From an uncultured Anaerolineaceae bacterium (GTDB lineage Bacteria; Chloroflexota; Anaerolineae; Anaerolineales; E44-bin32): a stretch of 64,000 nucleotides of DNA. Below, piece by piece: positions 1-64,000 of the stretch. The DNA lies in contig CAYMCO010000015.1 of NCBI GenBank assembly GCA_964388955.1, positions 21,266 to 85,265 on the forward strand. Direction: 5' to 3'. Numbering within the stretch: the stretch's first letter is position 1; each line of letters begins with the position of its first letter. Made by a program: the position numbers and the translations under genes. The notes beneath the pieces were generated by a model. That model saw nothing but the letters and a program-made list of their open reading frames with translations. It made no database searches and was not told the DNA's origin.

Positions 1-1593
1 CTGGCCGGGCTCCGCCGCGAAACTGATGCGGTGGAGCACGTCGTCCAGCGCGCTCGGATAGCGGAAGGAGACGTCGCGAAACTCGACGCGACCGGCGAAG
101 GGGGCCTCAAACTGCTTGGGCCGCTTGGGGTCCTTGATGCTGATCTCAGTCTCCAGCACGTCCGCAATCCGCTCGCCGGACACGGCTGCCCTCGGAAGGA
201 AGATAAACATCATTGACATCATGAGGAACGCAAACACGATTTGCATGGCATACTGCATGAAGGCGATCATGTCGCCCACCTGGATATTGGCCTGCGCGAC
301 TTGGTGGGCGCCCACCCAGATGATCGCTACGGATAGGCCATTCATGAGCATCATCATGAGCGGCATCATGGTCACCATCACCCGGGCGATGAACAGGCTG
401 GTGTCCGCCAAATCGCGATTCGCCTTGTCAAAGCGCTCCTCCTCGTCCTTCTGCTTGTTGAAGGCCCGCACTACCATCATGCCCGATAGGTTCTCACGCA
501 CCACCAGATTGAGCCTGTCGATCAGGCTCTGCATGATCTGGAATTTCGGAAGGGTGATCGAGAACGCGGTCAGGATCAAGCCCAGCAGCGTCACCACCGC
601 CACGGCGATGAGGTACCACATGTTGGCGCTCTTATCGATGGCCCGGATGATCGCCCCGACTCCGATGATGGGAGCATACAGCACCATACGGATGATCATG
701 TATGTCACCATCTGGAGTTGGGTGATATCGTTGGTCGAGCGCGTGACGAGAGACGCGGTCGAGAAGCGATCGAACTCCGCGCTCGAGAAGTTTTCCACCC
801 TTTCAAAGGCCGCTAGGCGGATATCCCGTGCCACGCCGGCGGCCGTGCGGGCGGCAAGATAGCCCACCGCGATCATACAAGCGCCGCCCAGCAATGAGAT
901 GAGGAGCATGACGCCCCCCGTTCTCAGGATGTAGTCCCTTTGCATGCGCTCGGTGTTAACCCCGAGCGCTTGATACTCCTGCCTGACTGCTCCCACGGCC
1001 ATCTGGTTGATCATCCCCTCTCCGAGGCTCGCGAATTGCTCGTTCATTTTGGCGGAGAGGGCCGATAGCTGGTCGGCCGGCATCTGCTGAAGCAAGGCGA
1101 GGGGATCCGTACCCGGAGGAAGCCTGGATAGATCAATACCCATGCTCTGGGCCAGCGCTTGCGCCTTGGGCGAATTTGTGCTCAATTCCTCGATACTTGA
1201 GAGTGCTATGAGGGTCTTTCCCATGATCGGATTGATCGCGTTGATCTCCGCCTGGCCCACATCTTTCAGTACATAGATGGGCTCATTCGCCACAGCGGGA
1301 TATTGCCCCACATATTGACTCGCATTCGGGGATCCGGGCGTTATGAGCTGGTAATCCTCTATCACGCGGGTCTTCTGGTCGGCGCTCATGAAGAGGGTGA
1401 GCTTGTCCAACTCACTCTTGCGTATCGCCCCCGGGACCGCGTTCTCCACTCCGCTCTGCTGAATGCCGTTGTCAACGATCCTCGATAGATAGTCGGGAAG
1501 CGCCAGGTCGGCGTTCGCCTGCACGAAGAGCAGCACGATCGCCAGAATGATCAATGGAACATACTTCTTCAGATACTTACTCAAACGGAGCAT
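1..1593 (-). CDS. ABC exporter, fused permease/ATPase (5' part; continues past the left edge)
   Basis: Not in the ORF track because there is no stop inside the window. My translation from ATG 1593-1591 (AGGAG upstream) gives MLRLSKYLKKYVPLIILAIVLLFVQANADLALPDYLSRIVDNGIQQ... The same frame at the left edge reads ...GRVEFRDVSFRYPSALDDVLHRISFAAEPGQ, the typical start of an ABC nucleotide-binding domain. The + ORF 116..862 is its antisense shadow. Confidence 0.8.
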   Translation of the reverse strand, partial: MLRLSKYLKKYVPLIILAIVLLFVQANADLALPDYLSRIVDNGIQQSGVENAVPGAIRKSELDKLTLFMSADQKTRVIEDYQLITPGSPNASQYVGQYPAVANEPIYVLKDVGQAEINAINPIMGKTLIALSSIEELSTNSPKAQALAQSMGIDLSRLPPGTDPLALLQQMPADQLSALSAKMNEQFASLGEGMINQMAVGAVRQEYQALGVNTERMQRDYILRTGGVMLLISLLGGACMIAVGYLAARTAAGVARDIRLAAFERVENFSSAEFDRFSTASLVTRSTNDITQLQMVTYMIIRMVLYAPIIGVGAIIRAIDKSANMWYLIAVAVVTLLGLILTAFSITLPKFQIMQSLIDRLNLVVRENLSGMMVVRAFNKQKDEEERFDKANRDLADTSLFIARVMVTMMPLMMMLMNGLSVAIIWVGAHQVAQANIQVGDMIAFMQYAMQIVFAFLMMSMMFIFLPRAAVSGERIADVLETEISIKDPKRPKQFEAPFAGRVEFRDVSFRYPSALDDVLHRISFAAEPGQ

Positions 1594-1620
1594 GTTGGTA
1601 TATCTCCTGCGATCTGAGGG

Positions 1621-2079
1621 CTAGCCCACATGAACTGCGGGTTGGGCGAGCTGCTCGAGCTTGGTGATCAGCAAGCTCAGCGCGGCCGTGGCCTCCGCCT
1701 TTTCGCTCTCGGATAAGATCTGGGCCAGATCTTCCAGCCAACTCTGGCGCGCCCGGAGGCTTTCCTCCAGAATCCGGCGGCCTCTGTCAGTCAAGACAAT
1801 GCGCTTCACACGCCGGTCTTCCGGATCCTCGCTGCGGGACACCAAGCCCTGCTGCACCAGCCGGTCCAGCATCTGGCTGGCGGCGGCGCTTGTCACCCCC
1901 AGGTGGTCCCCGATTTCCGTGACACCGCAGCTCCCGAGGCGGTGCAGATGGAACAGAGCGCCCAGGTGCGACATCGAGAATCCCCTCTCCCGGGCGAAGC
2001 GGATGAAGTTGCGCATCGAGTGCCGCATGGAGATCTCCAGCCACTCCTTCAGCGTAGTCACAAAGGGGTCCGCGGGCAT
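1621..2079 (-). CDS. MarR family transcriptional regulator
   Basis: 152 aa. The winged-helix core LGALFHLHRLGSCGVTEIGDHLGVTSAAASQMLDRLVQQGLVSRSEDPEDRRVKRIVLTDRGRRIL is typical of MarR. It sits directly upstream of the ABC exporter gene. Confidence 0.85.
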   Translation of the reverse strand: MPADPFVTTLKEWLEISMRHSMRNFIRFARERGFSMSHLGALFHLHRLGSCGVTEIGDHLGVTSAAASQMLDRLVQQGLVSRSEDPEDRRVKRIVLTDRGRRILEESLRARQSWLEDLAQILSESEKAEATAALSLLITKLEQLAQPAVHVG

Positions 2080-2120
2080 GATTCACCTCCCCGAATAGTT
2101 AAGCGGGTGGAAGTATAAAG

Positions 2121-2146
2121 GTTCCTTAGCTAATAGTCAAGGGAAC
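2121..2146. promoter_or_regulatory. candidate MarR operator (imperfect palindrome in an AT-rich patch)
   Basis: GTTCCTTAGCTAATAGTCAAGGGAAC has perfect outer arms GTTCC/GGAAC. It lies about 45 nt upstream of the marR start in an otherwise GC-rich region. The call rests on position and symmetry only. Confidence 0.3.
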
Positions 2147-2219
2147 GGGGGCAGGGGGAGGCACTTGGCAAGCGGGCAGACCACGTGGGGCTGAGAGGTC
2201 AGCGCTTCATTCCCCCGGA

Positions 2220-3149
2220 TCAAACAGCCCTCGGAGAGGGTCGATCCTCAATTCCGGCCTCGAATTCACTCCTTATCGCCCCGCGCAGATAGAGCGCGGT
2301 GGGGACAAATGTGACCGATCCCATGACCGTCACCACGACCACATCGGCCGGCGAGAACTGCGCATCGGTCAGCACGGGCTGCAGGAACAGCACGATGATC
2401 AACCCGACGAACAACATGGTGGTCTGAAACAAGAGCCCGAGCCCCACGGAATAGCCCAGCGGCTTCCGCCTCCAGAGCAGCAATCCGCCGATGACCCAAG
2501 CCGGGGAGAGCAGCGCATCAGGCAGCAGGACCGCCAGCTCCATGACCGGCAGATCGGACCCTCCGGTCATCGCACTCCCCAGCACAACAAAGACGCGGAG
2601 GAATACGAGAATCCCCAGGATGATGAGCACCCCGCCCGACAGCCGAGCACGCACTCGACATTCCAGGTGCGCTTTCACACTCTTGGAATCGATCCCAGCC
2701 ACGACCCCGACAATCGTATAGGCGCTCAAGACGATCAGGACCAGATAGGACATATATATCCAACTCACCGGCATGACGAACGCGTATGCCAAGTAGTTGT
2801 AGAATGCATACATTAGCGCCCCTGGCCAGAGCAACGCACCCACCAGGCCACCTCGCCAAGCGGACCACAAAGAAACCAGCAGAGCAGGCAGTCCAATGAT
2901 GAGGCTGGCGACGTCATTGGCCAATGCGGTCTGGCGCAGCCACTCCGAGGGGTAGATCCGGCCCGGGCTCAGAATGCCGGCAACGGATGCGGCGGTCATA
3001 AGCACGGCCACCAGTAGAGACGAAGCATAGGCCATCCACCAGGCGCCCTCCCTCGGCATCCCCGCAAATCCTGAAGTATTCATCAGCGCAAGCCCTCCGC
3101 TCAGAACGATGGCCAACCCATGTATGACTATTCTCCCCAATTGGCCCAT
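2220..3149 (-). CDS. polytopic membrane protein, unknown function
   Basis: The ORF 2220..3215 is very hydrophobic with multiple predicted TM helices. I chose the start at ATG 3149 (MGQLGRIVIHGLAIV...), and this is uncertain. Confidence 0.55.
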   Translation of the reverse strand: MGQLGRIVIHGLAIVLSGGLALMNTSGFAGMPREGAWWMAYASSLLVAVLMTAASVAGILSPGRIYPSEWLRQTALANDVASLIIGLPALLVSLWSAWRGGLVGALLWPGALMYAFYNYLAYAFVMPVSWIYMSYLVLIVLSAYTIVGVVAGIDSKSVKAHLECRVRARLSGGVLIILGILVFLRVFVVLGSAMTGGSDLPVMELAVLLPDALLSPAWVIGGLLLWRRKPLGYSVGLGLLFQTTMLFVGLIIVLFLQPVLTDAQFSPADVVVVTVMGSVTFVPTALYLRGAIRSEFEAGIEDRPSPRAV

Positions 3150-3563
3150 TTTGGCAATTGGCTGATCCAGCTTCCGTCCATCTGGCTTCAACGGATGTTG
3201 ACGGTGCCCAGGCAACTGACTATCCGGGGAGATGGGACACGAGTCTCGCGGTCAAGTCGACGGTGGAGTGCGAAATGGAGGCTCGGCACTGCCGGTGCTG
3301 GGCCTGGCGGACTTGATAAGCTCCGCCCTGCAGCACCGCTGCGCTGGGGCTCACTCTGACAGCGATTTCCCGGCTTCATCACTGGCTGGTGCACGCGCTG
3401 AGGCAAAGGCTGATCAATCGGCCAGCCTGACGGGCTCTCGCCGGAGCGGCAGCCGAACAACCCATTCTGAGTTGTCGCTGTCATGGCTGAGGATCCCTGA
3501 GGCGGGACGCGCTCAGTCTACCGCGGCCCGGCTTCCCGGGCCCGCAGCGCGGCCTGGGCGCGA

Positions 3564-4490
3564 TCATGCGCCCATGGCGCGGTCTAGAGACGGCTTGAGC
3601 AAAGCATAGATGGCTTGATGCACAGGCGCGGGCTGGTGATGCTCCTCCGCCAAGCGCACGATTGCCCCGCTGAAGGCCTCCAGTTCGAAAGGCCGACCGC
3701 TGGCGACATCCCGCTGCATGGATGACGTCGTTGCAGGCTCGAAGCTTTCCAGCAACTGCAGGGCGCGCCCCACAACATCCTTGGGAAGGGCGACCCCTTC
3801 CGCATGTGCTAGTGCCTCGATCTCTCGCATCGCGTTGATCAGCAATGCTCGGGTTTGCGGCACACTCAGGATCTCTCCGATGTTCGCGCGCGCCAGAGAT
3901 GATACGCCGCCAAAAGATGCGATGAAAAGAAACTTGGTCCAAATGTCTATGTAGATGTTCGATGAATGGATGGCATCCACTCCGCATTCCCGCCAGGCAT
4001 CGAGCAGAGGCGCGAGCCGCCGGCCCGGATGTCGATCCAGTTCGCCGGCCACGATCCGGCGCAACTGGCTTACCTGGCGGATTACACCGGGGCCCTCGAT
4101 CAGACTCGAGACACTGCAGAGGCCGCCAACCACGGAGGCGGAGCCCAGCGAAGAGAGCAGGATCTGATGCGCATCGATGCCATTGAGGAGCGGCAGAATG
4201 ACCGTCCGAGCCTCGACCAGTGGCTTCATCTGGGCGATCGCCTCGTCGAGTTGATAGCGCTTCACGGCCACGATCAGATAATCGACCGGGCCGATCTCCC
4301 CAGGATCATCTGTCGCTTTGACTCCCTCCAGACGAAAATCCCCGTGGGGGCTCTTGATCTGCAGGCCCCGCTCCCGAATGGCAGTCAGATGCTCACCCCG
4401 GGCGATAAAGGCGACATCATGATTCCCCTGAGCGAGCAGTCCGCCGAAATACCCGCCGACTCCGCCCGTCCCGAAGACCGCGATTCTCAT
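3564..4490 (-). CDS. 2-dehydropantoate 2-reductase family protein (ApbA/PanE)
   Basis: The N-terminus MRIAVFGTGGVGGYFGGLLAQGNHDVAFIARGEHL is a Rossmann GxGxxG motif, and length and overall pattern fit the ketopantoate reductase family. The start is set at ATG 4490 rather than the track start 4541. Confidence 0.75.
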   Translation of the reverse strand: MRIAVFGTGGVGGYFGGLLAQGNHDVAFIARGEHLTAIRERGLQIKSPHGDFRLEGVKATDDPGEIGPVDYLIVAVKRYQLDEAIAQMKPLVEARTVILPLLNGIDAHQILLSSLGSASVVGGLCSVSSLIEGPGVIRQVSQLRRIVAGELDRHPGRRLAPLLDAWRECGVDAIHSSNIYIDIWTKFLFIASFGGVSSLARANIGEILSVPQTRALLINAMREIEALAHAEGVALPKDVVGRALQLLESFEPATTSSMQRDVASGRPFELEAFSGAIVRLAEEHHQPAPVHQAIYALLKPSLDRAMGA

Positions 4491-4757
4491 CACTGCCTCA
4501 CAGATATGTTTGGATCGCTCAGTGATCAAATACCCAGACAAGGCAAGGGACCAACAAAGCCGCTGATGAAGCCGGCCATACGGACGATCCAGTGTTTCCT
4601 TCCAGCATTCCCACGCGTGCCAGCGGTATCCCGGCGATCACCTTGGCGCGCTGCTCTTCAGCGCCAGAGCGCGTCCGAGCAGCGCGACCGGCCATCGGCT
4701 GCCCGAGTTGCCCAGACATCGACCGGGCAGCATGGATCGAACTGATCGGGCTTCAGG

Positions 4758-5360
4758 CTACTTCTTCCCCTTGCGGCGCTCCGCCAGCGCTTGTTCGGCC
4801 GCCTTGCCATAGGCTGAACCGGGAAACGCATCCTGCGCGGCGCGAAAGTGCCGAACCGATCTCGCATCCTGGCCTAGCTGGCGGGAGGCGATCCCAAGGT
4901 TATATTCGCACGCGGCCCGGTAACGAATCCCCAGACCTCCCTGCTCGGATTCATCGAGAACCGAACTGAGTATGGCTTCAGCACTGGCGGGATTCTTGCG
5001 AAGAAGCTGTACGATCCCCATGTTGGTCAGCACTATCAGCCGGGTCTGCCGATCCGGGAAAAGACTCAGCGCGACCTGCAGGACTGCGATGGCGTCTCGC
5101 TGGCGCCCCCTCCCCGATAACAGATTTGCGATATCGGCGAGCAGGCGAGAGCGCATTGTGACCAGATAGATGAAGACCAAGAAGAGAATTGGATTGATGT
5201 TTGATCCGCTGACGAAACCCCCGCCAGACATGAGCAGGGTGATCGCAATGCCTTCCAAGGTGAATTGAAAGGAGATTCCCTCGCGTTTCAAATAGCCCAA
5301 GAACCCGAACAGAATTGTGTAGGCAAAACCCAAGACGATGATCATTAGATACTCATTCAT
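4758..5360 (-). CDS. membrane-anchored TPR-like protein
   Basis: The N-terminal half is hydrophobic (MNEYLMIIVLGFAYTILFGFLGYL..., about 3 TM). The C-terminal half is helical-repeat/TPR-like (AIAVLQVALSLFPD..., RYRAACEYNLGIASRQLGQDARSVRHFRAAQDAFPGSAYGKAAEQAL). It is the last gene of the ArsA-like operon. Confidence 0.6.
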   Translation of the reverse strand: MNEYLMIIVLGFAYTILFGFLGYLKREGISFQFTLEGIAITLLMSGGGFVSGSNINPILFLVFIYLVTMRSRLLADIANLLSGRGRQRDAIAVLQVALSLFPDRQTRLIVLTNMGIVQLLRKNPASAEAILSSVLDESEQGGLGIRYRAACEYNLGIASRQLGQDARSVRHFRAAQDAFPGSAYGKAAEQALAERRKGKK

Positions 5361-5428
5361 CAGATATCCTGATCCGCTGCCCTGGCCTCCAGATCTCCGG
5401 GGCAAAACACCGCAGTGCGCCCGAAGCG

Positions 5429-6406
5429 TCAGGCAAACAGATGGTCAGCCGTCCGCCGAAGCATCTCCAACCCGCGCACTTCTGTCTCGAACAGCGGGAC
5501 GATCGCCCGTACCGCCCCGTTGAAAGTGCTCTCAATCTCCCGCATATATTCCGCCTGCATGGCAACACGATTCCTGACGAATTCCGGCGAGTCCTGGGTC
5601 ACGCTTTCCCGATCGATCACCATATTCACGACAACGCCGCCGACCGGTATACCGAAGTCGCTGAACCAGTGGATGAAGCGGGTGATGACCGCGATCGGAA
5701 GAGCCTCCGGCAGGGTCACAAAGAAGAAGGCGGTCAGTGCGGGATTGGTAAGCAGTTTCTTGGCGTGTTCCATCCGCTGCCGAAAATTGAGCAGATACTC
5801 CATCAGGGGATCCTTCTGCTCCTTCTTCCTGCTGTAGGAGAGCATCTCGCGGAGCGATACAGCTTCCTCACGGCTCTTCATCATCTTATTGACCCACAGG
5901 GAATACACAGAGGACATTCCCAGCAGGCGGCGCGCGTTGGCCGTCGGGGCCGTATCAAAGACATACACATCATATTCATCTTCGAACATCAAGTCGATCA
6001 TGTTCTCGAACATGGCCGATTCTTCAAAGGCTGGGTTCATGGTGGCCGATTCGACGAACTCATCCGCCTTGGTCTTGATATCCGCGTACTTGAGGAACCA
6101 TCCGATCTTCTCTCGGATCTCCTTCTTGGATCGTTCAATCGTCTCGCGTGTATCGATTTCGTAGGCGATCAGATTCATCGCCTCGTCGACCGGAGTGGGC
6201 TTACCGAATATATCCATATCCAGAAGACTGGACAAGCTGTGGACCGGGTTGGTCGAGGCCAACAGGGTGCGCCTGCCCCGATTTGCGAACCACAACGCCG
6301 TAGCACCGGCGAGCACAGTTTTCCCGACCCCACCTTTACCCCCGAAGAACGCATACTTCAACTCCGGTTTTTCTCTCAAGAATTCCTGGGTGGACTTGAC
6401 GATCAT
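5429..6406 (-). CDS. ArsA/Get3-family P-loop ATPase (half-size, cysteine-free)
   Basis: It has the deviant Walker A FFGGKGGVGKT and the ArsA-type DTAPTANARRLL motif. The start is ATG 6406, 22 nt after the upstream stop. There is no cysteine in the whole protein. Confidence 0.8.
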   Translation of the reverse strand: MIVKSTQEFLREKPELKYAFFGGKGGVGKTVLAGATALWFANRGRRTLLASTNPVHSLSSLLDMDIFGKPTPVDEAMNLIAYEIDTRETIERSKKEIREKIGWFLKYADIKTKADEFVESATMNPAFEESAMFENMIDLMFEDEYDVYVFDTAPTANARRLLGMSSVYSLWVNKMMKSREEAVSLREMLSYSRKKEQKDPLMEYLLNFRQRMEHAKKLLTNPALTAFFFVTLPEALPIAVITRFIHWFSDFGIPVGGVVVNMVIDRESVTQDSPEFVRNRVAMQAEYMREIESTFNGAVRAIVPLFETEVRGLEMLRRTADHLFA

Positions 6407-6428
6407 GGCAACGCCCCTTCGCTCGCTC

Positions 6429-7427
6429 CTACGATATGCCAGATTTCGCCGGAACAGGTCCAAACATGGCCTCGGCCATTCTCTGGATCATCGGCAAACC
6501 TGTGATATCGCGCTCGAATTCGGGAATGTAGGCCAGGACTTCATCGCCGAACTGCGCCCGGATGCGATCCAGATGTGTCTCTTGCATCTCGATACGATTG
6601 CGCAGATAGGCGGGGATGGTCTCCTTGGCCAGTTCGGGAGGTATCACGCGATTGACGACATATCCGCATAACGGGACATCATACTTGGCAAAGAGACCGG
6701 CCGCTCTTGCCGTATCCCGCAGGGCCATTTCCTCCGGAACGATGACAAAGTAGAATGCGGTTTTTTTCCGGTCGGTCAGGATACTCGAGGAAGTGTTGAT
6801 GCGATGCTTGATGTCCTTCAATTCAATCAAGATCTGGTCCTCTTCGGTCATCTCCTCGCGTTTTATCAGAGAAGCGACTTTGGTATACTCCTCCATCTCC
6901 TGACGCAAGCGGGTGATCTTGTCAATCCACTCGTCATACACACTGGCCATGCTGAGATAGTAGAGCGCATGCCCCAGCGGGACCAGGTCATATATATAGT
7001 AGTCGTACTCCTCAGCCATAACGATGTCCACGACCTGATCGAAGATGGCGCTCTCCTCCATCGCCGGTTCCGCCGCTGCGGCCTGGATGTAATTCTCGAT
7101 CTCCTCCGGTATCTGCTCCATGCCATACATATCCAGAATCTTCTGCCGGATTTCCTGCTGGTACTCCCGGATGTGCTCATCCGCATCAATTTCCTGGGCG
7201 AAGAGGTTGGGAATGATCTCAACCGGCCCTCTTCCGAAAATATCCTGCTCGAAGATATCTGAGAGCGACGCCTGCGGGTCGACGGAAAACACAAGCACGC
7301 GATGCCCGGATTGGGACAGGTGATAGGCCGTGGCGGCCGAAAATGTGGTCTTCCCCAACCCCCCTTTGCCGCCGAACATGATATAGCGGCGATTGGGATT
7401 CTCTGCGAACATCTTTGCCAATGACAT
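6429..7427 (-). CDS. ArsA/Get3-family P-loop ATPase (half-size paralog)
   Basis: It has Walker A MFGGKGGLGKT and a DLVPLGHALYYL switch-like motif. The start is ATG 7427 with AGGAGG upstream. There is a single cysteine (PLCGYVVN), so no As(III) triad and no Get3 CxxC. Confidence 0.8.
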   Translation of the reverse strand: MSLAKMFAENPNRRYIMFGGKGGLGKTTFSAATAYHLSQSGHRVLVFSVDPQASLSDIFEQDIFGRGPVEIIPNLFAQEIDADEHIREYQQEIRQKILDMYGMEQIPEEIENYIQAAAAEPAMEESAIFDQVVDIVMAEEYDYYIYDLVPLGHALYYLSMASVYDEWIDKITRLRQEMEEYTKVASLIKREEMTEEDQILIELKDIKHRINTSSSILTDRKKTAFYFVIVPEEMALRDTARAAGLFAKYDVPLCGYVVNRVIPPELAKETIPAYLRNRIEMQETHLDRIRAQFGDEVLAYIPEFERDITGLPMIQRMAEAMFGPVPAKSGIS

Positions 7428-7440
7428 CCGGTCAGCCCTC

Positions 7441-7716
7441 CTAGGCCAGTGCGTCGGTGAGGTCCCTTTCACGCAGCATGCGGCGCTTCCAGGTTGAAAT
7501 CTGCGGGACGACATAGGGCAGCAGACGGAGTGAATAGTAGGGGGGCAGTATGGGGACCCCCAGCAGGTCTCCCATCGTGATCAAGATGAAGAGATGCTCC
7601 ATGCTACCGCGCGTCTTCAACGCAAAGCGGGTCATATCGTGGCCGGCCATCCCATAGATGAATTGCACCACGGATTCGGCAATTCTTCTGATCCGGCTGC
7701 GCTCTTCTTCGGACAT
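7441..7716 (-). CDS. small conserved protein, paralog 1 (PPYY block), unknown function
   Basis: 91 aa with GGAGG upstream of ATG 7716. The C-terminus is GDLLGVPILPPYYSLRLLPYVVPQISTWKRRMLRERDLTD. It is a paralog of 7878..8174. Confidence 0.7.
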   Translation of the reverse strand: MSEEERSRIRRIAESVVQFIYGMAGHDMTRFALKTRGSMEHLFILITMGDLLGVPILPPYYSLRLLPYVVPQISTWKRRMLRERDLTDALA

Positions 7717-7877
7717 TTACTAGCCTCCATTGTGTTGGACTTCAAACGCACTGGTCTGCCTTCGCGGTCCTCGTTCTCCCTCATCATCAAGGCAAGGCCG
7801 CGATGGGCCTATGGCTTGGCTGTCCCGGCCCTCTGGCACGCGCCGCTTGCACAGCGCGCTCGGGCGGTGGATTCGGC

Positions 7878-8174
7878 TTAGCCGATCTCCTGGTCTATGA
7901 GATCCGTAAGATCCCTCTCCCGCAGCATACTCCTGCGCCAGTTCTCAAAGCCAGGTATGAGATACGGGAGCAGCCGCAGCGTATAGTAGGGCGGCAGGAT
8001 AGGGATCCCCAGGAGATCTCCGTACACGATCAGCGAGAAAAGGCGATCCTCTTCGCTTCGCGCCTTTTGCAGCTCGCGCGCCCAATCGTAGATCGTCATG
8101 CCATAGAGCACTTCGCGGACCGTCCTGGATGCTTTCCTGGTCAGGGCCAGGAACCGCTCTGCTACAAGATTCAT
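7878..8174 (-). CDS. small conserved protein, paralog 2 (PPYY block), unknown function
   Basis: 98 aa counted from ATG 8174, chosen by alignment to paralog 1. The C-terminus is GDLLGIPILPPYYTLRLLPYLIPGFENWRRSMLRERDLTD. The track start at 8207 is a TTG without an SD. Confidence 0.65.
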   Translation of the reverse strand: MNLVAERFLALTRKASRTVREVLYGMTIYDWARELQKARSEEDRLFSLIVYGDLLGIPILPPYYTLRLLPYLIPGFENWRRSMLRERDLTDLIDQEIG

Positions 8175-8296
8175 CGCTATTGGATGTTTTCTCGACTCCC
8201 CCGGCAATCCGTTTCACAGATCAAGCGTCGTTCACAAATGCGTGGCATGCTCCTATCTGCAGGATTCTGGGCTCTCAGCATCTCCGCTTTCGTTGC

Positions 8297-8695
8297 CTAC
8301 CTCGCCGGAGCCTGATGCGGATGCCGCTGTTCCGACAAGCACTCCTGCAACAAATGGTCAAGGGCATTTCGCTCCCAACCGGCATACAGCATGCGCCCCT
8401 CCACGACGAACGCCGGATATTCGCGCACTCGATGTCGCAGCGAGAGGACAAAACCCTGGAGCGATTGCGGATCCACTACCTGAATTCTGAGCTGATTCCG
8501 AAAGCGCCTAACCAGATCCTCCAACCATTCGGCAAGCCTCGAGGCGTCCTGAAGAATAGCCTGCGGATACTCCTCCAATTGCTCGCGATGGACCTGCCCG
8601 CCGATGCCCGCTTGCACGAAGAATTGCTCGCAATGCGGGCAGTGAAAGAAGCCGGTTGGGATCGGTGCGATTACTCGCAGGTCTATGCCGGACAT
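8297..8695 (-). CDS. thioredoxin-fold protein with CPHC motif (ArsD-like topology)
   Basis: MSGIDLRVIAPIPTGFFHCPHCEQFF... followed by ...LRIQVVDPQSLQGFVLSLRHRVREYPAFVVEGRMLYAGW. This gives a beta strand, a CxxC motif and a later xPxF-V-V-x-G segment, as in thioredoxin/ArsD-type folds. It is the first gene of the ArsA-like operon. Confidence 0.5.
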   Translation of the reverse strand: MSGIDLRVIAPIPTGFFHCPHCEQFFVQAGIGGQVHREQLEEYPQAILQDASRLAEWLEDLVRRFRNQLRIQVVDPQSLQGFVLSLRHRVREYPAFVVEGRMLYAGWERNALDHLLQECLSEQRHPHQAPAR

Positions 8696-8866
8696 CGCCA
8701 AATACCCTCTCAGAAATTCTGGGGGTGAGTTTGGTTCATGAATGCCCCCAACCCACCCCCAGATCCTGCGACAAATCGGCTCGACCGCGCAGGAAACCAG
8801 CTTTGCGGCGCGCCTCCTATCTAGCAGTTGGCCATTCCCTCAATAGCCGAAGGCTGCCTTGGAACC

Positions 8867-10585
8867 CTATGCAGCTTCGGCTGGCCTGGCCTGTCTTGCC
8901 TGGCGAAGCGCCTGGGCGCCGTCCCACACCAAGATCAGCGCGGCCACCACCAGCACGAGGCAGATGATGCCGATCAGCGCCGAGGCCACAGCGGCCTGCG
9001 CAGTCTCCGCCGCGGGCAGCTTCTGAACCAGGTTGACATAAGCGACATAGAGTAGAGCGGCGAGATCTGTGACGATCATGAAGATCGCAGGGTAGAGAGC
9101 CCAAGTATGTCTTCGGCCCTCGGACAGCAACCACAGCGAGACCAGCAGCAGAGCCAGTCCGGCCATGAGTTGGTTGGCAGCTCCAAATGCCACCCAGATC
9201 GTCAGCCAGGGGATGATCCACACAAACAGCGCGGTCAAGGCCAAGGCGATGAGGCTGCCCACATGAACATTCTTCAACGCTGGCACGCCGTCACCCAGCA
9301 TTTCAGAGCTGGCTACGCGCATGAAGCGCACCACCAACTGCATGATCGTTATGGCCATGATCGTCAGGAAGACCGAGCCATAAGCCACGCCGAACCCCTG
9401 TGGGACCCCGATATGGCTCAGGAAGCTGGCCAAACCCCCAGCGAAGACCGCCAGCGCCGCCCCAGCACCACCCGCATCCAGGAACCCTTGCCAGCCGCCA
9501 AATGCCACAGTGGCGGTCAGAAAGGCCATGACGGCGAATGCGGCTTCCATGAACATCGCACCGCCACCCACGGGCAGAGCGTCAGTCTCTTTCTCCAGTT
9601 GGCGGGCGGTGCCCGAGGTGGACACCAAACTATGCCAGCCCGAGATCGCACCGCAGGCGATCGTCACAAAGAGCATCGGCCAGAGTGGGCCTGCCGCAGC
9701 AGTGAAACCTGTAAAGGCCGGGAAGTCGCCCATGCCCGGGTGCCAGATCACCAGCCCAACCAAGCCGCCGATCATGCCCAGTGTGACGATCCAGAAGGAG
9801 ACATAGTTGACCGGTTGAGCGAATGACCAGATTGGAAGCACTGAGCCCAGATAGCAGAAGGCCAGCATGAGCAGCGTGCCAACAACCGCCGCTTGGGTAT
9901 TCCCCAAGAAGACAACGGGCGATTCCGCGCCACCGTACAGGCTGGAGAAGATATTGGAGACGGCCGGTAGCGTCCCAACCCAAATGCCCACAAAGGTCAG
10001 AACGACTGTAATAATACTGGTCAGGATGATGTCCTGCTTCCACCTGTACGTCATCTGACCGGCGATCACGCCCATCAAAACCAAGCTGATCATCCCGAAT
10101 GGGACCTGCGGTTTGACCATCAACGCTTTGCCGACAGCGTTCCCGAACGCTCCCATGATCAGCAGCAGATAGAAGTAGATGAAGATCAGCAGAATGCTGC
10201 GGGCGCGCGGGGAGATCAGCTTGTAGCTGAGCGCGCTCATTGTCTCGCCCTCACGGCGCACGCCCATGATCAAGGATCCGTAGTCCTGGACCCACCCGAT
10301 GAAGAAAACGCCCAGCAGGATCCACAACAGTGCCGGCAGCCAACCCCACTGAACGGCTACGATAGGGCCGGTCAATGGAGCCAGCGCGGCGACGGACTTG
10401 AACTGATAGCCAAAGAGGACATTCCGGCTCGCAGGAGTGAAGTCCACACCATCCATGTACATTTTGGCCGGAGTGGCTTTTGTGTCGTTGGGCTGGACGA
10501 TATCCTTATCAATTCTACGTGCGTATACCCCATAGCCGATACCGATGCCGAGTGCTGCAAGAATCACAATGATTAACGAATTCAT
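8867..10585 (-). CDS. cstA: carbon starvation protein A family transporter
   Basis: MNSLIIVILAALGIGIGYGVYARRID...FTPASRNVLFGYQFKSVAALAPLTGPIVAVQWGWLPALLWILLGVFFIGWVQDY is the characteristic CstA N-terminus. AAGGAGGATGG lies upstream of ATG 10585. Confidence 0.85.
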   Translation of the reverse strand: MNSLIIVILAALGIGIGYGVYARRIDKDIVQPNDTKATPAKMYMDGVDFTPASRNVLFGYQFKSVAALAPLTGPIVAVQWGWLPALLWILLGVFFIGWVQDYGSLIMGVRREGETMSALSYKLISPRARSILLIFIYFYLLLIMGAFGNAVGKALMVKPQVPFGMISLVLMGVIAGQMTYRWKQDIILTSIITVVLTFVGIWVGTLPAVSNIFSSLYGGAESPVVFLGNTQAAVVGTLLMLAFCYLGSVLPIWSFAQPVNYVSFWIVTLGMIGGLVGLVIWHPGMGDFPAFTGFTAAAGPLWPMLFVTIACGAISGWHSLVSTSGTARQLEKETDALPVGGGAMFMEAAFAVMAFLTATVAFGGWQGFLDAGGAGAALAVFAGGLASFLSHIGVPQGFGVAYGSVFLTIMAITIMQLVVRFMRVASSEMLGDGVPALKNVHVGSLIALALTALFVWIIPWLTIWVAFGAANQLMAGLALLLVSLWLLSEGRRHTWALYPAIFMIVTDLAALLYVAYVNLVQKLPAAETAQAAVASALIGIICLVLVVAALILVWDGAQALRQARQARPAEAA

Positions 10586-11215
10586 TGGGCCATCCTCCTT
10601 TTGCCGTTCTGCAAAGGAACTCGACATGATCCATCTTGTGAATTAATCCATCAGATAGGCATTCTCCTTTCTTCCGGGCGGTCCAAAGCGGGCCGGGTCG
10701 AAATTGCATCAGCTCTCAAGGAGCGTGAACGCCCGGCGCCCGGAATTCAGGTGTCTCCCAATCTCAGCTCTACTTGTCAGAATCTTGATACCAACTTGCC
10801 CAGGAGTCGATCACACACGAGATAGCGGGGAGCCAACCGCGTGTGAGTTGAGGGTGGTGAACAAACGGCGAGTCTATTGAAGGAGGAATGGCCTGCTCAT
10901 CGCCCAGTGCCCCCGCTTTTCCGGCCTGGCCAACCAACTCACTCGATCGCCCGAAGCCGGCCCTGGACACATCTCTCGGACCCCTCGCCCCCCATGCGTC
11001 TCCGCCGGGATGCCCGGAGAACAGCCTTTGGCATCTCCCATAATATGCCCATTGACGTCGATTCGCAAATTAATTCCGAGCTTCACAAACTGCGCGCGCG
11101 CTTTACCTCCGCGCTTAGATATGTCTGGACCTCTCCCTCCATCCGGTCCCCCCCAATCTCCCAAGGACCGCGATGACAACCATTCGGCCAGTCGGTCTGC
11201 TTGACCGTTGAGGTC

Positions 11216-11680
11216 TCAATAGGCGTACGCTTTCACGACGGCCTTCCCCATTACGGGGTCCAGCGTGCCCAACGCCCAAAGCTGCAGCCTGTTGAGCCAT
11301 CTATATTCTTCGCAAGAGGTGAATAGGGACACCGCGGCCCTGAGTTGAGCTTCTCTTTCGCCTTCGATTTGTCGTGAGACCCCCTGTGATGAGAATGCGA
11401 TGTTCGCACCATCCTCGGTCGTGACGCGGGCGTGAAGGTGAAGTTGGAACAGGCCGTCGGCGCGCACATACAGATAGTCGGTCCCAGAAATCCTGCCACG
11501 CAGCCTGGGTCCCATGAGGTCGCCCTCGAAGGCTTGATCGAACCGCGCCCCCTCCAACGGAACCTCCGCATTTCGCGAGGACAGCTCTTCCATGCTTACC
11601 CCATATTCGATCGTCTGGGTAAACTGAATCTGCGCCTCGTAGATCAATTCACCTTCGGAGGAGATTTGCATCCGGGTCAT
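11216..11680 (-). CDS. DUF3237-like (UPF0311) protein
   Basis: 154 aa. The pattern GARFDQAFEGDLMGPRLRGRISGTDYLYVRADGLFQLHLHARVTTEDGANIAF matches what I remember of DUF3237 beta-barrel proteins. Confidence 0.55.
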   Translation of the reverse strand: MTRMQISSEGELIYEAQIQFTQTIEYGVSMEELSSRNAEVPLEGARFDQAFEGDLMGPRLRGRISGTDYLYVRADGLFQLHLHARVTTEDGANIAFSSQGVSRQIEGEREAQLRAAVSLFTSCEEYRWLNRLQLWALGTLDPVMGKAVVKAYAY

Positions 11681-11806
11681 TCATCCTTTCTCGCCCAAAG
11701 CCAATAATGAGAATAGGGACAATGTCTCAGCACCATTCCGTGTGTCCGGGTGGGCTACCGCAAGGCACACGATCCGGTGATCCGGGATCAGCGGCCTCGC
11801 CCCAAT

Positions 11807-12973
11807 TCACTCCCCTGGCAAGGTGCTGATGAAGTCCGCGACGAGGTTAAGATTCTCCCGCTCAAGCCTCCAGGGGCGGTCCCCATGTTCGCCGACCAGG
11901 GGATCCGCCGTGACCACGATAACCATATCGAGGTCGTCCAGCAACGCGATCTGCTGTCCCCCGTGTCCCCAGGCGAAGTTCCAGCGCCGATCGCCGGCGC
12001 GCGCCGACCACCACTGATAGCCATAGCCGATGTCTTTGTAGTTCGAACCGATGCGAAAGGGCCAGGCGTCCTCGGAATAGGATTGCAGCGAATCCTGGAC
12101 CCATTGCGTGGGGATGACCTGCACCCCCTCCAACACTCCCCCCTTCAGGTACAAGAGGCCGAACTTGGCCATGTCCCGGGCGCGCATGTGCAGATCGGCG
12201 TGTCCATTGTAATAACCCTCCCAATCCTGGATCCATTCGCCAGGCTCCACACCAAGCGGCGTGAAGAGGTGCTCCTCTGCGAAGGATTTCAGATCCGTCT
12301 CACAGGCTCTAGCGACGATGATCCCCAAGAGATGGGCGGTGACATTGCTGTATTCCATCCCCGCACCCGGATCGCGGACGAGGGGCACATCGACCAGGAC
12401 GGATGGCCGGAAACCTGAATAGAGCAGGTTGAACAACTCCTCGGAGGATTCCTCCCAGGGAAATCCCGCCCGCATCTGCAGCATCTCGCGAATTGTAATG
12501 TCCTCCTTGCGAGGGTCGGCGACCTGGCCCGCCAGCTCAGGGAAGAACTCGATCGCCTTCTGATCCACACTCGAAAGGCAGCCCTCCCGCAGCGCCAGGC
12601 CAACCAGGGCCGATGTGTAGCTCTTGGTGGCCGACTGCATGCGGAACTCGTCATAAACAGATGCACCGTGGAAGTACTTCTCGGCGATCAGATATCCATT
12701 CCGAATGACCAGCAGCGATCTAATCGTCTCGACGTCTTCTGCATCCAAGTAGAGCCTGGCGATCAGCTCCGGATCAAGACCCTGTTCCTCCGGCGTCGAT
12801 ACCGGCCAATCCTCCCGGGTGAGCGGAGTGTTGTCAACCGCCTCTAGCTCAGCGGCCGACGGCCCGCATGCGGCGAGCACGGCCAGCAAGAGCATCAACC
12901 CAATCAACCAGACTGAGAGATGGTGGCCGGTTCCAAGTCTCTCCCCTGGACAAATCCTGGCTTTCGCCATCAA
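11807..12973 (-). CDS. serine hydrolase, beta-lactamase/PBP4*-family lipoprotein
   Basis: It has an SxxK motif (QSATKSYTSALVGLAL) and an N-terminal signal with lipobox LLAVLAAC. Length is 388 aa. Confidence 0.8.
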   Translation of the reverse strand: MMAKARICPGERLGTGHHLSVWLIGLMLLLAVLAACGPSAAELEAVDNTPLTREDWPVSTPEEQGLDPELIARLYLDAEDVETIRSLLVIRNGYLIAEKYFHGASVYDEFRMQSATKSYTSALVGLALREGCLSSVDQKAIEFFPELAGQVADPRKEDITIREMLQMRAGFPWEESSEELFNLLYSGFRPSVLVDVPLVRDPGAGMEYSNVTAHLLGIIVARACETDLKSFAEEHLFTPLGVEPGEWIQDWEGYYNGHADLHMRARDMAKFGLLYLKGGVLEGVQVIPTQWVQDSLQSYSEDAWPFRIGSNYKDIGYGYQWWSARAGDRRWNFAWGHGGQQIALLDDLDMVIVVTADPLVGEHGDRPWRLERENLNLVADFISTLPGE

Positions 12974-13003
12974 TACACTCCCACCCTTTCTGTCGTCATT
13001 TCG

Positions 13004-13342
13004 TTACCGCGACGGCTCCGCCAGGTAGGCGCGCACGGCGGCGATGCTCCCCGTTGGATTCTCTTTGAACATCTCATGACCCGCAACCGGGATGACCACC
13101 GGATTCTCCGGGCTGCCAAAGGTTTCGGCGTGGTAGGTCACGCCGTCGATGGTGATGTGAGGCAGCGTTGGATCTGCCTCGACCGTCGCCGGCACCGAAT
13201 GATCACCGAAAGTCAGGACATAACCGAGGGCGAAGAGAATGACCAACCCGACGATGATTCCGACCACGACCCTGGCTGCTGCTTTCAGCAATCTCATGAT
13301 AGCTGCTCCTCTCACCGATCTGGCCGCTTGCCGGAAAAGCAA
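13004..13342 (-). pseudogene. alpha/beta-hydrolase remnant with the catalytic core deleted
   Basis: After a TM anchor, the N-terminal hydrolase start (ITIDGVTYHAETFGSPENPVVI) joins directly to the C-terminal His motif region (PVAGHEMFKENPTGSIAAVRAYL). The roughly 200-aa nucleophile-elbow core is absent. Confidence 0.55.
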
Positions 13343-13364
13343 AGCGCAATCCCGAAATTGGTTT

Positions 13365-13928
13365 CTACCCCTTGCTCGCTTCAGCCACAGCCAGCCTGGG
13401 CTCTCGGCTGGCGGTCAATGCCTTTATCCCCACCCGGTTGAGCGAAACAAGCATGTTGCTGCCCACATAGGCCAAGGCCACCGGCAGCGGATATTTCGCC
13501 AATGCGGGGAGGTTCGTTCTCAACAGCAGCGTGCCGAAGATCCCGATGATGATCACATGGATGATGTAGACTCCATAGGAATTCCGGTTCAATTCGCTCC
13601 AAATGCGCCCGGATTTCGTGACATACAGACGGAAGCTCTCGATCATCACATAGACCATGACCAGGAGCGACAGATAGAAAGCGAGATGCCAGACCAACCG
13701 GTACATCGGCGTGACCTCGAACCCCTCCACGTAGGGGAAAGGATACAGCCGCGCGAAGATGTGCGCGGTGACCGAGATCCGGGCGATAGAGCTGGCGATG
13801 ATGTAGAGCATCTTGCTCCGGACGCCCCCTACATGGTACAGGGCCACCAGGTAGATGATGATCGTCCTCAGGTTATCCATCCAGTGAATCCGCCGGCCCT
13901 TTGACGCGGTCTTAGCCTCGGCTGTCAT
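13365..13928 (-). CDS. acyltransferase-3 family membrane protein (short, possibly internally deleted)
   Basis: RIHWMDNLRTIIIYLVALYHVG is the family N-terminal motif, and NSYGVYIIHVIII is a typical C-terminal segment. At 187 aa it is about half the usual length. An SD (AAGAGGAA) precedes ATG 13928. Confidence 0.55.
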   Translation of the reverse strand: MTAEAKTASKGRRIHWMDNLRTIIIYLVALYHVGGVRSKMLYIIASSIARISVTAHIFARLYPFPYVEGFEVTPMYRLVWHLAFYLSLLVMVYVMIESFRLYVTKSGRIWSELNRNSYGVYIIHVIIIGIFGTLLLRTNLPALAKYPLPVALAYVGSNMLVSLNRVGIKALTASREPRLAVAEASKG

Positions 13929-14005
13929 CGAGAATTCCTCTTTCTCACTTCGCCCCGCGTGAGCTGTGCGTCTTTACCTCCCATGCTAGATGGGGGTCAT
14001 CGAAG

Positions 14006-14041
14006 TGTCATACCCCGAAGGTGGTATTTGGAGGGTTAAAA
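14006..14041 (-). promoter_or_regulatory. conserved 36-nt intergenic motif, copy A
   Basis: The plus strand reads TGTCATACCCCGAAGGTGGTATTTGGAGGGTTAAAA. It lies 78 nt upstream of the start at 13928. Confidence 0.7.
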
Positions 14042-14073
14042 GGGGTCAGCGAGAAGCGGTCGGTCGTCAGGGA

Positions 14074-14573
14074 TCAGGGGCATAGAAGCCGGCGTGATGA
14101 CTTTCGGTGCCCTCCCTCATCCCTCAGCGCGATGCGGAAGGAATAGCCGTCATACCCGGCAGGCGTGAGGTTGAGCACGTTATTCGTGTATAGATTCGGG
14201 GCGAGCCGGATGGCGATCACCACCGTGAACACAAGGAACCTGTGCTGTAGTGGATGATGGTGAAGAACGGCAGCAGGAAAAGCCAGAAGAGGGCGTTGTA
14301 TGCTTTGCGGATCAGGGCGAGCGGGTGCGTGGATGCTTGTTTGACGGCGATGTAATCCTCCGCATTCTCACGGAGCCATGCGTACCGCATGGCCGTGTGT
14401 CCCTCGAGGAGCAGTCAGTACAGCACGCCGATGATCGAAAGCCCGACCATTCCACCCCTTCCCTGCCACAGCGTGTTGGAGAGTGCGTAGACGACGTACA
14501 TCAGCGCGGGAATCCCCAACGCAAATGTGAGGATATTGTTGCACCCCACAGTGAGGAATCTCTCCCCGGCCAT
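14074..14573 (-). pseudogene. membrane protein gene disrupted by an in-frame TGA and a frameshift
   Basis: My translation from ATG 14573 (GGAAGGA upstream) gives MAGERFLTVGCNNILTFALGIPALMYVVYALSNTLWQGRGGMVGLSIIGVLY, then a TGA at 14417-14415. It continues LLLEGHTAMRYAWLRENAEDYIAVKQASTHPLALIRKAYNALFWLFLLPFFTIIHY. After a frame change it reads FLVFTVVIAIRLAPNLYTNNVLNLTPAGYDGYSFRI. The sequence stays protein-like across both lesions. Confidence 0.45.
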
Positions 14574-14649
14574 CTCGTCCTTCCGATCTCAGCATGGATT
14601 GCAGCCTGCGTCCGCCTGGGCGCGGCGGCCGCAGCCCGCTGCTTTTCAC

Positions 14650-15015
14650 CTACACCCATCGCCAGGCGTACCAGACGGTCAGCACATTGAGCGCCAGGCC
14701 GACGATGTTCAGGAACTTGTCATATAGGGAAGGGTAGGTCGGCAAACCGATCAGGTTGAAGATGAAGAAGATTATCGGAAGGATGATGTTCGCCCAGCGA
14801 TTCACGGGCTGTGGGAGCGTCAAGCACAGGAAGACCATGAGCGCCGGGAAAACGAACAGGGCGGCCATCCCCAGGTACAGCCCCTGACCGGCCTCCATCC
14901 CCGCCATCTCCCCCGCCTTGAAGTCACCGCTGAATATGCGCAGCACATCCCCCAGGAGATAGCTCAACATCAGCGCGATCCACAATGCGGAAAGCTTGAA
15001 CTGTACATCTGCCAT
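14650..15015 (-). CDS. small 4-TM membrane protein (DUF6326-like), paralog of 20473..20838
   Basis: 121 aa, MADVQFKLSALWIALMLSYLLGDVLRIF...NVLTVWYAWRWV. It shares KLSxLW...GDVLRxFxGD...NLxGLP...WYAWRWV with the paralog and starts 3 nt after the QOR stop. Confidence 0.7.
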   Translation of the reverse strand: MADVQFKLSALWIALMLSYLLGDVLRIFSGDFKAGEMAGMEAGQGLYLGMAALFVFPALMVFLCLTLPQPVNRWANIILPIIFFIFNLIGLPTYPSLYDKFLNIVGLALNVLTVWYAWRWV

Positions 15016-15018
15016 GAT

Positions 15019-16001
15019 TTAGTCCCCTTTCAACGTGAGGACGACTTTGCCTCGAGCATGACCCTTTCTGTAGTAGTCGATCGCCTCCGCGATCTCATTT
15101 AGCGGGTAGCAGCGGTCGATCACGGATCTGACCTTCCCCGCTTCAATGAGGTCCTTCAACTCCACCAGATTATCCTTCGTGATCTCCAAGATGAGATTGC
15201 CCACCTTCTTGGATCCTCTCATTGAAATCAACGGTGCCAAGAACATCGGTTGGAAAACTTGGGCCATGGAACCCCCCGTCACAACGTAACTTCCATCCGG
15301 CTTCAAGGCACGCGCATAGTCGAAGATCGAGCGGTATCCGGCGGTGGCGAGTATCAGGTCATATCGCTGACCAATCTCGACAAAATCCTCACGCGTGTAA
15401 TCGATGACATGGTCCGCACCAATGGACCGCACCAGGTCCAGATTCTTGGTGCCGCACACGCCAGTCACTTCAGCCCCGAACGCCTTTGCGATTTGCACCG
15501 CGTAGGTCCCGATCCCCCCGAGGCCCCGACAATCAAGACTTGCTCTCCCGCCTGGATTCCGCCTTCATCGCGCAGCCCCTGCAAAGCGACGGCCGCCGCT
15601 TCGGGCACAGCCGCCGCCTCCTCAAAGGTCATGTTGGAGGGCTTCAAGCCCAGGACATCCTCCGGGACGGCGACGTACTCTGCATATCCGCCGCGACCGC
15701 AATCCGATAGGTCCCCGTAGACCGCGTCTCCCGGCGCAAATTGCGTCACGCTTTTGCCCACCGTTTCCACTTGCCCGGCGATGTCCGTTCCGAGGGTCCG
15801 ATACGCCGGTCTGAGGAGACCAGCGCCCATCAGGCGAACGATGAACGGATCCCCACTCACGAAAGCCGCATTGGAGTAGTTCACGGAAGCTGCATGAACT
15901 CTTACAAGGACCTCATCATCCGCGGGGACAGGTCTTTCGACCTCCTGAAGCTCAAGGACATTCGCCGGTGGACCATATTCCGTATACACGACCGCTTTCA
16001 C
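15019..16001 (-). pseudogene. MDR-family NAD(P)H quinone oxidoreductase, split by a -1 frameshift in a C6 run
   Basis: ORFs 15465..16001 (MKAVVYTEYGPP...VLIVGASGG) and 15019..15498 ([16 protein letters not shown]...) are the two halves of one gene. The expected GASGGIGTYAVQIAK is restored by adding one C to the run at 15514..15519. Confidence 0.75.
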
Positions 16002-16242
16002 ACAGCACCTCCTGATCGCGCAGAATTGCTTGATACCAGTTCGGCAGACCGGCCGGCAGCCTTATGAATGCTTCCACCTGCCGGACGCATCGCTAGGGCG
16101 AGGCCGGTGCGCCGGTGTATCGAGCAGGGCTGTCTTACAACACTCGGTCTACTATAATGCCACCCGTCCAGCGATCGGGCACAGGATGCCCCGCCTGTAC
16201 GATCGTTGAAGAGAATCCTATCGAGTGGACATGGACGCATCA

Positions 16243-16929
16243 TTAATTGATCTCCGATCCCGGCTCTATGCCCTTTATCATCAGCCAGGGCCCGATCAAG
16301 AACTCAAATACCATGTACGGGGCCCCAAAGTAGATGATCACCCCCACGTCAGGGTTATACAGCCCCCATAGGACGTTGATGGATAGCAAACACAATGCGG
16401 CAAGGCCCCAAATGGAGAGGACCCGCGGGATCGCCTTCGATTTGACGAACAGGAAATACCAGAGGATCCCTCCCAGACAGAAGAACAGCATATGCAGGCT
16501 CCAGCCCTGTCGATCAATCCCATGATAGAGAAAATCGCCCAGCGTCTGATAGAAGGACGAAGCGGGCGCGCCCGCCGCCTGGAAATCCATGCTCAGTGGG
16601 ATCAGCGCATAGGCCCCCAGCTTGCTCAGCCCGAGGATGATGCCCTCCGCCAACCACCACCCGAAGGCCACGGTGGCGATGACCCGATACCGCTTGCGAA
16701 ATACGGCATAGAGCAAGGCTGCGAGCGCCACGATGCCGACGCTGGTAACCAGTTCGATCAGAATGCTGATCCGCATCAGGGTAAGGTTCTCCGGGATATT
16801 GGCAAGGATCTCGCTGATGCTGCCGGATCCGATCGCGGAAGTCAGAAGGGGATTGCTGATCATACTGGCTAGGAATACCAGCAGAAACGCCCCGCCCAAG
16901 AGCCTGATGGTATTGCGATCTGTGTTCAT
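16243..16929 (-). CDS. DUF4386-like membrane protein
   Basis: MNTDRNTIRLLGGAFLLVFLASMI...FFCLGGILWYFLFVKSKAIPRVLSIWGLAAL...FEFLIGPWLMIKGIE. GAGGAGGA lies upstream of ATG 16929. Confidence 0.7.
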   Translation of the reverse strand: MNTDRNTIRLLGGAFLLVFLASMISNPLLTSAIGSGSISEILANIPENLTLMRISILIELVTSVGIVALAALLYAVFRKRYRVIATVAFGWWLAEGIILGLSKLGAYALIPLSMDFQAAGAPASSFYQTLGDFLYHGIDRQGWSLHMLFFCLGGILWYFLFVKSKAIPRVLSIWGLAALCLLSINVLWGLYNPDVGVIIYFGAPYMVFEFLIGPWLMIKGIEPGSEIN

Positions 16930-17211
16930 TTCGTCCTCCTCTGATTCCGGGGGCATTCCCCCCGGTATGGTAAGGGTCTCTCTGTCTGCGGCCGCTCTAT
17001 TCAGCCCAACCCAATCGCGGCTCGCTGACTTCGGCCGGAACCGCTGCTAGGTCTCGGCCATGAAGACAAGATTGTCAATCGCGTCCCTTGATCCCCTGCT
17101 CCCGAGTTGGTCGTACTCTCCGCATAAGACTTGGACGCTACGTGGAGCGGGAGGCCCCCTCACCGGCAACACGGCCCCGTTCACATCCAGCATAATCGGC
17201 GCAATGCCGCA

Positions 17212-17247
17212 TGTCATACCCCGAACGTGTTATTCGAGGGGTTAATC
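17212..17247 (-). promoter_or_regulatory. conserved 36-nt intergenic motif, copy B
   Basis: The plus strand reads TGTCATACCCCGAACGTGTTATTCGAGGGGTTAATC. It lies between the CPBP gene stop (17488) and the DUF4386-like start (16929). Confidence 0.7.
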
Positions 17248-17487
17248 GGAATAGATAGGAGAAGCGATTTGCTCGTTGAACATCGCCCGCCGGTCCACGA
17301 ATTCAGGGCTGCCGGAAAGCCCGGGCCCCGTGCGCAAGAACAACGCAAGTATGAATCGACCCCACCTTCCGGGAGTCCCTGAATCCTCGTCCCATGCGTC
17401 CCCGGCCAGCAGCCGAGCGAGTGGGCTCGATCCAATTGCTCGGCACCCTACCCATTGGGGGAGAGAAAGACCGGATTGGCCCACCGC

Positions 17488-18300
17488 CTACCCCGCCCCC
17501 ACCGCAGCCATGAGGAGGAAGACCATATTGAAAAGGAAATTGCCGATCCAATGGTAGATCATCGCCAGGGGCAGGCTCCCCAACGGCCCGGCTGCGAAGG
17601 CGAAACCCAGCCCCCCGACAAGGATGCCAGGGTAAAGCCAGCGCTGATATACATGCTTCAGCGTGAACAACACCCCGTTGGCCACCCAATCCCACTTTCC
17701 GAATGCTCCGCGCATGCGCGGCAGGAGATAGCCGCGGTAGTAGATCTCCTCCCCGAAGATGTTGAACACGAGCCCAATGAGAAAATAGACCAGTATGAAC
17801 AGGAAGTTGCCTCGCAATCGGATATCGGGGAACACGTCCCCAACGCCCTCGATTTGGATAGTGGGGTTGCTCGCGACCGGCCACCACTCGGGAGGGCCAA
17901 ATCCTGGCACGGATGCCAGCCACCGATTGACCGGGCCCATCGCCATGCTGAGGCTCATCCCCAGCACGAACACAAATCCCGCGAGCAGCCATGCTTTCAA
18001 GCCGCTGGGCCAGCGCCAGCGGATGCGATCCCGCAACGTACGAATCGTAAGCCGGTAGCCCTCCCGCTTAAGCAAGAGCAAACCGCCGGTCAATTCAGCG
18101 CCCGTGCCCAGGACAATGATCGACAAGACCATCCAGGTAGGTGTGGTGCCGCCCTCGGGAATCAACGGGCCCAGAATGCCGTAGATCAGCAAAGTGAACC
18201 AGGCGGCTGGCCAGAGGAACATCAGGATAATCGTCCCCACTTTGAACTGGGGGATCTGCCGTGGATGGGAAGCTCTGCCCATCGCTTCATTGGATCTCAT
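17488..18300 (-). CDS. CPBP family intramembrane glutamic endopeptidase (CAAX protease-like)
   Basis: Polytopic membrane protein with FGEEIYYRGYLLPRM (EExxxR motif) and a later FTLKHVYQ (FxxxH motif). Confidence 0.7.
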   Translation of the reverse strand: MRSNEAMGRASHPRQIPQFKVGTIILMFLWPAAWFTLLIYGILGPLIPEGGTTPTWMVLSIIVLGTGAELTGGLLLLKREGYRLTIRTLRDRIRWRWPSGLKAWLLAGFVFVLGMSLSMAMGPVNRWLASVPGFGPPEWWPVASNPTIQIEGVGDVFPDIRLRGNFLFILVYFLIGLVFNIFGEEIYYRGYLLPRMRGAFGKWDWVANGVLFTLKHVYQRWLYPGILVGGLGFAFAAGPLGSLPLAMIYHWIGNFLFNMVFLLMAAVGAG

Positions 18301-18498
18301 CTATTCGGACAACTCATCATATCTCCCGGACCCTCAGGGGCCATCAGTGTCAGCCGAGAATCCTCCACCCTTTGAAGCCCATGCGATTGGTGAAGCGTTC
18401 AATAGCCCTGGCCTCCTCCCATTTCTCACAGGGACGAATCAGATGCCATTGATGCTACGAAGAAGCGGGCCCGAAGGTGCGCGAGTCAGCTTGGACAT

Positions 18499-19431
18499 TC
18501 AGCGGCCATTCACCACCGCTATGGCCACGTTCCCCACCTTGTGCCCCTTTTCGACATACCGGTGAGCCTCGATGATCTCATCCAAAGGGTAGCGTCGATC
18601 GATAACCGTCCTGAGCTCCCCCGCTTCGACCAACTCCCTCAGGAAATCAAGATATCCTTCATCCAGATCTTTACCAGCTCCGGAGTCCCGCCCGACCGCG
18701 AGGTAGGTCCCCCCAGCTTTCTGCGCCATCCTCGCCAGGGATGGCTTGAGCTTGTCTACGGCGTCGAATATCACATCATAGTTGGCGGCGGGGAGAGAGA
18801 AATCCTCCTTTGTATGATCCAGCACCTGACTGGCCCCAAGGGAGCGGACCAGATCTAGATTTCTCCTGCTGCATACTCCGGTCACCTCCGCTCCAAAGTG
18901 TTTGGCGAGCTGGACAGCGAATGTGCCCACGCTCCCTGATGCGCCGTAGATCAAGACCTTCTGCCCCGGCCGAATGTCCCCCTTCCGAAGCACAATCAAC
19001 GCGGTCAGGCCCCCACCGGCGAGCGGGGCCGCTTCTTCGTAGCTCGCGTTCGCCGGTTTGATGGCCACCATGCCCTTCTTTGTGCCCCCGCCCCTTTCAG
19101 GCAGACAGATATACTCGGCGTAAGCGCCAAAACCAAAACCAGCGAAGGCAAAGACCGGATCTCCGAGTTGAAATCGCTTTGCCTCCGGGCCCATGGCCTC
19201 CACATCTCCGGCCAACTCAAGCCCGAGTATGGGGATCTTTCTGGGGCGGAAGAGGCCGTTGACCAGCCTTGCCAGGAATGGATCCGGTTTTCGCATGCGG
19301 ATATCTCCGACATGGGCCGTGGTGGCGTGGATCTTCACCCGGATTTCATGCGCCTTGGGCTCTGGCCTTTCCACGTCTTTGAGCTGAAGGACCTCCGGTG
19401 GGCCGTAGTGCTCATATACGACGGCTTTCAT
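18499..19431 (-). CDS. MDR-family NAD(P)H quinone oxidoreductase (zinc-free alcohol dehydrogenase-like)
   Basis: [25 protein letters not shown]...[37 protein letters not shown] lies upstream of ATG 19431. It is a paralog of three other genes in the window. Confidence 0.85.
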
Positions 19432-19476
19432 GCGGACATGCCTCCCCAAGGGTGCTCATCCATCGGTCATCGCAGG

Positions 19477-20169
19477 CTAGTATCCCGCCGCTGGAGCGGG
19501 CTGCGGGGCGAGCGGCGCGGGACTGAAGCCTCTCACGATCAGCCACACGCCCAGGAACAATTCATTCAACAACATGACAAACCCCAGATTTGGCAGGCTC
19601 ACTCCGAAGATCTCGAAGAGGGTATTGGCGAGCACGACCACGGCGCCCAGGAGCCCCCAGATGGAAATAAATCGGGGAACCAGCCTGAGTCGGAACAGCA
19701 TGCCGTAGAACAGCAGCGCCCCGCAGCCCAACGTAATCGAGACCATCTGAAACGCCCACGCGCGCTGTGCCAGCAGCGCAGCGCCGACGGTCTGGGCGGA
19801 GGGCTCAATGGCGGCTCCAAGGCCCACAGCCCCCTCGCTCACCGTCAGCAGGGCTAAGGGTGCGAGATCGGATAGGATCTGCATGACGAACTCGACGATC
19901 CGAAAGCCGATGTATCCGAGCGCCAGGCTCTCGAATCTCCCTTTCAGCACGGGGAACATGTAAACGGCGATGCCCAAGTATGCAAAGGCGTTGACGATCT
20001 CCAGCAGGGCGCCGACGACCAGCTTCGATCGATTTGCAGAAATCAGCGTGAGGTAATCCGGGGCGCTGAGGAGGGGTTCGAGGAAGACTATCGCCCCCAC
20101 CAAAAAGACGACGTTGGAAATGATAAAGAAGGAACCGACCAGCCTGGCAGTACGTCTGCCCGAATTCAT
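19477..20169 (-). CDS. DUF4386-like membrane protein
   Basis: MNSGRRTARLVGSFFIISNVVFLVGAIVFLEPLL...ALLFYGMLFRLRLVPRFISIWGLLGA...NELFLGVWLIVRGF. Confidence 0.7.
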   Translation of the reverse strand: MNSGRRTARLVGSFFIISNVVFLVGAIVFLEPLLSAPDYLTLISANRSKLVVGALLEIVNAFAYLGIAVYMFPVLKGRFESLALGYIGFRIVEFVMQILSDLAPLALLTVSEGAVGLGAAIEPSAQTVGAALLAQRAWAFQMVSITLGCGALLFYGMLFRLRLVPRFISIWGLLGAVVVLANTLFEIFGVSLPNLGFVMLLNELFLGVWLIVRGFSPAPLAPQPAPAAGY

Positions 20170-20240
20170 CTCACATCCTTTCTCCCAAGTTCTACTGCGG
20201 CAAGATCGACTGTCTTCAGCATAGCAAGCGGGGATACCGC

Positions 20241-20277
20241 TGTCATACCCCGAAGGTAGTATTCGTGGGGGTTAAAG
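20241..20277 (-). promoter_or_regulatory. conserved intergenic motif, copy C (37 nt, one inserted base)
   Basis: The plus strand reads TGTCATACCCCGAAGGTAGTATTCGTGGGGGTTAAAG. It lies 72 nt upstream of the start at 20169. Confidence 0.7.
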
Positions 20278-20333
20278 CGGCCAGCAACCAATGCTCAGAA
20301 AGTGGGGATCAGGAGCCCAAGCATTCGCACTGT

Positions 20334-20454
20334 GTAGGCCGGGTTTGCTACCCGGCGAACCTGTGGGGGCGCCCACAAGGGGTGCCCCTACAACTTTCCG
20401 GAATGTCCTTTACGTCACGTGAGCGTGGACGCGCCCTGGCATTCCCCGGCCTAC
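20334..20454. repeat. REP/BIME-like structured GC-rich element
   Basis: Perfect 10-bp terminal inverted repeat GTAGGCCGGG (20334-20343) / CCCGGCCTAC (20445-20454). It encloses the hairpins CCGGGT-TTGCT-ACCCGG (20339-20355) and GGGGCGCCC-ACAAG-GGGTGCCCC (20366-20388). The core recurs at 20948..21001. Confidence 0.55.
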
Positions 20455-20472
20455 GCAAGGGGTCAAGCGCGT

Positions 20473-20838
20473 CTAGACAACCCACCGCCATGCATACCAG
20501 ATTGTTAGCGCGTTGAACACAAAGCTCACGCCGATGAGAAAGTTGTCATACGCGCCCTTGTACGGGAGACCAAAGAGGTTGAAGACGACGACTAGGACCG
20601 CCACGACGATGTTCACCCAGCGTATAGCGGGATAGACCAAAGTCAAAGCCAGCACGCCCATGACGATCGGGATGAGCATCATTGCCGCAATGAACAGCCA
20701 CATGCCGGGGGAAGCCTGGGAGCCCATGATCATTCCCGGTTCGGCATCGCCGGCGAATAGGCGCAGCACGTCACCCCAAAGATAGGTCAGCATCGTGGCG
20801 AACCAAAATCCTGAGATGATGATCCTTGTATCTACCAT
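20473..20838 (-). CDS. small 4-TM membrane protein (DUF6326-like), paralog of 14650..15015
   Basis: MVDTRIIISGFWFATMLTYLWGDVLRLFAGD...NLFGLPYKGAYDNFLIGVSFVFNALTIWYAWRWVV. GGAAAGGAAGGTG lies upstream of ATG 20838. Confidence 0.7.
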   Translation of the reverse strand: MVDTRIIISGFWFATMLTYLWGDVLRLFAGDAEPGMIMGSQASPGMWLFIAAMMLIPIVMGVLALTLVYPAIRWVNIVVAVLVVVFNLFGLPYKGAYDNFLIGVSFVFNALTIWYAWRWVV

Positions 20839-20947
20839 GGCTTGCACCTTCCTTTCCGAATGGCTGGTGGGCCGGCCCGAAGAACGTGAATCGGAGGAGT
20901 CTGAGCGGCGTCAGGCACATGCCCATGGATTCTGAACAGATTCCCTC

Positions 20948-21001
20948 GGGCGCCCACAAGGGACGCCCCTATCTCTGCCGCTCACCAATCTTTCCGGGAT
21001 G
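20948..21001. repeat. second, partial copy of the REP-like core
   Basis: GGGCGCCCACAAGGGACGCCCCTAT ... CTTTCCGGGATG compares with GGGGCGCCCACAAGGGGTGCCCCTAC..CTTTCCGGAATG at 20366-20405. Both are in the same orientation, one on each side of gene 20473..20838. Confidence 0.5.
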
Positions 21002-21202
21002 GCGGTGCAGACGCCCCGGCGGGGTGTCTCTTCAGGTGCGCCCTTGGCTTTCAGGCGCTCGTCGGCCCAGCAGATCATCCCGCGCATAAGACCGCGGGGG
21101 CAAATCACGAATTGCCCTACGAGGCGCGGAAATCGTTCCGGCCAGCATGAAGGAGTGTCTGGGGGGAGGATCGCTCTCTGCAGCCTCTCCGCCTCCCGAT
21201 CA

Positions 21203-22171
21203 TTAGCCCACCGTGAGGACCACCGCCCCTATCTTCCGCCCGGATTCGACATACCTGTGGGCCTCGTCGGCCTGTTCGAGGGGAAAGGACCGATCAACGA
21301 CCGATTTCAGTTCTCCCGCCTCCATGAGCTCTTTGAGGAATATCAGCTCTTCGGTTTTCACTTCCAAGAGCCCGATAATCATCCTCTGGCTGGCCCTGCG
21401 CCGGTACCATAGAATCTGCAGGAGCCTTGGGAGACCAAAGGTTGTGAAGAGATAGTATCCGGACTCCGCCAGCGATCTCCTGCTGCGTGAGATTGCGGTC
21501 TTGCCCACGGTGTCCAGGATCACGTCGTAGGTCTGCCCATTTCGGGTGAAATCCTCTCTAGTATAGTCAATGACCTCATCCGCTCCCAAGGATTTCACGA
21601 ACTCCGCTTTGGGGCCGCTGCACACGCCGGTCACCTCGGCGCCCAAATACTTGGCGAGCTGTACCGCCGCACTGCCCACCCCACCGGATGCGCCGAAGAT
21701 CAGGGCTTTTTGCCCATTCCGGATATTTGCCTTTCTCAAGAAATGCAAAGCCGTCAATGCCCCTTGAAGGACGCTGGCGGCTTCTTCATAACTCACGTTG
21801 GCCGGCTTCAGTGCGGCAGCAGACTCGGGCAGACATGCGTACTCGGCATAGGCGCCGTACCTCATCCCAGGATAGCCAAATATCGGATCCCCCACCGTGA
21901 ACCGTCCCACATCCTCTCCAACGGCCTCCACCTCCCCCGCCAGCTCTGTCCCGAGGATGGTCGCTCTTGGTCTGATCAAGCCCGAACCTATTCGGCTGAG
22001 CAGCCACATCCCGGGAGGCGCCGTGGAACTGCGCATCCAGCAATCGAATTTCGTCGCCGAGGTGGCATACACTCTGACAAGTAGTTCATCTGGCTTCGGG
22101 ATCGGTTTGTCCACCTCCTTGAGCTGCAGGACTTCCGGAGGGCCGTATCGTGTGTACGCAATCGCCTTCAT
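21203..22171 (-). CDS. MDR-family NAD(P)H quinone oxidoreductase
   Basis: [25 protein letters not shown]...[36 protein letters not shown] lies upstream of ATG 22171. Confidence 0.85.
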   Translation of the reverse strand: MKAIAYTRYGPPEVLQLKEVDKPIPKPDELLVRVYATSATKFDCWMRSSTAPPGMWLLSRIGSGLIRPRATILGTELAGEVEAVGEDVGRFTVGDPIFGYPGMRYGAYAEYACLPESAAALKPANVSYEEAASVLQGALTALHFLRKANIRNGQKALIFGASGGVGSAAVQLAKYLGAEVTGVCSGPKAEFVKSLGADEVIDYTREDFTRNGQTYDVILDTVGKTAISRSRRSLAESGYYLFTTFGLPRLLQILWYRRRASQRMIIGLLEVKTEELIFLKELMEAGELKSVVDRSFPLEQADEAHRYVESGRKIGAVVLTVG

Positions 22172-22249
22172 GAGGATTCCTCGCTGCTTCGGTTCCATCT
22201 ACTCATCCCGGGCCTCGGAGGAGTACGCATACCCGAGAAGGGATCCAGG

Positions 22250-22618
22250 TCAATTGAACCCCTTTACGATCAGCCACAGCGCGACCACCAACTCGAATGG
22301 CGCATAAGGGAGGCCCAGCACCATGACCGCGGTGAAATCTCGCTTGAACAGCACGAACAGTACGGGGATCGTCAACAGACCGACGGCGATGAGCCCCCAG
22401 AGGGAGAGCGCCGGTGGAATTGCCCTGGATATATAGAGCAGGTAATACCACAATATCGCGCCCAGGCAGAAGAACCACATATGCATGTCATAGGCCACTC
22501 GATCCACACCATGGCACAAGAAATCCCCCATCGCGTGATGGAACGATGATGCCGGCGCTCCCGCCGCCACGAATTCTTGGCTCAACGGGATGAGCGCATA
22601 GGTGCCGATCTTGCTCAC
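22250..22618 (-). pseudogene. DUF4386-like gene, C-terminal half only
   Basis: (V)SKIGTYALIPLSQEFVAAGAPASSFHHAMGDFLCHGVDR...WFFCLGAILWYYLLYISRAIPPALSLWGL... aligns to residues from about 110 to the end of the 16243..16929 protein. The N-terminal half is missing. The preceding gene's stop (22620) is 1 nt away. Confidence 0.6.
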
Positions 22619-22619
22619 T

Positions 22620-23279
22620 CTAACTCAGGCTGAATGGAGGATAGCGGTCGGTGACCAGTAGAACAACATAAGCCTGCACCCGCAGCCACCAGCGGCCCAC
22701 CCCAACAACGAAATCGAAAAGGGATCTCGGATACCGCCCGGTCAGCAGAATGGCAAACCAAGCCAGGATCACCACGAAGACGCCGGCTACGCTGAGAAAC
22801 GCCAGCACGATGTAGTGCGGGATCGCGAGCAGCCATTTGAACAGCGGGTACCAGCGGTTGAGGTCCGCTTCTACGTTGGGGTAATCGATCTCCAGATGCA
22901 CAGACTGTTCTTCGACGGTGGAGGGGTATAGGTCTGTGAGCAGCGCCCCGTAGGCGGCCACCCGGGCGCCGAAGCGAGCCAGCTCGCGAGAAAAGTCGAA
23001 CCACCAGCGAGGATATCGATATCGAAAGATGATCATCAATGCCGTGGCGGTGGCGAGGCCGCTCACCAGGCCGCCAGCCGTCTCCCGGGTGGTCCTCAGC
23101 ACCTCGCCAGCCTGATTGACATAGATGGTGTTGGTGACCGTCTCACCGGCCCCTGAAACGAGCGCGAGGATGATGCCGATCGGTATGATCCAGAGAATGC
23201 GCAAGAAAGTCGTCAGCCGATCGAGCCTTTCGGGATAATCGATTTGCAGTCGAGCAGGATAGTCCGCGGGATTGTTCAC
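22620..23279 (-). CDS. DUF4389-like membrane protein (two tandem repeats)
   Basis: GTG 23279 with GGAGGTG upstream. NNPADYPARLQIDYPERLDRLTTFLRILWIIPIGIIL...RYPRWWFDF is followed by a second repeat, VHLEIDYPNVEADLNRWYPLFKWLLAIPHYIVLAFL...GRYPRSLFDFVVGVGRWWLRVQAYVVLLVTDRYPPFSL. Confidence 0.65.
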   Translation of the reverse strand: MNNPADYPARLQIDYPERLDRLTTFLRILWIIPIGIILALVSGAGETVTNTIYVNQAGEVLRTTRETAGGLVSGLATATALMIIFRYRYPRWWFDFSRELARFGARVAAYGALLTDLYPSTVEEQSVHLEIDYPNVEADLNRWYPLFKWLLAIPHYIVLAFLSVAGVFVVILAWFAILLTGRYPRSLFDFVVGVGRWWLRVQAYVVLLVTDRYPPFSLS

Positions 23280-23495
23280 AGCACACCTCCATGGGATATG
23301 CCCCGTTACAATACCGGCGCCCAGCATCCGGAGGGCGATTCCGACCTCCGGCGGCAGACGGCGCCGCTGCACTCCGATTAGGATAGATCGTAAATGCGCA
23401 TGTCCCCTCCATTCTGGCATGCGTTTCAGATCGCCCGGATCCGCAGCCGATTGGATTTCTCTTCTAAGAGGAGTTTATGTCCGAGGGGGTGTGGG

Positions 23496-23531
23496 TGTCA
23501 TACCCCAAAGGTGGTATTCGGGGGGTTAAAA
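23496..23531 (-). promoter_or_regulatory. conserved 36-nt intergenic motif, copy D
   Basis: The plus strand reads TGTCATACCCCAAAGGTGGTATTCGGGGGGTTAAAA. It starts 18 nt downstream of the stop of the LuxR-type gene 23549..26338. Confidence 0.7.
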
Positions 23532-23548
23532 GGCGCAGTCACTCGTGA

Positions 23549-26338
23549 TCAGGTCGCGGGCAATAGCCCGAGGGATCTGGCCTCCGCGACCGCCTGGGTG
23601 CGGTTGTTGACCGCGAGCTTGCCGTAGATGTTGCGGGTGTGAACCTTTACCGTATTATGGGAGAGAAACAATCTCCTGGCGATCTCGCGATTCGTCAGCC
23701 CGCGGGCGATGAGCTCGAGCACCTCCAGCTCGCGATCGCTCAATGGCTCAACCAACCGTGATTGATCGACCCCGGTCCTCCCTAGAGCGGCTTCAGTAGA
23801 GACATCAGGTGCAAACGCGGCAAGTAGGGTGCGAACGTACGCCTCCAGCCTGAGGGCATCCGGTCGTATCTTTCCCAACAATGATTTCATCGGCGCACCC
23901 TCGCCGACAAATGCGTGCGCATATCCCTCCGGTTCCGCAAGATCGAGAGCCCGTCCCAGAGAGATGAGCGCTCGAGGGAGCTTGCCCTGGGCTTGAAGCG
24001 CGAGCGCCTGAACCACCAGGATTTCGATCATGCTGCCGATTCTATTGCCATCCTCCGCAGCGTTCAGGAGGCGATCCAGCATTCCAAGTGTATCGCCAAT
24101 CAAACCCTCCGCGTGGGCTCTCTCATGCTCGGCGATCAATATCCTGGCCAGGGTGAGGTGCTCGAACTCGCACAAGTAGCTGGGATCATCGTGAACGGAC
24201 AGGCCCGCCTGCCGCGCCCAAAGCAGGCCTTCGTCCAACTTGCCCTGTCTCAACTTCGTCCGGGCGACCAGCGCCGCCAGGGGGCGTATGTCGGGAATAG
24301 GATGCCGATAATATAGGCGTTGTGCCTCCTCCAGAATCCGCCCAACAGCCTCCAAGTTTCCAGCGGACTCCATCAATCGAGCCCGAGCGAGCACCCAGTG
24401 TCGATACCAGGGGGGGAACGCCGGCAGCTCGCCTAGTTCCTCGCTATTCTCCAGATGCCGTCTGGCCGCTTCCAGATCACCCTGCTCATGGCACAGCTCA
24501 CTCAACCCCAGATGCACGACCGCCATTTCCGGCAGAACGGGTTCCCCCCGCTCCGCAGCCAAATCCAGGAGCTGTATATAGGTTTGTTTCGCTTCGTTGA
24601 GACGGCCCTGGGCGATCATGATGTCCGCCAAATACGAGGTGAAGCTGATGACGAAAGGGAGCTTTCCTAGAAGCCGCATATAGGATATGGCATCGGAGAT
24701 CGCCCGGTGGGCCGCCTCCAAATCCCCGGTCGACCAGTATGCGAACCCCGGGAGGATGGCTGAGAGACTGCGCTCGAAATAGTCATCGTCAGGCAGGAGG
24801 TCGAGCGCCCGTTGAGCGTAGGACACAGTGCCGGCGACGTCTCCGAGCGCCTGAGTGAGATAGGCGCGTGCATTGGCTATGGATCCCGACAGTGATCGCC
24901 GTTCCTGCTCGCTCAGGGCTGCCGTGTGGCCCGATGGGGGATCGGATTGGTGATTTCTGGCTGCTGTTGAGTCCAACCATCGTTCGGCATCCCGCAGACG
25001 GAGGTCGGCGCCCTCCAGATCGCCGAAATCTATCAATGACCAGCCATAGCCCGCGCTGAGTAGAGGCCTGGAACGAACAACTTCGTCTGGAATGGCCTCC
25101 ACCCATCGCAGCCAGTAGAGTCCCCCGTAGTTCATGTGCATTTCACGCCAGGCTGTTTCGGCCAAGCAGGCTGCTCGCTCATGATCCTTGGCTCTCAGAG
25201 CATGCTCTATCGCCTGCTCGGTGAACCTATTGGCCTCATACCACTCACTGGCCCTCAAGTGCAGGGTTGGTTGTTGTTGGGGTTGGGCTTGGCGCAAGCG
25301 TTGGCGCAATAGATCGGCGAAGAGATGATGATAGCGATACCAACGCCGCTCGTTGTCCAGGGGAACGACAAACAGATTCACATGCTCGAGATATTCAAGG
25401 ATCTCCTGACCATTGTTCTGGCCGGTCAGGGCATCGCATAGTGACCCGTTCAGCCTCTCCAGAATCGCAGTCTGGAGCAGAAAGGCTTGAATGCCTTCCG
25501 ATTGTTGATGCAGCACTTCTTCCAGCAAATAATCGAGCACGAGCCGGTGGCTGCCGGTAAACGATTTGATCAGTTCGCTCTTGTCTTCCTTGCCACGCAG
25601 TGAGATGGCAGCCAATTGCAGCCCCGCGATCCAGCCCTCCGTGCGTCTCTCGAGTGCGGCGATGTCTTCGTCCAGCAGATCCAACCCCATGACCTGGTTT
25701 AGGAATGCGGCAGCTTCGGCTGTGGTGAAGCGGAGATCCCCTGCGCGCAGCTCCGTCAACTGGTCAGCCACCCGCAGCTTTGCGATCGGCAACTCCGGGT
25801 CCATGCGTGTCAGGATGACGATGTGCATCTGTGGCGGCAAGTGTTCAAGGAAATAGGTGAGCGCCGCAATCACATCGGGCGCCTCGATGTGATGGAAATC
25901 GTCCATGACCACGAGGGCCCGATTCTCGAAGCCCTCGAACTCGTTGATCAGAGCGGTGAGCACGGCCTCGGCCGGGGGAGGGTGCGGCGATTGGAGCATA
26001 TCCAGCAGACGGCCTTTCTCGGGCGATTCAAGGCCCTTGACCCTGAGGAGTGCCGTGATCAGGTACGTCAGGAATCTGGCCGGATCATTGTCCGCCTCGT
26101 CCAGCGAATACCAGGCAATTTGAAGGCGGTTCGGGTCTGAATCTCGGGAGTGGGCCCGGAGCATCTCCACCCATTCGCTGATGACCGAAGTCTTGCCGAA
26201 GCCGGCGGGGGCGGAGATAAGGATCAATCTACGATGCAATCCATCGTTCAAACGCTCGATCAGACGCGGCCGAGCAACGCGTTTGGATCGAGCGGGCGGG
26301 ACATACAGCTTCGTGTACAGGATCTCTTCGTCGGGCAC
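23549..26338 (-). CDS. MalT-like STAND ATPase / LuxR-family transcriptional regulator
   Basis: 929 aa. N-terminal P-loop LILISAPAGFGKT, a long helical/TPR-like middle region, and a C-terminal LuxR HTH LSDRELEVLELIARGLTNREIARRLFLSHNTVKVHTRNIYGKLAVNNRTQAV. Confidence 0.85.
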   Translation of the reverse strand: MPDEEILYTKLYVPPARSKRVARPRLIERLNDGLHRRLILISAPAGFGKTSVISEWVEMLRAHSRDSDPNRLQIAWYSLDEADNDPARFLTYLITALLRVKGLESPEKGRLLDMLQSPHPPPAEAVLTALINEFEGFENRALVVMDDFHHIEAPDVIAALTYFLEHLPPQMHIVILTRMDPELPIAKLRVADQLTELRAGDLRFTTAEAAAFLNQVMGLDLLDEDIAALERRTEGWIAGLQLAAISLRGKEDKSELIKSFTGSHRLVLDYLLEEVLHQQSEGIQAFLLQTAILERLNGSLCDALTGQNNGQEILEYLEHVNLFVVPLDNERRWYRYHHLFADLLRQRLRQAQPQQQPTLHLRASEWYEANRFTEQAIEHALRAKDHERAACLAETAWREMHMNYGGLYWLRWVEAIPDEVVRSRPLLSAGYGWSLIDFGDLEGADLRLRDAERWLDSTAARNHQSDPPSGHTAALSEQERRSLSGSIANARAYLTQALGDVAGTVSYAQRALDLLPDDDYFERSLSAILPGFAYWSTGDLEAAHRAISDAISYMRLLGKLPFVISFTSYLADIMIAQGRLNEAKQTYIQLLDLAAERGEPVLPEMAVVHLGLSELCHEQGDLEAARRHLENSEELGELPAFPPWYRHWVLARARLMESAGNLEAVGRILEEAQRLYYRHPIPDIRPLAALVARTKLRQGKLDEGLLWARQAGLSVHDDPSYLCEFEHLTLARILIAEHERAHAEGLIGDTLGMLDRLLNAAEDGNRIGSMIEILVVQALALQAQGKLPRALISLGRALDLAEPEGYAHAFVGEGAPMKSLLGKIRPDALRLEAYVRTLLAAFAPDVSTEAALGRTGVDQSRLVEPLSDRELEVLELIARGLTNREIARRLFLSHNTVKVHTRNIYGKLAVNNRTQAVAEARSLGLLPAT

Positions 26339-26629
26339 GCGCCCCCCTGGTGCCCAGTATATATCCCGGGGAGCGGGTGTTCAAGGCGTCATAACTCCAG
26401 CAATTCATGAAAACCGTTATCTGCTCTCCACACACAGGATGAACTGGAGGGCGTGAGCCCCACGGTCGCCCGAAACGCCAGGAGCATCACGGGTGGACGC
26501 TGCCGCGGTTGTGCATATCAAAGATCGCGATCTGATCATCGGCCGCAAGCGGGGCTTTGAATTCATTGGACAAGCGGATCAGATCCAATTCTCATACAAT
26601 AGTCCATCGAGACGACTGAACATGGGCGA

Positions 26630-27277
26630 ATGAAAGACTGTGACATGGAGATAGAGCCGTTTGTTGAAGGCCTGGTTGCGGGCTACGGGATCGCGATCCC
26701 GGTGGGGGCGGTCGCGGTGTTGATCGTCAATACGAGCATTCAATGCGGCTTTCGGGTCGGATTCTTTGCTGGCGCCGGCGCGGCGACCGCCGATTTCATC
26801 TACGCCATCCTGGCAGGCCTCGCCGGGGCCGCGCTGGAGCGGTTCCTTCACCCCGCCGCGGTGGCCCTGCACTTCACGAGCGGGATCGTGATCATCCTGC
26901 TGGCGGCATCCATCTTCCGCCGGGGTTTGGCGCGGCCAGGTGACGAGGAAGAGTCTGCACTGATCTGCGGACCGATGCGCATGTACTTGCAGTTCCTTGG
27001 CATCACAATCATCAACCCGCTCACGGTCGTGTACTTCACCGCCCTGATCCTTGGAAGCGATCCAAGGGAAGCGCTCAGCCCCTCAGCGGTTGGTCTCTTT
27101 GTGTTGGGAGTGGGCGTCGCCTCCCTTTCCTGGCAAACGTTTCTTGCAGGTCTGGGAGGGCTTGCCCGGGATCGACTGCCCCGTAGCTTCCGCCGGCTCA
27201 CCGCCCTGGCCGGGGGTCTCTTGGTGGCGGTGCTTGGGTTGAGAGTCCTGGTTTCGGCGATGCTTGAATACACATAG
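26630..27277 (+). CDS. LysE/RhtB-family amino-acid exporter
   Basis: Hydrophobic, about 210 aa. FVEGLVAGYGIAIPVGAVAVLIVNTSIQCGFRVGFFAGAGAATADFIYAILA is typical of the LysE/ArgO family. The start is ATG 26630 or 26645. Confidence 0.65.
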   Translation: MKDCDMEIEPFVEGLVAGYGIAIPVGAVAVLIVNTSIQCGFRVGFFAGAGAATADFIYAILAGLAGAALERFLHPAAVALHFTSGIVIILLAASIFRRGLARPGDEEESALICGPMRMYLQFLGITIINPLTVVYFTALILGSDPREALSPSAVGLFVLGVGVASLSWQTFLAGLGGLARDRLPRSFRRLTALAGGLLVAVLGLRVLVSAMLEYT

Positions 27278-27348
27278 CCCGTCCCGCAAGGGTCGTTTGG
27301 AGCAGCTACTCTGGGGGCGGTGTGGATCCGAATCCGGACGGAGTGATC

Positions 27349-27627
27349 CTAATCGATCCGAATCGCAAGAATGGTGGTGTCATCGGACAAGGGTGTTCCG
27401 CCTGCAAAACTATCCAATCGGTGCCTGATCTCTCGAATCGTATCGGCAGGGGATGCCAGATAGAGCCCCTCTACTATGTCTTGCAGGCGCCGCATTCCGA
27501 ACATCTCCTCCGCCGGGTTGGTCGCCCCTACAAGCCCGTCGGTGTACATCAAGAGCAGGTCACCCGATCCCATCTGTATCGACCCTTCAAGACTCTTGGG
27601 GTTCAACCTCCTCACCCCTGGCAACAT
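27349..27627 (-). pseudogene. PP2C/SpoIIE-type phosphatase, C-terminal fragment only
   Basis: GDLLLMYTDGLVGATNPAEEMFGMRRL...GTPLSDDTTILAIRI are the last conserved blocks of a SpoIIE/PPM domain. No N-terminal part is present. The 5' end overlaps the preceding gene. Confidence 0.6.
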
Positions 27628-27850
27628 GGATCACCGATATCAGCGGCAGTCCGAGAGAGTACAGCCGGCGCAGCATCCCGTGGAGGGCGGCCTGATCCAA
27701 TGCCCCGGCCAAGGTTGTCACGGGGGGGCCATCCCCCTCGCGCTCAAAGCTGATCACCATCCCCTCCACCCATTCCGCTCCGCGCAGGTCGATCTCCCCA
27801 GGCACTCTGATCTCGTAGTTGGCGGGCTGATCCAGGGAAAGCTTCTTCAT
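27587..27850 (-). CDS. small conserved protein (87 aa), unknown function
   Basis: MKKLSLDQPANYEIRVPGEIDLRGAEWVEGMVISFEREGDGPPVTTLAGALDQAALHGMLRRLYSLGLPLISV. ATG 27850 is 14 nt after the QOR stop. The DQAALHG.L..L..LGLPL.SV pattern recurs in small proteins of GC-rich bacteria, as far as I remember. Confidence 0.55.
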   Translation of the reverse strand: MKKLSLDQPANYEIRVPGEIDLRGAEWVEGMVISFEREGDGPPVTTLAGALDQAALHGMLRRLYSLGLPLISVIHVARGEEVEPQES

Positions 27851-27863
27851 GGTCCCTTTCAAT

Positions 27864-28814
27864 TCACATCTCGATGATGAGTTTGCCTTGAGTGTGCCCC
27901 CCTGCAAGTTGGTGCAGAGCGGATGGGAGCTCAGCGAGAGTATAGCACCGGCCAATCCACGGTCGGATTCTACCCCTCTCAAGGAGTTCTTTGATGATTC
28001 CGAGGTCCCCCTTGGTCGGCCGCTTTGGCTGCAGCGGCACCATCCTTCTGCCGGCACGCATGGACCGGATCCTTCCCACCACGGCAAGGGCTGGAGTGAA
28101 CTCGGTCGTGATAAAGACGCCATGGGGCCTGAGGGCGCAGCGGCATTCGGCGAACGTGCGCTTCGCGGCGACATCAAAAATGAGGTCATAGCGCCCGCCG
28201 TCTTGGGTGAAGTCGTCTTGTGTGTAATCGAGGGCGTGGTCCGCGCCCAACTCCTGCACCATTTCGAGATTGTCAGTGCTGCACACACCGGTCACCTCGG
28301 CCCCGTAGGATTTCGCAATCTGCACTGCGAAGCTCCCCACGCCACCGGATGCCCCGTTGATCAGGGCCTTCTGCCCCTCCCTGATCGCCCCCACGTCCCG
28401 CAGCGCGTGCAGGGCTGTGGAGGCTGCCGCCCCAACAGCCGCAGCCGCCTCGAAGGTCAAACCCCCCGGTTTGAGCTGGATTTCATCCCTTTTGACACAC
28501 GCATATTCGGCAAAGCACCCGTTGCCGGTGGACCCGAAAACCTCATCTCCCGGCTGGAAATCGGTTACACAGGGCCCAGCAGCCTCGACCCGCCCGGCCA
28601 AGTCTATCCCCAGCACCTCGTGCTTCGGCTTGAAGAAACCGGCCATAATACGCGTGATAAATGGTGACCCGGTGAGGAAGTGCCAGTCGAGCCAGTTGAC
28701 GGAAGCGGCATGGACTTTGACCAGGACCTCATTGACATCGACGGAGGGTACATCGATTTCCTGGAGCCGGAGCCCTTCGGGGGGGCCATACCTATCGTAG
28801 ACCATTGCCTTCAT
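27864..28814 (-). CDS. MDR-family NAD(P)H quinone oxidoreductase
   Basis: MKAMVYDRYGPPEGLRLQEIDVPS...[30 protein letters not shown]. It is the fourth paralog. Confidence 0.85.
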   Translation of the reverse strand: MKAMVYDRYGPPEGLRLQEIDVPSVDVNEVLVKVHAASVNWLDWHFLTGSPFITRIMAGFFKPKHEVLGIDLAGRVEAAGPCVTDFQPGDEVFGSTGNGCFAEYACVKRDEIQLKPGGLTFEAAAAVGAAASTALHALRDVGAIREGQKALINGASGGVGSFAVQIAKSYGAEVTGVCSTDNLEMVQELGADHALDYTQDDFTQDGGRYDLIFDVAAKRTFAECRCALRPHGVFITTEFTPALAVVGRIRSMRAGRRMVPLQPKRPTKGDLGIIKELLERGRIRPWIGRCYTLAELPSALHQLAGGHTQGKLIIEM

Positions 28815-28865
28815 GGCGTTGCCGTGCCTTTCCCATTGGAGCCCTGCTTCAGCCTCAATCGCTCT

Positions 28866-29546
28866 TCAGACGGCACTCTCCCGGATACCGAAGATCACGA
28901 GGTAGAAGCCCAAAATCAGTTCGAAAGCGACCATGGGCAACATCATGACCATGTTGGCGTTCTCTGGCAGATCGACGACCAATGCCAAGACAGAACCCAG
29001 AGCGAACACGACAGCACTGGCTACCCCGTAGATGGCCAGGGCGACGGGGATTACCCGGCCCTTGAGGAACAAGTAGTTGTTGAACAGGCTACCAATTGAC
29101 AGGAAGACGAAGGAAGTCCAGACAGCCAACGTCGACGCAGCGATGAGAATCTGGCCAAGAATCTCGACATCCCCCATCCCGGCCGCGGACGATGTGATGG
29201 CTGAACGGCCCAATGTCAGCACCAGGTAGTCCGGAATCTTCGCCCCCGCCTGGAGCACAACCTCCGCGATCCGCCATCCCAAGGCAAGGAGGGCTAAGTA
29301 ATGGTTGATGGGTCTCAGGACGACGTACAGCGAAAACGCCAGGGACATGACCGCGACCATGGCCAAGAAATCGATCGAGACGGCCGTCCGATATTGGACT
29401 GCGTTGGCTGCCACGAGGCCGAGAGTGCTGGGGATATCCGCTGCGTTGATAAGCTTACCCTTGAGCGCCAAGTTGGCCACAAGAAAAGCCAACACAGTCG
29501 ATACATAGAGCGCACCAGTAATCCTGGAAACTCGCTTCCGGTCCAT
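28866..29546 (-). CDS. DUF4386-like membrane protein
   Basis: MDRKRVSRITGALYVSTVLAFLVANLAL...FLSIGSLFNNYLFLKGRVIPVALAIYGV...FELILGFYLVIFGI. AGGAGG lies upstream of ATG 29546. Confidence 0.7.
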   Translation of the reverse strand: MDRKRVSRITGALYVSTVLAFLVANLALKGKLINAADIPSTLGLVAANAVQYRTAVSIDFLAMVAVMSLAFSLYVVLRPINHYLALLALGWRIAEVVLQAGAKIPDYLVLTLGRSAITSSAAGMGDVEILGQILIAASTLAVWTSFVFLSIGSLFNNYLFLKGRVIPVALAIYGVASAVVFALGSVLALVVDLPENANMVMMLPMVAFELILGFYLVIFGIRESAV

Positions 29547-29623
29547 TCCTGCCTCCTGAACCGCGTTTCAACGCCTGCAAATTTCGATTGGCCATATTGA
29601 GCATATCCGGAGAGTGGGGCCAG

Positions 29624-29659
29624 TGTCATACCTCCAAATCCTGCCCAACATGGGCGCAA
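29624..29659 (-). promoter_or_regulatory. degenerate half-copy of the intergenic motif (copy F)
   Basis: TGTCATACCTCCAAATCCTGCCC... Only the TGTCATACC end is conserved. It sits 78 nt upstream of the start at 29546, the same spacing as copies A and C. Confidence 0.35.
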
Positions 29660-29688
29660 ACGAAATCTCAAATATGGCGATCCCGCGT

Positions 29689-30183
29689 TTAGATCTCCGG
29701 TCGTCGGAAGTAAGCCCGTCTTCCGATCAACAGAACCCCCGCTGCGATCACGCCCAGGAACAGGAAGAGATATGTCTGGAGGCAAGGGCCTGGCCAGTTC
29801 AGAATCGCAAGCTCATACGTCCCTTGAATGATCGCGTTGGCGATGAGCATGATCCCCCAGAAGAGCCCCAGCGCCCAAGCAAATCGCCTTCCCCGTCTGA
29901 GCTCGATGGCAAGGTAAATCCCCAGGATGCCGATCCACAGCTCTTCCCACAGCGGTTTGAGCATGCTCAGATTGAAGTATCCGAGCGCCGCCGGTTCGAT
30001 GGTCCTGACATCGAACTGAGATCCGGCGTACTTCAGCCCGTGCTCGATGATGACGGTCCCTCCACTCAGCAAGAGCAGGGGCACGGTCCATAGGAGAAAT
30101 AGGATCGAAAGGGCCATTATGACAATCCATACTAATCTGGAAGTTCCCTTCCCCGCGGACATTGAGCTTCTCCTCATCTCCAT
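29689..30183 (-). CDS. membrane protein, unknown function
   Basis: Only the C-terminal ~165 aa of track ORF 29689..30438 look protein-like (RLVWIVIMALSILFLLWTVPLLLLSGG...). The start is ATG 30183, 30177 or 30162. The 5' part of the track ORF runs across the motif and the small ORF. Confidence 0.5.
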   Translation of the reverse strand: MEMRRSSMSAGKGTSRLVWIVIMALSILFLLWTVPLLLLSGGTVIIEHGLKYAGSQFDVRTIEPAALGYFNLSMLKPLWEELWIGILGIYLAIELRRGRRFAWALGLFWGIMLIANAIIQGTYELAILNWPGPCLQTYLFLFLGVIAAGVLLIGRRAYFRRPEI

Positions 30184-30221
30184 CCCTTGGCATTTGATTC
30201 TGCCCCCACGATTTTCGAAGC

Positions 30222-30338
30222 CTACTCCCTCTTCTCCCGATAGACCGAGACGAACCAGAGCAGGCCGATGCCGGTGAAGAACGCTCCCAGCCCAGCAAAT
30301 ACATGAAAAAAGGCCGCGATGGCTTCGGATGCATCCAT
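30222..30338 (-). CDS. 38-aa single-TM peptide (below the ORF-track cutoff)
   Basis: AAGGAGGAG, 4 nt spacer, then ATG 30338. The product is MDASEAIAAFFHVFAGLGAFFTGIGLLWFVSVYREKRE followed by a stop at 30224-30222. It has one hydrophobic helix and a basic tail. Confidence 0.45.
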   Translation of the reverse strand: MDASEAIAAFFHVFAGLGAFFTGIGLLWFVSVYREKRE

Positions 30339-30432
30339 GTTCTCCTCCTTCTCGTCGCGAGTTCTCGAAACGCGCGATGGGCCCCAAACTGCGCCCACCC
30401 TTCAAATGCAGTCTAAGCACGACTAGACCGCG

Positions 30433-30468
30433 TGTCATACCCCGAAAGGACTATTCAAAGGGTTAATT
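30433..30468 (-). promoter_or_regulatory. conserved 36-nt intergenic motif, copy E
   Basis: The plus strand reads TGTCATACCCCGAAAGGACTATTCAAAGGGTTAATT. It lies 60 nt downstream of the stop of the LuxR-type gene 30528..33290 and 95 nt upstream of the 38-aa ORF. Confidence 0.7.
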
Positions 30469-30527
30469 CAATCCAATTCGAAGGGAAAAGAGCGAGATAT
30501 TGAAAATCGAAGAATGGCGGCCAGCGA

Positions 30528-33290
30528 TCAAGTGAAGGGCAGGATACCCAGCGCCCTTGCCTTGGAGATTGCCTGCGTGCGGTTGTTCACATCGAGTTTG
30601 CCGTAGATATTCCGCGTGTGGGCCTTGACGGTGTTGACGGATAGAAAGAGGCGGGCGGCGATCTGCCGATTGGTCAAGCCCTCGGAGATGTGCTGCAACA
30701 CATCGATCTCGCGCTCGGTCAACTGCTCAACGAGATGGGACTCTTGGGCTTTATGCGTTGACGGAGCCGCAGCCTCCGGTTCAGGGACCGGGAACGCACC
30801 CAGCAGCCGTTGCGCGTATCCCCCCGCCGCCTCTCGAGCCGCGGCCTCATAGAGCAGGCGGGCCATCGGAGGTCCCTCATCCAGGAAGATACGCACGAAA
30901 CCAAGCGGTTCGGCGAGGGCAAGCCCCCTCCCCAGCGAATCCAACGCCCGGTTCGTATCTCCCCAGGCTTGCAGGTCAAGCGCCTGGAGAATCAAGATTT
31001 CGATCACCCTCGATTTCCGCCCGGCCGTTTCCGCACCCTCGAGCAACGCTGCTAGAAGCCTCAAGGATTCTTCCATCCGTCCCAGGCGCATGAGCACTCG
31101 GGAGAGCGTGATGTATTCCACCTCGTGCAAATAGGTCGGCTGCCCATCGACCTTAAGCCCACGCTCCATCACCCAGTAGGATGCCGCGTCCAGCCTACCC
31201 TGAGCAAGCCAAGTGCGGGCCTGCCAGGCGGCCATCTGCGTTGGGATCCATGCAGGCATTTCGCTGTCCCGGGCCATTCTCTCAACCTTTCGCAACACGT
31301 TCTCGAGGCCGGCAAGATCCCCCATGGAGAACAGGACCCGGGCCAGGCACAAGTTGCTCCATCCGATCATGGCTACATCCCGACCCCTCTCGGTCAGACC
31401 CACCCCTTTCTCAGCCCGGTCAATGGCCTTGCCCAACTGATCCATCTCCGCGAGCACTTCCCCCCAGATTGCCAACAAGTAGCCAGCCGCGACCGTCTCC
31501 GATCTCCCAAATTCGCGCGCGGACCCTATCTGCCGCTCACATAGATCGATGATCTGCCTCAGCTCTCCCCGCTGCCTGAGCGTCTCGGCAAGCCGCAGAT
31601 GGGCGAGCATGAGCAGGTAGATATCACCTGTCGCTTCACTCGCTACCACGGTATCCCATCGGGCTTTGTAAGCGGCCTGCATGTCGCCCTGGTTTGCATG
31701 GGCGTCTCCCATGGCAATCAAGGCCGCGCTGCGCCAAAAGAGGTCCGTCTCGGGCAGATTGCCCAGCGCCCTGTGCGCCGACTCGAGGGTGGCAGACACA
31801 TCCCCCGCGTAGGACGCCAGAAACGCTCGGATCGTCGCCGCTCTCCCCACCAGCCTCGATCGATCCGCGACTGCGGGGCCATATTGCCCTGCGTGGGCCT
31901 CAGCGCTTTGATCGGGGTTGGTGAGGAGGATCTCGTCCAGGGAGGCTAGGCTTTCAGCCGCTGCCGCCAATTGGCCGCCGGTGAATAGATTCCAGGCTTG
32001 CAGCAGACATAGCTGCGGATTGGCGGCCACCAGATCGGCCGGCAGCGCTGCCAACCAGCGCCGGAGCTTCATATGCTCACCGCCCTGGTACATGACGTCG
32101 AATTGCGTTTCGATCATGGCCGCTGCGCGCTCATAATCCCTGCCGCGCAACGCATGCTCGATGGCCGGATCAATGAATCCGTTTTCCGCATACCATAGGC
32201 TGGCCAAGCGATGCAGGCCGGGTACTTGATCCGGATGCGACTGGCCCAAACGCTGTCGCAAGAAATCCGCGAAGAGCGGATGATACCGGTACCATCGTCT
32301 TTGGGCATCCAGGGGAAGGAGAAACAGGTTGCGCCTCTCCAGGATCTGCAGTGTCGAAGTTCCAACGGCTTCGCCCACGAGCGCGTCGCACAAGGGCCCT
32401 GTCAGGCGGTCGAGAATGGCGGTCTTTATCAGGAATCGCTGGATCGACTCTGATTGCTTTTCCAGGACCTCCTCAACGAGATAGTCGAGTACGAAGCGAT
32501 GGCTCCCAGAGAAGGCTTCGATGAAATCGCCTCTATCTTCCAGCCCCTGCATCGAAAGGGCGGCCAACTGTAGGCCAGCGATCCAGCCTTCGGTGCGCGC
32601 TTCCAGGGCCTCGATGTTCTTCTCCGAGAGTCCGAGCCCCATCACCTGGTTGAGAAACTCCGCCGACTCTGCGAGCGTGAAGCGCAGATCCGATGCTCGC
32701 AACTCAGCGAGCTGATCCTGGGCCCGCAGGCGGGCCAAGGGAAGATTCGGATCCACTCGGGTGACGAGCGCCAAATGCACGCTTGGAGGCATGTGCTCAA
32801 GTGTGAAGAGCAAGGCATCATCAACCGCGGAAGATTCGACGACATGGTAGTCATCGAGCACCAGCACCATCCTGCCGGGTGTGGCAGCGAAGGCGTTGAC
32901 CAGCGCGGTCAGCACGTCCTCGTACGGGGGCGCCTGAGGAGAACGGAGCATGCCAAGGATCCGTTCCTCCGTCTTCCCTTCAAGGGCCCCGAGCCGGCTG
33001 AGGGCGACGATCATGTAGGTCAGGAACCGCGTCGGATCGTTGTCCCCTTCGTCCAGCGAGACCCAGGCGACTTGGCCCCTGTTGGGGCTTTCACTGGCCC
33101 CAGCCGCGCCCACGTCCGCCACCCATTTGCTGATCAGTGTCGTCTTTCCAAAACCCGCCGGAGCCGAAATCAGGCTCATCCTGCGGCTCAGGCCCCTGTT
33201 CAACTGTTCTATTAGCCGCGGCCGCGAGACGAGATTCGCCCGCGCAGGGGGAATAAATAGCTTCGCACTGAGTATCTCTCGGGGAGACAT
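30528..33290 (-). CDS. MalT-like STAND ATPase / LuxR-family transcriptional regulator (paralog)
   Basis: 920 aa. P-loop MSLISAPAGFGKT and C-terminal HTH LTEREIDVLQHISEGLTNRQIAARLFLSVNTVKAHTRNIYGKLDVNNRTQAI. It is collinear with 23549..26338 from the first residues (KLFIPPARANLVSRPRLIEQLNRGL versus KLYVPPARSKRVARPRLIERLNDGL). Confidence 0.85.
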   Translation of the reverse strand: MSPREILSAKLFIPPARANLVSRPRLIEQLNRGLSRRMSLISAPAGFGKTTLISKWVADVGAAGASESPNRGQVAWVSLDEGDNDPTRFLTYMIVALSRLGALEGKTEERILGMLRSPQAPPYEDVLTALVNAFAATPGRMVLVLDDYHVVESSAVDDALLFTLEHMPPSVHLALVTRVDPNLPLARLRAQDQLAELRASDLRFTLAESAEFLNQVMGLGLSEKNIEALEARTEGWIAGLQLAALSMQGLEDRGDFIEAFSGSHRFVLDYLVEEVLEKQSESIQRFLIKTAILDRLTGPLCDALVGEAVGTSTLQILERRNLFLLPLDAQRRWYRYHPLFADFLRQRLGQSHPDQVPGLHRLASLWYAENGFIDPAIEHALRGRDYERAAAMIETQFDVMYQGGEHMKLRRWLAALPADLVAANPQLCLLQAWNLFTGGQLAAAAESLASLDEILLTNPDQSAEAHAGQYGPAVADRSRLVGRAATIRAFLASYAGDVSATLESAHRALGNLPETDLFWRSAALIAMGDAHANQGDMQAAYKARWDTVVASEATGDIYLLMLAHLRLAETLRQRGELRQIIDLCERQIGSAREFGRSETVAAGYLLAIWGEVLAEMDQLGKAIDRAEKGVGLTERGRDVAMIGWSNLCLARVLFSMGDLAGLENVLRKVERMARDSEMPAWIPTQMAAWQARTWLAQGRLDAASYWVMERGLKVDGQPTYLHEVEYITLSRVLMRLGRMEESLRLLAALLEGAETAGRKSRVIEILILQALDLQAWGDTNRALDSLGRGLALAEPLGFVRIFLDEGPPMARLLYEAAAREAAGGYAQRLLGAFPVPEPEAAAPSTHKAQESHLVEQLTEREIDVLQHISEGLTNRQIAARLFLSVNTVKAHTRNIYGKLDVNNRTQAISKARALGILPFT

Positions 33291-33505
33291 GCACGCACCC
33301 CATCCCTACGTCTCTGGCAGTATATATCCTGAAGAAAGGTGGCTCAAGTTCAAGAGCGGGTAGGGAATTGTCCGCCTACCAGGCAAGACCGCGTGCTGCT
33401 TCCCAATAGCCGCCAACCCGGCCGTTCACGCAGCCTCGCTCCGCCCATCCCCATCATCCCAGCCCAAGACGAAGGCCTGCGCCGCTCCGAACACGCGTTT
33501 GGCGC

Positions 33506-33534
33506 TTGACATTTATGCATTTCGCATATATGCT
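33506..33534 (+). promoter_or_regulatory. sigma70-like promoter with embedded palindrome (candidate NrtR operator)
   Basis: TTGACA (33506-33511), a 17-nt spacer, then TATGCT (33529-33534). The spacer contains the palindrome TATGC-ATTTC-GCATA (33514-33528). This is an AT-rich island in GC-rich DNA, about 30 nt upstream of the GGGAGGA-ATG at 33564. Confidence 0.55.
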
Positions 33535-33563
33535 ATATGAAGATAAGTATCCGGGAGGACCCC

Positions 33564-34316
33564 ATGCAGAAGCCAGAGGCGGAAGGCGACGTGGCGGAGG
33601 TTATCTCCGAAGTTCGTCTCACGGACGACTTCCCCCGCCCCGCTGTGTCTGTCGATGTGGCGGCACTGAGCGCCCATGAGGGGCATCTTTGGGCGCTCGT
33701 GATCAAGCGGCGAAAGGCTCCGTATCGAGAATCCTGGGCGCTGCCTGGAGGTTTCATCGGGATGCAAGAGTCGCTTGACCAAGCCGCCCAGCGCCTGCTG
33801 TCCGACGAGGCTGGCTTGAAGGATGTCTACCTGGAACAGCTCTATACCTTCGGAGAACCGGATCGAGATCCGCGGGCGCGGGTCATCACCGTTGCCTACT
33901 ATGCGCTCGTCGCCTGGCGCCGCCTGCAGCATCTGCAATCCAAAGAGCAGCCCACGTTGATGAGGCTGGATGTGGAATGGTCGGGGGAGACGGGCGGCCC
34001 GGTCGATTTGCTCGATGAAGGAGGCAAACGCCAGGCGATCGCCTTCGACCACACTGATATCCTGGGCATGGCTGTGAAACGCATTCGGGGCAAGCTGGAC
34101 TACGTCCCCATCGGGTTCCAATTGCTGCCGGAGCGCTTCACCCTGCGCCAGCTTCAACAGGTCCACGAAACGATTCTGGGCAACCCGCTGAACAAGGATT
34201 CCTTTCGGCGGCGCATGCTGTCGTCCGGGCTACTCGAGGCCACCGGGGAGCGCGAGCAGGATGTTGATCACCGTCCCGCCGAGCTCTACCGCTTCACGAG
34301 ACGCTCGGCGATATAG
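33564..34316 (+). CDS. NrtR-like regulator (degenerate Nudix domain plus C-terminal winged helix)
   Basis: The Nudix box GGFIGMQESLDQAAQRLLSDEAGL has RE changed to RL and EE changed to DE. The C-terminus FDHTDILGMAVKRIRGKLDYVPIGFQLLPERFTLRQLQQVHETILGNPLNKDSFRRRMLSSGLLEATGE matches the NrtR wHTH pattern. The start is at the SD-preceded ATG 33564, not 33537. Confidence 0.75.
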   Translation: MQKPEAEGDVAEVISEVRLTDDFPRPAVSVDVAALSAHEGHLWALVIKRRKAPYRESWALPGGFIGMQESLDQAAQRLLSDEAGLKDVYLEQLYTFGEPDRDPRARVITVAYYALVAWRRLQHLQSKEQPTLMRLDVEWSGETGGPVDLLDEGGKRQAIAFDHTDILGMAVKRIRGKLDYVPIGFQLLPERFTLRQLQQVHETILGNPLNKDSFRRRMLSSGLLEATGEREQDVDHRPAELYRFTRRSAI

Positions 34317-34335
34317 CGGGGAAAGGAGACATTCC

Positions 34336-35358
34336 ATGGCTGAAATCCGGAATTACGGGATCCTGCATCATCTGCGATCCGAACCATCGGCGCATATGCT
34401 GCGCTTCCGGGGCGGCCGGCTCGTCGCCAGCGGCGCCGGCATGGCCTTCTGGTTCCAGTCCCTCTCGACGGCGCTGGCCGAAGTGCCGCTGGACGATCGT
34501 GAGCTTCCCTTCTTGATCGGCGCCCGCACGCTCGACTTCCAAGAGGCATCGATCCAAGGCGCGTTGACCTTTCGCGTGGCCGATCCGGAACGGCTGGCGA
34601 GCCGCATTGACTTCAGCATCGACCTACGCGAGGGCCGCTACCTTCAGAGGCCCCTTGAGCAGCTCGCAGACCTCATCATCCAGTTCGCCCAGGGTTTTGC
34701 CATCGAATACCTCAATCAAACCCCGCTTCGGCAGGTGCTTTCCCAAGGTCTGCCCGAAGTGCGTGCGCGCATCACACGGGGTCTCGGGAATAGCCCGGAA
34801 CTGGCAGCCCTGGGGATCGAGTTGGTGGCGGTGCGGCTGGAAGGGATCTCCCCATCCGCCGAGGTGGAAAAGGCGCTCCAAGCCCCGGCACGAGAGTCGA
34901 TCCAGCAGCGGGCGGATCAAGCAGCCTTCGAGCGCCGGGCGAAGGCCGTGGAGAAGGAACGCGCCATCGCCGAGAACGAGCTGCAGAACAAAATCGAATT
35001 GGCTCGCCGCGAGGAGACTTTGATCGCTCAACAGGGTCTAAATGAGCGCAGACGGGTGACTGACGAAGCGGAGACACGCCGGTTGGAAGCCGAGGCAGAG
35101 GCGACCCGGCTCAAAGTGCGTCGCCAGGCCGAGGCGGAGGGGATCGATCTGCTGCAAGGTGCTCACAACCGGGCGGAGGCGGACCGCATGGGGATCTATC
35201 GGGAGCTACCATCTGACGTATTGCTTGGGCTCGCTGCCCGGGAGTTGGCTGGGAAGCTGGAGCACATCGACTACCTGAATGTGGCTCCCGAGACGCTCAG
35301 CCCACTCCTGGCCGGTTTGATGGCTGCCGGCAAGCGGAAGCTGGAAAATGCGGAATGA
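34336..35358 (+). CDS. SPFH/band-7 domain protein without an N-terminal TM segment
   Basis: GAAAGGAGA lies upstream of ATG 34336. The SPFH core runs from [15 protein letters not shown] to [35 protein letters not shown], followed by a long charged coiled-coil tail ([29 protein letters not shown]...). Confidence 0.75.
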
Positions 35359-36265
35359 CGCGGTGGGGACGAGCGTCCCTCGGGTGATCGTCATCACCCG
35401 GGCAACGGCGTATGAACGCCTGCTCCAACAACACGGAACGTCCGGGCAAGCGCGCTTCTTTCTCGAACGCCGAGGGGTTGCCTTGGAGACTCTATTGGAA
35501 ATCCATGCCCGGCAGGAACGCGCCCTCAAGCTCGTTCAGGGATCCATCCCTCGCGATTGGCGTCGAGGCAGAATCGATCGAGAAGGACTGGATCGGTTCT
35601 TGTTTGAGGACCGCGATGTGGTGGTGGCGGTGGGGCAAGATGGCCTGGTGGCGAACGTGGCCAAATATCTACGGGGGCAACCCGTCATCGGCATCAATCC
35701 CAGCCCTGACCGCTACCCAGGGGTGCTCGTCCCTCACCTTCCCGAAGCAGCCGCTGAGTTGCTGTTGGCGGCCGGGCGCGGGCACGCCGAGATTCAGCGC
35801 AGGACAATGGTGGAAGCTCGTCTGGATGACGGCCAGCAACTGTTGGCGCTGAATGAGATCTACGTCGGGCACGCCAGCCATCAGTCCGCCCGCTATCGCC
35901 TGAGGTGGGATGGCCGCGAAGAGCGCCAGTCGTCTTCCGGCCTGATTGTGGCGACCGGCACAGGGGCCACTGGCTGGGCCCGCTCTATCCACCAGGAGAG
36001 GGGATCTTCCCTCGAGCTGCCCGATCCAACTGATCCGAGATTGGCTTTCTTCGTTCGTGAAGCCTGGCCCTCCCCCGACTCAGGCACCGCGCTGACCGAG
36101 GGCCTTTTGGAAGGACGGGAAGGCCTGCGGATCCTCAGCGAGATGGAGAATGGCGGGGTAGCCTTTGGTGACGGGATCGAAGCGGATCACATGGACCTCT
36201 TGTGGGGCCAGCAACTGGTCGTCGGCCTGGCGCGTGCGCGCCTAAACCTGGTGCTCGGCACCTAG
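35348..36265 (+). CDS. NAD kinase-fold protein (ATP-NAD kinase/diacylglycerol kinase superfamily)
   Basis: [18 protein letters not shown] is a GGDG-type motif with Q in place of [10 protein letters not shown] is the NE motif. [18 protein letters not shown] corresponds to the GDGLIVSTPTGSTAY block of NadK. The gene overlaps the SPFH stop by 11 nt. Confidence 0.7.
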
Positions 36266-36285
36266 GGAATTCACGCCGCACTCCG

Positions 36286-37662
36286 CTACCTTCCGGATTC
36301 AGCCGCCTGGGAACTTGGCAGGCGGATCAGGAATGTAGTTCCCTCCCCGAGTTCGCTTTCGGCCCAGATCTGGCCCCCATGCAGTTCGACGATCGACCTG
36401 GCGATGGCCAGGCCCAATCCCGCCCCACCGGTCTCTCGACCCCGGGATTTGTCCGTTCGGTAGAAGCGTTCGAACACGCGGGGCAGGTCCTCCGGCGCGA
36501 TCCCGGGGCCGGTATCCTGCACGGCCAGCTCCACCTCGTCATCATAGCGTCTTGCGCCCAAGGTGATCCGGCCGCCATGCGGCGTGTGCCGCAGGGCGTT
36601 GCTCAGCAGGTTGCCCAGCACCTGCGCCATGCGGTCCGGATCAATGGACAGGTCTGGCAGATCCTGCTCCACCTCCGTCGCCAATGAGATCCCTCTCTTA
36701 TCCGCAAGTGGCCGGTGGGCGGCGATTGCCCGAGCAAGCAGGGTTCTTGGCTCCACCCGCCGGCGCACCAAGCTCAATTCCCCGGTCTCCACCCGAGAGA
36801 GGGTCGCCAGATCTTCGATCAAGCGGCTCAGTCGCCCGGCCTCCTCGCGGATGATTTCGAAGGTCTCGGATGAGGGGGGCAGGACGCCATCATCGATGGC
36901 ATCGACGTGCCCCAGGATAAGGCTGGTGGGAGTGCGCAGCTCGTGGGCGATATCCGCCGTCATCTGGCGCCGCATATCGCGCGCCTTCTTTAGCTCGGCG
37001 CTCATCCGATTGAATGAGGCCGCCAGCTCTCCCAACTCGTCGCGCGAACGCACTGTGACCTGTTGGTCGAGATCGCCCTCCGCCACCGCGCGGGTCGCCT
37101 TGGTCAGTTCGCTGATCGGACGGGTGAGTGTTCGAGCCAGCAGGACCCCCAGGATGAGCGACACGGCCGCCGCCCCCACTGCGCCGGTCGCCAGAGTCCT
37201 GTTCATGCGGTTCAAGAACAGGGCCTCGGCTGGGCTGCGCCGGAACTGCTCCCGGGGCGCGATCAGCCATCCAACCGTCTTTCCGCCGACCTGGAGGGGT
37301 GTGGCGGCGGTCAGAACCACCTCGCTCACATGCTGCCCGGGCCGAAATCCTGGGCCACCCAAGAGGACGACGCCTTCTTCATCGATGAGAGTCGGCCCGG
37401 CGACCCACCGTGCTCCTGGCCGTTCTCTGGCAAAAGGGATCTCTCCCGGGAAGAGAAAGCGAGGGCCGATGCCCTGCCATCCATCATGAAGGGAGTAGTA
37501 CTCCTGCAATTGGTCAATGAATGAAGCCTGATATTGGTCAAAGATGAATCGACCGAACTCGCTCTCTGTGGTTCGGCTGGCAAAGAGGGCGATGAATCCC
37601 ACCCCGATCAATCCCACAATCAGAAAGGCAACCAGAAGCTTAATGCTCAGGCTCAGGCGCAT
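36286..37662 (-). CDS. sensor histidine kinase (TM-sensor-HAMP-HisKA-HATPase)
   Basis: H box ADIAHELRTPTSLILGHVD, N box NLLSNALRHTP, G boxes DTGPGI and GGAGLGLAIARS. Confidence 0.9.
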   Translation of the reverse strand: MRLSLSIKLLVAFLIVGLIGVGFIALFASRTTESEFGRFIFDQYQASFIDQLQEYYSLHDGWQGIGPRFLFPGEIPFARERPGARWVAGPTLIDEEGVVLLGGPGFRPGQHVSEVVLTAATPLQVGGKTVGWLIAPREQFRRSPAEALFLNRMNRTLATGAVGAAAVSLILGVLLARTLTRPISELTKATRAVAEGDLDQQVTVRSRDELGELAASFNRMSAELKKARDMRRQMTADIAHELRTPTSLILGHVDAIDDGVLPPSSETFEIIREEAGRLSRLIEDLATLSRVETGELSLVRRRVEPRTLLARAIAAHRPLADKRGISLATEVEQDLPDLSIDPDRMAQVLGNLLSNALRHTPHGGRITLGARRYDDEVELAVQDTGPGIAPEDLPRVFERFYRTDKSRGRETGGAGLGLAIARSIVELHGGQIWAESELGEGTTFLIRLPSSQAAESGR

Positions 37663-37668
37663 GCCGAT

Positions 37669-38352
37669 CTAATCCTTTGCCAGCCGATATCCGACGCCGT
37701 ATACCGTTTGAATGTAGCGCGGCGAACCGGGATCCGGCTCAATCTTAGCGCGCAGGTTCTTGACGTGCACGTCAATCGTGCGTTCGTATCCCTCGTGGGA
37801 GGTCCCCTGCACTCGATCCAGCAGTTCCAGCCGGGAGAAGGCGCGCCCCGGAGCGGACATCAATGTGGCCAGCAAGTCGAACTCCGAGGGGGTGAGATCC
37901 ACGGACTCGCCGCTCACCGTCACCACATGCGCCTCACGGTCGAGGGTGATTTCCCCACTGCGCAGCACCTCGGCCCTGGGCGCGGTTTCCCCGACCCGCC
38001 GAAGAAGCGCTCGAATGCGGGCAAGAAGCTCGCGCGGCCGGAAGGGCTTCGTCACATAATCATCTGCGCCGAGCTCCAGCCCGATGACCTTGTCCTCCTC
38101 CTCGACTCTGGCCGTAAGCATGATGATGGGGGTAGCCCGTTCTCTGCGATGCAGCCGCATGAATTCATAGCCGTCCATTTCGGGCATCATGACGTCCAGG
38201 ACAATCAGATCCGGCTTCTCGTGCCGCGCCTGGAAAATGGCCTCGCGGCCATTATAGGCTTTCACGACTCGAAAGCCGGCTTGCTTGAGATAAGCCTCGA
38301 GCACAGATACCAGCCGCTCTTCGTCATCCACCACCATGATCGTCTTCGCCAT
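37669..38352 (-). CDS. OmpR-family response regulator
   Basis: MAKTIMVVDDEERL...PDLIVLDVMMPEMDG, with C-terminal wHTH ...RYIQTVYGVGYRL. The start is at ATG 38352. Confidence 0.9.
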   Translation of the reverse strand: MAKTIMVVDDEERLVSVLEAYLKQAGFRVVKAYNGREAIFQARHEKPDLIVLDVMMPEMDGYEFMRLHRRERATPIIMLTARVEEEDKVIGLELGADDYVTKPFRPRELLARIRALLRRVGETAPRAEVLRSGEITLDREAHVVTVSGESVDLTPSEFDLLATLMSAPGRAFSRLELLDRVQGTSHEGYERTIDVHVKNLRAKIEPDPGSPRYIQTVYGVGYRLAKD

Positions 38353-38546
38353 CTCGTACCTCGTCAATCTTCTTCCGATCGGTCGACCAACCGGCCGCAG
38401 CATGCTGCGCTCCTGCGGCTGCCGGCGAAGAATCAATCACTTGACCGTAGACGATCCACCCAGTTCATTCCCCCTTCAACAGGCGTCGCTCTCGCCGGGA
38501 AATCCCACGCGCCGATCCCGGCGGGCTGGGCGGTCGCATGCGCGCC

Positions 38547-39527
38547 TCACTCATCCCCCTCACCCAACCACTGCGATACCAAAGCCTCAATGTCCATATC
38601 CCCCGCGTTCGGCAGCTCCCTCAGCGCCTCGGTGAGCGAGCTGCGCACCTCATCCACGTCGCCGCCGGCCCCCTCGATAATCGACGCCAGCGTCTCACCG
38701 TCGTTGATCTTCGCCTGGATTTCCTCCCCGCTGAGACCCGTCGCATCTTCCACGACGCCATATACCACGCTGAAGGGCCCCCTTTCCTGCCCCTGGGAGA
38801 TCTTCCCCGTCTTGATCTCTAACGCACGGACAACCGCCCCTATGAGCGCTACTTCCTGAAAGCTGCCGTCATCCCCTCCGGCGAACTGCGCCCGGCGCGT
38901 GGCCAAGGCTTCTGGGTCCATGCCCTCCGTGAAACCGCTGTTGGGCCCGCCTTCTGGAACGCCGCCGAAAAACCCACCCCCCTGATCTCCACCGGGGCCG
39001 CCTCCCTGGAAACCGCCCGGCGGCACGGAGAACACGAACGCCCCTTCAGGGGGAACAAGGCCGCCGAAATCCCCTCGGTCATCCCCGCTGCCCGCGGTGA
39101 ACACACCCCGTCCAACGCTCAGCTCTCCCTTCTCGATCATGCTCGCCAGACCATCATTCGTCAGCTTCATCTCCGCTATGGCCCCAATCTGGTCGGAACT
39201 CATGCCCTCCTGTATCTGATTATAGATGGCATCGATCTCCTGCGGCGCGGCGGTGTCGCTCGTCACCAAGCTGCGCGCGGCCTGCCACAGAGGCAATAGT
39301 TCCGCTGCCTGAGTTTCATCGACGGCCAGTTCCCCGCCTTCCAGCAGCAGGGTGCCTGCAGCGAGCTGCGTCCCGACGGAAAGGGCGTCACCGTAGTTGT
39401 CCTGAAGGCGCGGGCTCTCGCCGGATGGCCCCGCCGGGCTGCCCGCCACCCCATTTGGGGAACCGCACGCCGCCAACATCGCCGCCAGTGTCAAGCCGAT
39501 CAAGAGAGAGAACCCTCTCGTTCTCAT
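38547..39527 (-). CDS. secreted lipoprotein with Gly-rich segment, unknown function
   Basis: MRTRGFSLLIGLTLAAMLAACG (signal plus lipobox). It has the internal stretch GGFQGGGPGGDQGGGFFGG and helical repeats of the type E.I.A.I..G.TLA.II. GGAGAAGG lies upstream of ATG 39527. Confidence 0.6.
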   Translation of the reverse strand: MRTRGFSLLIGLTLAAMLAACGSPNGVAGSPAGPSGESPRLQDNYGDALSVGTQLAAGTLLLEGGELAVDETQAAELLPLWQAARSLVTSDTAAPQEIDAIYNQIQEGMSSDQIGAIAEMKLTNDGLASMIEKGELSVGRGVFTAGSGDDRGDFGGLVPPEGAFVFSVPPGGFQGGGPGGDQGGGFFGGVPEGGPNSGFTEGMDPEALATRRAQFAGGDDGSFQEVALIGAVVRALEIKTGKISQGQERGPFSVVYGVVEDATGLSGEEIQAKINDGETLASIIEGAGGDVDEVRSSLTEALRELPNAGDMDIEALVSQWLGEGDE

Positions 39528-39543
39528 AACCTTCTCCTTTCTT

Positions 39544-40788
39544 TCATTCATGCCGCAGCGCCTCAATGGGTTCGAGTTGGGCGGCCCGATTGGCCGGGTA
39601 GAACCCGAAGAATATGCCCACGCCCGAGGCAGAGATGAACGCCAGAACGATCGATGAGAGCGCGATCACGGTGCGCAGGTCGCTCACTGCTCCGAAGACC
39701 AATGCCCCACCCACGCCGGCGAGGATGCCGATCAACCCCCCGGCCAAGCTCAGGACCACCGCTTCCGTCAGGAACTGCCAGCGGATGTCACTCGGAGTGG
39801 CGCCGACCGCTTGCCGGATGCCGATCTCGCGCGTCCGCTCCGTCACGCTCACCAGCATGATATTCATGATGCCGATCCCACCGACGATCAGCGAAACTCC
39901 GGCCACCCAGGCGAGAAGGTTGCGGAAGGCCGCGGTCGTCGCCTCCTGTGTGTCGATGATATCCTGCTGCGTGGTGACCGTGAAATCGGCCTCCTCGAGC
40001 GACACATCGTGGCGTTTGGCGAGCAGGAAGGAGAGCTGCTGAATGACGTTGTCCATGACGTCTTGGCTCTCCACCTTCACGTATATCACCCGCACCCGAT
40101 CCCCCATGAAGCGCGCGAATTGGCTGGGGGTGAACTTCTGAAAGACCACTGTGATTGGCGTGTAGAGCTGCGAATCAAAATCCACTCCGCTCACCGTCCC
40201 CCGATGGGCAAAGGCGCCGATCACGGTCAGTTTGGTTCCGCCCACATTGACCACCTGGCCGATGGGATCCGCATCGCCGAAGAGCTCCTGGGCCAGGGCA
40301 GCGCCCAAGACGGCAATCTTCTGCTTGCGGTCCACCTCTTCTTGATTGAAGTACCGCCCTTTATCCAGCTCCACATCGCGCACGGCGGGAAAACCCGCCG
40401 TGGATCCGAGAATCGTCACATTCTCGAGCGTCACATCGCCGGCCCTCACCGTTTCCACCGAGGATTGCTCCACAACGACGGCTTCCACGCCTGCCACCTG
40501 ATCCGCGATGGCAAAAGCGTCGTCGTAGACCAAGCCACCGCTGGAACCGCCCTCCGCGAAGCCGCCCGTGCGCGGCCCTCCCCGGCTGAATCCCGCCCGG
40601 ACGTAGACCAGGTTCGATCCCAGGCCCGTAATCTGCTCTTCGATGGACGCCTCGGTCCCGGCGTTGATGGAAACCATGACAATGACGGAGGCGACACCGA
40701 TGATGATGCCGAGCATGGTCAGGAGCGAGCGCAGCTTATTGTTCCCGATGCTTTCCAGTGCGAGGCGGATCAGCTCAGTCGGATTCAC
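39544..40788 (-). CDS. MacB/FtsX-type ABC transporter permease
   Basis: GTG 40788 with a GGAAGGGAAGGA SD. NPTELIRLALESIGNNKLRSLLTMLGIIIGVASVI, a large periplasmic domain, then a C-terminal FtsX 3-TM bundle. Confidence 0.85.
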   Translation of the reverse strand: MNPTELIRLALESIGNNKLRSLLTMLGIIIGVASVIVMVSINAGTEASIEEQITGLGSNLVYVRAGFSRGGPRTGGFAEGGSSGGLVYDDAFAIADQVAGVEAVVVEQSSVETVRAGDVTLENVTILGSTAGFPAVRDVELDKGRYFNQEEVDRKQKIAVLGAALAQELFGDADPIGQVVNVGGTKLTVIGAFAHRGTVSGVDFDSQLYTPITVVFQKFTPSQFARFMGDRVRVIYVKVESQDVMDNVIQQLSFLLAKRHDVSLEEADFTVTTQQDIIDTQEATTAAFRNLLAWVAGVSLIVGGIGIMNIMLVSVTERTREIGIRQAVGATPSDIRWQFLTEAVVLSLAGGLIGILAGVGGALVFGAVSDLRTVIALSSIVLAFISASGVGIFFGFYPANRAAQLEPIEALRHE

Positions 40789-41524
40789 GGTCCTTCCCTT
40801 CCGCGGTCCCACTGGCGGGTCCGTGACCGTTGTGAATGACTTCATCAATTCGCCCGTCGACGAGGTGGATGGTGCGCCCCGTGTGGGCAGCGATCCCCGG
40901 GTCGTGGGTGACCATCACAATCGTGCGCCCATCGTCATTCAGCCTGTGCAGCAGCTCCATGATCTCCTCGCCGGATTGGCTGTCCAGGTTGCCGGTGGGC
41001 TCATCCGCCAAGATCAGGAGCGGATCGGCAACCAACGCACGAGCAATCGCCACTCGCTGCTGCTCCCCGCCGGACATCTCCCGGGGCAGATGGTGCGCGC
41101 GGTCGGCCAACCCGACCGCCGCGAGCAATCCGCGGGCCATCGCCTCCCTCTCCTCAGGTGCCCGTCTGTGATCCCGTGAATAGAGCAGGGGCGTCATCAC
41201 ATTCTTCAATGCGGAGGTCCGCGCCAGCAGATTGTGGGATTGAAAGACAAAGCCGATGCGCTGGTTGCGGATGTGCGCCATCCGGGTTCGGTCCAGCTTG
41301 CTGACGTCCACCCCATCCAGGATATAGCGGCCGTCCGTCGGCCGATCCAGGCATCCGAGGATGTTCATCAGAGTACTCTTGCCGGACCCCGACGGCCCCA
41401 TGACGGCCACGAACTCCCCTTTATTGATCGTGATGCTCACCTCGTCCAGTGCCGCCACGCTGATCTCCCCCATGCCGTAGATCTTGCTGACGCCGATGGT
41501 CTGGATGATCACCTCCTCAACCAT
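40775..41524 (-). CDS. ABC transporter ATP-binding protein (MacB/LolD type)
   Basis: Walker A GPSGSGKST, signature LSGGEQQRVAIARAL, Walker B LILADEPTGNLD. Confidence 0.9.
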   Translation of the reverse strand: MVEEVIIQTIGVSKIYGMGEISVAALDEVSITINKGEFVAVMGPSGSGKSTLMNILGCLDRPTDGRYILDGVDVSKLDRTRMAHIRNQRIGFVFQSHNLLARTSALKNVMTPLLYSRDHRRAPEEREAMARGLLAAVGLADRAHHLPREMSGGEQQRVAIARALVADPLLILADEPTGNLDSQSGEEIMELLHRLNDDGRTIVMVTHDPGIAAHTGRTIHLVDGRIDEVIHNGHGPASGTAEGKDRESD

Positions 41525-42939
41525 TACTGGGTCTCCACAACCCCGGTGCTCACCACCTCTCCGACCTCCAATCCGGACTTGATCTCCGCGAAGGTGAGGT
41601 CATTCAGACCCACCTCCACCGGGCGCAGTTTCAATTGTCCATCTTCATCCACCACGAAGACCGCATATTCGCCGGGCGAAATCTCATGCAGCGCTTCGAC
41701 GGGAACCAGCGCCACCCCCTGGGCCCGCGCCGCGATGACGTCCACGGAGGCGTTCATGCCCAGCAGCAGTTGATCTGCGGCGGAGCTCGGGATCTCATCC
41801 AGCCTGGCCAACCCCCGGATGGCAGACAGCCCGCCTGAGGTGTACAGGGAGGGGTCCACGTTGATGACGGTCCCTGTGAATACCTGATCGGGCAAGGCAT
41901 CGAAAGTCGCCTCGACCTCGTATCCCACCGCCACATTGTCCACATCCGTCTCATCCAGGTAGATGTCCAGATAGAGCTGATTCAGATCCGCCATGGTTAT
42001 GAAAGGACCGGAAACGCTATCGCCCACCTGCACATCCACAGCCAGGATGGTGCCATCGATGGGCGCCACGATGACGGACTGATCGAGCTTGTGCCTCGAG
42101 ACGGCGAGATTGGCCTGCGCGGTCACAAGCTGGAGCTGGAGCCGGGCCGCTTCGTCCGGATCGGGCCCGTCTTTCAACCGGTCCCATTCGCGCTGAGCCA
42201 TCTCCACATTCGCGCGCGCTTCTTCGAGTTTGGCTTCCAAGATGCCCCGCTCGGTCCCGGTCGCGCCGCCTTGCAGCCAATTCACATACCAAACAGCTTG
42301 ATCATAGGCTTTCTGGGCGTCCGCCAGTTCGATCTTGGCCTGCGCCTTGGCGCCGCCAGATGCGTGGTCCAAATTCGTCCGCGCCTGAGCGAGCCGTTTC
42401 TCAGCCACCTTCACCTCGGCTTGAGCGGCACTGAGGGTAATCGCCGTTGCGCGGTTCCCGGGCTGGTTAAGATTCCATTGATACTCCGCCTCATCCAGGG
42501 CGTCCTGCGCGTTTGCGAGATCCAAGTGCGCCTGCGCGGCCGCCAGATCAGCGCCTTCGTTCAGATCTGCCAGCGCTTGCTGCGCCTCCAACACGGCCAG
42601 CTCATCCGTGGACACATCCAACTCCAATTGCTCGCGATCCCCCTCCTTCGCGAGCACATCCCCCGTTTGGACCCCATCACCAGGGCTGACGTTGAGCTCC
42701 GCAACCTCGCCGCTTGCCCCAAAACCCAACTCCTTCTCATCAGCGACTCTCAGGGTGCCGGATCCGCTGGCGTACAGCGTTATGTCGCCCTGACGCACGA
42801 CCGTGGTCCGGAGCTCGGGTTCACTTGGGGCCTGACTTGGGAAATACACCCACCGGTAGTAGCCGAACCCGCTGGCGATCAATACGGCCGCCAGGCCCAA
42901 TCCAATCAAGACGCTCTTTCTCTTCAACGCAGATATCAT
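41524..42939 (-). CDS. periplasmic adaptor (HlyD/MFP family) of the MacAB-like pump
   Basis: ATG 42939, MISALKRKSVLIGLGLAAVLIASG (anchor). It has a long coiled-coil hairpin (LAVLEAQQALADL...LDLANAQDALDEAEY...) and C-terminal beta-barrel blocks. Its stop overlaps the ATPase start (TAATG). Confidence 0.8.
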   Translation of the reverse strand: MISALKRKSVLIGLGLAAVLIASGFGYYRWVYFPSQAPSEPELRTTVVRQGDITLYASGSGTLRVADEKELGFGASGEVAELNVSPGDGVQTGDVLAKEGDREQLELDVSTDELAVLEAQQALADLNEGADLAAAQAHLDLANAQDALDEAEYQWNLNQPGNRATAITLSAAQAEVKVAEKRLAQARTNLDHASGGAKAQAKIELADAQKAYDQAVWYVNWLQGGATGTERGILEAKLEEARANVEMAQREWDRLKDGPDPDEAARLQLQLVTAQANLAVSRHKLDQSVIVAPIDGTILAVDVQVGDSVSGPFITMADLNQLYLDIYLDETDVDNVAVGYEVEATFDALPDQVFTGTVINVDPSLYTSGGLSAIRGLARLDEIPSSAADQLLLGMNASVDVIAARAQGVALVPVEALHEISPGEYAVFVVDEDGQLKLRPVEVGLNDLTFAEIKSGLEVGEVVSTGVVETQ

Positions 42940-43313
42940 GATTCCCCTCCCCACCTGCTTGGAGCGGCAACCCTCGCGCAAGTATAGGTAATGGATATGA
43001 AGCTGGAGTGAGGAAGTTGTGTAAGTATTATGAAGGTGCTTCGGGGTTCCAACCTTCTTTCCCACTCGCAAACAGGCACAAGCCTCCTAAAGAAGACTCG
43101 GGGATGCGCCGGCGCCTGAGGCGGACAGGCCCAATGTGACTCGCAGTCCGGCAGAACCGGTTGCCTCTCTCGTCGCCCCACCCATTGGAACTCCGAGCAC
43201 AGCGTTCGAGCGGAGAGAGTGACACCTCCCTCCGCTCGCCGGTCGCCCGAACGGATTTCCTCCTCATGCTGGTTCGTTCCCCAGGCCCAGGACTCTGCCG
43301 GGCTCGAATTGCG

Positions 43314-43823
43314 CTACCTGCCCCAGCCAAATCCGGGCCCAAAGCCGCGCAAACGGCCTCCGAGGAAGCCGAGGTCGAACCCCTGCAGCAGCCAGTCCCC
43401 TTGCTCCTGGGTCAGGCGCCCGCTGTCGACCGCGTCTTGGACCGCTTGCCTGGCCGCATCCTGGCAGGCGGTTTCGACCGCCTGGCGGAGGTCCGCCAGA
43501 TCCACGCCGGCCCGATCCGCCAGGTCCGCAAGGGTTCTGCCACCCCAGAGTTGGGTGGACAGCTCATCCTCTGTCATGTCCAGCGCCTCCGCGGCCGCTG
43601 CCAGACCCTCCTGCCCACACCTCCCGCGACCAAAGCCGATCCCCCGGCCGAACCTGCCTGGGCCAAAGCCGAGGCCATCAAATCGTGAGGGACTGACGTT
43701 TACTTGTGCCGAGCTAGCGGAGGGCTCCTGGGCTTCGCTCTCAAACGCCCGAAAACCCAGCAGCGCACCCGCGCCCAAAAGCGCCACAACCGCAATTCCC
43801 CCGATCTTCGCCAACTTGCTCAT
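43314..43823 (-). CDS. secreted Gly/Arg/Phe-rich protein, unknown function
   Basis: MSKLAKIGGIAVVALLGAGALLG (signal/anchor). GFGPGRFGRGIGFGRGR and GFLGGRLRGFGPGFGWGR flank a helical core (LDMTEDELSTQLWGGRTLADLADRAGVDLADLRQAV). GGAGGTG lies upstream of the start. Confidence 0.6.
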   Translation of the reverse strand: MSKLAKIGGIAVVALLGAGALLGFRAFESEAQEPSASSAQVNVSPSRFDGLGFGPGRFGRGIGFGRGRCGQEGLAAAAEALDMTEDELSTQLWGGRTLADLADRAGVDLADLRQAVETACQDAARQAVQDAVDSGRLTQEQGDWLLQGFDLGFLGGRLRGFGPGFGWGR

Positions 43824-44404
43824 TAACGCTCACCTCCATACGGGTGATCCTACGCTCTTCGAAACTGGCCCGGTGCCCGACCATTGTGCCCGGGCCCCGC
43901 GATTCCTCAACTTTCCTCGATAGACAAACTCCTTTCACCCAGGAGCCTCCTGCGGAAGCGCCGGCCATCAAGCAACCTGCTTCAAGATAGCGAAGAGTTG
44001 TTCAGGACTTATGAAGAGTCGATTTGGATTGTGTAGGCTCCGACAGGTGAACGGTGTCCCGGCCGGTGGGGGATCATGGGCGTCCGGGGCCGGGGGGTGC
44101 GATCGGGGGCACTTCGCGCAGGAGCCGGTATGAGGCCGAACCCTACGATCTTGCTTCTGGGGGGGTCGGGCAGCGCGCAGGGCAGCACTGCATGCCCCCC
44201 CTCCCCCGCTCAGCACGCCTGTCGCTACCCCTCGCGCAATCGGCGCACGTCACTCGAGATGGCTCTCCCGGCTATCTGTCTCTCCGCAGAGCGGCATGTC
44301 GGGAAAGGTTTGGCCTGCCGGGGCGCATCTGGAGAGGTGTGGGCGGTACGGGCTGGATTCTCGAGTTTACCACCCGGTATGAGTGACACTCGGACGAACC
44401 CGGC

Positions 44405-45661
44405 CTATCTCACCCCGGTGAGATACCAGGTGAGCATCTCCCCCCGGCCCTTGACTGGAACGATCCCGCGCGGCTCAAAGAGAAAATCATCCTTCAGCAG
44501 GTCATGGGTGACCTCGCTGACCTGGATCTTCCCGATCTCGCCCTGCGATTCCATTCGGCTGGCGATGTTGACCGTGTCGCCCCACAGATCGTAGTGGAAC
44601 TTCGTCTTGCCGATCACCCCACCCACCATGGGGCCGGAGCTTATCCCCATCCGGAAGGCGATCTTCCTCCCGTTCCGCGCCGGAATGCGTTCGAGGCGTT
44701 CGCACATCTCCAACGCCATACGGGCCAGAGCCTGCGCATGATCCTCGCGCCGGCGAGGCGCTCCCGAGGCGACCATGTAGTTGTCCCCAATGGTGCGTAT
44801 CTTCTCCAGACCATATCTTTCCACCACATTGTCAAACGCTGAGAAGACCTCGTTGAGCCAATCGACGATCTCACCCGGCTCCATATGCGCGAAGAGCGAG
44901 GTGGAGCCGACGATATCCGCAAAGAGCACGCTGGCGCAGTCAAAGTTGTCCGCGATCGTCTGGCCGCTCTCCTTCAGCCGCGGTGCGATCTCGGCCGGGA
45001 GCACGTTGAGCAATAGCTTCTCAGAGCGCTCCTGTTCCGCGTTCAGCAATTGATAGGCCCTGTCCTTCTCCTTCACGAAGTAGTAGAGCAGGAAGAATGC
45101 GATCCCGGACACCGCACCGAGGTTGAGCATGAAGAAAAGCGGCACGATCATCTCCGGCGGCAGATTGTTATGGTGCCGGGTGTAGGGCTGCAACAGGCTT
45201 CCGAGCACCAGAAAGCCGATATACATCAACATCCAGCGGGGCGCCTTTTCCGGCCGGTCGAAGACGAGCGCCGCCATGGGACACAGCAGCGACCACAAAA
45301 CGACCGCGCTGGAATTGACATAGCCTCCGAGCGCAACCATCAACAAGAACGGGAGCAGCAGGATCAGCACCAACTGCGCGCTGCGATAGAGCTCGTAACG
45401 TCGCGTAAGGAGGAATGCGACAAATGTCAAGAGCGAGAAGCCGCTGTAACTCAGAGGGATGGCTCCCGCAAGCGGTTCGCCAAAGGCCAGGTACAGCACC
45501 CCCCAGAGCGCCCCGGCCAGGATGACCAGGAAGCTGACGCGTACGAGCAGGGCTTTTCGGAGTTTCGACTCGGCGTCGTCGCCAGGCGCTGCCACCAGGT
45601 CCGCCAGGCGGCGGAGCAGGTCTTCTCCGGAGAAACCGCTGCCCAGGTCCATTTCAATCAT
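44405..45661 (-). CDS. membrane-bound class III adenylate/guanylate cyclase
   Basis: ATG 45661 with GGAGGAG upstream. Six hydrophobic helices are followed by the cyclase domain VLFADIVGSTSL...KIRTIGDNYMVASG...GPMVGGVIGKTKFHYDLWGDTVNIASRMES. Confidence 0.85.
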   Translation of the reverse strand: MIEMDLGSGFSGEDLLRRLADLVAAPGDDAESKLRKALLVRVSFLVILAGALWGVLYLAFGEPLAGAIPLSYSGFSLLTFVAFLLTRRYELYRSAQLVLILLLPFLLMVALGGYVNSSAVVLWSLLCPMAALVFDRPEKAPRWMLMYIGFLVLGSLLQPYTRHHNNLPPEMIVPLFFMLNLGAVSGIAFFLLYYFVKEKDRAYQLLNAEQERSEKLLLNVLPAEIAPRLKESGQTIADNFDCASVLFADIVGSTSLFAHMEPGEIVDWLNEVFSAFDNVVERYGLEKIRTIGDNYMVASGAPRRREDHAQALARMALEMCERLERIPARNGRKIAFRMGISSGPMVGGVIGKTKFHYDLWGDTVNIASRMESQGEIGKIQVSEVTHDLLKDDFLFEPRGIVPVKGRGEMLTWYLTGVR

Positions 45662-46087
45662 CTCCTCCGCCTCAACGCTCGCCGAAGCCTCCAGCCGCTC
45701 CCCCCAACAGCATCGTCGCCGAGGCCACCTCTCCCGCTGCGCGCTGGCCGCGGGCGCTGGCCAGCTCGATTGTGAATGCTCTTCCGATCCCTTCACACCG
45801 CGCCGGTCGCAGTGATTCATGGACATTATAGATCACCATAGTCCCTAAAAACAACCGGAGCCGTCTCGACAGCGGCCAACCGGCTCGTGGCGACGTGCAA
45901 GTGTTCTCGGGGTGTTTCGGAAGATAAACCGGAGGCCAGGACGGCGCGGCGATCGGGCGAATCCTTTCCCTCCACGCACAAATGACCGCCGGGGAGCCGA
46001 ATGCAGTCCGCAGCGACTCCCCGGCCCATCCAACAATGGCTATCCGGCCCTGGGAAGCAGCAGCAATCCTTGTGGGCGAAACAGGTC

Positions 46088-46441
46088 TCACCCAGCCTTG
46101 GCTTGGATCACCCTGGGCCGACGAGTCCATTCGGACCATGCCAACGTCCGGAGGGTGGAATAGTAGGCCGAGAAGATCCCTTGGACGAGGAGCAGCAGCG
46201 GCCAGAGCAGACAACAGAGCGAAATCACGATGCCGGGGACGAACAGCAGCAGGCCGATCACCAGACCGAGGGCGAGCTGCAGGACGAAAAGGACCAGCGC
46301 CGCGCCAAAGTTCTCCACCAGCACCTCAAACCCGCGTCGATAGGAGTCAACCACACCGCGATCCTCCAGCATGCAGGCGCGATTGGCGAAGGTCCGCAGC
46401 AGCGCCAACCCGAGGCTGGCCAGCACCAGAATGCAGGCCAC
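46088..46441 (-). other. possible C-terminal fragment of a membrane protein
   Basis: ...ACMLEDRGVVDSYRRGFEVLVENFGAALVLFVLQLALGLVIGLLLFVPGIVISL... looks protein-like, but there is no convincing N-terminus or SD. Confidence 0.3.
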
Positions 46442-46490
46442 CCCTTCCGGACTCGGATGAACGGAAATATACTAAGGAGCTTGAAGAAAA

Positions 46491-46607
46491 ATGCCTCTCC
46501 GCCGACGCCCGGCAGCGGGGTACGGAGGGTGGGTTTGCTCCTGGGGCGGGCGGGACGAATATGGCTGCTTTCTCGGAACGTGCGCGGTCAGAGGGGAGCC
46601 CGCTTGA
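46491..46607 (+). CDS. speculative 38-aa Gly/Cys/aromatic-rich peptide ORF
   Basis: An AT-rich patch with AAGGAG lies 11 nt before ATG 46491. The product is MPLRRRPAAGYGGWVCSWGGRDEYGCFLGTCAVRGEPA followed by a stop. It lies 49 nt upstream of the ABC-2 operon. The SD spacing is long and there is no homology evidence. Confidence 0.2.
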   Translation: MPLRRRPAAGYGGWVCSWGGRDEYGCFLGTCAVRGEPA

Positions 46608-46655
46608 ACGACACAGGAACCATTTAGCTGCATCTGTTGAGGACTGGAGCCCGGC

Positions 46656-47528
46656 GTGAATATCATTGAGGTCAGCCATCTGACAAAATACTATGGCAAA
46701 TCCCGGGGCATCGTGGATGTCTCCTTCAATGTCGCGGAGGGCGAGATCTTCGGATTCATCGGGCCGAACGGCGCCGGAAAATCGACCACCATCCGGCTGC
46801 TGCTCGCTCTGATCTACCCCACATCCGGAACGGCAAAGATCTTCGGTAAGGACTGCTTCCGATTCGGCCCTGAGATCCGGCAGGATATCGGTTACCTCCC
46901 CTCTGAGGTTTTCTACTACGAAGGTATGAAAGTCCTCGACCTGCTCCAGTACTCCGCTAGTTTCTATCACAAAGACTGTGCGCAGCGGCTGCACGAATTG
47001 GCCGATATCATGGAGCTGGACCTGAAGCGGCGCATCGATGATCTCTCATACGGCAACAAGAAGAAGGTCGGCATCGTGCAAGGCCTGCTCCACGAGCCAA
47101 GCGTGCTGCTGCTGGATGAGCCCACCAGCGGCCTCGACCCCCTGATGCAGCGCAAGTTCTTCGACCTCGTCCGGGAAGAGAATCGAAAGGGCGCTACCGT
47201 GTTCTTCTCCTCCCACATCCTGAGTGAGGTGCAGCGACTGTGCAGCCGGGTGGCGATCATCAAAGAGGGGAGCCTCATCGATCTCCAGGACATCAAGACG
47301 CTGCAGAAGGACACCTATAAGAAGATCCGCATCGAGGCGAAGGGGATCGACGAAGGGCGTTTTGCGATCGATGGCGTCATGAATCTGGAGAGGCAGGACG
47401 GAGCGGTCCGGTTCTTCTACAAGGGGAACATCAACACCATGTTGCGAATCATCAGCCAGCAAGAGGTGTCAGACGTCACCATCGAAGAGCCGACCCTCGA
47501 AGAAATCTTCATGCACTACTACGAGTAG
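46656..47528 (+). CDS. ABC transporter ATP-binding protein (ABC-2/LanF-BcrA type)
   Basis: GTG 46656. Walker A GPNGAGKST, signature LSYGNKKKVGIVQGL, Walker B LLLDEPTSGLD. Confidence 0.9.
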   Translation: MNIIEVSHLTKYYGKSRGIVDVSFNVAEGEIFGFIGPNGAGKSTTIRLLLALIYPTSGTAKIFGKDCFRFGPEIRQDIGYLPSEVFYYEGMKVLDLLQYSASFYHKDCAQRLHELADIMELDLKRRIDDLSYGNKKKVGIVQGLLHEPSVLLLDEPTSGLDPLMQRKFFDLVREENRKGATVFFSSHILSEVQRLCSRVAIIKEGSLIDLQDIKTLQKDTYKKIRIEAKGIDEGRFAIDGVMNLERQDGAVRFFYKGNINTMLRIISQQEVSDVTIEEPTLEEIFMHYYE

Positions 47529-47537
47529 GCAAAGAGC

Positions 47538-48338
47538 ATGAATATCTACCGGCGCGAATTGAAAATGCATCTGCGATCGCTGATCATCTGGTCCGCCTCC
47601 ATCGCGCTGACGATCCTGGTCTTCACGTCTATTTTTCCGGCCATCGCCAAAGACGCGGCGGTCCTGAAGGAGACCATGGCGCAGTTCCCCGAAGGACTGC
47701 TGATCGCCTTCGGAATGGCTGGGTTGGATCTCTCAACCGTCCTGGGATATTTCGGCTTCGTATTCCTATTCTGCCAGGTGCTGCTGGCGATCCAGGCGGC
47801 GAACTACGGCTTTTCCATGCTATCGATCGAGGAGCGGGAATTGACGGCCGATTTCCTGCTGGCAAAACCGGTGAGCCGCAGGCGAATCCTGCTCAGCAAG
47901 TTCTTCGCCGTGTTCACCGGGCTGACGATCACCAATCTGGTCGTCTGGATCAGCAGCTTTCTCTTCATCGGCCTGTTCAGCGGCGGAAAGAGCTATGAGT
48001 CGCGACCCCTTGTCCTTCTGCTCCTCAGCATCATCGCCTTCCAGCTGGTCTTCCTGACCACGGGCATGTTCATCTCGCTACTGGTCCGCCGGGTTAGAAG
48101 CGTGACCGCATTTTCCATGGCGCTGTCCTTCGGAGCGTACGTGTTGGCCGCCTTCGGGGGAATGCTCGGCGACGTCAAGCTGGAGCTCATAACGCCGTTC
48201 AAGCATTTCGACCCCAACTATATCGTCAGCCATCAAGCCTATGATCCGAAGGCCCTCATCAGCGTGGGGCTTATCGCTATCTCAGCCGTCGGCACCTATG
48301 TGCTGTACCAAAGAAGGGACATCCCCGCACCGGTGTAG
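47538..48338 (+). CDS. ABC-2 type permease
   Basis: 266 aa with six hydrophobic helices. MNIYRRELKMHLRSLIIWSASIAL is a typical ABC-2 N-terminus. Confidence 0.8.
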   Translation: MNIYRRELKMHLRSLIIWSASIALTILVFTSIFPAIAKDAAVLKETMAQFPEGLLIAFGMAGLDLSTVLGYFGFVFLFCQVLLAIQAANYGFSMLSIEERELTADFLLAKPVSRRRILLSKFFAVFTGLTITNLVVWISSFLFIGLFSGGKSYESRPLVLLLLSIIAFQLVFLTTGMFISLLVRRVRSVTAFSMALSFGAYVLAAFGGMLGDVKLELITPFKHFDPNYIVSHQAYDPKALISVGLIAISAVGTYVLYQRRDIPAPV

Positions 48339-48350
48339 GGAGAGGATAAG

Positions 48351-49145
48351 ATGAACATCACCTTGCGTGAACTCAAGGCCAACCTGAAGTCCTTGCTCAT
48401 TTGGGCTGGGATTGTGATCCTCTTCGCCGTTGTGGGCTTCGCCAAGTTCTCAGCATACGAGGGCAATCCGCAGCTCCTGGCAATCCTGAATGACATGCCG
48501 GCTGCGATTGTCGACGCCCTGAACCTCAGCGCCTTCAATTTGACCACGGTGACCGGTTTCTATGGTGCCATGTTCACCTATTTCGCGCTGATTCTGTCCA
48601 TTGGCGCCGCCATGTGGGGCAGCGATATTGTCTCCAAGGAGGAGCGGGACAAAACGGTTGAGTTCTCACTGACACTTCCCGTGCGAAGGAGCACGCTGGT
48701 GACGGCGAAGTCGCTCGCCGCGCTGGTCGACTGCATCGCGCTTCTACTGATCACCTGGGGGTCCATCCTCTATGGGGCCTCGCAATATCAGACAGACGCA
48801 CAGTTCTACGACTTTGTTACCCGATCGATGGTGGCGCTCTTTATCATGCAGTTGATCTTCCTGGCCGTCGGGTTATTCCTCGGATGCGCGATGCGGCACT
48901 ACAAGCGGGCCGGCTCCATCGCCGTATCGCTTCTGCTGGCGACGTACATCATCTCCGTCATCACCGGCCTGGATCCGCAACTAAACTTCCTGGGCTACCT
49001 CTCCCCCTTCACATATTTCGACCCCGGCGCGCTGCTTCGCGGGGCGGGCCTGGATCCCGGATACCTGCTGCTGTCCGGAGCCATCATCCTGGCGGCGATG
49101 ATCGGGGCGTATTGGTCCTATTCGCGCAGGGACCTGTACATTTAG
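48351..49145 (+). CDS. ABC-2 type permease (second subunit)
   Basis: 264 aa, MNITLRELKANLKSLLIWAGIVILF. It is a paralog of the preceding gene. Confidence 0.8.
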   Translation: MNITLRELKANLKSLLIWAGIVILFAVVGFAKFSAYEGNPQLLAILNDMPAAIVDALNLSAFNLTTVTGFYGAMFTYFALILSIGAAMWGSDIVSKEERDKTVEFSLTLPVRRSTLVTAKSLAALVDCIALLLITWGSILYGASQYQTDAQFYDFVTRSMVALFIMQLIFLAVGLFLGCAMRHYKRAGSIAVSLLLATYIISVITGLDPQLNFLGYLSPFTYFDPGALLRGAGLDPGYLLLSGAIILAAMIGAYWSYSRRDLYI

Positions 49146-49465
49146 CAGGGGCCGCGTTACGTCCTCGCCGGGACAGAGGCTGAATCGGAGTCCATCGCGG
49201 TCGCGCAGCGCCTGAGGGCAAACCGATCGCGATCGCGCTCGCTCTCGCTCCCACGCAAGGGCCCCTTCTCGGGGGAATGCCCGCGCCCGGGCGCGCGAAT
49301 TCTATGTCGGCTGGCCATCGAATTCGCTATTGGACGCCGGCCCGGGAAGAAGAGGGATGCGGCCAAGTAGGCCGCATTCAACACGGAGATGATGGCCGCC
49401 GGCGCCAGAGATGTGCCGCCGGTCCCCTTAGGAAGGGTAACCTGTGATGGCCGCCCCCGCATGGA

Positions 49466-50074
49466 TCAACCCTTGTCGGCTTCGCTTTCCTTTCCCTGAA
49501 CCAGGTAGGGGCGAAAGAGATGCCTCATGACGGCGACACCCTCCTTGATTCCGTCGGCATCCAGGGCCCGGCCGCTCAGCTCGAGATTCACGGGCCAGAA
49601 CTCACTGACCATCCAGCAAAGCTCGGTCAGTGCCATCACCTCCTGGGAGGTCTCCGGCCGAACCAAAACTCCTGCGCTGGCGAACGCCTCGATCAGGTAC
49701 ACGAATCCCTGGTAGCCGTCCCGGCGCACCTGTAGATAGCGGGCGTGCAACTTGCGATCGCTGCGCAGCAGGGCCGCCATCTCACGATAGGCGAACCGGT
49801 ACTCCCAGATGAGCCGGTAGTTGCTGGCGATCATGGCTTCGAAATCCGTCAACTCCGGGGGCCGATCTACCGGCAGCTCGAAAGTCTCACCCCAGGCGGC
49901 GAACAATCGCTCGAATAGAGCGCGGATGATATCTCCCTTGTTGCGGAAGTAGTAATACAGATTTCCCGGGCTGATATCAATCGCGGCCGCAATATGGTTG
50001 GTCGATATCGCGGCCGTGCCGCGCTCATTGAACAGCGCTAACGCCGAGTTGAGGATCCTGTCCCGTGTGTTCAT
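49466..50074 (-). CDS. TetR family transcriptional regulator
   Basis: RDRILNSALALFNERGTAAISTNHIAAAIDISPGNLYYYFRNKGDI is a TetR HTH. Confidence 0.9.
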   Translation of the reverse strand: MNTRDRILNSALALFNERGTAAISTNHIAAAIDISPGNLYYYFRNKGDIIRALFERLFAAWGETFELPVDRPPELTDFEAMIASNYRLIWEYRFAYREMAALLRSDRKLHARYLQVRRDGYQGFVYLIEAFASAGVLVRPETSQEVMALTELCWMVSEFWPVNLELSGRALDADGIKEGVAVMRHLFRPYLVQGKESEADKG

Positions 50075-50804
50075 AGACCGTACTCCTTGTCGGTCGGATC
50101 AGCACAACGCCCAGGGCGACCAGCCAGCCCAGCCACATCAGGCTTCCCACCAGCCCAGCGGGTGCCAGGACTGGAAAACCGGGGATCGCGGTCGCCAGCA
50201 GTTCGCCTTGCGCCAGCCCATACACCCCGGCGGCGGCGAATCCGGCCCATGGCAGCCATCGGGGAATTCTCCGCTGCTGAAGCAGACTCACGCTCAGCAG
50301 TATCATCCACAGAATCGTGAATATCTGACCAATGTGCTCACCCAAGACGACGCCCCCATATTGGTGCATCGCTTGAAACACCGCAACGGCCACTTCACGA
50401 GTCGCCGGGGTCGCCTCCGGCGAGGTGTACAACCTCGCCAGTGACGGCACAACAAACGGCCACCGCAGCAGGCCGATGATCTGCGCGACCGCACCGGACG
50501 CCCCGAAGAACATGGCCAGCTCCCCCGTGGCGCGGCCTGCTGATGAGGGGTCGTCTCCCGCCAGCGCGCGCGGCAGCCACAGGATGCCCAGCAGGATAGG
50601 CAGGCCCACCCAGGCAAAAGCCAGCCAGGTCCAGACCAGCCCGGGCCCACCGGCGGCAAAGCGGGTCAATATCTCACCCGCCGGCTCGCGCAGGATGTCA
50701 GGATAGTCGAAATCCATCATCAGCAGCGTGTAGGGGACGTTGACTGCGATTGCGCCCAGAATGAGCAGGGCACCGGTGATCCTACGGAAATGTTGCGCTC
50801 TCAT
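50025..50804 (-). CDS. DUF4386-like membrane protein (fifth family member, TetR-linked)
   Basis: MRAQHFRRITGALLILGAIAVNVPYTLLMMDFDYPDILREPAGEILTRF...IFTILWMILLSVSLLQQRRIPRWLPWAGF. It is the first gene of a two-gene operon with the TetR gene. Confidence 0.55.
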   Translation of the reverse strand: MRAQHFRRITGALLILGAIAVNVPYTLLMMDFDYPDILREPAGEILTRFAAGGPGLVWTWLAFAWVGLPILLGILWLPRALAGDDPSSAGRATGELAMFFGASGAVAQIIGLLRWPFVVPSLARLYTSPEATPATREVAVAVFQAMHQYGGVVLGEHIGQIFTILWMILLSVSLLQQRRIPRWLPWAGFAAAGVYGLAQGELLATAIPGFPVLAPAGLVGSLMWLGWLVALGVVLIRPTRSTVYEHTGQDPQLGVSAVQ

Positions 50805-50825
50805 GGTGAATGCTCCTCCAGATAA

Positions 50826-50863
50826 TAGAGTGTTTACTCTACTATTCTAGAGTATTTACTCTA
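50826..50863. promoter_or_regulatory. two tandem 16-bp palindromic operators (TetR-type)
   Basis: TAGAGT-GTTT-ACTCTA (50826-50841) and TAGAGT-ATTT-ACTCTA (50848-50863). Both have perfect 6-bp arms, with centres 22 bp apart. They begin 22 nt upstream of the start at 50804, in an AT-rich patch. Confidence 0.75.
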
Positions 50864-51232
50864 TTCTGTCAAGAGGCATTTTGGGAGAGAAATCTGAAGC
50901 GGATCTGGCCGGGCCCTGGCTTCGAGCGGTGGTGGGGGCGCCACCTCAGGGACATCCAACGGCGCATCACAGGAAACCAGCGCCAAGATGACGGTGCGCC
51001 TTCTGTCTCCACAACACCAAGAGCGGTGATGGGGAGCTGGGGCAGACGAGAAATCCAATCTGTGGACTTGGCTCTCATCGGAATGCCCAGAGCTTCCTCA
51101 CGGCGCGCCCCGATCTCAATTGACATTCGCGGCCGCTCCACTCTGGGGTTAGGGCAGAGGGGGGGAAGCGCCCGGCTGGGCGCTTCCTTGTTTGTTTGGC
51201 TTTCACTTTGGAGAAACGAAAACATGGTTCGA

Positions 51233-52744
51233 TCAGGCCGCCGGCACGCCCTCTTCGAGCGCCTTGGTCCTCTTCGCGCTGCGCTCCTCCACTAGCTGGT
51301 AGATGACGAAGGCAACAAGGCTTGCCAGGCTGATCCATCCGAGGATATCCCCGAGAGATGTGTAGAGGGTCCCCTCACCGGAGCCCATCCTGACGTCCCC
51401 CACCAGCACCACTTCCGAACCCTCTTTGTTCACATCCAGCGCGACCTGCCTGCCGTAGGGATCGATGATGGCGGCCACGCTGGTCGCGCCGGTGACGACC
51501 GCGGCGGTTCGGTTTTCAACCGCCCGGAAGGTGACATTCTGCCAAAGCTGCTCCCCGAATCCAGGGAACTCCTTATACGGAGCGGCAATTAGCTGCGCCC
51601 CATTCTGCACCAGCCCCCGGGAGACATCCGTATAGTTCCCGTCGGCGCAGATCAGGGACGCCATGCGGCCGAATGTGGTTTGGAAGACAGGGAAGGCACC
51701 TCCCGGGACATCATAGGCCTCGCCGGGAGGGATATGCGTCTTGTTGTAGACCTCGGAGAACTCACCTTCCGGGCTGAGCAGCACGGCCTGATTTCGCCGG
51801 GGGTGCCCCTCCCTGATATCCGAGTAGGAGATGAAGATGTATGCACCCGTGTCCGCGGCGATCTGGCGGAATTGTCGAGTAAACTCGACCTGCGGGTCGA
51901 AATTGAACATCATCTCAGAAGTGAAAAGCACCTGTGCCCCCTGAGCGGCTGCTTCTCGCGCCTGCCGTGCGAAGGTATCGAAGCGGACCTGCGAGGTATT
52001 TACCTCATCGCGGTGGGCCGGGAGCGGATAATCTGCCCGCAACGCGGCGGCTCGTATCGAGGGCAAGTCCGCCGGTGCAGCGTTTAGGATCCAGAGACTT
52101 GTCCCAATCCAGGCAGCCAAGATGATGCCCCCCATCATCAGCCAACTTCGCGCCAGCCCCACCCCCAGGGCCGGCCACTCTGATGCAGCGCGTTTCCGGT
52201 CATACCACGCGATCGCACCCTGTCCGAGGGCATAGTTGACCAGCATAATGAGCATGTTGAGCCCATAGACGCTGAGCACCGATACGGGCTGAATCAACCA
52301 TGCCTGCGTTGCCTGCGAATAGCCGATGAAGGCGCTCGTGGCGATGACCGGTATGAAGGTCGCACGGACCATCTCGAATCCCACCCAATTCACGACTCCC
52401 ATAACCACCAGCCAGCGGTATCCGGTGCGTTCGATGAACCCTCGCTCGCGATAGACGAGATACGACAGAATGGCCACCAGGACGCCAAGATAGGTGAAGA
52501 AGGGGCCGAACTCGGTACCAAAGAGCCTGGCCAGGTACGGGCCCAGCCAAACCAGCAGATAGATTGCAGGAGCGAGACTCGATTGCTTGGCCGGGAACAT
52601 CCGGTACTGGGCAAAAATGCCCGGTACAAAGGCGAACCAGGCCAGCCACCAGATTCCGTATGGCGGGAATGCCAGCAGGAGCATAACGCCGCTCAAGGCG
52701 GATAGCAGGATGCCGATCAGGAAACGTGCGCGCGCACTCATCAT
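51233..52744 (-). CDS. lnt: apolipoprotein N-acyltransferase
   Basis: An N-terminal polytopic domain (LLAFPPYGIWWLAWFAFVP) is followed by a CN-hydrolase domain. The E-K-C triad context is LFTSEMMF, YNKTHIPPGEAY, SLICADGNY. Confidence 0.8.
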   Translation of the reverse strand: MMSARARFLIGILLSALSGVMLLLAFPPYGIWWLAWFAFVPGIFAQYRMFPAKQSSLAPAIYLLVWLGPYLARLFGTEFGPFFTYLGVLVAILSYLVYRERGFIERTGYRWLVVMGVVNWVGFEMVRATFIPVIATSAFIGYSQATQAWLIQPVSVLSVYGLNMLIMLVNYALGQGAIAWYDRKRAASEWPALGVGLARSWLMMGGIILAAWIGTSLWILNAAPADLPSIRAAALRADYPLPAHRDEVNTSQVRFDTFARQAREAAAQGAQVLFTSEMMFNFDPQVEFTRQFRQIAADTGAYIFISYSDIREGHPRRNQAVLLSPEGEFSEVYNKTHIPPGEAYDVPGGAFPVFQTTFGRMASLICADGNYTDVSRGLVQNGAQLIAAPYKEFPGFGEQLWQNVTFRAVENRTAAVVTGATSVAAIIDPYGRQVALDVNKEGSEVVLVGDVRMGSGEGTLYTSLGDILGWISLASLVAFVIYQLVEERSAKRTKALEEGVPAA

Positions 52745-53065
52745 CGCCTCCTCATGAACTCCGATTGCATACCCACCTTATAGCAACACCACCTAGTCCG
52801 CATCGATCGAACGGTCGATTTGGGGGTTTAATCAGGGGTTTGAGTTTTCCACCTATCTTGCGCGGATATGCGCGCCTTGTTTCCCGTGCAATTCGATCAT
52901 CTTCCTCTTGATTCCTGACCCATGCGGGTCTAAGCTGGGTGCAGACCGACCGGATTTGATCGGATTGGCAATGGACTTCGCGTTCAGGAACATCTGAGCG
53001 GGCCCCAGCGAACCAACCTCCGTCCCGGAAGGTTCTCGCGGGCTGAGTGCGAGAGGAGGGTACAA

Positions 53066-53677
53066 ATGAGAACCCCCAAATGGCTGTATGATTTCATCTA
53101 CCGCCACGAGATCAACGCTTGGGATATCGGCCCGCGGAAGGAGTTGGTGGACTTCATCGAGAGCGGCCGAGTCCAGCCTTGCCGCACGATCTACCTCGGC
53201 AGCGGCACCGCGAAGAACGCCATATTTATGGCGCAGCGAGGCTTTGAAGTGACCGGCGTGGATTATTCGATGGAGGCAGTCCAACTCGGGCGCAGGCGGG
53301 CCCAAGAAGCTGGCGTTGACATTCGTTTCATCCAGGACGACCTCACAGACCTGCGCCACGTGACCGGGACCTTCGATTTGCTGGTCGATTTTGGCACCCT
53401 GGACGACCTCGGCGCCGAGGACCGCGCCCTATATGTGCAGAACGTGCTCCCGTTAGCCGCGCCGGGAAGCCTGTTCTTCTTGTGGGCCTTCGAATGGCCC
53501 AGCAGATGGCAGGATAGATTGAATCCCTTCCCGTTGAAATTGGATCCGGGTGAGGTGGAGCGTCGCTTCGGTGCGTGGTTTGATATCGAGTGCCTTTCCA
53601 GAAACCTAACCCCCGATCTCTCAGGATTTGAACCGGGCCAAGCGACCTACTTGATGTCCCGCAAGAAAGGAGCCTGA
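53066..53677 (+). CDS. class I SAM-dependent methyltransferase
   Basis: Motif I is TIYLGSGTAKNAIFMAQRGFEVTGVDYS. Length is 203 aa. GAGAGGAGGG lies upstream of ATG 53066. Confidence 0.8.
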   Translation: MRTPKWLYDFIYRHEINAWDIGPRKELVDFIESGRVQPCRTIYLGSGTAKNAIFMAQRGFEVTGVDYSMEAVQLGRRRAQEAGVDIRFIQDDLTDLRHVTGTFDLLVDFGTLDDLGAEDRALYVQNVLPLAAPGSLFFLWAFEWPSRWQDRLNPFPLKLDPGEVERRFGAWFDIECLSRNLTPDLSGFEPGQATYLMSRKKGA

Positions 53678-54267
53678 TCTGGCGAGGCGAGAACCGATCC
53701 GCTGGAGCGGGATCCCCAGCGTGCCGGCGGGCCTTTGGACAGTTGCGATCGCGTTTGTGCCAGAAGGCTCCGCCCAAGTGTGGGCTTAGGCACTGGGAAC
53801 CATCTTGATGATCTTCACCCCTATCGGGGTCTGCGGGGCCCAGGTTGAGGAGAGCGGCATATGGGGGCTGGTTGGCGTCGTGGGAGGGATAGTAGGCGCG
53901 GTCTCTTTTTGTGACCCAGGCCAGCCCCCGGACTCCACGCCGGCGAATGCGGCCGCAAGATTCCTGCCTAAGAACGTCAATCGACGCAAGCTTCTTCGAT
54001 GATGCCAGCCGTGATCGAAGAAACCAAGGCAAATTGCCCATGTTTCGAACAATCGACGGCCCTGGGCGCCAAGCCAGCCCTCTGGCCCCGGCCGGCCAGG
54101 GAGACGACCGGATCACGGGGGCGGCCGCCGCCCGGGGACGGGTGGGAGCCGGGCAGCAACCTCGATCCGTTTCGGCCCCTGCCCGCTCGGGGGTTACCCT
54201 GGCGGCCATCCGCTCTTCTTTGGGCACAAATTCGATGTCAAAGCCCGAATCCGTGGCCCGGCGCCGC

Positions 54268-54930
54268 TCAGATTCTGTCCAGCCCGGCGTCGCGGGCTTT
54301 GATGATCGCCTGCGCCCGATCGGCCACCTGGAGCTTGCTGAATATGTTGGTCACATAGTTGCGCACAGTCTTGTCGGTGATCACCAGCTTCTCCGCGATC
54401 TGGCGATTCTGGTCCCCTTGGGCAATCAACTCCAACACCTCCAGCTCGCGGGGTGTAAGCTCGGGAAAGGCGTCCTCCGGCAGGGACCCCTGGAACTCCG
54501 CCCGGCCCTGGCTGAAGAAGCGCATGATCCGGCTTGCGATCGCCGGTCCGAAAAGCGCTTGACCCTTGGAGACGCCCCTTATTGTCTCCAGTAGCTCATC
54601 CGGTTGGGCGCCTTTGAGCACGTAGCCGCGCGCCCCGGCCCGCATGGCTGAGAACACGGACGCATCATCCTCGAGCATGGTGACCATCACGATTCCTGCG
54701 GAGGGGTTTTTCCGCAGGATGCCGCGCGTCGCCTCAACGCCGCTCAACCCCGGCATATCGATGTCCATGAGAATCACGTCCGGCTGCAACTCCTCCACCC
54801 GATCAATGGCTTCCTGCCCCGATACCGCCTCCCCCACGAGCTCAATATCCGGGATGGCAGAGAAAAGGGCGCGCAGGCCCTCCCGGAACAGGGCGTGGTC
54901 GTCCACAATCAGCAAGCGTATCGATTCCAT
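54268..54930 (-). CDS. NarL/LuxR-family response regulator
   Basis: LLIVDDHALFREGL...DVILMDIDMPGLSG. C-terminal HTH LTPRELEVLELIAQGDQNRQIAEKLVITDKTVRNYVTNIFSKLQV. Confidence 0.9.
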   Translation of the reverse strand: MESIRLLIVDDHALFREGLRALFSAIPDIELVGEAVSGQEAIDRVEELQPDVILMDIDMPGLSGVEATRGILRKNPSAGIVMVTMLEDDASVFSAMRAGARGYVLKGAQPDELLETIRGVSKGQALFGPAIASRIMRFFSQGRAEFQGSLPEDAFPELTPRELEVLELIAQGDQNRQIAEKLVITDKTVRNYVTNIFSKLQVADRAQAIIKARDAGLDRI

Positions 54931-54935
54931 GATTT

Positions 54936-57032
54936 TCAGTCCAGCAGCGGAAAGCGAGCGACAATCCGCGTCCCTCGGCTTGGCTCGGATTCCAGGGTGA
55001 ATTCACCTTGCAGCTCTTCGGCGCGTTCACGCATCGAATTCAAACCGATGCCGCCTTTCACATCATCGGAGAATCCGATCCCATCGTCGCTGACCTCCAC
55101 GCTGAATTCCCTCCCACCTCCGTTGCGTTGCACTTCAAAGGTGACCGTACAGTGCCGCGCAGACGCGTGGCGCGTCACATTGGTCAGGGCCTCCGTCGTG
55201 ATCCGATAGGCCGCAACTTCAACCGCAGCCGGAAGCCGAAGGGGGTCGCCATTCGGTGCCTGGACCTGGATCTGCATCCACGCGCCGCTCGCCGAATCCA
55301 GATTCAATCCAGCGGCGAAATCCTGCACCGCTCCGGCCAACCCGAGTTCGTCCAGCTCCGGCGGGCGCAGGGCATAAACCAGCCTGCGAATCTGGCCGAC
55401 GGTGGCCTCATTTTGAGCGGCCAGCTCATCCAACAGCTTGCGCGCGCTGCTCGGGTCGCTGTCCAAGAAATGACGAACCGCGGCGAGCTTCAAGCCCTGG
55501 CTTGCCAGCACCGGCCCGATGCCATCGTGAAGGTCGCGTCGCAGACGTCGTCTTTCTTCCTCTCGGGTCGTCACCAACCGGGCGCGGGATTGGCGCAGAT
55601 CCTGGGTGAGCTGCACGGCGCGCGCCGCGGGACCCGCCTGCCGGGCGATCTGGCGCAGCAGGCCTCGGTCCGAATCGGTCAGGGGTTCTCCGGGCGCACG
55701 CGCCGATACACTCAAGTATCCAATAGACTGACCCTGGTAGTGGATGGGGAATGAAACTCGTTCGTATCCTCCTGCCCCTTGCCTGGCGACACGTTCCAAC
55801 GTCCCCCCGCGTTGAAGCATAATCTCGCCGCAAGGGAGCTTCAGCGCCCCGACCACGGTTTCCACAATCGCCGGAAGAACCTCCTCTGGCGTGCCACTGC
55901 CCTCCAGGCGCTCTCCCAGGCGCCGAAGCACCGCCAGCGGCTCGTCCCGCTCGCCGTACAGCAGCCGATTCACCCCGCGCTGAAGCCGGCGGCGGAGGGG
56001 ATCAAAGAGCACCGCAACCATGGCGGTGGCAAGCAGCGGGAGGGCCACGCTTCCTTTTGACTGGAGGAACGATCCTATTCCGCTTACGAGCAGGACGTAC
56101 ACGCCCACGACCCCGATGGAGAGGGCACCATACACCAGAGTCCGGTTGATCAGCAGGTCGATGTCATACAGCCGGTAGCGGAGTACGGCGATACTGACCG
56201 CGATCGCGATGCCTATCGTGGCGAGATTCTGGACCGAAAACCCAAGCTCGGCAGCCAGCCGGCTATCCGAGACCACAAGGAACAAGGCCCCTTCAACCCC
56301 GAGAAGGAAGAGCCACAGGCCCAGCGCGAATACCATCCACTTCATCTGCTGGCGGGCGACGCCACTGGATCTCCTGAAGCGCAAGAACACGGATGCGAAG
56401 CAACCGAGAAAACCGACAGTCAGCAGCGACGCCGACAGGGCGCGCAGGGGGCCCCAGAAGGGCGATTCCACCCCGAAGGGGTTCCAGACGATACCCCCCA
56501 TCCCCTCCCACGAATCCGGAAGGAACGCGCTGACCGCTGTCGAAACCACGATTCCGACCGCCGTCGCCCACGCCACCGGCCGCCACCGGACCGAAGGCAA
56601 TCTGCCATCTGGGAACAGGAGCAGGAGGAATGTAATCGGAATCAGAGACCGGGGCGACCAAATCCATTGGGCCAGCCAATGCGACCAAGCGGGGGCGGGG
56701 ATCACTTCCCCGGGAGCCATCAAGCTCCTGTAGGCCAAGCACCCGATGTTCAGCATTTCGATTCCGCTGAGCAACCCGAGGCCGGCAAGCATCCAGGCGA
56801 TGGGGTGTCGAGGGTGGCGGGAGAGAACCAGCCCGCCCAGGCCGGCGAAAACCACCCCGCTCACAGGCACGGTCAGTTGATGGGAGAGCAGTCCCACCGG
56901 TGCGCCGGCACCGATCATGGCCAATGCGCCCAGCACGATCCCGGCCATGAGCAAGAGGGCGCTCAGTCCGGCGATCGACCAGGCCATCCATCTCGCCTTG
57001 CTCTCAACCATGTCCCGGCCCTTTGGATCCAA
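54936..57032 (-). CDS. membrane sensor histidine kinase (HisKA_3 type) with GAF-like domain
   Basis: A multi-TM N-terminus is followed by the H box RRLRRDLHDGIGPVLAS and an HATPase C-terminus (ITTEALTNVTRHA..., DDGIGF). The start is ATG 57032 or 57011. Confidence 0.85.
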   Translation of the reverse strand: MDPKGRDMVESKARWMAWSIAGLSALLLMAGIVLGALAMIGAGAPVGLLSHQLTVPVSGVVFAGLGGLVLSRHPRHPIAWMLAGLGLLSGIEMLNIGCLAYRSLMAPGEVIPAPAWSHWLAQWIWSPRSLIPITFLLLLFPDGRLPSVRWRPVAWATAVGIVVSTAVSAFLPDSWEGMGGIVWNPFGVESPFWGPLRALSASLLTVGFLGCFASVFLRFRRSSGVARQQMKWMVFALGLWLFLLGVEGALFLVVSDSRLAAELGFSVQNLATIGIAIAVSIAVLRYRLYDIDLLINRTLVYGALSIGVVGVYVLLVSGIGSFLQSKGSVALPLLATAMVAVLFDPLRRRLQRGVNRLLYGERDEPLAVLRRLGERLEGSGTPEEVLPAIVETVVGALKLPCGEIMLQRGGTLERVARQGAGGYERVSFPIHYQGQSIGYLSVSARAPGEPLTDSDRGLLRQIARQAGPAARAVQLTQDLRQSRARLVTTREEERRRLRRDLHDGIGPVLASQGLKLAAVRHFLDSDPSSARKLLDELAAQNEATVGQIRRLVYALRPPELDELGLAGAVQDFAAGLNLDSASGAWMQIQVQAPNGDPLRLPAAVEVAAYRITTEALTNVTRHASARHCTVTFEVQRNGGGREFSVEVSDDGIGFSDDVKGGIGLNSMRERAEELQGEFTLESEPSRGTRIVARFPLLD

Positions 57033-57475
57033 GACCTATCGATTTGATTTCGGTGAGTGCGATCCGCACAGTCCCTGATGTCCGGCCGGCAGACTCGGAG
57101 TTCTTCGGGGATAGAATCGCCAACCAAGATGCGGAGCTCGTTGATCCGATTTCACCATTATACAACCCTCGACACGGAAGAGGCGTGAAGAACTCAAGTG
57201 GGCGTCCCTTCAGATGGGCAAACGCTTCCTTTGGGCCCCTCTCAACCGGAGCCTCTCCTCCATATCCTCCGCTTGGAAACACTTCGGGGCACTGCTGATC
57301 GATGACAGGGGCGCGAATCCGGCAGGGTTGCTCAGGGCGACAGCCAAACCCTGTCCACCGATCGCGCCTCTCCCTTGAATTGTTTCCCTACGTGTTCATT
57401 TCCCTGTTCCACCTTTGGATTGACACACTCTCCCCACCGTCTTTCTCATCCGCATGGACAATTCGTCGCGGTTTG

Positions 57476-58078
57476 CTACCTTAGCAGGACGATCCCGATC
57501 AGCAGCAAGAGGGGTACGTACGGAAAAAAGGGGATCAGCCAGAACAACGCTGGCCGGATCAGCAAGACCACGGCCGGGACAATGGCAGCGCCGATGGTCA
57601 GGTAGGAGAGCCAGGGTGCGGCGTCTGCCTGCAAAAGGGCCAGGCCCAAGAGAAGTAGCCCGGCCAGGACGAGCCAGTTTCCATAGACGTGATAGTCCGG
57701 GTACTTCCCGCCAAGATACCCGGCCAGATCGAATTGCTGCGTATAGTTGACAAGGAAGTAGGCAACCGAGCCCAGCGCAACCAAGAGCGCGGCCAACGCG
57801 GCCGTCGTCGAGGCGCCCCTGCCCCGCAGATAGATGGCGAGCACGACTACGCCAGCGACCGAGAGGATAGACCAGAGGTAGAGCAGGCTCTTATTGATAT
57901 CGTAGCGCGTACGGTACCGCTCTACGAGCTGGAGACGCTCGCCAATGTCTTGGGTCTGATAGTAACCGGGGACGCCAAACGGCGCGGCGAGAATCATCGC
58001 CATGAAACTAGCAATCAATAGAATTGAGACCAAGCGCTGTGTATCCAACTGGGTCTCCATTTGAGATCTCCTTTGCAC
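57476..58078 (-). CDS. membrane protein, unknown function
   Basis: 200 aa with about 6 hydrophobic helices. No recognisable motif. Confidence 0.5.
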   Translation of the reverse strand: MQRRSQMETQLDTQRLVSILLIASFMAMILAAPFGVPGYYQTQDIGERLQLVERYRTRYDINKSLLYLWSILSVAGVVVLAIYLRGRGASTTAALAALLVALGSVAYFLVNYTQQFDLAGYLGGKYPDYHVYGNWLVLAGLLLLGLALLQADAAPWLSYLTIGAAIVPAVVLLIRPALFWLIPFFPYVPLLLLIGIVLLR

Positions 58079-58111
58079 GCCTAAACGTCTGTCATCGAAG
58101 GGCGTTTGTGC

Positions 58112-58369
58112 CTACATCACCCTGAGAATGAGCAAGATTAGACCAACTACACCTGCGGACAAGAGGCCTCCGGCGGCAGACCACATCCACCCATCTCGAA
58201 TGCGGCCCAGCAATATTCCGCCTGGGGTCCCCACTACTAAGCCGACGAACAACGAATAGACGAAGGTTGAGAAGAACGAGTAGGGGGCGCGAGTAGCAAC
58301 AGAAACAACAAGTGTGAGAATCGCCACGGCTGCCCATCCAATCAACCCATCAATCATCCATTTCTGCAT
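58112..58369 (-). CDS. small membrane protein (85 aa)
   Basis: GGAGGT lies 7 nt upstream of ATG 58369. MQKWMIDGLIGWAAVAILTLVVSVA... has three hydrophobic helices and Gly-rich turns. Confidence 0.5.
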   Translation of the reverse strand: MQKWMIDGLIGWAAVAILTLVVSVATRAPYSFFSTFVYSLFVGLVVGTPGGILLGRIRDGWMWSAAGGLLSAGVVGLILLILRVM

Positions 58370-58887
58370 CGTGATACCTCCATTGGCAGGTTCGTCCAGT
58401 ATGTGTGATCGCGATGATTCTGGCGGCACCCCTTTCTCATCGTAGCGGCCCTTGACGAAGCAAGACTGGGGAATTCTTCAAGGCTCCGGCCCCGCAGTTC
58501 GCCGGCGGGAGTCAGGTTGGGCGCCGGCGGATCTTCCGAGGGCGTGCCGGGGATCGGGCCGCCTGTGAATCCTGGGCCGTGGCACAGACTGCGCAGGCCG
58601 GCCAGGTACGCCCCAGACTCGGCCGTGACACCGCCCGCGGGAGGGGCCGGCCGCGGCGCGTCATGATCGATCGACTCGGCTGGAACCAGGAAATCCAATG
58701 GGCCGAGAAGGAATATCAGCCGGGGAAACAGGGCGAGTTTCAACTCGGGCAGTTGGTTGTCGCCCGGCGGGAGACTCTGGATGTAGGCCAGCAGGGCGCC
58801 CAGATCCTCATCGCTCATGGCGTAGCGCTGTTGGGCCGGATGGATCCCGGCCCCTAATAAGACCATCCCTGTCTCGTTTGGCTTCAA
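58354..58887 (-). pseudogene. decayed multi-domain cytochrome c remnant
   Basis: The end of one c-type domain is present (YAMSDEDLGALLAYIQSLPP). Then comes the start of another, with the CxxCH site degraded to RSLCH (GAYLAGLRSLCHGPGFTGGPIPG...APNLTPAG...SLEEF). After that the sequence is no longer protein-like. Confidence 0.35.
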
Positions 58888-59340
58888 TTACTGTAGCAGA
58901 CGATGCGACCGCTTTCACGGGGCCGTGGCCCCTTTTCTTGTCCCGACTGGATGGGGCAAACCGCAGGACATTGTCCTGGGCACACTCATCCGCGGGGATC
59001 GACCGAGCATCCGAGGTAGGGCTGGGCGATATGGGGAGCCCGTTGGAAGCGAATTGAAGAGAGCATACTCAACCTCTCGTGGCGGCAAAATCGCTCCCCG
59101 GTCCGCATCTTCGTTGGTTGGGTGACGCACCAGTGATTAATACTCCAAGCGGGGCTCTGCCTTTCGAATCTGGACCCGCTCTGGCCCGTCCACAAACCCC
59201 GATTGGCGCCTCGCGGGAAAGGGCGTCTATGTCGATGAATTGGGCACTTTCACGGGAACCGTCTGCTGTCGTCGATGAGCCAGTGCTTCCAGCAATCGCA
59301 GGTGGGGGTCGGTGTCGGCCTCAGAAGGAAAGCAAGCCAA

Positions 59341-62067
59341 CTAGCGATCGGGCAGCGCTGCGATGACGTAATCGTAGATACGGCGCTTGATGCGCAACTC
59401 ATTCAGTTCCGACCCCAATCTGGCTACTTCAGAATTCGAGGAAGACGGGCGCTCATTAATCGGCACCTGGGACGCGGCCAATTTGCCCTCATTGAGCAGA
59501 ACGGATAGCCGGAGCTCGTACAGCTCCCGTTTGAGCACATAATATGTGTGCTCGAGCGAATACCGGCTGGCTCCATGAGCCCGAGCCAGTTCCTCTTCGA
59601 CTTCAACCAGCCGAGCCTCCAATCGGGCGATCTGGCTTTCGAGCTGTTCGATAATCTGGGGGTCAGGTCGTGCCTGATTTGGTCCCACGCGCCAAGATGG
59701 CCATATGATCGGCTTGGATGACGATTTGCCAGGCATGGGGCTGATTTCAGGCGACGGTTCGGTGATGGCTGCGGTCGCGATCTTTTTGGCGGCTACCTGT
59801 GTGATCATCGTTTCGGGGTTTCCCCACACGTCTGTCTTGAGATATGCGCCCCCCAAAGGCTGTGTTCGAGGTGTCGGATTATAGAATCGAGCAAGCGCTC
59901 TCTGATGGTAGATATGCAGGCTGCTCAAAGGAAGGTCTGCGCGTAGAAACTGCCAGTTGCTTTGTTCCCCGGGTCCCTGATGATCGACGATTATTGGAGG
60001 GTTTTGGAAGCCTGCATTCAACCGATGTATGCTTATGTCATCTACGTCCACTTTGCCAATCATTACAGCGATCTCGTGCCTTACGAGACGTTCGCCGCGT
60101 GCGTCGGGAACATACATGTGCGGTCCCGCATCTCCAGCCCGGTGCTCGAGATCTGGCCTGGTCAAGAACTCAACAGAACGCCGCAGCGTGAGGGAGATCG
60201 CACCCTGGTTTCCGGCTCGGTAGGCATGCAGACCCTGGGCGAACACCACTGCCGACGAAAGGCTATCAGACACAGCCACATAATCCTGAAACGGAAACGT
60301 CTTTACTTCCTCTAGCTCTCGCTGCCCCAACAGTATTCTTTCCAGACCGGGCTCCAATTGTCGGGGCAGCAAATCCCGATCAACCGGGGGGCGATTGACC
60401 AAGTCGAACGGCATTCCGGCGTAAATGTCCCCATGATGGGCAGTATCGAAATTCATATCCACCCGAAAATTCGTCCCCCGGGAATCCAGGTCGATCCGCC
60501 AGCGCAGCAAGGGTGTTCGATCGAAAATCAAGCGGACCCTTGCTGAAACAAACACCGCGTCCCATTGCAGCGAGCACTCATACCGCAGTTCACAGTAGTG
60601 GGGATTTGCCCGTTCGACCACCATCGGACCGATGTTCCTGCATATCGCGCGGCGATCACCTTCCTCACAGGAGTAGGCATCGCCACTCTCTTCGGTCACG
60701 ACCAGGTATCCCAATCTTGCTTCACCTATCTGTACCATCCCATCCGGCCTGACCGTGGCCGAATAGTGATCATTTCGCCAATTGAAATCCTCTACCGCCT
60801 GGGATGGCGCATCCAGAAGCTCTGCCGGTCCAAGTTTCCAAACACCTACGCCATCCGTGCGGACAAGCCATACTCGATCGCGATCCGCAAGCCATCCCTC
60901 ATAATCGAAAGGGTTGGTGCCGACAGCGTAGTGACCCGCCGCAAAGCCTTTCAAGATGAAGGTCACCGAATCCAGAATGTCCCGCTTGGCCGCGGAGAAC
61001 AGGTTCCTGTAGCTGGACTCCATCTTTTCGTGCACCTGATCGATGCTGACCCCGCAGATGCAATCGTGCACGGAATTCTGCAGCAACTTGCGCCCCCAGG
61101 CTTCATACCGTCGGGCGTCGTAGTCTTTCCCCTTCAATCGGGCAAGGACCGCCAGGGGTTCACACAGGCCGTAGAGGATGTGTTCACAATCGCGGTGCAT
61201 TATTTTCAGGTAGGTCCTGGAGGACAACGTTCCGGGAAATGTAGCTCCATATTTGCCGGAGTCGAGCTCACCGGCAATGACAGGCAACCGCTGAAGTTTC
61301 GGCGCCAACGCGCTGACGAATTCATGGGGAGAGGATTGTTCTATCCGGATGTTCTCAGGGATGGCAGAGGCGTGTTGCTGGAAGAAACGGACCGAATCCT
61401 CCGGATTCCGCTCCAGATCATACCCGTCGAATAAGGGGATATCATCAGTGGGGTAGAAAGGTCTCAGTTTCGCCGTTTCAATCTCCAGCCGTCTGACGGC
61501 GAGCTCTGGCGTAAGGCTGACGCCGTACAAGTTCCGATAACCGCCAAATAGGTTGACGGTGAACAGATTTTCCCCATCAGCGCCTTGCCAGAAGAAATAA
61601 GGGTCCAATCGAGGGACGCCGCGCCAAACGAACGCCACGTCCACATTGAACAGACGGTGCAGTTGCGGTTCCTGGGAAACATGTCCAAATATATCAACCA
61701 GCCATCCGACGTCGGCACGATCGCCGCCGCCGTGCGCCCGCACGTCCTGCCAGCCGTACAGCAGGTTGCGAAGCAAGGTCTCACCCCCGGAAAGTCGCCA
61801 ATCCGGCTGACAATAATAGGGTCCGATAATCAGATTGCCATCCGCAACCATGCGGCGTATTCTGCCCTCATACGCGGGAGCGATGCCTAGAAGATCCTCA
61901 ACTATTAGGGTTTGTCCGTCGAGCAGGAATCTGAAATCCGGATTCTCGGCGATCAGTTCCTCAAGTGCCCCTATCAAATCCGGGATCCACTGACTCGTAT
62001 ACTCCGAAGTCAGAAACCACTCTCGGTCCCAATGGGTGTGGTTGATGACATGCACTGTTGTGCTCAT
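59341..62067 (-). CDS. glycoside hydrolase family 38 (alpha-mannosidase-like) with C-terminal coiled-coil tail
   Basis: MSTTVHVINHTHWDREWFLTSEYT is the GH38 N-terminal metal-site motif. Length is 908 aa. Confidence 0.85.
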   Translation of the reverse strand: MSTTVHVINHTHWDREWFLTSEYTSQWIPDLIGALEELIAENPDFRFLLDGQTLIVEDLLGIAPAYEGRIRRMVADGNLIIGPYYCQPDWRLSGGETLLRNLLYGWQDVRAHGGGDRADVGWLVDIFGHVSQEPQLHRLFNVDVAFVWRGVPRLDPYFFWQGADGENLFTVNLFGGYRNLYGVSLTPELAVRRLEIETAKLRPFYPTDDIPLFDGYDLERNPEDSVRFFQQHASAIPENIRIEQSSPHEFVSALAPKLQRLPVIAGELDSGKYGATFPGTLSSRTYLKIMHRDCEHILYGLCEPLAVLARLKGKDYDARRYEAWGRKLLQNSVHDCICGVSIDQVHEKMESSYRNLFSAAKRDILDSVTFILKGFAAGHYAVGTNPFDYEGWLADRDRVWLVRTDGVGVWKLGPAELLDAPSQAVEDFNWRNDHYSATVRPDGMVQIGEARLGYLVVTEESGDAYSCEEGDRRAICRNIGPMVVERANPHYCELRYECSLQWDAVFVSARVRLIFDRTPLLRWRIDLDSRGTNFRVDMNFDTAHHGDIYAGMPFDLVNRPPVDRDLLPRQLEPGLERILLGQRELEEVKTFPFQDYVAVSDSLSSAVVFAQGLHAYRAGNQGAISLTLRRSVEFLTRPDLEHRAGDAGPHMYVPDARGERLVRHEIAVMIGKVDVDDISIHRLNAGFQNPPIIVDHQGPGEQSNWQFLRADLPLSSLHIYHQRALARFYNPTPRTQPLGGAYLKTDVWGNPETMITQVAAKKIATAAITEPSPEISPMPGKSSSKPIIWPSWRVGPNQARPDPQIIEQLESQIARLEARLVEVEEELARAHGASRYSLEHTYYVLKRELYELRLSVLLNEGKLAASQVPINERPSSSNSEVARLGSELNELRIKRRIYDYVIAALPDR

Positions 62068-62264
62068 GGCATTCAGACGCGTTTCGATAGCATTTCAAGA
62101 ATGATTAGAGCTCAGGTTCTCTCATGCAAGCGGGGGCCAAGGAGCAGGTGCCAACACCTGCCCCAGACCAAATTGGCAGCCTCCGGGATTGACATGCAGC
62201 GCCATCTGAAAGCGATCTGAGGTGGAAAGAAATCCGGGGTCCGGGCACCTCAGTTCTTCGAAGT

Positions 62265-63086
62265 TCAGAATTCCCCAAACCGACCATAGAGTTCCGGCCG
62301 CATGCTTCGCAAGATGGGTTCCTGCATCCGCTCCTTGAGGATCAATGCAAGATCGATTTCCGCCACAAGCGCCTCCCCCTCCGTAGACGTAGCCCTCGCA
62401 ATGACCTCGCCCCGGGGATTGGCCACATGGCTTCGACCGCAGTAGGTAACCTCGCCCTCCCGCCCCACACGGTTGACGGCGACTGTGAAGATTTGGTTGT
62501 CTTGTGCCCTGGCACGCGTACGCAGATCGAGCAGATATTCATAACCGACGGGAACTGCCGAGGGGATAAAGACAATCTCGGCTCCCTTCAGAGCCAGGAT
62601 GGAAAACAACTGAGGAAACGCATGATCGAAGCAGACTGCGGCTCCTGCCCTAAAGCCGCCTAGATCGAAAACGGGAAGACGGTTGCCGTTGCGAAAATAG
62701 CGATGTTCCGTAGGATATAGGTGGGATTTGCGGTATTTCCCTACCAGGTGCCCGCTGGCATCGAGAAAAAAGCTGGTATCAAACAGCACTCCTTCTCGCT
62801 CGTTATCCTTCTCTACAATCGTTCCCACAATCGCAAGATTGCACTTCCTGGCTTGGGAGGCCATCGACTCGGTGGTTGGGCCGGGGATCGTTTCCGCCAA
62901 CTGGAAAAACCCATCGCCGATGAGATTAAGGTTATAGCCAGTGGTGAATAGCTCAGGAAAACAAGCGACATCGACGCCCGCATCGAGCTGATCGATATAC
63001 TCGTCCGCTCTCTGCAGATTCGCCTCCTTGTCCTGGAGCACACAATCCATCTGGACCAACGCCACATTCAATCGTTTCTCGGCCAA
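62265..63086 (-). CDS. carbon-nitrogen hydrolase (nitrilase superfamily)
   Basis: The E-K-C triad context is VACFPELFTTGY, KYRKSHLYPTE, GAAVCFDHAFP. Confidence 0.85.
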   Translation of the reverse strand: MAEKRLNVALVQMDCVLQDKEANLQRADEYIDQLDAGVDVACFPELFTTGYNLNLIGDGFFQLAETIPGPTTESMASQARKCNLAIVGTIVEKDNEREGVLFDTSFFLDASGHLVGKYRKSHLYPTEHRYFRNGNRLPVFDLGGFRAGAAVCFDHAFPQLFSILALKGAEIVFIPSAVPVGYEYLLDLRTRARAQDNQIFTVAVNRVGREGEVTYCGRSHVANPRGEVIARATSTEGEALVAEIDLALILKERMQEPILRSMRPELYGRFGEF

Positions 63087-63135
63087 CTTTCTACCTCCTC
63101 ATATCGTCAGAGAAGACCAGGATCTTGTATCCATG

Positions 63136-63336
63136 TTACTCTCGCCTCAGGAAACCATCGATCATGATATAGGTGGCAAGGAACAGGAGGAAAGATAGCG
63201 CGATCCTCCAGTGTATCAGCGTCTCAGATAGATAATGGAAAAGGAATACCGAGCCCCCGATACCGGCAGCCAGGCTCAAGGCCCCTCTCACAGCCCCCCT
63301 CCAACTCCTTTTCGAGATTCCCATCGATCCCTCCAC
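63136..63336 (-). CDS. small two-TM membrane protein (66 aa)
   Basis: A track ORF. It is hydrophobic (ALSLAAGIGGSVFLFHYL..., ALSFLLFLATYIMIDGF) and begins 3 nt after the upstream stop. Confidence 0.4.
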   Translation of the reverse strand: MEGSMGISKRSWRGAVRGALSLAAGIGGSVFLFHYLSETLIHWRIALSFLLFLATYIMIDGFLRRE

Positions 63337-63339
63337 CGA

Positions 63340-64000
63340 TCAGAGCAACGCTTTCCCTGATTTCCGCTCAAAGAGGTGGACCCTTTCTTCATCGAAGGAG
63401 AGCCAGACGCGATCACCGACCGTCAGATCATGGGTCAGTGCCCTTATTGCGATGAGCGGGGATCCCGCCAATTTCAGGTGGACATTGGATTCCTTCCCCG
63501 TAAGCTCCATGTAGGCGACCGTTGCCTCGAGGGCGTTCGCTCTGCGCTCCTTCGTAATCATGATGTTTTCCGGACGTATGCCCAAAACCACTCCCGACTC
63601 TGTCGTCTCATTCGTTATTTGTTTCGCGGCTTCCGGGAGTTCATAGATCCGGAAACCCAAATCAACGACCGGCCGCCCCTCTTTCTCCCCCAGCCTGCCT
63701 TCCAGCATGTTCATAGAAGGACTCCCGATGAACCCGGCGACGAATCTATTGCGGGGGTGATTATATAATTCTTCCGGCGTGCCCATTTGCTCCAGGTGGC
63801 CTTCGTTCATCACGGCGATCCGATCGCCTATGGTCATCGCCTCAATCTGGTCATGGGTGACGAAGATGGCGGTCACTCCCAGCTCCCGCTGCAATCTCTT
63901 CAATTCCACCCGGGCGCGGACACGCAGCTTGGCATCCAGATTCGCCAAAGGCTCATCCAGCAAGAAGATCTCGGGGTTCCTGACCATTGCCCTCCCCAGT
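63340..64000 (-). CDS. sugar-type ABC transporter ATP-binding protein (MalK/UgpC-like), 3' part; start beyond the right edge
   Basis: The frame is open to the window edge. It shows ...EIFLLDEPLANLDAKLR (Walker B/D-loop), VTHDQIEAMTIGDRIAVM (H-loop) and a C-terminal TOBE-like regulatory domain. Confidence 0.85.
   Translation of the reverse strand, partial: LGRAMVRNPEIFLLDEPLANLDAKLRVRARVELKRLQRELGVTAIFVTHDQIEAMTIGDRIAVMNEGHLEQMGTPEELYNHPRNRFVAGFIGSPSMNMLEGRLGEKEGRPVVDLGFRIYELPEAAKQITNETTESGVVLGIRPENIMITKERRANALEATVAYMELTGKESNVHLKLAGSPLIAIRALTHDLTVGDRVWLSFDEERVHLFERKSGKALL

Follow-up and report, generated by a model that had tools for sequence, protein, structure and literature searches.

Twin ArsA/Get3-fold ATPase genes from an Anaerolineaceae bacterium as accessories in a probable cstA-led operon conserved in Chloroflexota

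Known partners of ArsA/Get3-fold ATPases and of CstA carriers

The metalloid-binding cysteines of ArsA, the ATPase of the arsenite pump, are Cys113/172/422. In Get3, an ATPase of the same fold, the D57N replacement leaves ATP bound with no hydrolysis; the archaeal Get3 proteins of structures 3ZQ6 and 3UG6 bind tail-anchored proteins in vitro. BagAB is a heterodimer of two paralogues. CstA, in turn, carries pyruvate in E. coli and peptides in other bacteria. In E. coli, pyruvate is imported by CstA together with a small protein, YbdD (PMC5847655).

Castillo and Saier (Int J Microbiol 2010:187373; PMC2963123) brought these families together by describing 26 operons that join cstA to an arsA homologue, 24 of which also encode a protein of ~90 aa called CstX. 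CstX was never found without CstA, and the trees for CstA, CstX and the ATPase were congruent. Neither arsR nor any other ars gene was reported from these operons. The ATPase was proposed to energise CstA, with CstX as the linker. Paired ATPases were noted in Pyrobaculum arsenaticum and Symbiobacterium thermophilum, and paired CstX proteins in P. arsenaticum and Thermococcus kodakarensis. The survey had no CstA-linked ATPase from Chloroflexi, whose entries fall in other clusters (PMC2963123). The locus described here is no orphan system, but an instance of this cstA-cstX-arsA-homologue association, predicted from genomes in 2010.

Gene order and conservation of the locus

The window, meaning the whole 64-kb stretch of DNA analysed, had received a first-pass annotation that placed six co-directional genes at 4758-8695. 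A check of the open reading frames found all six there, on the minus strand. The decisive context had been missed. Directly upstream, 171 bp away on the same strand, lies the gene for a CstA-family transporter. The features are as follows.

8867..10627, minus strand: cstA, CstA-family (TC 2.A.114) membrane transporter, cluster head gene (Pfam CstA, E 3e-113)
8297..8695, minus strand: Trx-like, thioredoxin-fold accessory protein, 132 aa (profile match, AF2 model, Foldseek)
7878..8174, minus strand: cstX-A, A-type DUF7990 small protein (small A), 98 aa (Pfam PF25952/DUF7990)
7441..7716, minus strand: cstX-B, B-type DUF7990 small protein (small B), 91 aa (DUF7990; 77/77 loci)
6429..7427, minus strand: ATPase 2, single-domain ArsA/Get3-fold P-loop ATPase, 332 aa (Pfam ArsA_ATPase, E 5.5e-71)
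5429..6406, minus strand: ATPase 1, single-domain ArsA/Get3-fold P-loop ATPase, 325 aa (Pfam ArsA_ATPase, E 7e-68)
4758..5363/5405, minus strand: predicted membrane-anchored TPR protein (TPR_12, E 5e-7)

Synteny is strongly conserved. Across 80 related loci, almost all from Chloroflexota, the gene order hardly varies (cstA, Trx-like, small A, small B, ATPase 2, ATPase 1), and cstA adjoins the other genes co-directionally in 65 of the 68 loci where this could be tested. The conserved unit extends past 8695, and cstA belongs to the cluster. The small-protein family does co-occur with paired ArsA-like genes; small B was found in 77/77 testable loci, ATPase 2 in 70/70 and ATPase 1 in 64/65. The Trx-like gene was detected in 55/74. 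The TPR gene, present in 41/47 testable loci, lies downstream of ATPase 1 in 24 and divergently upstream of cstA in 17; it is an accessory that changes side of cstA yet stays with the cluster. The same gene context surrounds more distant DUF7990 members. Variant clusters adjoin genes for pyruvate:ferredoxin oxidoreductase or 2-oxoacid dehydrogenase, neighbours that hint at the substrate of CstA. Taken together, the six genes appear to make up the accessory half of an operon that cstA heads and that is conserved in Chloroflexota.

The six genes had also been called closely spaced. This is true of the run from small B through ATPase 2 and ATPase 1 to the TPR gene (gaps of 13, 22 and 65 bp), but not of the upstream genes, where 171 bp separate cstA from Trx-like, 122 bp Trx-like from small A, and 161 bp small A from small B. 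These gaps of 120-170 bp count against the proposed operon, within which co-transcription with cstA is a prediction.

Small B exceeds all other proteins of the cluster in conservation, with a mean pairwise identity of 84% (minimum 75%) and ~70 residues that are at least 90% conserved. The two ATPases average 78-79%, CstA 66% and small A 58%. Thus small B, whose gene ends only 13 bp before that of ATPase 2, and both ATPases are more conserved than the transporter itself, a pattern that we read as the probable signature of a stable complex. Most apparent fusions between small A and small B, and between the two ATPases, are frameshift or read-through artefacts, and they lend the proposed stoichiometry no support.

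Features of the encoded proteins

Profiling assigns the ATPases to the ArsA/Get3 family and the small proteins to DUF7990. Identity between the two ATPases is 35%, and both exceed the cut-off of TIGR00345 (GET3/ArsA/TRC40), ATPase 2 with 235 bits against 135. Their P-loops read GGKGGVGKT (ATPase 1) and GGKGGLGKT (ATPase 2). Beyond the P-loop, they diverge in complementary ways. ATPase 2 retains the Switch I Asp (SVDPQASL) and has a changed Switch II (YDLVPLGHALYYLS; DLVPLGHA). ATPase 1 has Asn in place of the Switch I Asp (STNPVHSL) and a Switch II that reads DTAPTANARR. These losses align with the Switch I and II motifs of Get3; in ATPase 1 the Asn stands opposite the Switch I Asp in its nearest solved structure, archaeal Get3 3ZQ6 (E 1.4e-52). 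The nearest for ATPase 2 is archaeal Get3 3UG6 (E 2.5e-61). The motifs are kept in 66 ATPase-1 and 73 ATPase-2 sequences.

The pair had been described as nearly free of cysteine. Indeed, ATPase 1 has none and ATPase 2 has one, at residue 254. The same holds for most orthologues, with no cysteine in 52/66 for ATPase 1 and 63/73 for ATPase 2; poverty in cysteine is a family trait. In alignments to the Get3 structures, neither ATPase has a cysteine at the position of the CxxC zinc motif.

Over 79 aa the small proteins share 54% identity, and neither has a cysteine. The core motif of small A is LFxLxxxGDxLGxPxLPPYYxLRLLPY. Small A has a precomputed Pfam assignment (PF25952/DUF7990) and a variable C-terminal tail; its match to NCBIfam NF041419, "cory-CC-star" (E 2.6e-12), lies under the cut-off. 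In size and position, the DUF7990 proteins match the CstX of Castillo and Saier. They have no detectable relationship to YbdD (PF04328; hhalign probability 0.9%). An AF2 model (pLDDT 76) gives helix-break-helix-helix. Hydrophobicity is modest (KD-19 maxima of 1.42 and 1.59, both below 1.6), the core includes a conserved Asp, an Arg and 4-5 Pro, and the C-proximal hydrophobic stretch is followed by only 16-20 residues. These proteins do not look like classical tail-anchored clients.

The Trx-like protein, an identical copy of which exists in public data, has CPHC at residues 19-22. This was taken to be DsbA-like, in a protein with the layout of the ArsD metallochaperone. Neither suggestion is supported. 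Among 44 orthologues only C-x-x-C-E is invariant at the motif, with CMHC, CLAC, CLSC and CQSC as variants; the invariant residues are C19, C22, E23, D75, P76, Y93 and P94. The family profile (A3) matches thioredoxins (E 4e-4). An AF2 model of low confidence (pLDDT 58) has a beta-alpha-alpha-beta-alpha-beta-beta-alpha order, and the best 50 PDB matches that Foldseek finds with it are all thioredoxins. ArsD is absent from these 50 and from the profile matches. The protein is cytoplasmic, and no signal peptide is evident. Natural fusions of it to an A-type small protein occur in the canonical context on 4 contigs, which come from at least 2 samples.

The TPR protein has 2-3 N-terminal hydrophobic segments (KD-19 maximum 2.13) and is predicted to be membrane-anchored, with its TPRs in the cytoplasm. 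The longest reading frame of cstA encodes 586 aa (572 aa in the public gene call); the product has many hydrophobic segments and, within the N-terminal 370 aa, shares 32% identity with E. coli CstA.

Possible function and comparison with known systems

The ATPases had been supposed to be ArsA-fold proteins recruited to a different job, and this view holds. The arsenic and zinc cysteines are missing, there is no ars context, and the small proteins belong to the same job. Almost certainly, the two work as a heterodimer in a role other than arsenic. From the gene content, motifs, synteny and conservation, we infer physical contacts among the products and a coupling of ATP to transport. The favoured reading, to which we attach about an even probability, is an ArsAB-like, ATP-coupled CstA with a seven-gene operon (cstA, Trx-like, cstX-A, cstX-B, ATPase 2, ATPase 1, TPR). 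As a secondary carrier, CstA would here transport small carbon compounds. The two CstX proteins, each made of two helices joined by a Pro-rich turn and moderately hydrophobic in its core, would pair on its cytoplasmic face and dock an obligate heterodimer of the ATPases. ATPase 2, with its catalytic Switch I Asp, would hydrolyse ATP, and ATPase 1, with Asn, would bind ATP but hydrolyse it poorly. Closing and opening of the dimer, driven by nucleotide, would be relayed through CstX to CstA. The carrier would thereby take up scarce carbon in a manner coupled to ATP, or gated by it, much as ArsA makes a pump of ArsB. The CxxCE protein may provide a redox or assembly input on CstX-A, and the TPR protein may be a scaffold.

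Two observations sit less easily with an ATP-coupled CstA. For both ATPases, the closest relatives of solved structure are Get3 proteins from archaea, not ArsA, and the C-proximal hydrophobic segment and short tail of the small proteins formally fit a Get3 client. These same facts (E 1e-52 to 1e-61 for the structures; a TIGR00345 score above cut-off; the 16-20 residue tail) would be expected if the heterodimer chaperoned the CstX hairpins, or segments of CstA, to the membrane, with ATP spent on assembly rather than transport. The TPR protein would then be a receptor or co-chaperone; the eukaryotic GET pathway has membrane receptors as well as Sgt2, a TPR protein. However, the hydrophobic stretch falls below the threshold for a transmembrane helix, a PxxPP turn interrupts it, and an Asp and an Arg within it are invariant; the tail that follows carries strong charge. 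Over its full length, polar ends included, small B is near-invariant, which better fits a permanent subunit with many partners than a passive client. The CxxC zinc motif is missing, and it would be uneconomical for one operon to devote two ATPases to a pair of 95-aa clients. Get3-style handling of the small proteins is thus a live rival, but an unlikely one, and ATP-coupled transport is favoured over it. We also think it improbable that the cluster is an energy-state or redox switch, in which the ATPase pair responds to ATP/ADP and the CxxCE protein to redox state, and both act through CstX to open or close a CstA that is still driven by protons. A conserved Asp-to-Asn change in one subunit is what a binding-only site would have, dimers of the SIMIBI class are often nucleotide switches, and the thioredoxin-fold protein is both linked to the cluster and found fused to CstX-A. 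But the other subunit keeps all of its catalytic motifs, and the Trx-like gene goes undetected in about a quarter of loci. At the level of sequence, of course, gating and energising look the same.

An arsenic role can be set aside with far more assurance. The Pfam domain is named "anion-transporting ATPase," and ArsD is likewise thioredoxin-like in fold; one might therefore imagine a divergent arsenite/antimonite pump ATPase, a true ArsA, with its membrane partner elsewhere and with the Trx-like protein as its metallochaperone of ArsD type. This reading is effectively refuted. Against the ArsA equivalog TIGR04291 the ATPases score 100-107 bits, where the cut-off is 650; most orthologues lack any cysteine; and ArsD is missing from both fold and profile matches. 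A Pfam scan of the ~48 largest non-overlapping reading frames of the window found no ArsB, Acr3/SBF, ArsC or ArsR, bearing out what the first-pass annotation had said, and no ars gene is among the called genes of related loci having Pfam tables. Nor were ars genes seen in the cstA operons surveyed earlier (PMC2963123). One distant locus (L092/L093) has a weak SBF-family match upstream of cstA.

Among known systems, BagAB (Mycobacterium tuberculosis Rv3679/Rv3680) and NosAFP/Get3d are likewise bacterial Get3/ArsA-fold ATPases with non-arsenic roles, but they have a different gene context, and their NCBIfam models give 43-67 bits here against cut-offs of 325-521. Get3/TRC40 and archaeal Get3 (3ZQ6, 3UG6), the closest proteins of solved structure and alignable over the full length, are also dimeric, single-domain SIMIBI ATPases. 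In contrast, an obligate heterodimer of 35%-identical paralogues is proposed here, with no CxxC zinc clasp, with one subunit the apparent equivalent of the hydrolysis-dead D57N, and with genes operonic with a polytopic transporter. The ArsAB pump (E. coli R773 ArsA/ArsB, with ArsD) has the same ATPase fold and P-loop and two non-equivalent nucleotide-binding halves, and its ATPase on a secondary carrier is our working analogy. There, one fused ArsA of ~590 aa does what two half-size genes would do here. In ATPase 1 the Switch II signature keeps its DTAPT core, whereas ATPase 2 has DLVPLGHA; the metalloid-binding cysteines are missing, the equivalog score is far under cut-off, the partner is CstA rather than ArsB/Acr3, and a pair of small proteins would be the adaptor.

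E. coli CstA-YbdD and BtsT-YjiX also pair a CstA-family carrier with a conserved small protein, cytoplasmic or peripheral, that transport needs (PMC5847655). E. coli has no ATPases in this role, and the CstA of the window is without the long C-terminal part of its E. coli counterpart. Closest of all are the cstA-cstX-(cstY)-arsA-homologue operons, where cstA is likewise followed by small proteins of ~90 aa and single-domain ArsA homologues of ~330 aa. The 2010 survey does not describe the Trx-like CxxCE protein, the TPR membrane protein, the asymmetry of the ATPases or the extreme conservation of a CstX paralogue (PMC2963123). Newly described here, then, are two conserved accessories, an ATPase pair that is fixed and asymmetric across relatives, and the extreme conservation of small B.

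Gene order in the cluster and its relatives

An operon of six co-directional reading frames at 4758-8695 had been described in the first-pass annotation, and these are present on the minus strand as it described them. It overlooked cstA, which lies immediately upstream in the same orientation. The source is an Anaerolineales metagenome-assembled genome, in which the cluster, from upstream to downstream, holds the following genes.

8867-10627, minus strand: cstA, a CstA-family transporter (Pfam CstA, E 3e-113), directly upstream of the thioredoxin-like gene
8297-8695, minus strand: thioredoxin-like protein, 132 aa, CPHC at residues 19-22
7878-8174, minus strand: small A, 98 aa, no Cys
7441-7716, minus strand: small B, 91 aa, no Cys
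6429-7427, minus strand: ATPase 2, 332 aa, single-domain P-loop ATPase, one Cys
5429-6406, minus strand: ATPase 1, 325 aa, single-domain P-loop ATPase, no Cys
4758-5363/5405, minus strand: TPR protein, ~201-215 aa, hydrophobic N-terminal segments followed by TPRs

The two small proteins are paralogues sharing 54% identity across 79 aa, the two ATPases share 35%, and the transporter is 32% identical to E. coli CstA across the N-terminal 370 residues. Gaps of 171 bp (cstA to the thioredoxin-like gene), 122 bp (to small A) and 161 bp (small A to small B) separate the upstream genes. Rfam gave no match within 4000-11500, and promoter and terminator scans around the cluster did no better than on shuffled sequence. 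A PanE/ApbA reductase gene (3564-4541) directly follows the TPR gene.

A pattern scan limited to a single genome of each species turned up relatives of the small proteins at no fewer than 587 loci; in the best 80 of these, open reading frames were called and then searched with the window proteins. Nearly all 80 are from Chloroflexota (Anaerolineae, Thermoflexia, Caldilineae and Chloroflexia). The first-pass annotation had staked its operon on conserved synteny, and this is what the 80 loci display: with hardly an exception, the genes run cstA, thioredoxin-like, small A, small B, ATPase 2, ATPase 1.

Conservation of the cluster genes. Presence is counted over best-80 loci having enough flanking DNA to be testable; mean pairwise identity was computed over 25 complete loci.
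cstA: 65/68 loci; identity 66%
Thioredoxin-like: 55/74 loci; identity 42%
Small A: identity 58%
Small B: 77/77 loci; identity 84%
ATPase 2: 70/70 loci; identity 79%
ATPase 1: 64/65 loci; identity 78%
TPR protein: 41/47 loci; identity 43%

The ranking is unusual, as small B (the putative adaptor) and the ATPases are under tighter constraint than the carrier CstA. The membrane TPR protein is a conserved part of the Chloroflexota cluster, and its gene moves: in 24 loci it lies 3' of ATPase 1, and in 17 it is divergent, beyond cstA. Because it relocates yet stays with the cluster, it is good evidence that cstA is part of the unit. Synteny suggests, further, that cstA is co-transcribed with the rest.

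Some of the related loci carry features of their own. About a third (~26/80) have an extra accessory gene, whose product of ~210-225 aa has a single hydrophobic helix at the N-terminus and matches nothing in Pfam; the gene lies on the opposite strand after ATPase 1/TPR or before cstA, and has no counterpart in the window. Examples, all on the minus strand, are L003:13540-14214, L086:7318-7965 and L088:7323-7952. Two of the closest loci, both with full synteny, come from records titled Candidatus Zixiibacteriota (L007, small A 74% identical) and Actinomycetota (L015, 61%); these labels may reflect bin contamination or recent transfer.

Elsewhere in the window are four DUF4386 membrane-protein genes, three of which each adjoin a zinc-type alcohol dehydrogenase gene, and two large regulators.

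15019-16956, 18499-20169, 27864-29546, 50025-50804 (also 21203-22198): DUF4386/alcohol dehydrogenase regions
23549-26338, 30528-33290: two ~920-aa MalT-like LuxR regulators
15019-15498 and 15465-16001, minus strand: overlapping ADH_N and ADH_zinc_N reading frames of one split zinc-dehydrogenase gene

The DUF4386, dehydrogenase and LuxR genes look like a locally amplified module, with no role assigned. The split dehydrogenase is also two genes in an independent Logan assembly; a real frameshift or a pseudogene is more probable than an assembly error.

The encoded proteins

Both ATPases belong to the GET3/ArsA/TRC40 superfamily. They match TIGR00345 over their full length (235.5 bits for ATPase 2 and 216.3 for ATPase 1, where the cut-off is 135) and Pfam PF02374 (ArsA_ATPase) at E 5.5e-71 and 7.1e-68, respectively, with deviant Walker A sequences GGKGGLGKT in ATPase 2 and GGKGGVGKT in ATPase 1. 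The Switch motifs, which align to those of Get3, are partly degenerate in complementary ways. ATPase 2 retains the Switch I Asp (SVDPQASL) and has a changed Switch II (DLVPLGHA; YDLVPLGHALYYLS). ATPase 1 has Asn for the Switch I Asp (STNPVHSL) and keeps DTAPT, with ANA replacing GHT (DTAPTANA). The Walker A and Switch I/II patterns are kept in 66-73 orthologues. In yeast Get3, the D57N replacement blocks hydrolysis, not binding. The Asn of ATPase 1 is its equivalent and, by this analogy, it is reasonable to regard the pair as combining one catalytic site with one binding-only site.

The ATPases had been described as nearly free of cysteine, and the description extends to their relatives: the window proteins have 0 and 1, and 52/66 ATPase-1 and 63/73 ATPase-2 orthologues have none. 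Where Get3/TRC40 proteins carry the CxxC of the inter-subunit zinc site ('CDFCRAR' in 3UG6, 'CEFCNAR' in 3ZQ6), the two ATPases read 'ETIPAYLRNR' and 'DSPEFVRNR', neither with a Cys.

The small proteins are assigned to PF25952 (DUF7990) in public precomputed annotation. They appear to be related to the NF041419 'cory-CC-star' family, yet to lie outside it: they score 46.6 and 33.6 bits, where the cut-off is 80 (best E 2.6e-12), and their C-termini have no Cys-Cys. When 1.84 billion representatives were searched exhaustively with a profile, 434 clusters came out at E <= 1e-3, with the core LFxLxxxGDxLGxPxLPPYYxLRLLPYxxPxxxxWKRxxLRE common to every member. Each locus always has two types, A and B. 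The B type is near-invariant, with ...DLTDALA or ...DAMF at its end. The A type varies, and its tail differs by lineage (...DQEIG in the window, ...HEHHLHGL, ...LIEGID). Distant relatives keep the same genomic context, and every DUF7990 context long enough to judge contains cstA or the ATPases. No DUF7990 homologue was found on annotated plasmids. Their size (91 and 98 aa) and their position between cstA and the ATPase genes suggest that the DUF7990 proteins are the 'CstX' of an earlier genomic study (Castillo and Saier, 2010; PMC2963123).

Two observations concern the types separately. Some 70 residues of small B (7441-7716) and its orthologues are near-invariant across several Chloroflexota classes, which is unusually high conservation for a 91-aa protein without an assigned function. 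A large A-type subfamily (P0320, P0276, P0339, P0317 and others among the public proteins) carries a His-rich tail, ...DEH[DE][YH]HL[HE]G[LVI], in contrast to ...DLIDQEIG in the window; this tail could be a metal- or pH-sensitive element.

What shape might such proteins take? In an AF2 model built for a tandem A-B protein (pLDDT 76, pTM 0.33), each unit consists of a helix of ~45 residues, an interruption at the PxxPP turn and two shorter helices, with no confident packing between units. Since the fusion modelled may also be a product of read-through, nothing beyond the local fold was used. Kyte-Doolittle maxima over 19 residues (1.42 and 1.59) fall just under the usual transmembrane threshold, and the hydrophobic core holds invariant Asp and Arg and several Pro. 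The proteins may form a hairpin, re-entrant or interfacial, whose polar ends both face the cytoplasm. A search for structural analogues in the PDB gave no match below E 2. Homology to E. coli YbdD was considered and rejected (hhalign probability 0.9%, and no Pfam Sel_put match even at E 10); what had prompted the comparison was a presumed GMxxYDxxV resemblance.

The protein containing CPHC had been likened to the ArsD metallochaperone and to DsbA. Both identifications were rejected. The Pro and His vary freely in 44 orthologues (CMHC, CLAC, CLSC, CQSC, CTSC and others); what is invariant is C-x-x-C-E, D-P-x-S and Y-P. Only the two Cys of C-x-x-C-E are conserved, and the Cys12-Cys13-Cys18 site of ArsD is absent, as is ArsD itself from the PDB profile matches and the Foldseek top 50. 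The protein is, from profile and model, predicted to adopt a thioredoxin-like fold. Its family profile aligns with thioredoxins over the alpha2-to-alpha4 region (E 4e-4), placing YP at the cis-Pro site, and an AF2 model built with three sequences, used for topology only (pLDDT 58, weak), has the thioredoxin-like order of secondary structures and only thioredoxins among its Foldseek top 50.

In four contigs from at least two samples, this protein is naturally fused to an A-type small protein within an otherwise canonical cluster. Of the fusions weighed as evidence on stoichiometry, it alone stands. In L088 (8001-10622), the 'ArsA-ArsA' protein of 690 aa and the 'CstX-CstX' protein of 180 aa contain frameshifted stretches rich in Arg and Ala; P0274, P0031 and P0124 seem to result from read-through or from chimeric calling; and the CstA-CstX 'fusion' P0201 has no such gene on record, its unfused twin overlapping the cstA stop by 4 nt. 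Many public 'fusions' in this family (P0275 and P0238 along with P0274, P0031, P0124 and P0201) are frameshift, read-through or chimeric calls, recognizable by out-of-frame stretches rich in Arg and Ala or by the loss of a tail. Where domain fusions are inferred from catalogues of metagenomic proteins, the underlying DNA needs to be checked.

How the parts might work together

The genes very probably form a CstA-linked module. What the ATPases do for the carrier is less certain; that ATP is coupled to transport we would put slightly below an even chance. The mechanism favoured overall, at about even, borrows from ArsA-ArsB. Here, the CstX pair would anchor the ATPase heterodimer on CstA, and nucleotide-driven motions of the dimer would energise or gate uptake.

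Neighbouring genes bear on the substrate. In L086/L087, a variant cluster is directly followed by genes for ferredoxin and a four-subunit pyruvate/2-oxoacid:ferredoxin oxidoreductase (PFOR; L086:10755-13482); in L088, another is followed by genes for an acyl-CoA synthetase and 2-oxoacid dehydrogenase E1/E2 (L088:10695-15655). Such neighbours may hint at what is transported, and point to pyruvate/2-oxoacids or peptide-derived carbon. A fuller picture, offered tentatively and judged less likely than not, is of a hybrid primary-active importer. In it, the CstA carrier would be turned into a pump that uses ATP to scavenge pyruvate, 2-oxoacids or peptides, driven by an asymmetric ArsA/Get3-fold heterodimer (one catalytic, one regulatory site), docked through CstX-A/B hairpin adaptors and modulated by a thioredoxin-fold CxxC sensor.

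Other assignments for the ATPases deserve weighing. Archaeal Get3 proteins are their closest relatives in the PDB, which favours a Get3-like chaperone that handles CstX or assists assembly of CstA; however, the small proteins are not like transmembrane segments and are conserved throughout, and we consider this unlikely. If it were true, the module would be a dedicated bacterial membrane-protein targeting system. Rather unlikely too is a pure nucleotide or redox switch, for which the binding-only site proposed for ATPase 1 and the invariant CxxC would be the candidate elements.

A true arsenic pump is scarcely credible. A Pfam scan of about 48 of the largest reading frames in the window agreed with the first-pass annotation in finding no ArsB/Acr3, ArsC or ArsR, and found no arsD; nor do ars genes occur among the called genes of those related loci that have Pfam tables. 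(The distant locus L092/L093 has a weak SBF-family match upstream of cstA.) ArsA itself is a two-domain protein of ~580 aa with three metalloid-binding Cys, whereas the window ATPases are single-domain proteins of 325 and 332 aa with 0 and 1, and they score 100.1 and 107.1 bits against the 650-bit cut-off of the ArsA equivalog TIGR04291. The system is real, strongly conserved and not related to arsenic.

Returning to the ATPase-driven carrier, its interest is general. CstA-family carriers are widespread and poorly understood, with their energisation and the role of their small partners unsettled even in E. coli. The Chloroflexota parts list is rigid and complete: a carrier, two adaptors, catalytic and degenerate ATPase subunits, a CxxC protein and a TPR anchor. 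Such a list makes a clean system for reconstitution, in which a 16-year-old genomic prediction, that ArsA-like ATPases drive some CstA carriers, becomes directly testable. Were it true, the design of ArsAB, in which a soluble SIMIBI ATPase is attached to a secondary carrier, would be found to serve nutrient uptake as well as metalloid efflux. ArsAB would no longer be the sole case of a carrier energised by this ATPase fold, a nutrient would for the first time be the substrate, and DUF7990 would gain a function.

Comparison with known CstA systems

In E. coli, CstA imports pyruvate with the small protein YbdD (PMC5847655). The closer precedent is genomic. Castillo and Saier (2010) found cstA linked to a single-domain ~330-aa ArsA homologue in 26 bacterial and archaeal operons, with a ~90-aa 'CstX' in 24 of the 26 and never without cstA (PMC2963123). 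The trees for CstA, CstX and the ArsA homologue were congruent and ars genes were never present, and in these authors' proposal CstA is energised by the ATPase, CstX serving as the coupling subunit (PMC2963123). Searches of the literature on CstX, DUF7990, cory-CC-star, and Get3/ArsA with carbon starvation found no follow-up to that paper.

The window likewise has a single-domain ~330-aa ArsA homologue by cstA and no ars genes. Its duplications also have forerunners: the earlier survey saw adjacent pairs of ATPase genes in Pyrobaculum arsenaticum and Symbiobacterium thermophilum, and CstX duplicated in two archaea (PMC2963123). It also reported a ~210-aa 'CstY' with a single transmembrane segment in five archaea (PMC2963123), which the extra accessory protein of the related loci resembles in size and in its single segment.

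We would class the cluster as the Chloroflexota form of the CstA-CstX-ArsA-homologue transporter module predicted earlier, with further conserved components. What is new in this form is the fixed asymmetry of the ATPase pair, its lack of cysteines, the ranking of conservation, and the thioredoxin-fold and membrane TPR proteins; the association of cstA with an ArsA homologue is not new.

Follow-up and report, generated by a model that had tools for sequence, protein, structure and literature searches.

Genes A and B form a tandem pair of paralogs belonging to the uncharacterised Pfam family DUF7990 (PF25952), and genes of this family are almost always flanked by a CstA-type transporter gene on one side and by two Get3/ArsA-type ATPase genes on the other. 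A 40-residue block shared by the two proteins is, in the family alignment, the core and most conserved part of the whole family. We suggest, tentatively, that A and B quite possibly serve as non-enzymatic adaptor subunits, which would hold a heterodimer of Get3-like ATPases at the membrane or on the permease. The window, meaning the whole stretch of 64,000 nucleotides that was analysed, encodes the following features, given by their coordinates within it.

8867..10627, minus strand: CstA-family permease, 586-aa ORF (called as 572 aa); PF02554 (CstA), 379.8 bits.
8297..8695, minus strand: ORF134, thioredoxin-fold protein of 132 aa with an invariant CxxCE, between the permease gene and B; profile matches PDB thioredoxins.
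7878..8174, minus strand: gene B, DUF7990 paralog of 98 aa, first of the tandem pair; ORF and called gene labelled PF25952:DUF7990; tail ...DLTDLIDQEIG.
7902..8021, minus strand: conserved block in B, residues 52-91, GDLLGIPILPPYYTLRLLPYLIPGFENWRRSMLRERDLTD; shares 30 of 40 residues with the A block and has Gly, Pro, Tyr, Arg and Trp positions that are invariant across the family.
7911..7940, minus strand: putative basic helix of B (residues 79-88, WRRSMLRERD), the counterpart of the helix in A when the paralogs are aligned.
7441..7716, minus strand: gene A, DUF7990 paralog of 91 aa, second of the pair; ORF and called gene labelled PF25952:DUF7990; tail ...DLTDALA.
7453..7572, minus strand: conserved block in A, residues 49-88, GDLLGVPILPPYYSLRLLPYVVPQISTWKRRMLRERDLTD; defined by the identity count against the B block and by per-column frequencies.
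7462..7491, minus strand: putative basic helix in A, residues 76-85, WKRRMLRERD, resembling the yeast Get2 RERR helix EKRRLLRERR.
6429..7427, minus strand: ATP1, Get3/ArsA-family ATPase, 332 aa; PF02374 239.7 bits, TIGR00345 235.5 bits; switch II YDLVPLGHA.
5429..6406, minus strand: ATP2, second Get3/ArsA-family ATPase, 325 aa; PF02374 229.5 bits, TIGR00345 216.3 bits; switch II FDTAPTANA.
4758..5405, minus strand: membrane protein, downstream of ATP2, with TPR repeats in its C-terminal part; TPR_12, TPR_2 and TPR_14 matches.

A preliminary description of this locus had proposed tandem paralogs with a near-identical 40-residue block, and this is borne out: both minus-strand ORFs agree with the public assembly gene calls of 98 aa and 91 aa (L001), and the proteins share 43/79 identities by BLASTP (E 1e-31). 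In an ungapped register, residue i of A corresponding to residue i+3 of B, the block has exactly 30 identities in 40 positions, and the YGM reported as common to both is located at residues 21-23 of A and 24-26 of B. The two blocks are identical at 83 of 120 nucleotides. Since third codon positions agree in just 17 of the 40 codons, A and B represent an old duplication under strong purifying selection rather than the product of gene conversion; the same codon is used for 13 of the 30 identical residues. The similarity of the blocks is thus maintained at the level of the protein.

The family assignment follows from the PF25952 label carried by P0001, 100% identical to B, by P0121, 100% identical to A, and by all 240 close homologs among the matches listed; it is a precomputed database label on identical proteins and called genes, as distinct from a rescored match. 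The preliminary description had left the block without a family; the family is in fact already catalogued in Pfam and has a distant NCBIfam relative, NF041419 (cory-CC-star). Among the papers searched, none mentions DUF7990. Against NF041419, B reaches 46.9 bits (E 2e-12, over positions 5-71 of the 80 in the model) and A 33.6 bits, both below the 80-bit whole-protein cutoff, and all 22 of the 22 tested members of a DUF7990 subtype from a second phylum also match it, far below that cutoff. The sequence relationship to cory-CC-star is therefore clear but sub-threshold. As its name indicates, cory-CC-star has a C-terminal Cys-Cys, for which A, ending ALA, and B, ending EIG, have no counterpart; their alignments stop at model position 71-72 of 80, and the C-terminal part of the model is unmatched. 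Rv3678A is perhaps, we presume, a true cory-CC-star gene.

Among 106 diverse family members, the block carries 2.92 bits of information per column, compared with 2.22 for residues 20-48 and 1.12 for residues 1-19. The earlier view of the block as a constrained surface common to both paralogs is supported by this; that it forms an interaction or membrane-association surface is what we infer. Its first part has the consensus G-D-x-x-G-x-P-[IV]-L-P-P-Y-Y-x-L-R-L-L-P-Y-x-x-P, and its second part, the basic helix, the consensus W-K-R-R-x-L-R-E-[RK]-[DE]. The block matched no well-known domain of unrelated function, and phmmer of the block against PDB sequences gave no match.

The N-terminal halves had been described as only weakly similar, which is correct for the comparison of A with B (14 identities in the 48 positions before the block) but not for orthologs. 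Among A orthologs from 77 Chloroflexota species, mean pairwise identity is 94.8% over residues 20-48 and 96.3% over the block, at a third-position identity of 53-58%; for B orthologs the corresponding means are 62% and 74%. The uneven conservation noted earlier is thus no sign of relaxed N-terminal halves, which are specific to each paralog and highly conserved inside each orthologous group. No other protein of the cluster is as well conserved as A: compared with the proteins of the window, its homologs have a median identity of 81%, those of ATP1 76%, of ATP2 75%, of CstA 62% and of ORF134 38%. The third codon positions of A are nevertheless free to vary.

We compared 160 related loci from at least two phyla, namely 80 from species-representative genomes, mostly Chloroflexota, and 80 metagenomic loci of a second DUF7990 subtype assigned to Thermoanaerobaculia MAGs. 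The module starts with the gene of a CstA-like permease, continues with that of a thioredoxin-like protein bearing CxxC and with one, two or three DUF7990 genes, and ends with two genes for Get3/ArsA-type ATPases; the window has the order CstA, ORF134, B, A, ATP1, ATP2, with a gap of 13 nt between the end of A and the first ATPase gene. In the species-representative genomes A follows B in 76/76 loci. ATP1 comes next in 67/69 species-representative and 33/35 metagenomic loci, ATP2 is present in 59/60 and 27/28, and, among loci where CstA is visible, it precedes the DUF7990 genes in 54/58 and 20/25. An ORF134-type gene is co-located in most loci; in the metagenomic second subtype the thioredoxin-like gene is found upstream of the permease gene, so that the order is altered and the gene content retained. 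In a one-copy locus (L167) a CstA gene, a single DUF7990 gene and two ATPase genes follow one another. P0380 and P0394 are natural proteins in which the thioredoxin-like protein is fused to DUF7990, and P0435, a fragment not traced to any contig, joins the C-terminus of CstA to a DUF7990 domain. The number of DUF7990 copies varies between loci (one, two or three) and is not tied to the two ATPases, and one divergent subtype is an orphan gene beside haem-synthesis genes, where neither a permease nor an ATPase is encoded inside 9 kb. The expectation that homologs neighbour ArsA-like ATPases therefore held with the exception of this orphan subtype, but the earlier description overlooked two further neighbours that are just as constant, the CstA-type permease and the thioredoxin-like protein.

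As ORF translations of 361 aa and 344 aa, ATP1 and ATP2 both exceed the 135-bit cutoff of TIGR00345, and the nearest solved structures to ATP1 are archaeal Get3 (3UG6, 3ZQ6) and Chlamydomonas ArsA1 (5ZME). The switch II motifs of the two proteins are degenerate in complementary ways and the CxxC of the homodimer is lost; in ATP2, alignment to 3ZQ6 and 3UG6 shows the zinc motif of archaeal Get3 replaced. These features fit an obligate heterodimer that would present two different faces. ORF134 has invariant residues C19, C22, E23 and Y93-P94, and its assignment to the thioredoxins rests on a profile search (PDB thioredoxins at E 6e-4 to 9e-4), the single-sequence AlphaFold model having a pLDDT of 41.

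A pseudo-dimeric or heterodimeric ATPase of the ArsA/Get3 fold working with other components is also found in ArsD-ArsA-ArsB and in BagA/BagB. In the Ars system the ATPase is paired with a secondary permease and a thioredoxin-fold chaperone, and in mycobacteria bagA and bagB are two adjacent ATPase genes of one operon. The present module differs from Ars in that its permease is CstA-type, not ArsB, and the Ars and Bag systems, as described in the literature examined, have no small DUF7990-like component. ATP1 and ATP2, each a single half of about 330 aa, score 100.1 and 107.1 bits with the ArsA equivalog TIGR04291, below its cutoff of 650. With the BagA and BagB models (NF053622/NF053621; cutoffs 400/521), the scores are likewise below the cutoffs, at 52.3/43.8 bits for ATP1 and 49.6/43.2 bits for ATP2.

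Each of A and B has a single short hydrophobic region, situated in the C-terminal half, where the Kyte-Doolittle maximum over 19 residues reaches 1.59 and 1.42, respectively, values borderline for a membrane segment. The AlphaFold monomer of B, built from a 34-sequence alignment and of moderate confidence (pLDDT 66.5, falling to 51-56 over the basic helix), is predicted to be all-helical, with helices at 2-37, 41-54, 62-72 and 76-97 and a break at GIPILPP. The hydrophobic stretch is thus modelled as helix-break-helix, distinct from a single continuous transmembrane helix, and holds near-invariant Gly49, Asp50, Gly53, Pro55, Pro58/59, Arg64, Pro67 and Pro71 (numbered as in A). Foldseek of the B model against the PDB returned no structural neighbour, with nothing below E = 2.

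The basic helix of A resembles residues 8-17 of yeast Get2, whose sequence was confirmed in PDB 3ZS9_C and 3SJD_D. Get2, of about 285 aa, has this motif at its N-terminus and three C-terminal transmembrane helices that pair with Get1. The DUF7990 motif, unlike that of Get2, sits C-terminal to a short hydrophobic hairpin, and the three transmembrane helices expected of Get2/CAML are absent from A and B, proteins of 91 and 98 aa with one short hydrophobic region. In A the match is 7/10 identities, as many as were reached in 37 of 100,000 composition-preserving shuffles for what is a short Arg-rich motif picked out post hoc; in B it is 5/10, which is not significant alone. We claim no homology, only a basic helix of similar sequence encoded, as for Get2, beside Get3-type ATPases. 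RERR of Get2 is a determinant of Get3 binding (PMC8530227). According to a survey that suggested a general chaperone role, bacterial Get3 homologs are without the residues that bind Get1/2/4 (PMC6593721), and therefore any docking site would differ from the yeast one.

By analogy with Get1/Get2 for Get3, and with YbdD for pyruvate uptake by CstA, we picture A and B as paralogous helical subunits of a conserved module. Its other members would be the CstA-type permease, the thioredoxin-like protein with its CxxC and the two degenerate Get3/ArsA-type ATPases, paired as a heterodimer. The first part of the block, a hydrophobic hairpin interrupted at invariant Gly, Asp, Pro and Arg residues, may be buried in the membrane interface or against the permease. 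The second part, the basic helix W-K-R-R-x-L-R-E-[RK]-D, might dock on an ATPase subunit as RERR of Get2 does on Get3. Because their N-terminal helices are paralog-specific, A and B would each have a separate partner, which may be one of the two non-equivalent ATPases or the thioredoxin-like protein. Together the pair would act as adaptor or receptor, coupling the ATPase dimer to the permease or membrane; the physical contacts, the membrane association and the direction of coupling are all parts of this proposal, whereas the paralogy, the family assignment, the purifying selection, the gene linkage and the motif resemblance are shown by the data. In favour of the model are the gene linkage in both sets of loci, the fusions with the thioredoxin-like protein, the high conservation of A, the complementary degenerate ATPases, the Get2-like helix of A and the all-helical model. 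E. coli offers a precedent, in that ybdD is needed along with cstA for pyruvate uptake (PMC5847655) and btsT-yjiX is followed by yjiA, a P-loop GTPase gene according to RefSeq. Observations at odds with the adaptor model are the orphan subtype, the copy number of one, two or three, the shortness of the Get2-like motif and the weaker likeness of B to it, the Get1/2/4-binding residues reported as missing from bacterial Get3 homologs, the moderate confidence of the monomer model and its want of a PDB neighbour, and the borderline hydropathy.

A more specific proposal, possible though doubtful, is that bacterial Get3-type ATPases have their missing partners on the membrane side in the DUF7990 proteins. 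These would be minimal receptor or adaptor subunits, with the WKRRxLRER helix engaging the ATPase as RERR of Get2 engages Get3, and would couple a Get3-like heterodimer to a CstA-family permease. If true, this would describe a new ATP-coupled transport or membrane-delivery module with a thioredoxin-like protein as a further component, and would hint at what the related cory-CC-star proteins do in Actinobacteria. The locus joins two questions, the function of bacterial Get3 homologs and the use of small partners by CstA-family permeases (PMC5847655). It also presents a protein of about 90 residues that is about 95% identical across one phylum and nearly unchanged in a second, and that carries a motif like one that binds Get3. 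Specific residues can be mutated, and binding and transport can be assayed directly; should the adaptor model fail, the genomic context, subfamily structure and core motif of DUF7990 would remain useful.

Four other readings were weighed. In the first, which we consider unlikely, A and B would be accessory subunits of the CstA-type permease only, counterparts and possibly remote homologs of YbdD/YjiX, and the ATPases would be linked independently. YbdD is required together with CstA for pyruvate uptake in E. coli (PMC5847655), and the small YbdD/YjiX proteins (PF04328, DUF466) are encoded directly after the gene of a CstA-family permease; B and A are also downstream of CstA, with ORF134 between. 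The position of CstA directly upstream in most loci, including the one-copy L167, and the joined but untraced fragment P0435 agree with this reading. However, the conservation of A tracks the ATPases more closely than the permease, and YbdD/YjiX are proteins of 65-67 aa that end in Arg-Cys-Cys and are without the Pro-rich hydrophobic hairpin, while A and B are without a terminal Cys-Cys. Cross-matches are also absent: PF04328 did not match A or B at E <= 0.1, and NF041419 did not match YbdD. Homology between DUF7990 and YbdD/YjiX, prompted by eye by the likeness of YGMxxYD to IGMPDYD, was not supported by profile-profile comparison, which gave a probability below 1% (0.6-1.0% by hhalign, with shallow and diverse profiles). 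YbdD does have a pattern loosely like the block, L-I-G-x-P...Y and, 26-27 residues further on, F-R-E-R, which this reading can cite but which is not significant (P 0.07).

Less likely again, A and B could be clients of the ATPases, small tail-anchored-like membrane proteins carried to the membrane in the groove of the Get3-like dimer. The closeness of the ATPases to archaeal Get3 and chloroplast ArsA1, both handlers of tail-anchored proteins, would suit this, as would the sole hydrophobic stretch in the C-terminal half and the position of the genes immediately upstream of the ATPase genes. Against it, the stretch has near-invariant Gly, Asp, Pro and Arg and in the model forms a pair of short helices separated by a break rather than a continuous transmembrane helix, and about 20 Arg/Lys-rich residues after it would need to cross the membrane. 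Moreover, a two-ATPase machine for one or two clients of 90 residues leaves the constant permease and thioredoxin-like neighbours unexplained.

It is improbable that DUF7990 proteins and the CxxC thioredoxin-like protein form a thiol or metal relay, in which the former, as carriers, would pass a metal or redox equivalent on to the ATPase or permease in the manner of ArsD-ArsA. The fusions with the thioredoxin-like protein speak for such a relay, and related subfamilies have tails with potential ligands, EHDYHLHGL in the second-phylum subtype and, by its name, Cys-Cys in NF041419. But A and B are entirely free of Cys and have His in neither block nor tail, the DUF7990 alignment has no family-wide conserved Cys or His position, and the core is hydrophobic and basic, not ligand-like.

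Finally, the window has a G+C content of 59.7% and many spurious overlapping ORFs, yet it is scarcely credible that the likeness of A and B comes from recent gene conversion, from a nucleic-acid element overlapping them or from ORFs that arose by chance in GC-rich DNA, given the low third-position identity between the paralogs, one of 44-58% among orthologs at protein identities of up to 96%, homologs numbering in the thousands and no Rfam family found in positions 4000-11500 of the window. The codon-position pattern refutes both gene conversion and non-coding explanations of the A/B similarity. A tblastn search of 72,556 plasmids with A gave no match, and promoter-like and terminator-like sites occur at the frequency expected by chance. 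The TPR membrane protein was not detected in second-phylum loci; in Chloroflexota loci it is co-conserved, lying either downstream or, in divergent orientation, upstream of the permease gene.

Proteins A and B are small tandem paralogs, both annotated as genes in a public assembly of the same DNA, and they lie within the following gene cluster, given in window order.

10627-8867, minus strand: CstA-family permease, first in the cluster (PF02554, 379.8 bits)
8695-8297, minus strand: ORF134, a CxxC protein, second
8174-7878, minus strand: protein B, 98 aa, third
7902-8021, minus strand: shared block GDLLG...DLTD in B, residues 52-91 (ungapped register)
7716-7441, minus strand: protein A, 91 aa, fourth
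7453-7572, minus strand: shared block GDLLG...DLTD in A, residues 49-88 (ungapped register)
7427-6429, minus strand: ATP1, a Get3/ArsA-type ATPase, fifth
6406-5429, minus strand: ATP2, a second such ATPase, sixth
5405-4758, minus strand: TPR membrane protein, seventh
4490-3564, minus strand: PanE/ApbA-type 2-oxoacid reductase, eighth

BLASTP aligns A and B with 43/79 identities (E 1e-31). The 30 of 40 identical block residues claimed in the preliminary description were recovered exactly, and the 48 positions before the block hold 14 identities in the same ungapped register. Third codon positions agree at only 17/40 sites in the block, and the same codon is used at 13/30 identical residues, so the similarity is kept at the protein level; A and B represent an old duplication, not a recent gene conversion. 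The same codon evidence rules out the reading of their similarity as an artefact. No further genes resembling A or B were found elsewhere in the 64-kb window. At 161 nt, the gap between B and A (7717-7877) is wider than in many orthologous loci, where almost no space separates the two genes; Rfam gave no match in it, and its promoter or terminator candidates were not convincing.

A Pfam profile search with local models matched neither protein. Database proteins identical to B and to A carry the precomputed label PF25952, as do 240/240 close homologs among the matches listed, and a contig look-up names this family DUF7990. A and B are members of DUF7990, which is already catalogued, uncharacterised, and not itself new. 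Against the NCBIfam model NF041419 ('cory-CC-star protein', named for a C-terminal Cys-Cys), B scored 46.9 bits and A 33.6, both below the cutoff of 80, with alignments that stop at model position 71 of 80; 22/22 members of a second DUF7990 subtype likewise matched below cutoff. Given these sub-threshold scores, A and B are distant relatives of the cory-CC-star family and not members of it. DUF7990 is small: 456 proteins reached E <= 1e-3 when its profile was run against 1.84 billion cluster representatives. No mention of either family was found in the searchable literature.

Information content, calculated over 106 diverse members, peaks in the block at 2.92 bits per column; residues 20-48 reach 2.22 and residues 1-19 reach 1.12. 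Its near-invariant positions are G49, D50, G53, P55, P58, P59, Y60, Y61, L63, R64, L65, L66, P67, P71, W76, K77, R78, L81, R82, E83, [RK]84 and D85. The preliminary description had noted uneven conservation between A and B; the block is indeed the most constrained segment family-wide, but the N-terminal halves show no relaxation. Mean pairwise identity of A in 77 species-level genomes is 94.8% over residues 20-48 and 96.3% over the block, with third codon positions just 53-58% identical; the corresponding protein values for B among species-level genomes are 62% and 74%. Within the cluster, A ranks first in conservation, with a median identity to the window protein of 81%, followed by ATP1 (76%), ATP2 (75%), B (63%), CstA (62%), and ORF134 and the TPR protein (38% each). 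Because the N-terminal halves are strongly conserved within orthologs, and second-phylum cores of the A type are almost identical in sequence to A, the difference between the halves of A and B reflects paralog specialisation and not weak constraint. In one B homolog, P0057, 11 residues of the core motif are duplicated internally in tandem (IGLPILPPYYT LGLPILPPYYT), an insertion that the hairpin loop apparently tolerates.

Neighbours were counted wherever the contig was long enough in 80 species-representative genomes, nearly all from several classes of Chloroflexota. B is followed by A in 76/76 cases, with ATP1 in 67/69, ATP2 in 59/60, CstA upstream in 54/58 and ORF134 close by in 43/58. In the second subtype, whose named database members come from Thermoanaerobaculia (Acidobacteriota) MAGs, B's place is taken by a paralog with the tail EHDYHLHGL; here, 80 metagenomic loci gave A in 60/62, ATP1 in 33/35, ATP2 in 27/28 and CstA in 20/25. 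The proposed association with ArsA-like ATPases is thus borne out in both subtypes. Second-subtype loci run PanE, ORF134, CstA, H-type, A-type, ATP1, ATP2, frequently followed by a third DUF7990 gene; this places ORF134 on the opposite side of the permease gene from its site in the window. Gene content kept despite changed order argues for a functional unit. A third subtype runs CstA, a single DUF7990 gene, then two ATPases, with an ORF134-like gene transcribed divergently. In the window, 13 nt separate the A stop codon from the ATP1 start codon, with GGAGGG inside that gap. The exception is a divergent subtype (L165 and L166, 9001-9297; tail ...LTDFVAGDL), a lone gene adjoining genes for FdhD and uroporphyrinogen-III methylase/synthase; within 9 kb there is neither a permease nor an ATPase gene.

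Acidobacteriota-type loci often carry three DUF7990 paralogs (L089 4916-5224, 5088-5582 and 7651-7959; also L090, L097 and L101): one whose tail is rich in His (EHDYHLHGL or EHDYHLEGL), one A-type with a core nearly identical to the window's A, and one after ATP2 ending in DAIF, DAMF or DALF. The TPR protein, whose repeats are C-terminal, is co-conserved in Chloroflexota loci, where it follows ATP2 or lies upstream of the permease gene in divergent orientation; none was detected in second-phylum loci.

ATP1 and ATP2 score 235.5 and 216.3 bits against the GET3/ArsA/TRC40 subfamily model (cutoff 135) and fall below the ArsA and BagA/BagB (mycobacterial ATPase pair) equivalog cutoffs by wide margins. 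Among solved structures, archaeal Get3 (3UG6, 3ZQ6) and Chlamydomonas ArsA1 (5ZME) are the nearest relatives. The canonical switch II, DTAPTGHT, is split across the pair (ATP1 DLVPLGHA, ATP2 DTAPTANA). Unlike 3UG6 and 3ZQ6, both lack the CxxC zinc motif, which is replaced in ATP2 and has no Cys in the corresponding stretch of ATP1. The split switch and missing CxxC suggest an obligate asymmetric heterodimer with two different faces.

The AlphaFold model of B (34-sequence alignment) consists entirely of helices (2-37, 41-54, 62-72 and 76-97), interrupted at GIPILPP; its confidence is moderate (pLDDT 66.5; 51-56 across the last helix), and comparison with PDB folds found no neighbour. Hydropathy is borderline (19-residue Kyte-Doolittle window, A 1.59, B 1.42) and the stretch is broken by invariant Gly, Asp, Pro and Arg, so a single transmembrane helix is unlikely; a membrane-interface hairpin or buried protein-protein surface would fit better. 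The last helix of A, WKRRMLRERD (family consensus W-K-R-R-x-L-R-E-[RK]-[DE]), matches residues 8-17 of yeast Get2, the membrane receptor subunit for Get3 (EKRRLLRERR; confirmed in PDB chains 3ZS9_C and 3SJD_D), at 7/10 positions, equalled by 37 of 100,000 composition-preserving shuffles of A. B matches at 5/10, which alone is not significant. Mutation of the Get2 R14-E15-R16-R17 motif disrupts Get3 binding (PMC8530227), and a survey of Get3 homologs reports that the Get1/2/4-contact residues are missing from the bacterial groups (PMC6593721). We treat the likeness as a lead that falls short of demonstration.

The interpretation with the best support makes A and B non-enzymatic adaptor subunits within a permease/thioredoxin-like/Get3-type-ATPase module. 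The data establish the gene linkage, the gene fusions, the pattern of selection and the motif, and we infer every physical contact. The shared block would supply functions common to both, the hydrophobic hairpin attaching to the membrane interface or permease and the basic helix docking onto one ATPase subunit; paralog-specific N-terminal helices would direct each copy to a separate partner. A rival reading, in which the ATPases would carry A and B as tail-anchored-like clients, fits the ATPase linkage; the broken hydrophobic stretch speaks against it. Another makes them accessory subunits of the permease only: one database fragment, which could not be traced to a contig, joins a CstA C-terminus to DUF7990. 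A third places them in a thiol or metal relay with ORF134. In the full-length cluster representatives P0380 and P0394, ORF134 is fused to a B-like DUF7990 domain; A and B contain zero cysteines. ORF134 is a thioredoxin-fold protein: C19-x-x-C22-E23 and Y93-P94 are invariant, and its profile matches PDB thioredoxins (E about 7e-4) in an alignment spanning the cis-proline region. It carries a cis-proline-like segment, RRYP(A/T)F(I/V)V, and matched no Pfam family.

In the literature that could be searched, we found no description of the constant module of CstA-type permease, thioredoxin-like protein, DUF7990 paralogs and paired Get3-type ATPases, nor of the A paralog's exceptional conservation, the subfamily tails or the Get2-like helix. 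Known systems of similar kind are Get3 with its receptor, ArsA with ArsB and ArsD, and CstA with YbdD. A functional counterpart exists in E. coli, where pyruvate uptake through CstA requires ybdD, a small gene directly after cstA (PMC5847655); downstream of the paralogous pair btsT-yjiX lies yjiA, a P-loop GTPase gene. Homology of DUF7990 to YbdD/YjiX was not supported, with a profile-profile probability below 1%, so the two systems are parallel only in arrangement. YbdD (L082 4183-4380) and YjiX (L083 2877-3080) have L-I-G-x-P-D-Y-D-x-Y and, 26 residues on, F-F-R-E-R, loosely resembling the DUF7990 L-L-G-x-P-I-L-P-P-Y-Y ... L-R-E-R with spacing within one residue; the comparison is statistically insignificant (hhalign P 0.07). 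Both Chloroflexota and Acidobacteriota-type loci have the PanE/ApbA-type reductase gene beside the cluster (L085, L089-L091, L095, L097, L100), and E. coli cstA-ybdD likewise adjoins the hydroxycarboxylate dehydrogenase gene hcxA; these neighbours may hint that the substrate is a 2-oxo acid.

Follow-up and report, generated by a model that had tools for sequence, protein, structure and literature searches.

Conserved intergenic motif copies as predicted tandem-box promoters read by MalT-like regulators in a Chloroflexota-type gene cluster

On sequence comparison, the copies of a conserved intergenic motif found in the 64-kb stretch of DNA analysed here (the window) are probably LAL-regulator-dependent promoters, each with two tandem regulator boxes. 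The two adjacent MalT-like regulators, named as candidate binders in the original prediction, are strongly supported in that role by comparative data, namely the linkage of motif and regulator gene and the covariation of recognition helix and box.

Results

Promoter anatomy of the motif

All five motif copies (A to E) are present where the original prediction had placed them, with the minus-strand sequences it gave, and the 25 invariant positions that it counted (TTAACCC, AATA, C, TT and GGGGTATGACA) hold on the printed sequences. The half-copy near 29624 is equally real, being the sixth match to GGGGTATGACA: with up to one mismatch allowed, this element occurs six times in the window, always on the minus strand, against 0.69 matches expected, and none of 100 shuffles attained six. 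A profile made from 54 instances found no additional copy across the whole 64 kb, and the total for the window is five full copies and one decayed copy, each of them on the minus strand and ahead of a gene. We agree with the earlier reading that selection acts on the motif itself. As the original prediction had noted, neighbouring paralogues have diverged strongly, with 27% identity for the DUF4386 copies and 46% for the two regulators. The flanks, however, are not wholly beyond alignment: a TAnnnT hexamer lies 17–18 nt past the sequence ATGACA in six of six copies.

That hexamer is a -10 box, and ATGACA, the invariant 3' end of the motif, is a -35 hexamer, which had been overlooked. Each of the six window copies shows the sigma-70-type combination of a -35-like hexamer, a 16–19 nt spacer and TAnnnT, and promoter calling returned all six as -35/-10 pairs, that is, as predicted promoters. 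Among 54 non-redundant instances, all 54 have [TC]ANNNT 16–19 nt past the hexamer, as compared with 7.6 in shuffles. Upstream of this core promoter lie two asymmetric direct-repeat boxes, the arrangement of the MalT type, with TTAACCC and AATAnCAC 12–13 bp apart and box centres at about -61 and -49 relative to the predicted start; a perfect direct repeat, GATTAGTCCC-N3-GATTAGTCCC, is present in relatives. A conserved CTTCGGGGT stretch adjoins the -35 ATGACA and does not covary with the boxes. The predicted modules are as follows.

13983–14041, minus strand: module A; box 1 TTAACCC at 14033–14039, box 2 AATACCAC at 14021–14028, -35 ATGACA at 14006–14011, -10 TAGCAT at 13983–13988; ahead of ORF 13365–13928
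17189–17247, minus strand: module B; boxes TTAACCC and AATAACAC, -35 ATGACA at 17212–17217, -10 TATGCT ending at 17189; ahead of the DUF4386 gene 16243–16956 (minus strand), with a leader of about 226 nt between
20218–20277, minus strand: module C; boxes TTAACCC and AATACTAC, 13 bp apart, -35 ATGACA at 20241–20246, -10 TATGCT ending at 20218; ahead of the DUF4386 gene 19477–20169 (minus strand)
23472–23531, minus strand: module D; boxes TTAACCC and AATACCAC, -35 ATGACA at 23496–23501, 18-nt spacer, -10 TAAACT ending at 23472; begins 18 nt past the regulator 1 stop, ahead of the DUF4389 gene 22620–23420
30410–30468, minus strand: module E; boxes TTAACCC and AATAGTCC, -35 ATGACA at 30433–30438, -10 TAGACT ending at 30410; begins 60 nt past the regulator 2 stop, ahead of a small membrane-protein gene ending at 29689 (putative start)
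29600–29637, minus strand: decayed copy (nhmmer E = 5e-4); GAGGTATGACA, 18-nt spacer and -10 TATGCT kept, both upstream boxes degenerate; ahead of the DUF4386 gene 28866–29546

The distances to the start codons needed correction, from 72–95 to 72–78 nt for the near group (A, C, D and the half-copy), and, for the far pair previously put at about 220 and 280 nt, to 256 nt (B) and, provided that the membrane-protein frame begins at M85, about 247 nt (E). The -35 hexamer is strikingly invariant and near consensus (5/6), and a near-consensus -35 is atypical of a strictly activator-dependent promoter; the hexamer may also be a protein contact, or the regulator may modulate instead of switching. Within the -35/-10 spacer, the usual position of a site for repression, about half of the metagenomic instances have an additional box-like CTAATACC, an element that the model of a LAL-activated promoter leaves unexplained.

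Palindrome and hairpin readings

The original prediction had drawn attention to an imperfect palindrome (ACCCC-N16-GGGGT or ATACC-N8-GGTAT), which might be a two-half-site operator for a symmetric dimer and maybe a repressor site. The palindrome is indeed present in the window copies and in close relatives, GGGGTAT is the reverse complement of the box-like ATACCCC, and some metagenomic instances have an 8-bp inverted pair, made up of GGTGGTAT and ATACCACC, on either side of the -35; inverted repeats are, moreover, bound by many GerE-family proteins (PMC6099782). We reject it as the conserved feature, however, because its right arm is lost in relatives, where GGGG is replaced by GACC, GAAC, GTGC, TAGG or GATG while both left boxes persist as a tandem direct repeat. 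Furthermore, the boxes shift to TAGTCC without the proximal element shifting to the matching GGACTA, and arm-to-arm complementarity equals the shuffled expectation, making an operator of this kind unlikely.

A structured RNA had also been suggested, in which the minus-sense transcript would fold into a 7-bp hairpin (CCCCGAA/UUCGGGG), with most arm substitutions keeping G-U pairs. Such a hairpin could function in a leader, in RNA processing or in terminating the upstream regulator gene. The five window copies do allow a weak hairpin (-5.9 to -9.6 kcal/mol), and since D and E lie only 18 and 60 nt past a regulator stop, read-through RNA could contain them. On checking for compensatory changes, we found no covariation and base pairs that are not maintained: pairing amounts to 74.1% in 16 sequences (73.0% shuffled) and 69.8% in 54 sequences (69.8% shuffled), with the full stem in only 6 of the 54. 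RNAalifold predicted no structure for the motif, the folding z-scores of the five window copies range from -0.1 to -1.7, and Rfam gave no match to the motif even at E up to 1; these results and the pair counts largely refute a cis-regulatory RNA or leader hairpin. No U-tract follows the copies and no terminator was called at them. The motif ends in the -35 and is thus upstream of the predicted transcription start, outside the transcript of the downstream gene. Altogether, we find an RNA role extremely doubtful.

Regulators and target genes

The two regulators and the predicted target operons, including quinone-oxidoreductase-type dehydrogenase (QOR) genes, are listed here.

23549–26338, minus strand: regulator 1, a 929-aa MalT-like LAL/STAND protein with P-loop, MalT-type TPR region and GerE HTH; recognition helix NTVKVHTRNIYGKL
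30528–33290, minus strand: regulator 2, 920 aa, of the same LAL subfamily as regulator 1 and 46% identical to it; recognition helix NTVKAHTRNIYGKL
11216–23420, minus strand: operons behind A to D
behind A, minus strand: Acyl_transf_3-like ORF, beta-lactamase-family gene, DUF3237
behind B, minus strand: DUF4386, split QOR gene, DUF6326
behind C, minus strand: DUF4386, QOR, Rce1/CPBP protease
behind D, minus strand: DUF4389, QOR, 124-aa ORF
27611–30186, minus strand: genes behind E and the decayed copy, with a small membrane protein, DUF4386 (28866–29546), QOR (27864–28814) and a conserved ORF of about 84 aa (27611–27862)

Both regulators combine the P-loop NTPase, the TPR/sensor region and the GerE HTH of LAL/MalT-like STAND proteins. 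The MalT-type TPR/sensor region (PF17874) was found in the two at 3.7e-59 and 7.6e-63, and the C-terminal LuxR-type HTH (GerE, PF00196) at 4e-21 and 7.6e-20. Residues 9–398 match the structure of MalT (PDB 8bob, E = 6e-54), and the Walker A/B motifs (GFGKT and hhhhDD) are seen in a pairwise alignment of the regulators; the AAA_16 match is under the Pfam cut-off. That they are MalT proper (orthologues) was rejected, as the NCBIfam MalT model gives 404 and 463 bits, both under the equivalog cut-off of 537. A profile search of the window found no motif ahead of either regulator gene that would indicate autoregulation. Look-ups of exact protein matches to regulator 1 and to one DUF4386 protein gave none, and the best relatives are Anaerolineae-type.

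At related loci, the first gene downstream of the module is most frequently DUF4386 (28 of 79 cases), and Acyl_transf_3, QOR, Rce1-like, DUF4389 and DUF6326 genes also recur there; the downstream families in relatives are those found in the window. In the collection of papers searched, none mentions DUF4386.

Distribution and helix/box covariation

Both Chloroflexota and Actinomycetota carry the module, in genomes as well as in metagenomes. A search of 160 related loci (1.7 Mb) gave 83 matches, all on the strand of the regulator and 0 on the opposite one. Such counts are difficult to reconcile with a generic dispersed repeat (REP/MITE-like) that has no regulatory role, a reading that might be favoured by the presence of several copies within 16.5 kb. 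The motif keeps to a single strand ahead of genes and, in different phyla, to a constant place behind regulator genes, with no copy elsewhere in the window. This distribution refutes a REP, for which the original prediction had required copies in both orientations and inside genes at similar density. We therefore attach next to no weight to this explanation.

The linkage is to one MalT-like (LAL/STAND) subfamily, in which the module begins at most 450 nt past the stop codon of 51 of 62 regulators, as against 0 of 18 in a co-occurring sister LAL subfamily; in the other 11 of the 62, no module was detectable downstream. If the motif instead belonged to a dedicated alternative sigma factor, or were the operator of an unlinked factor, the adjacent LAL regulators would have no direct part. 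Its near-invariant -35 and G-rich 5' extension would fit a specialised promoter class, but the -10 resembles that of ordinary housekeeping promoters (TAnnnT at 17–18 nt), which argues against an alternative sigma factor, and an unlinked factor would predict neither the subfamily linkage nor the covariation described below. Both variants are thus very improbable.

Recognition helices of the N, H and Y types go with TAACCC, TAATCC and TAGTCC boxes, respectively. A Y at the helix start accompanies TAGTCC in 14/14 cases versus 0/36 (Fisher 1e-12), H plus A accompanies TAATCC in 5/5 versus 1/45, and, within the N class, Ala or Val at position 189 tracks box 2 (9/11 versus 3/14, p = 0.005), all of these being counts that are not phylogenetically independent. 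We provisionally equate position 189 of the regulators with the base-contacting Val189 of NarL; on this tentative mapping, the covarying residues sit at or beside base-contact positions of NarL, and a TVK-x-H-x-(K/R) core in the recognition helix is common to both. NarL itself differs: it is a response regulator, and its sites are pairs of heptamers. Its base contacts are made by Lys188, Val189 and Lys192 (PMC10853779). A helix/box code of this kind, if it exists, would let paralogous regulators within one cluster address different promoters.

Discussion

In concept, the proposed LAL-dependent switch is of an ordinary type and follows the standard MalT/LAL scheme of a promoter that depends on an activator. 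The MalT regulon of E. coli and Klebsiella has the same regulator architecture (P-loop STAND ATPase, MalT-type TPR, GerE HTH), and, as cited in PMC6099782, the sites of MalT are two decanucleotides in direct repeat. Its promoters likewise have two asymmetric direct-repeat boxes upstream, together with a conserved element that extends to the -35 (PMC7567727, PMC6099782). This regulon is unlike the present system in that our box sequence is unrelated, the MalT box GGGGA(T/G)GAGG not being enriched (25 matches with up to one mismatch versus 21.3 expected, none at the motif copies), our -35 is near consensus, the targets are unrelated to maltose and the host is a Chloroflexota-type organism. A cluster of Actinoplanes SE50/110 is similar in encoding a pair of MalT-like regulators together with many genes that are poorly annotated, with a conserved motif at multiple promoters and a regulon unrelated to maltose use; there, MalT is an activator whose motif overlaps the -35 of 17 transcription starts (PMC7567727). 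That motif, however, is a palindrome, TCATCC-N5-GGATGA, which is not enriched in our window (2 matches versus 5.3 expected), whereas we predict a tandem direct repeat upstream of the -35. Another precedent is the promoter PTTMP of Rhodococcus jostii TMP1, which depends on the LAL activator TpdR and has two direct repeats that are needed for activity, as well as, close to the -35, short inverted repeats which one might take for a hairpin; its repeats are unlike ours in being 15 nt long and 13 nt apart, with one overlapping the -35, and in their unrelated sequences (PMC6099782). PTTMP is also a single promoter, in contrast to the multi-promoter cluster considered here.

We propose that each copy would act as a sigma-70-type promoter whose upstream half carries the tandem boxes, most likely read by the C-terminal GerE/LuxR HTH of the two cluster-encoded MalT-like STAND regulators. 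By analogy with MalT, ligand and ATP would cause the regulator to oligomerise, and the oligomer would bind cooperatively to the tandem boxes and bring in RNA polymerase, so that the five operons with their DUF4386, DUF4389, QOR, CPBP-protease and DUF6326 genes would switch on together. What the comparisons show in this scheme is the promoter anatomy, its conservation, the link to the regulator gene and the covariation of helix and box; physical binding, activation as opposed to repression, and ligand control are what we infer. More tentatively, we suggest a joint reading in which a widespread DUF4386-type regulon (DUF4386, DUF4389, QOR, CPBP protease, DUF6326 and a conserved protein of about 90 aa) in Chloroflexota and Actinomycetota would be switched by ligand-sensing STAND regulators, a natural helix/box code would pair N/H/Y at 185, T/A at 191 and V/A at 189 with AC/AT/GT, and the window would be split by regulator, with regulator 1 (Val189) driving A, C and D, and regulator 2 (Ala189) driving B and E.

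To our knowledge, hardly any promoter or operator is defined so far in Chloroflexota or Actinomycetota. The helix/box covariation series offers a ready design for specificity-swap work on DNA recognition of the GerE/LuxR type. The genes that the predicted switch would control are a widespread group coding for uncharacterised membrane proteins, and the finding provides a testable regulatory handle on families without an assigned function, mainly DUF4386, DUF4389 and DUF6326: it links them to a sensor protein, and identifying the ligand of that protein would point to the stimulus of the system.

Motif copies and gene content of the window

Five copies of the ~36-nt minus-strand motif, here called modules A to E, were recovered with exactly the coordinates and minus-strand readings of the original prediction. 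The core GGGGTATGACA, allowing at most one mismatch, matches six times in the window and always on the minus strand, against 0.69 matches expected, and none of 100 shuffles reached six. The sixth match is the decayed half-copy at 29624, and a profile built from 54 instances found no further copies in the 64 kb. The earlier suggestion that the motif is under its own selection also holds, as 25 of its 36 bases are invariant while the neighbouring paralogues have diverged. These paralogues diverged long ago, with 27% identity between the DUF4386 copies and 46% between the regulators, and the invariant bases must therefore have been kept by selection on the DNA itself.

The gene content is likewise as first described: two MalT-like regulators (LAL/STAND proteins with a GerE helix-turn-helix, HTH) and, on the same strand, repeated sets of a DUF4386 or DUF4389 membrane protein followed by a quinone-oxidoreductase-type (QOR) dehydrogenase. 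A CPBP/Rce1-like protease, a DUF6326 protein and an acyltransferase-3-like ORF are also present. Genes referred to individually are:

13365-13928, minus strand: ORF behind module A, matching only the last third of Acyl_transf_3 (profile 205-316 of 326), just below the cut-off
15019-16001, minus strand: QOR-type gene behind module B, split into overlapping ORFs 15465-16001 (N-terminal domain) and 15019-15498 (C-terminal domain)
23549-26338, minus strand: regulator 1, 929 aa
26630-27277, plus strand: LysE-type exporter gene, parting the two regulator-plus-target modules
27611-27862, minus strand: conserved ~84-aa protein with no Pfam family, closing a DUF4386-QOR operon
29689-30438, minus strand: gene behind module E, ambiguous between two frames
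30528-33290, minus strand: regulator 2, 920 aa

The ORF that module A precedes may have been truncated; at four other loci, the motif is followed by a full-length Acyl_transf_3 gene. The split of the QOR-type gene points to a frameshift, to pseudogene formation or to an error in sequencing. Behind module E, a 173-aa ORF (29813-30334) has a good Shine-Dalgarno sequence, but its translation is implausibly Arg-rich, while the other frame gives a clear membrane protein from about M85 (~30186) with a weak DUF4383 match. The ~84-aa protein shares 54% identity with the first post-motif ORF of L004 (L numbers denote related loci from other genomes and metagenomes), and is related to ~95-aa ORFs lying between motif and DUF4386 in L012, L014 and L021. 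No motif is associated with the LysE-type exporter gene.

The motif as part of a predicted promoter

ATGACA, the invariant 3' end of the motif, matches the -35 consensus at five of six positions, and all six window copies carry TAnnnT 17 or 18 nt further on (TAGCAT, TATGCT, TATGCT, TAAACT, TATGCT and TAGACT). In other organisms, [TC]ANNNT lies 16-19 nt (mostly 17 or 18) past the hexamer in 54 of 54 non-redundant instances, compared with 7.6 in shuffles. The motif thus forms the upstream portion of a predicted promoter, a point missed in the original prediction. With a -10 at fixed spacing both in the window and in relatives, it is placed at about -66 to -30, upstream of the predicted transcription start. 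The predicted 5' leaders are ~42-48 nt for modules A, C, D and the decayed copy and ~220 nt for B and E; no known RNA family was found in the ~226-nt leader of module B.

The window copies consist of box 1 (TTAACCC), box 2 (AATAnCAC) 12-13 bp downstream, a conserved CTTCGGGGT and then the -35. More distant loci read GATTAGTCCCACC GATTAGTCCCTTC GACCGATGTCAG, 17 nt, CATGCT; here direct repeats stand in tandem at a 13-bp period, and the -35 and -10 come after them. Judged by their sequence, the window copies share this plan of two boxes and then a -35.

The motif had been read as an imperfect palindrome that could act as a two-half-site operator or fold as a 7-bp RNA hairpin, and both readings fail. 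Compensatory changes are not apparent, pairing being no better than in shuffles: across 16 sequences, 74.1% of cells in the stem pair against 73.0% after shuffling (a level equalled or exceeded by 176 of 500 shuffles), and across 54 sequences both values are 69.8% (equalled or exceeded by 520 of 1000). The complete stem occurs in only 6 of the 54 instances. RNAalifold returned no structure, and the five window copies, each folded by itself, gave z-scores of -0.1 to -1.7 with predicted pairs that vary by copy. No terminator was called at the motif, and Rfam gave no match at the gathering threshold or at E up to 1. As for the palindrome, its GGGG arm is replaced by GACC, GAAC, GTGC, TAGG or GATG in distant loci, and the proximal G-rich element stays unmatched when the boxes change. 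The apparent palindrome in this organism is, on this comparison of sequences, most probably a chance facing of C-rich boxes and a G-rich stretch beside the -35.

The motif follows one LAL subfamily

Chloroflexota relatives, 47-68% identical, made up most of what a genome scan with regulator 1 retrieved, alongside some Actinomycetota and a small number of others, and the motif was present in eleven of these loci, each time on the regulator's strand. Six-frame inspection revealed that nearly every motif begins 0-170 nt past the stop of a LAL regulator, including second regulators outside the original search. The HTH of this motif-linked subfamily reads GLTN.EIA.RL[YF]LS..TVK.H.R.IY.KL..RTQA. A metagenome scan seeded solely with a protein of the subfamily added 80 loci, and the motif followed the stop in 40 of the 50 with enough downstream sequence. 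Over all loci, it lies at most 450 nt downstream of 51 of 62 subfamily members and downstream of 0 of 18 members of a sister LAL subfamily, often in the same loci. Two or three promoters of this kind occur in ten loci, an arrangement that the window shares. The sister subfamily has the helix NTMRTHTKNIYSKL..NRRAAV, and its genes often stand a few kb from those of the motif-linked subfamily (L004, L026, L043, L067).

The 83 significant matches all run in the direction of the regulator, with no match on the opposite strand, so that among the related loci the motif does not behave as a generic repeat, which would occur in both orientations. The set of downstream genes is conserved as well: DUF4386 is the first ORF past the motif in 28 of 79 cases, and QOR recurs, as do Acyl_transf_3, Rce1-like, alpha/beta hydrolase, DUF4389 and DUF6326 proteins. 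Hydrolases excepted, these are the families of the window.

Recognition helix and boxes covary

In counts that are not phylogenetically independent, although the Y class spans Anaerolineales and Actinomycetota bins, TAGTCC boxes accompany regulators whose recognition helix begins with Y (YTVKAHAR[S/R/N]) in 14/14 cases versus 0/36 for the rest (Fisher 1e-12). Regulators with H and A (HTVK.HARN) go with TAATCC (5/5 versus 1/45; 3e-6), and those with N and T or S go mostly with TAACCC. Among N-class regulators, box 2 varies with Ala or Val as the residue that follows TVK (xxxACAC in 9/11 versus 3/14; p = 0.005). From the shared TVK-x-H motif, we take the NarL positions to map onto the present helix. 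Base contacts by the equivalent NarL helix are made by Lys188, Val189 and Lys192 (PMC10853779). The covariation is evidence that the regulator reads the boxes, which would make them candidate binding sites. Since Ala or Val tracks box 2, one may speculate that regulator 1 (Val) would serve modules A, C and D (box 2 ATACCAC or ATACTAC) and regulator 2 (Ala) modules B and E.

A predicted activator-dependent promoter

The best-supported model would be a promoter of MalT/LAL type that depends on an activator. With ligand and ATP bound, the STAND regulator would form oligomers, occupy the tandem pair of boxes (near -61 and -49) and bring RNA polymerase to a promoter whose -35 is good and whose -10 is weak. 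The QOR and membrane-protein genes suggest quinones, electrophiles and membrane stressors as mere guesses for the ligand. Activation is the predicted and favoured sign of regulation because the boxes lie upstream of the -35, LAL proteins are usually activators, and there are precedents. MalT recognises a direct repeat of two decanucleotides (cited in PMC6099782); TpdR works at a promoter whose activity requires two direct repeats (PMC6099782); and the motif of Actinoplanes MalT overlaps the -35 at 17 transcription starts (PMC7567727).

Two features sit less easily with an activator model, namely the near-invariant -35 and an additional CTAATACC element, which roughly half of the metagenomic instances have in their spacer. 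This box-like CTAATACC(A/G)CC stands directly after ATGACA, between -35 and -10 (L091, L108, L098, L146, L026, L043, L004 and others), and is absent from the window copies. Together with an upstream GGTGGTAT it can form an 8-bp inverted repeat around the -35. The element is the same with N-type and H-type regulators, and CTAGTCC takes its place in L095 and L090. It may serve as a second site, perhaps for repression.

Both regulators have the LAL architecture, but score under the orthologue cut-off for MalT proper, and neither the canonical MalT box nor the Actinoplanes MalT palindrome is enriched in the window; we therefore regard the system as a new example of a known regulatory type. Its logic is familiar, and the novelty lies in the box sequence, the regulon and the host phylum. 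Several DUF families thereby gain a candidate regulator and operator, and the clean series of helix/box covariation is of further value.
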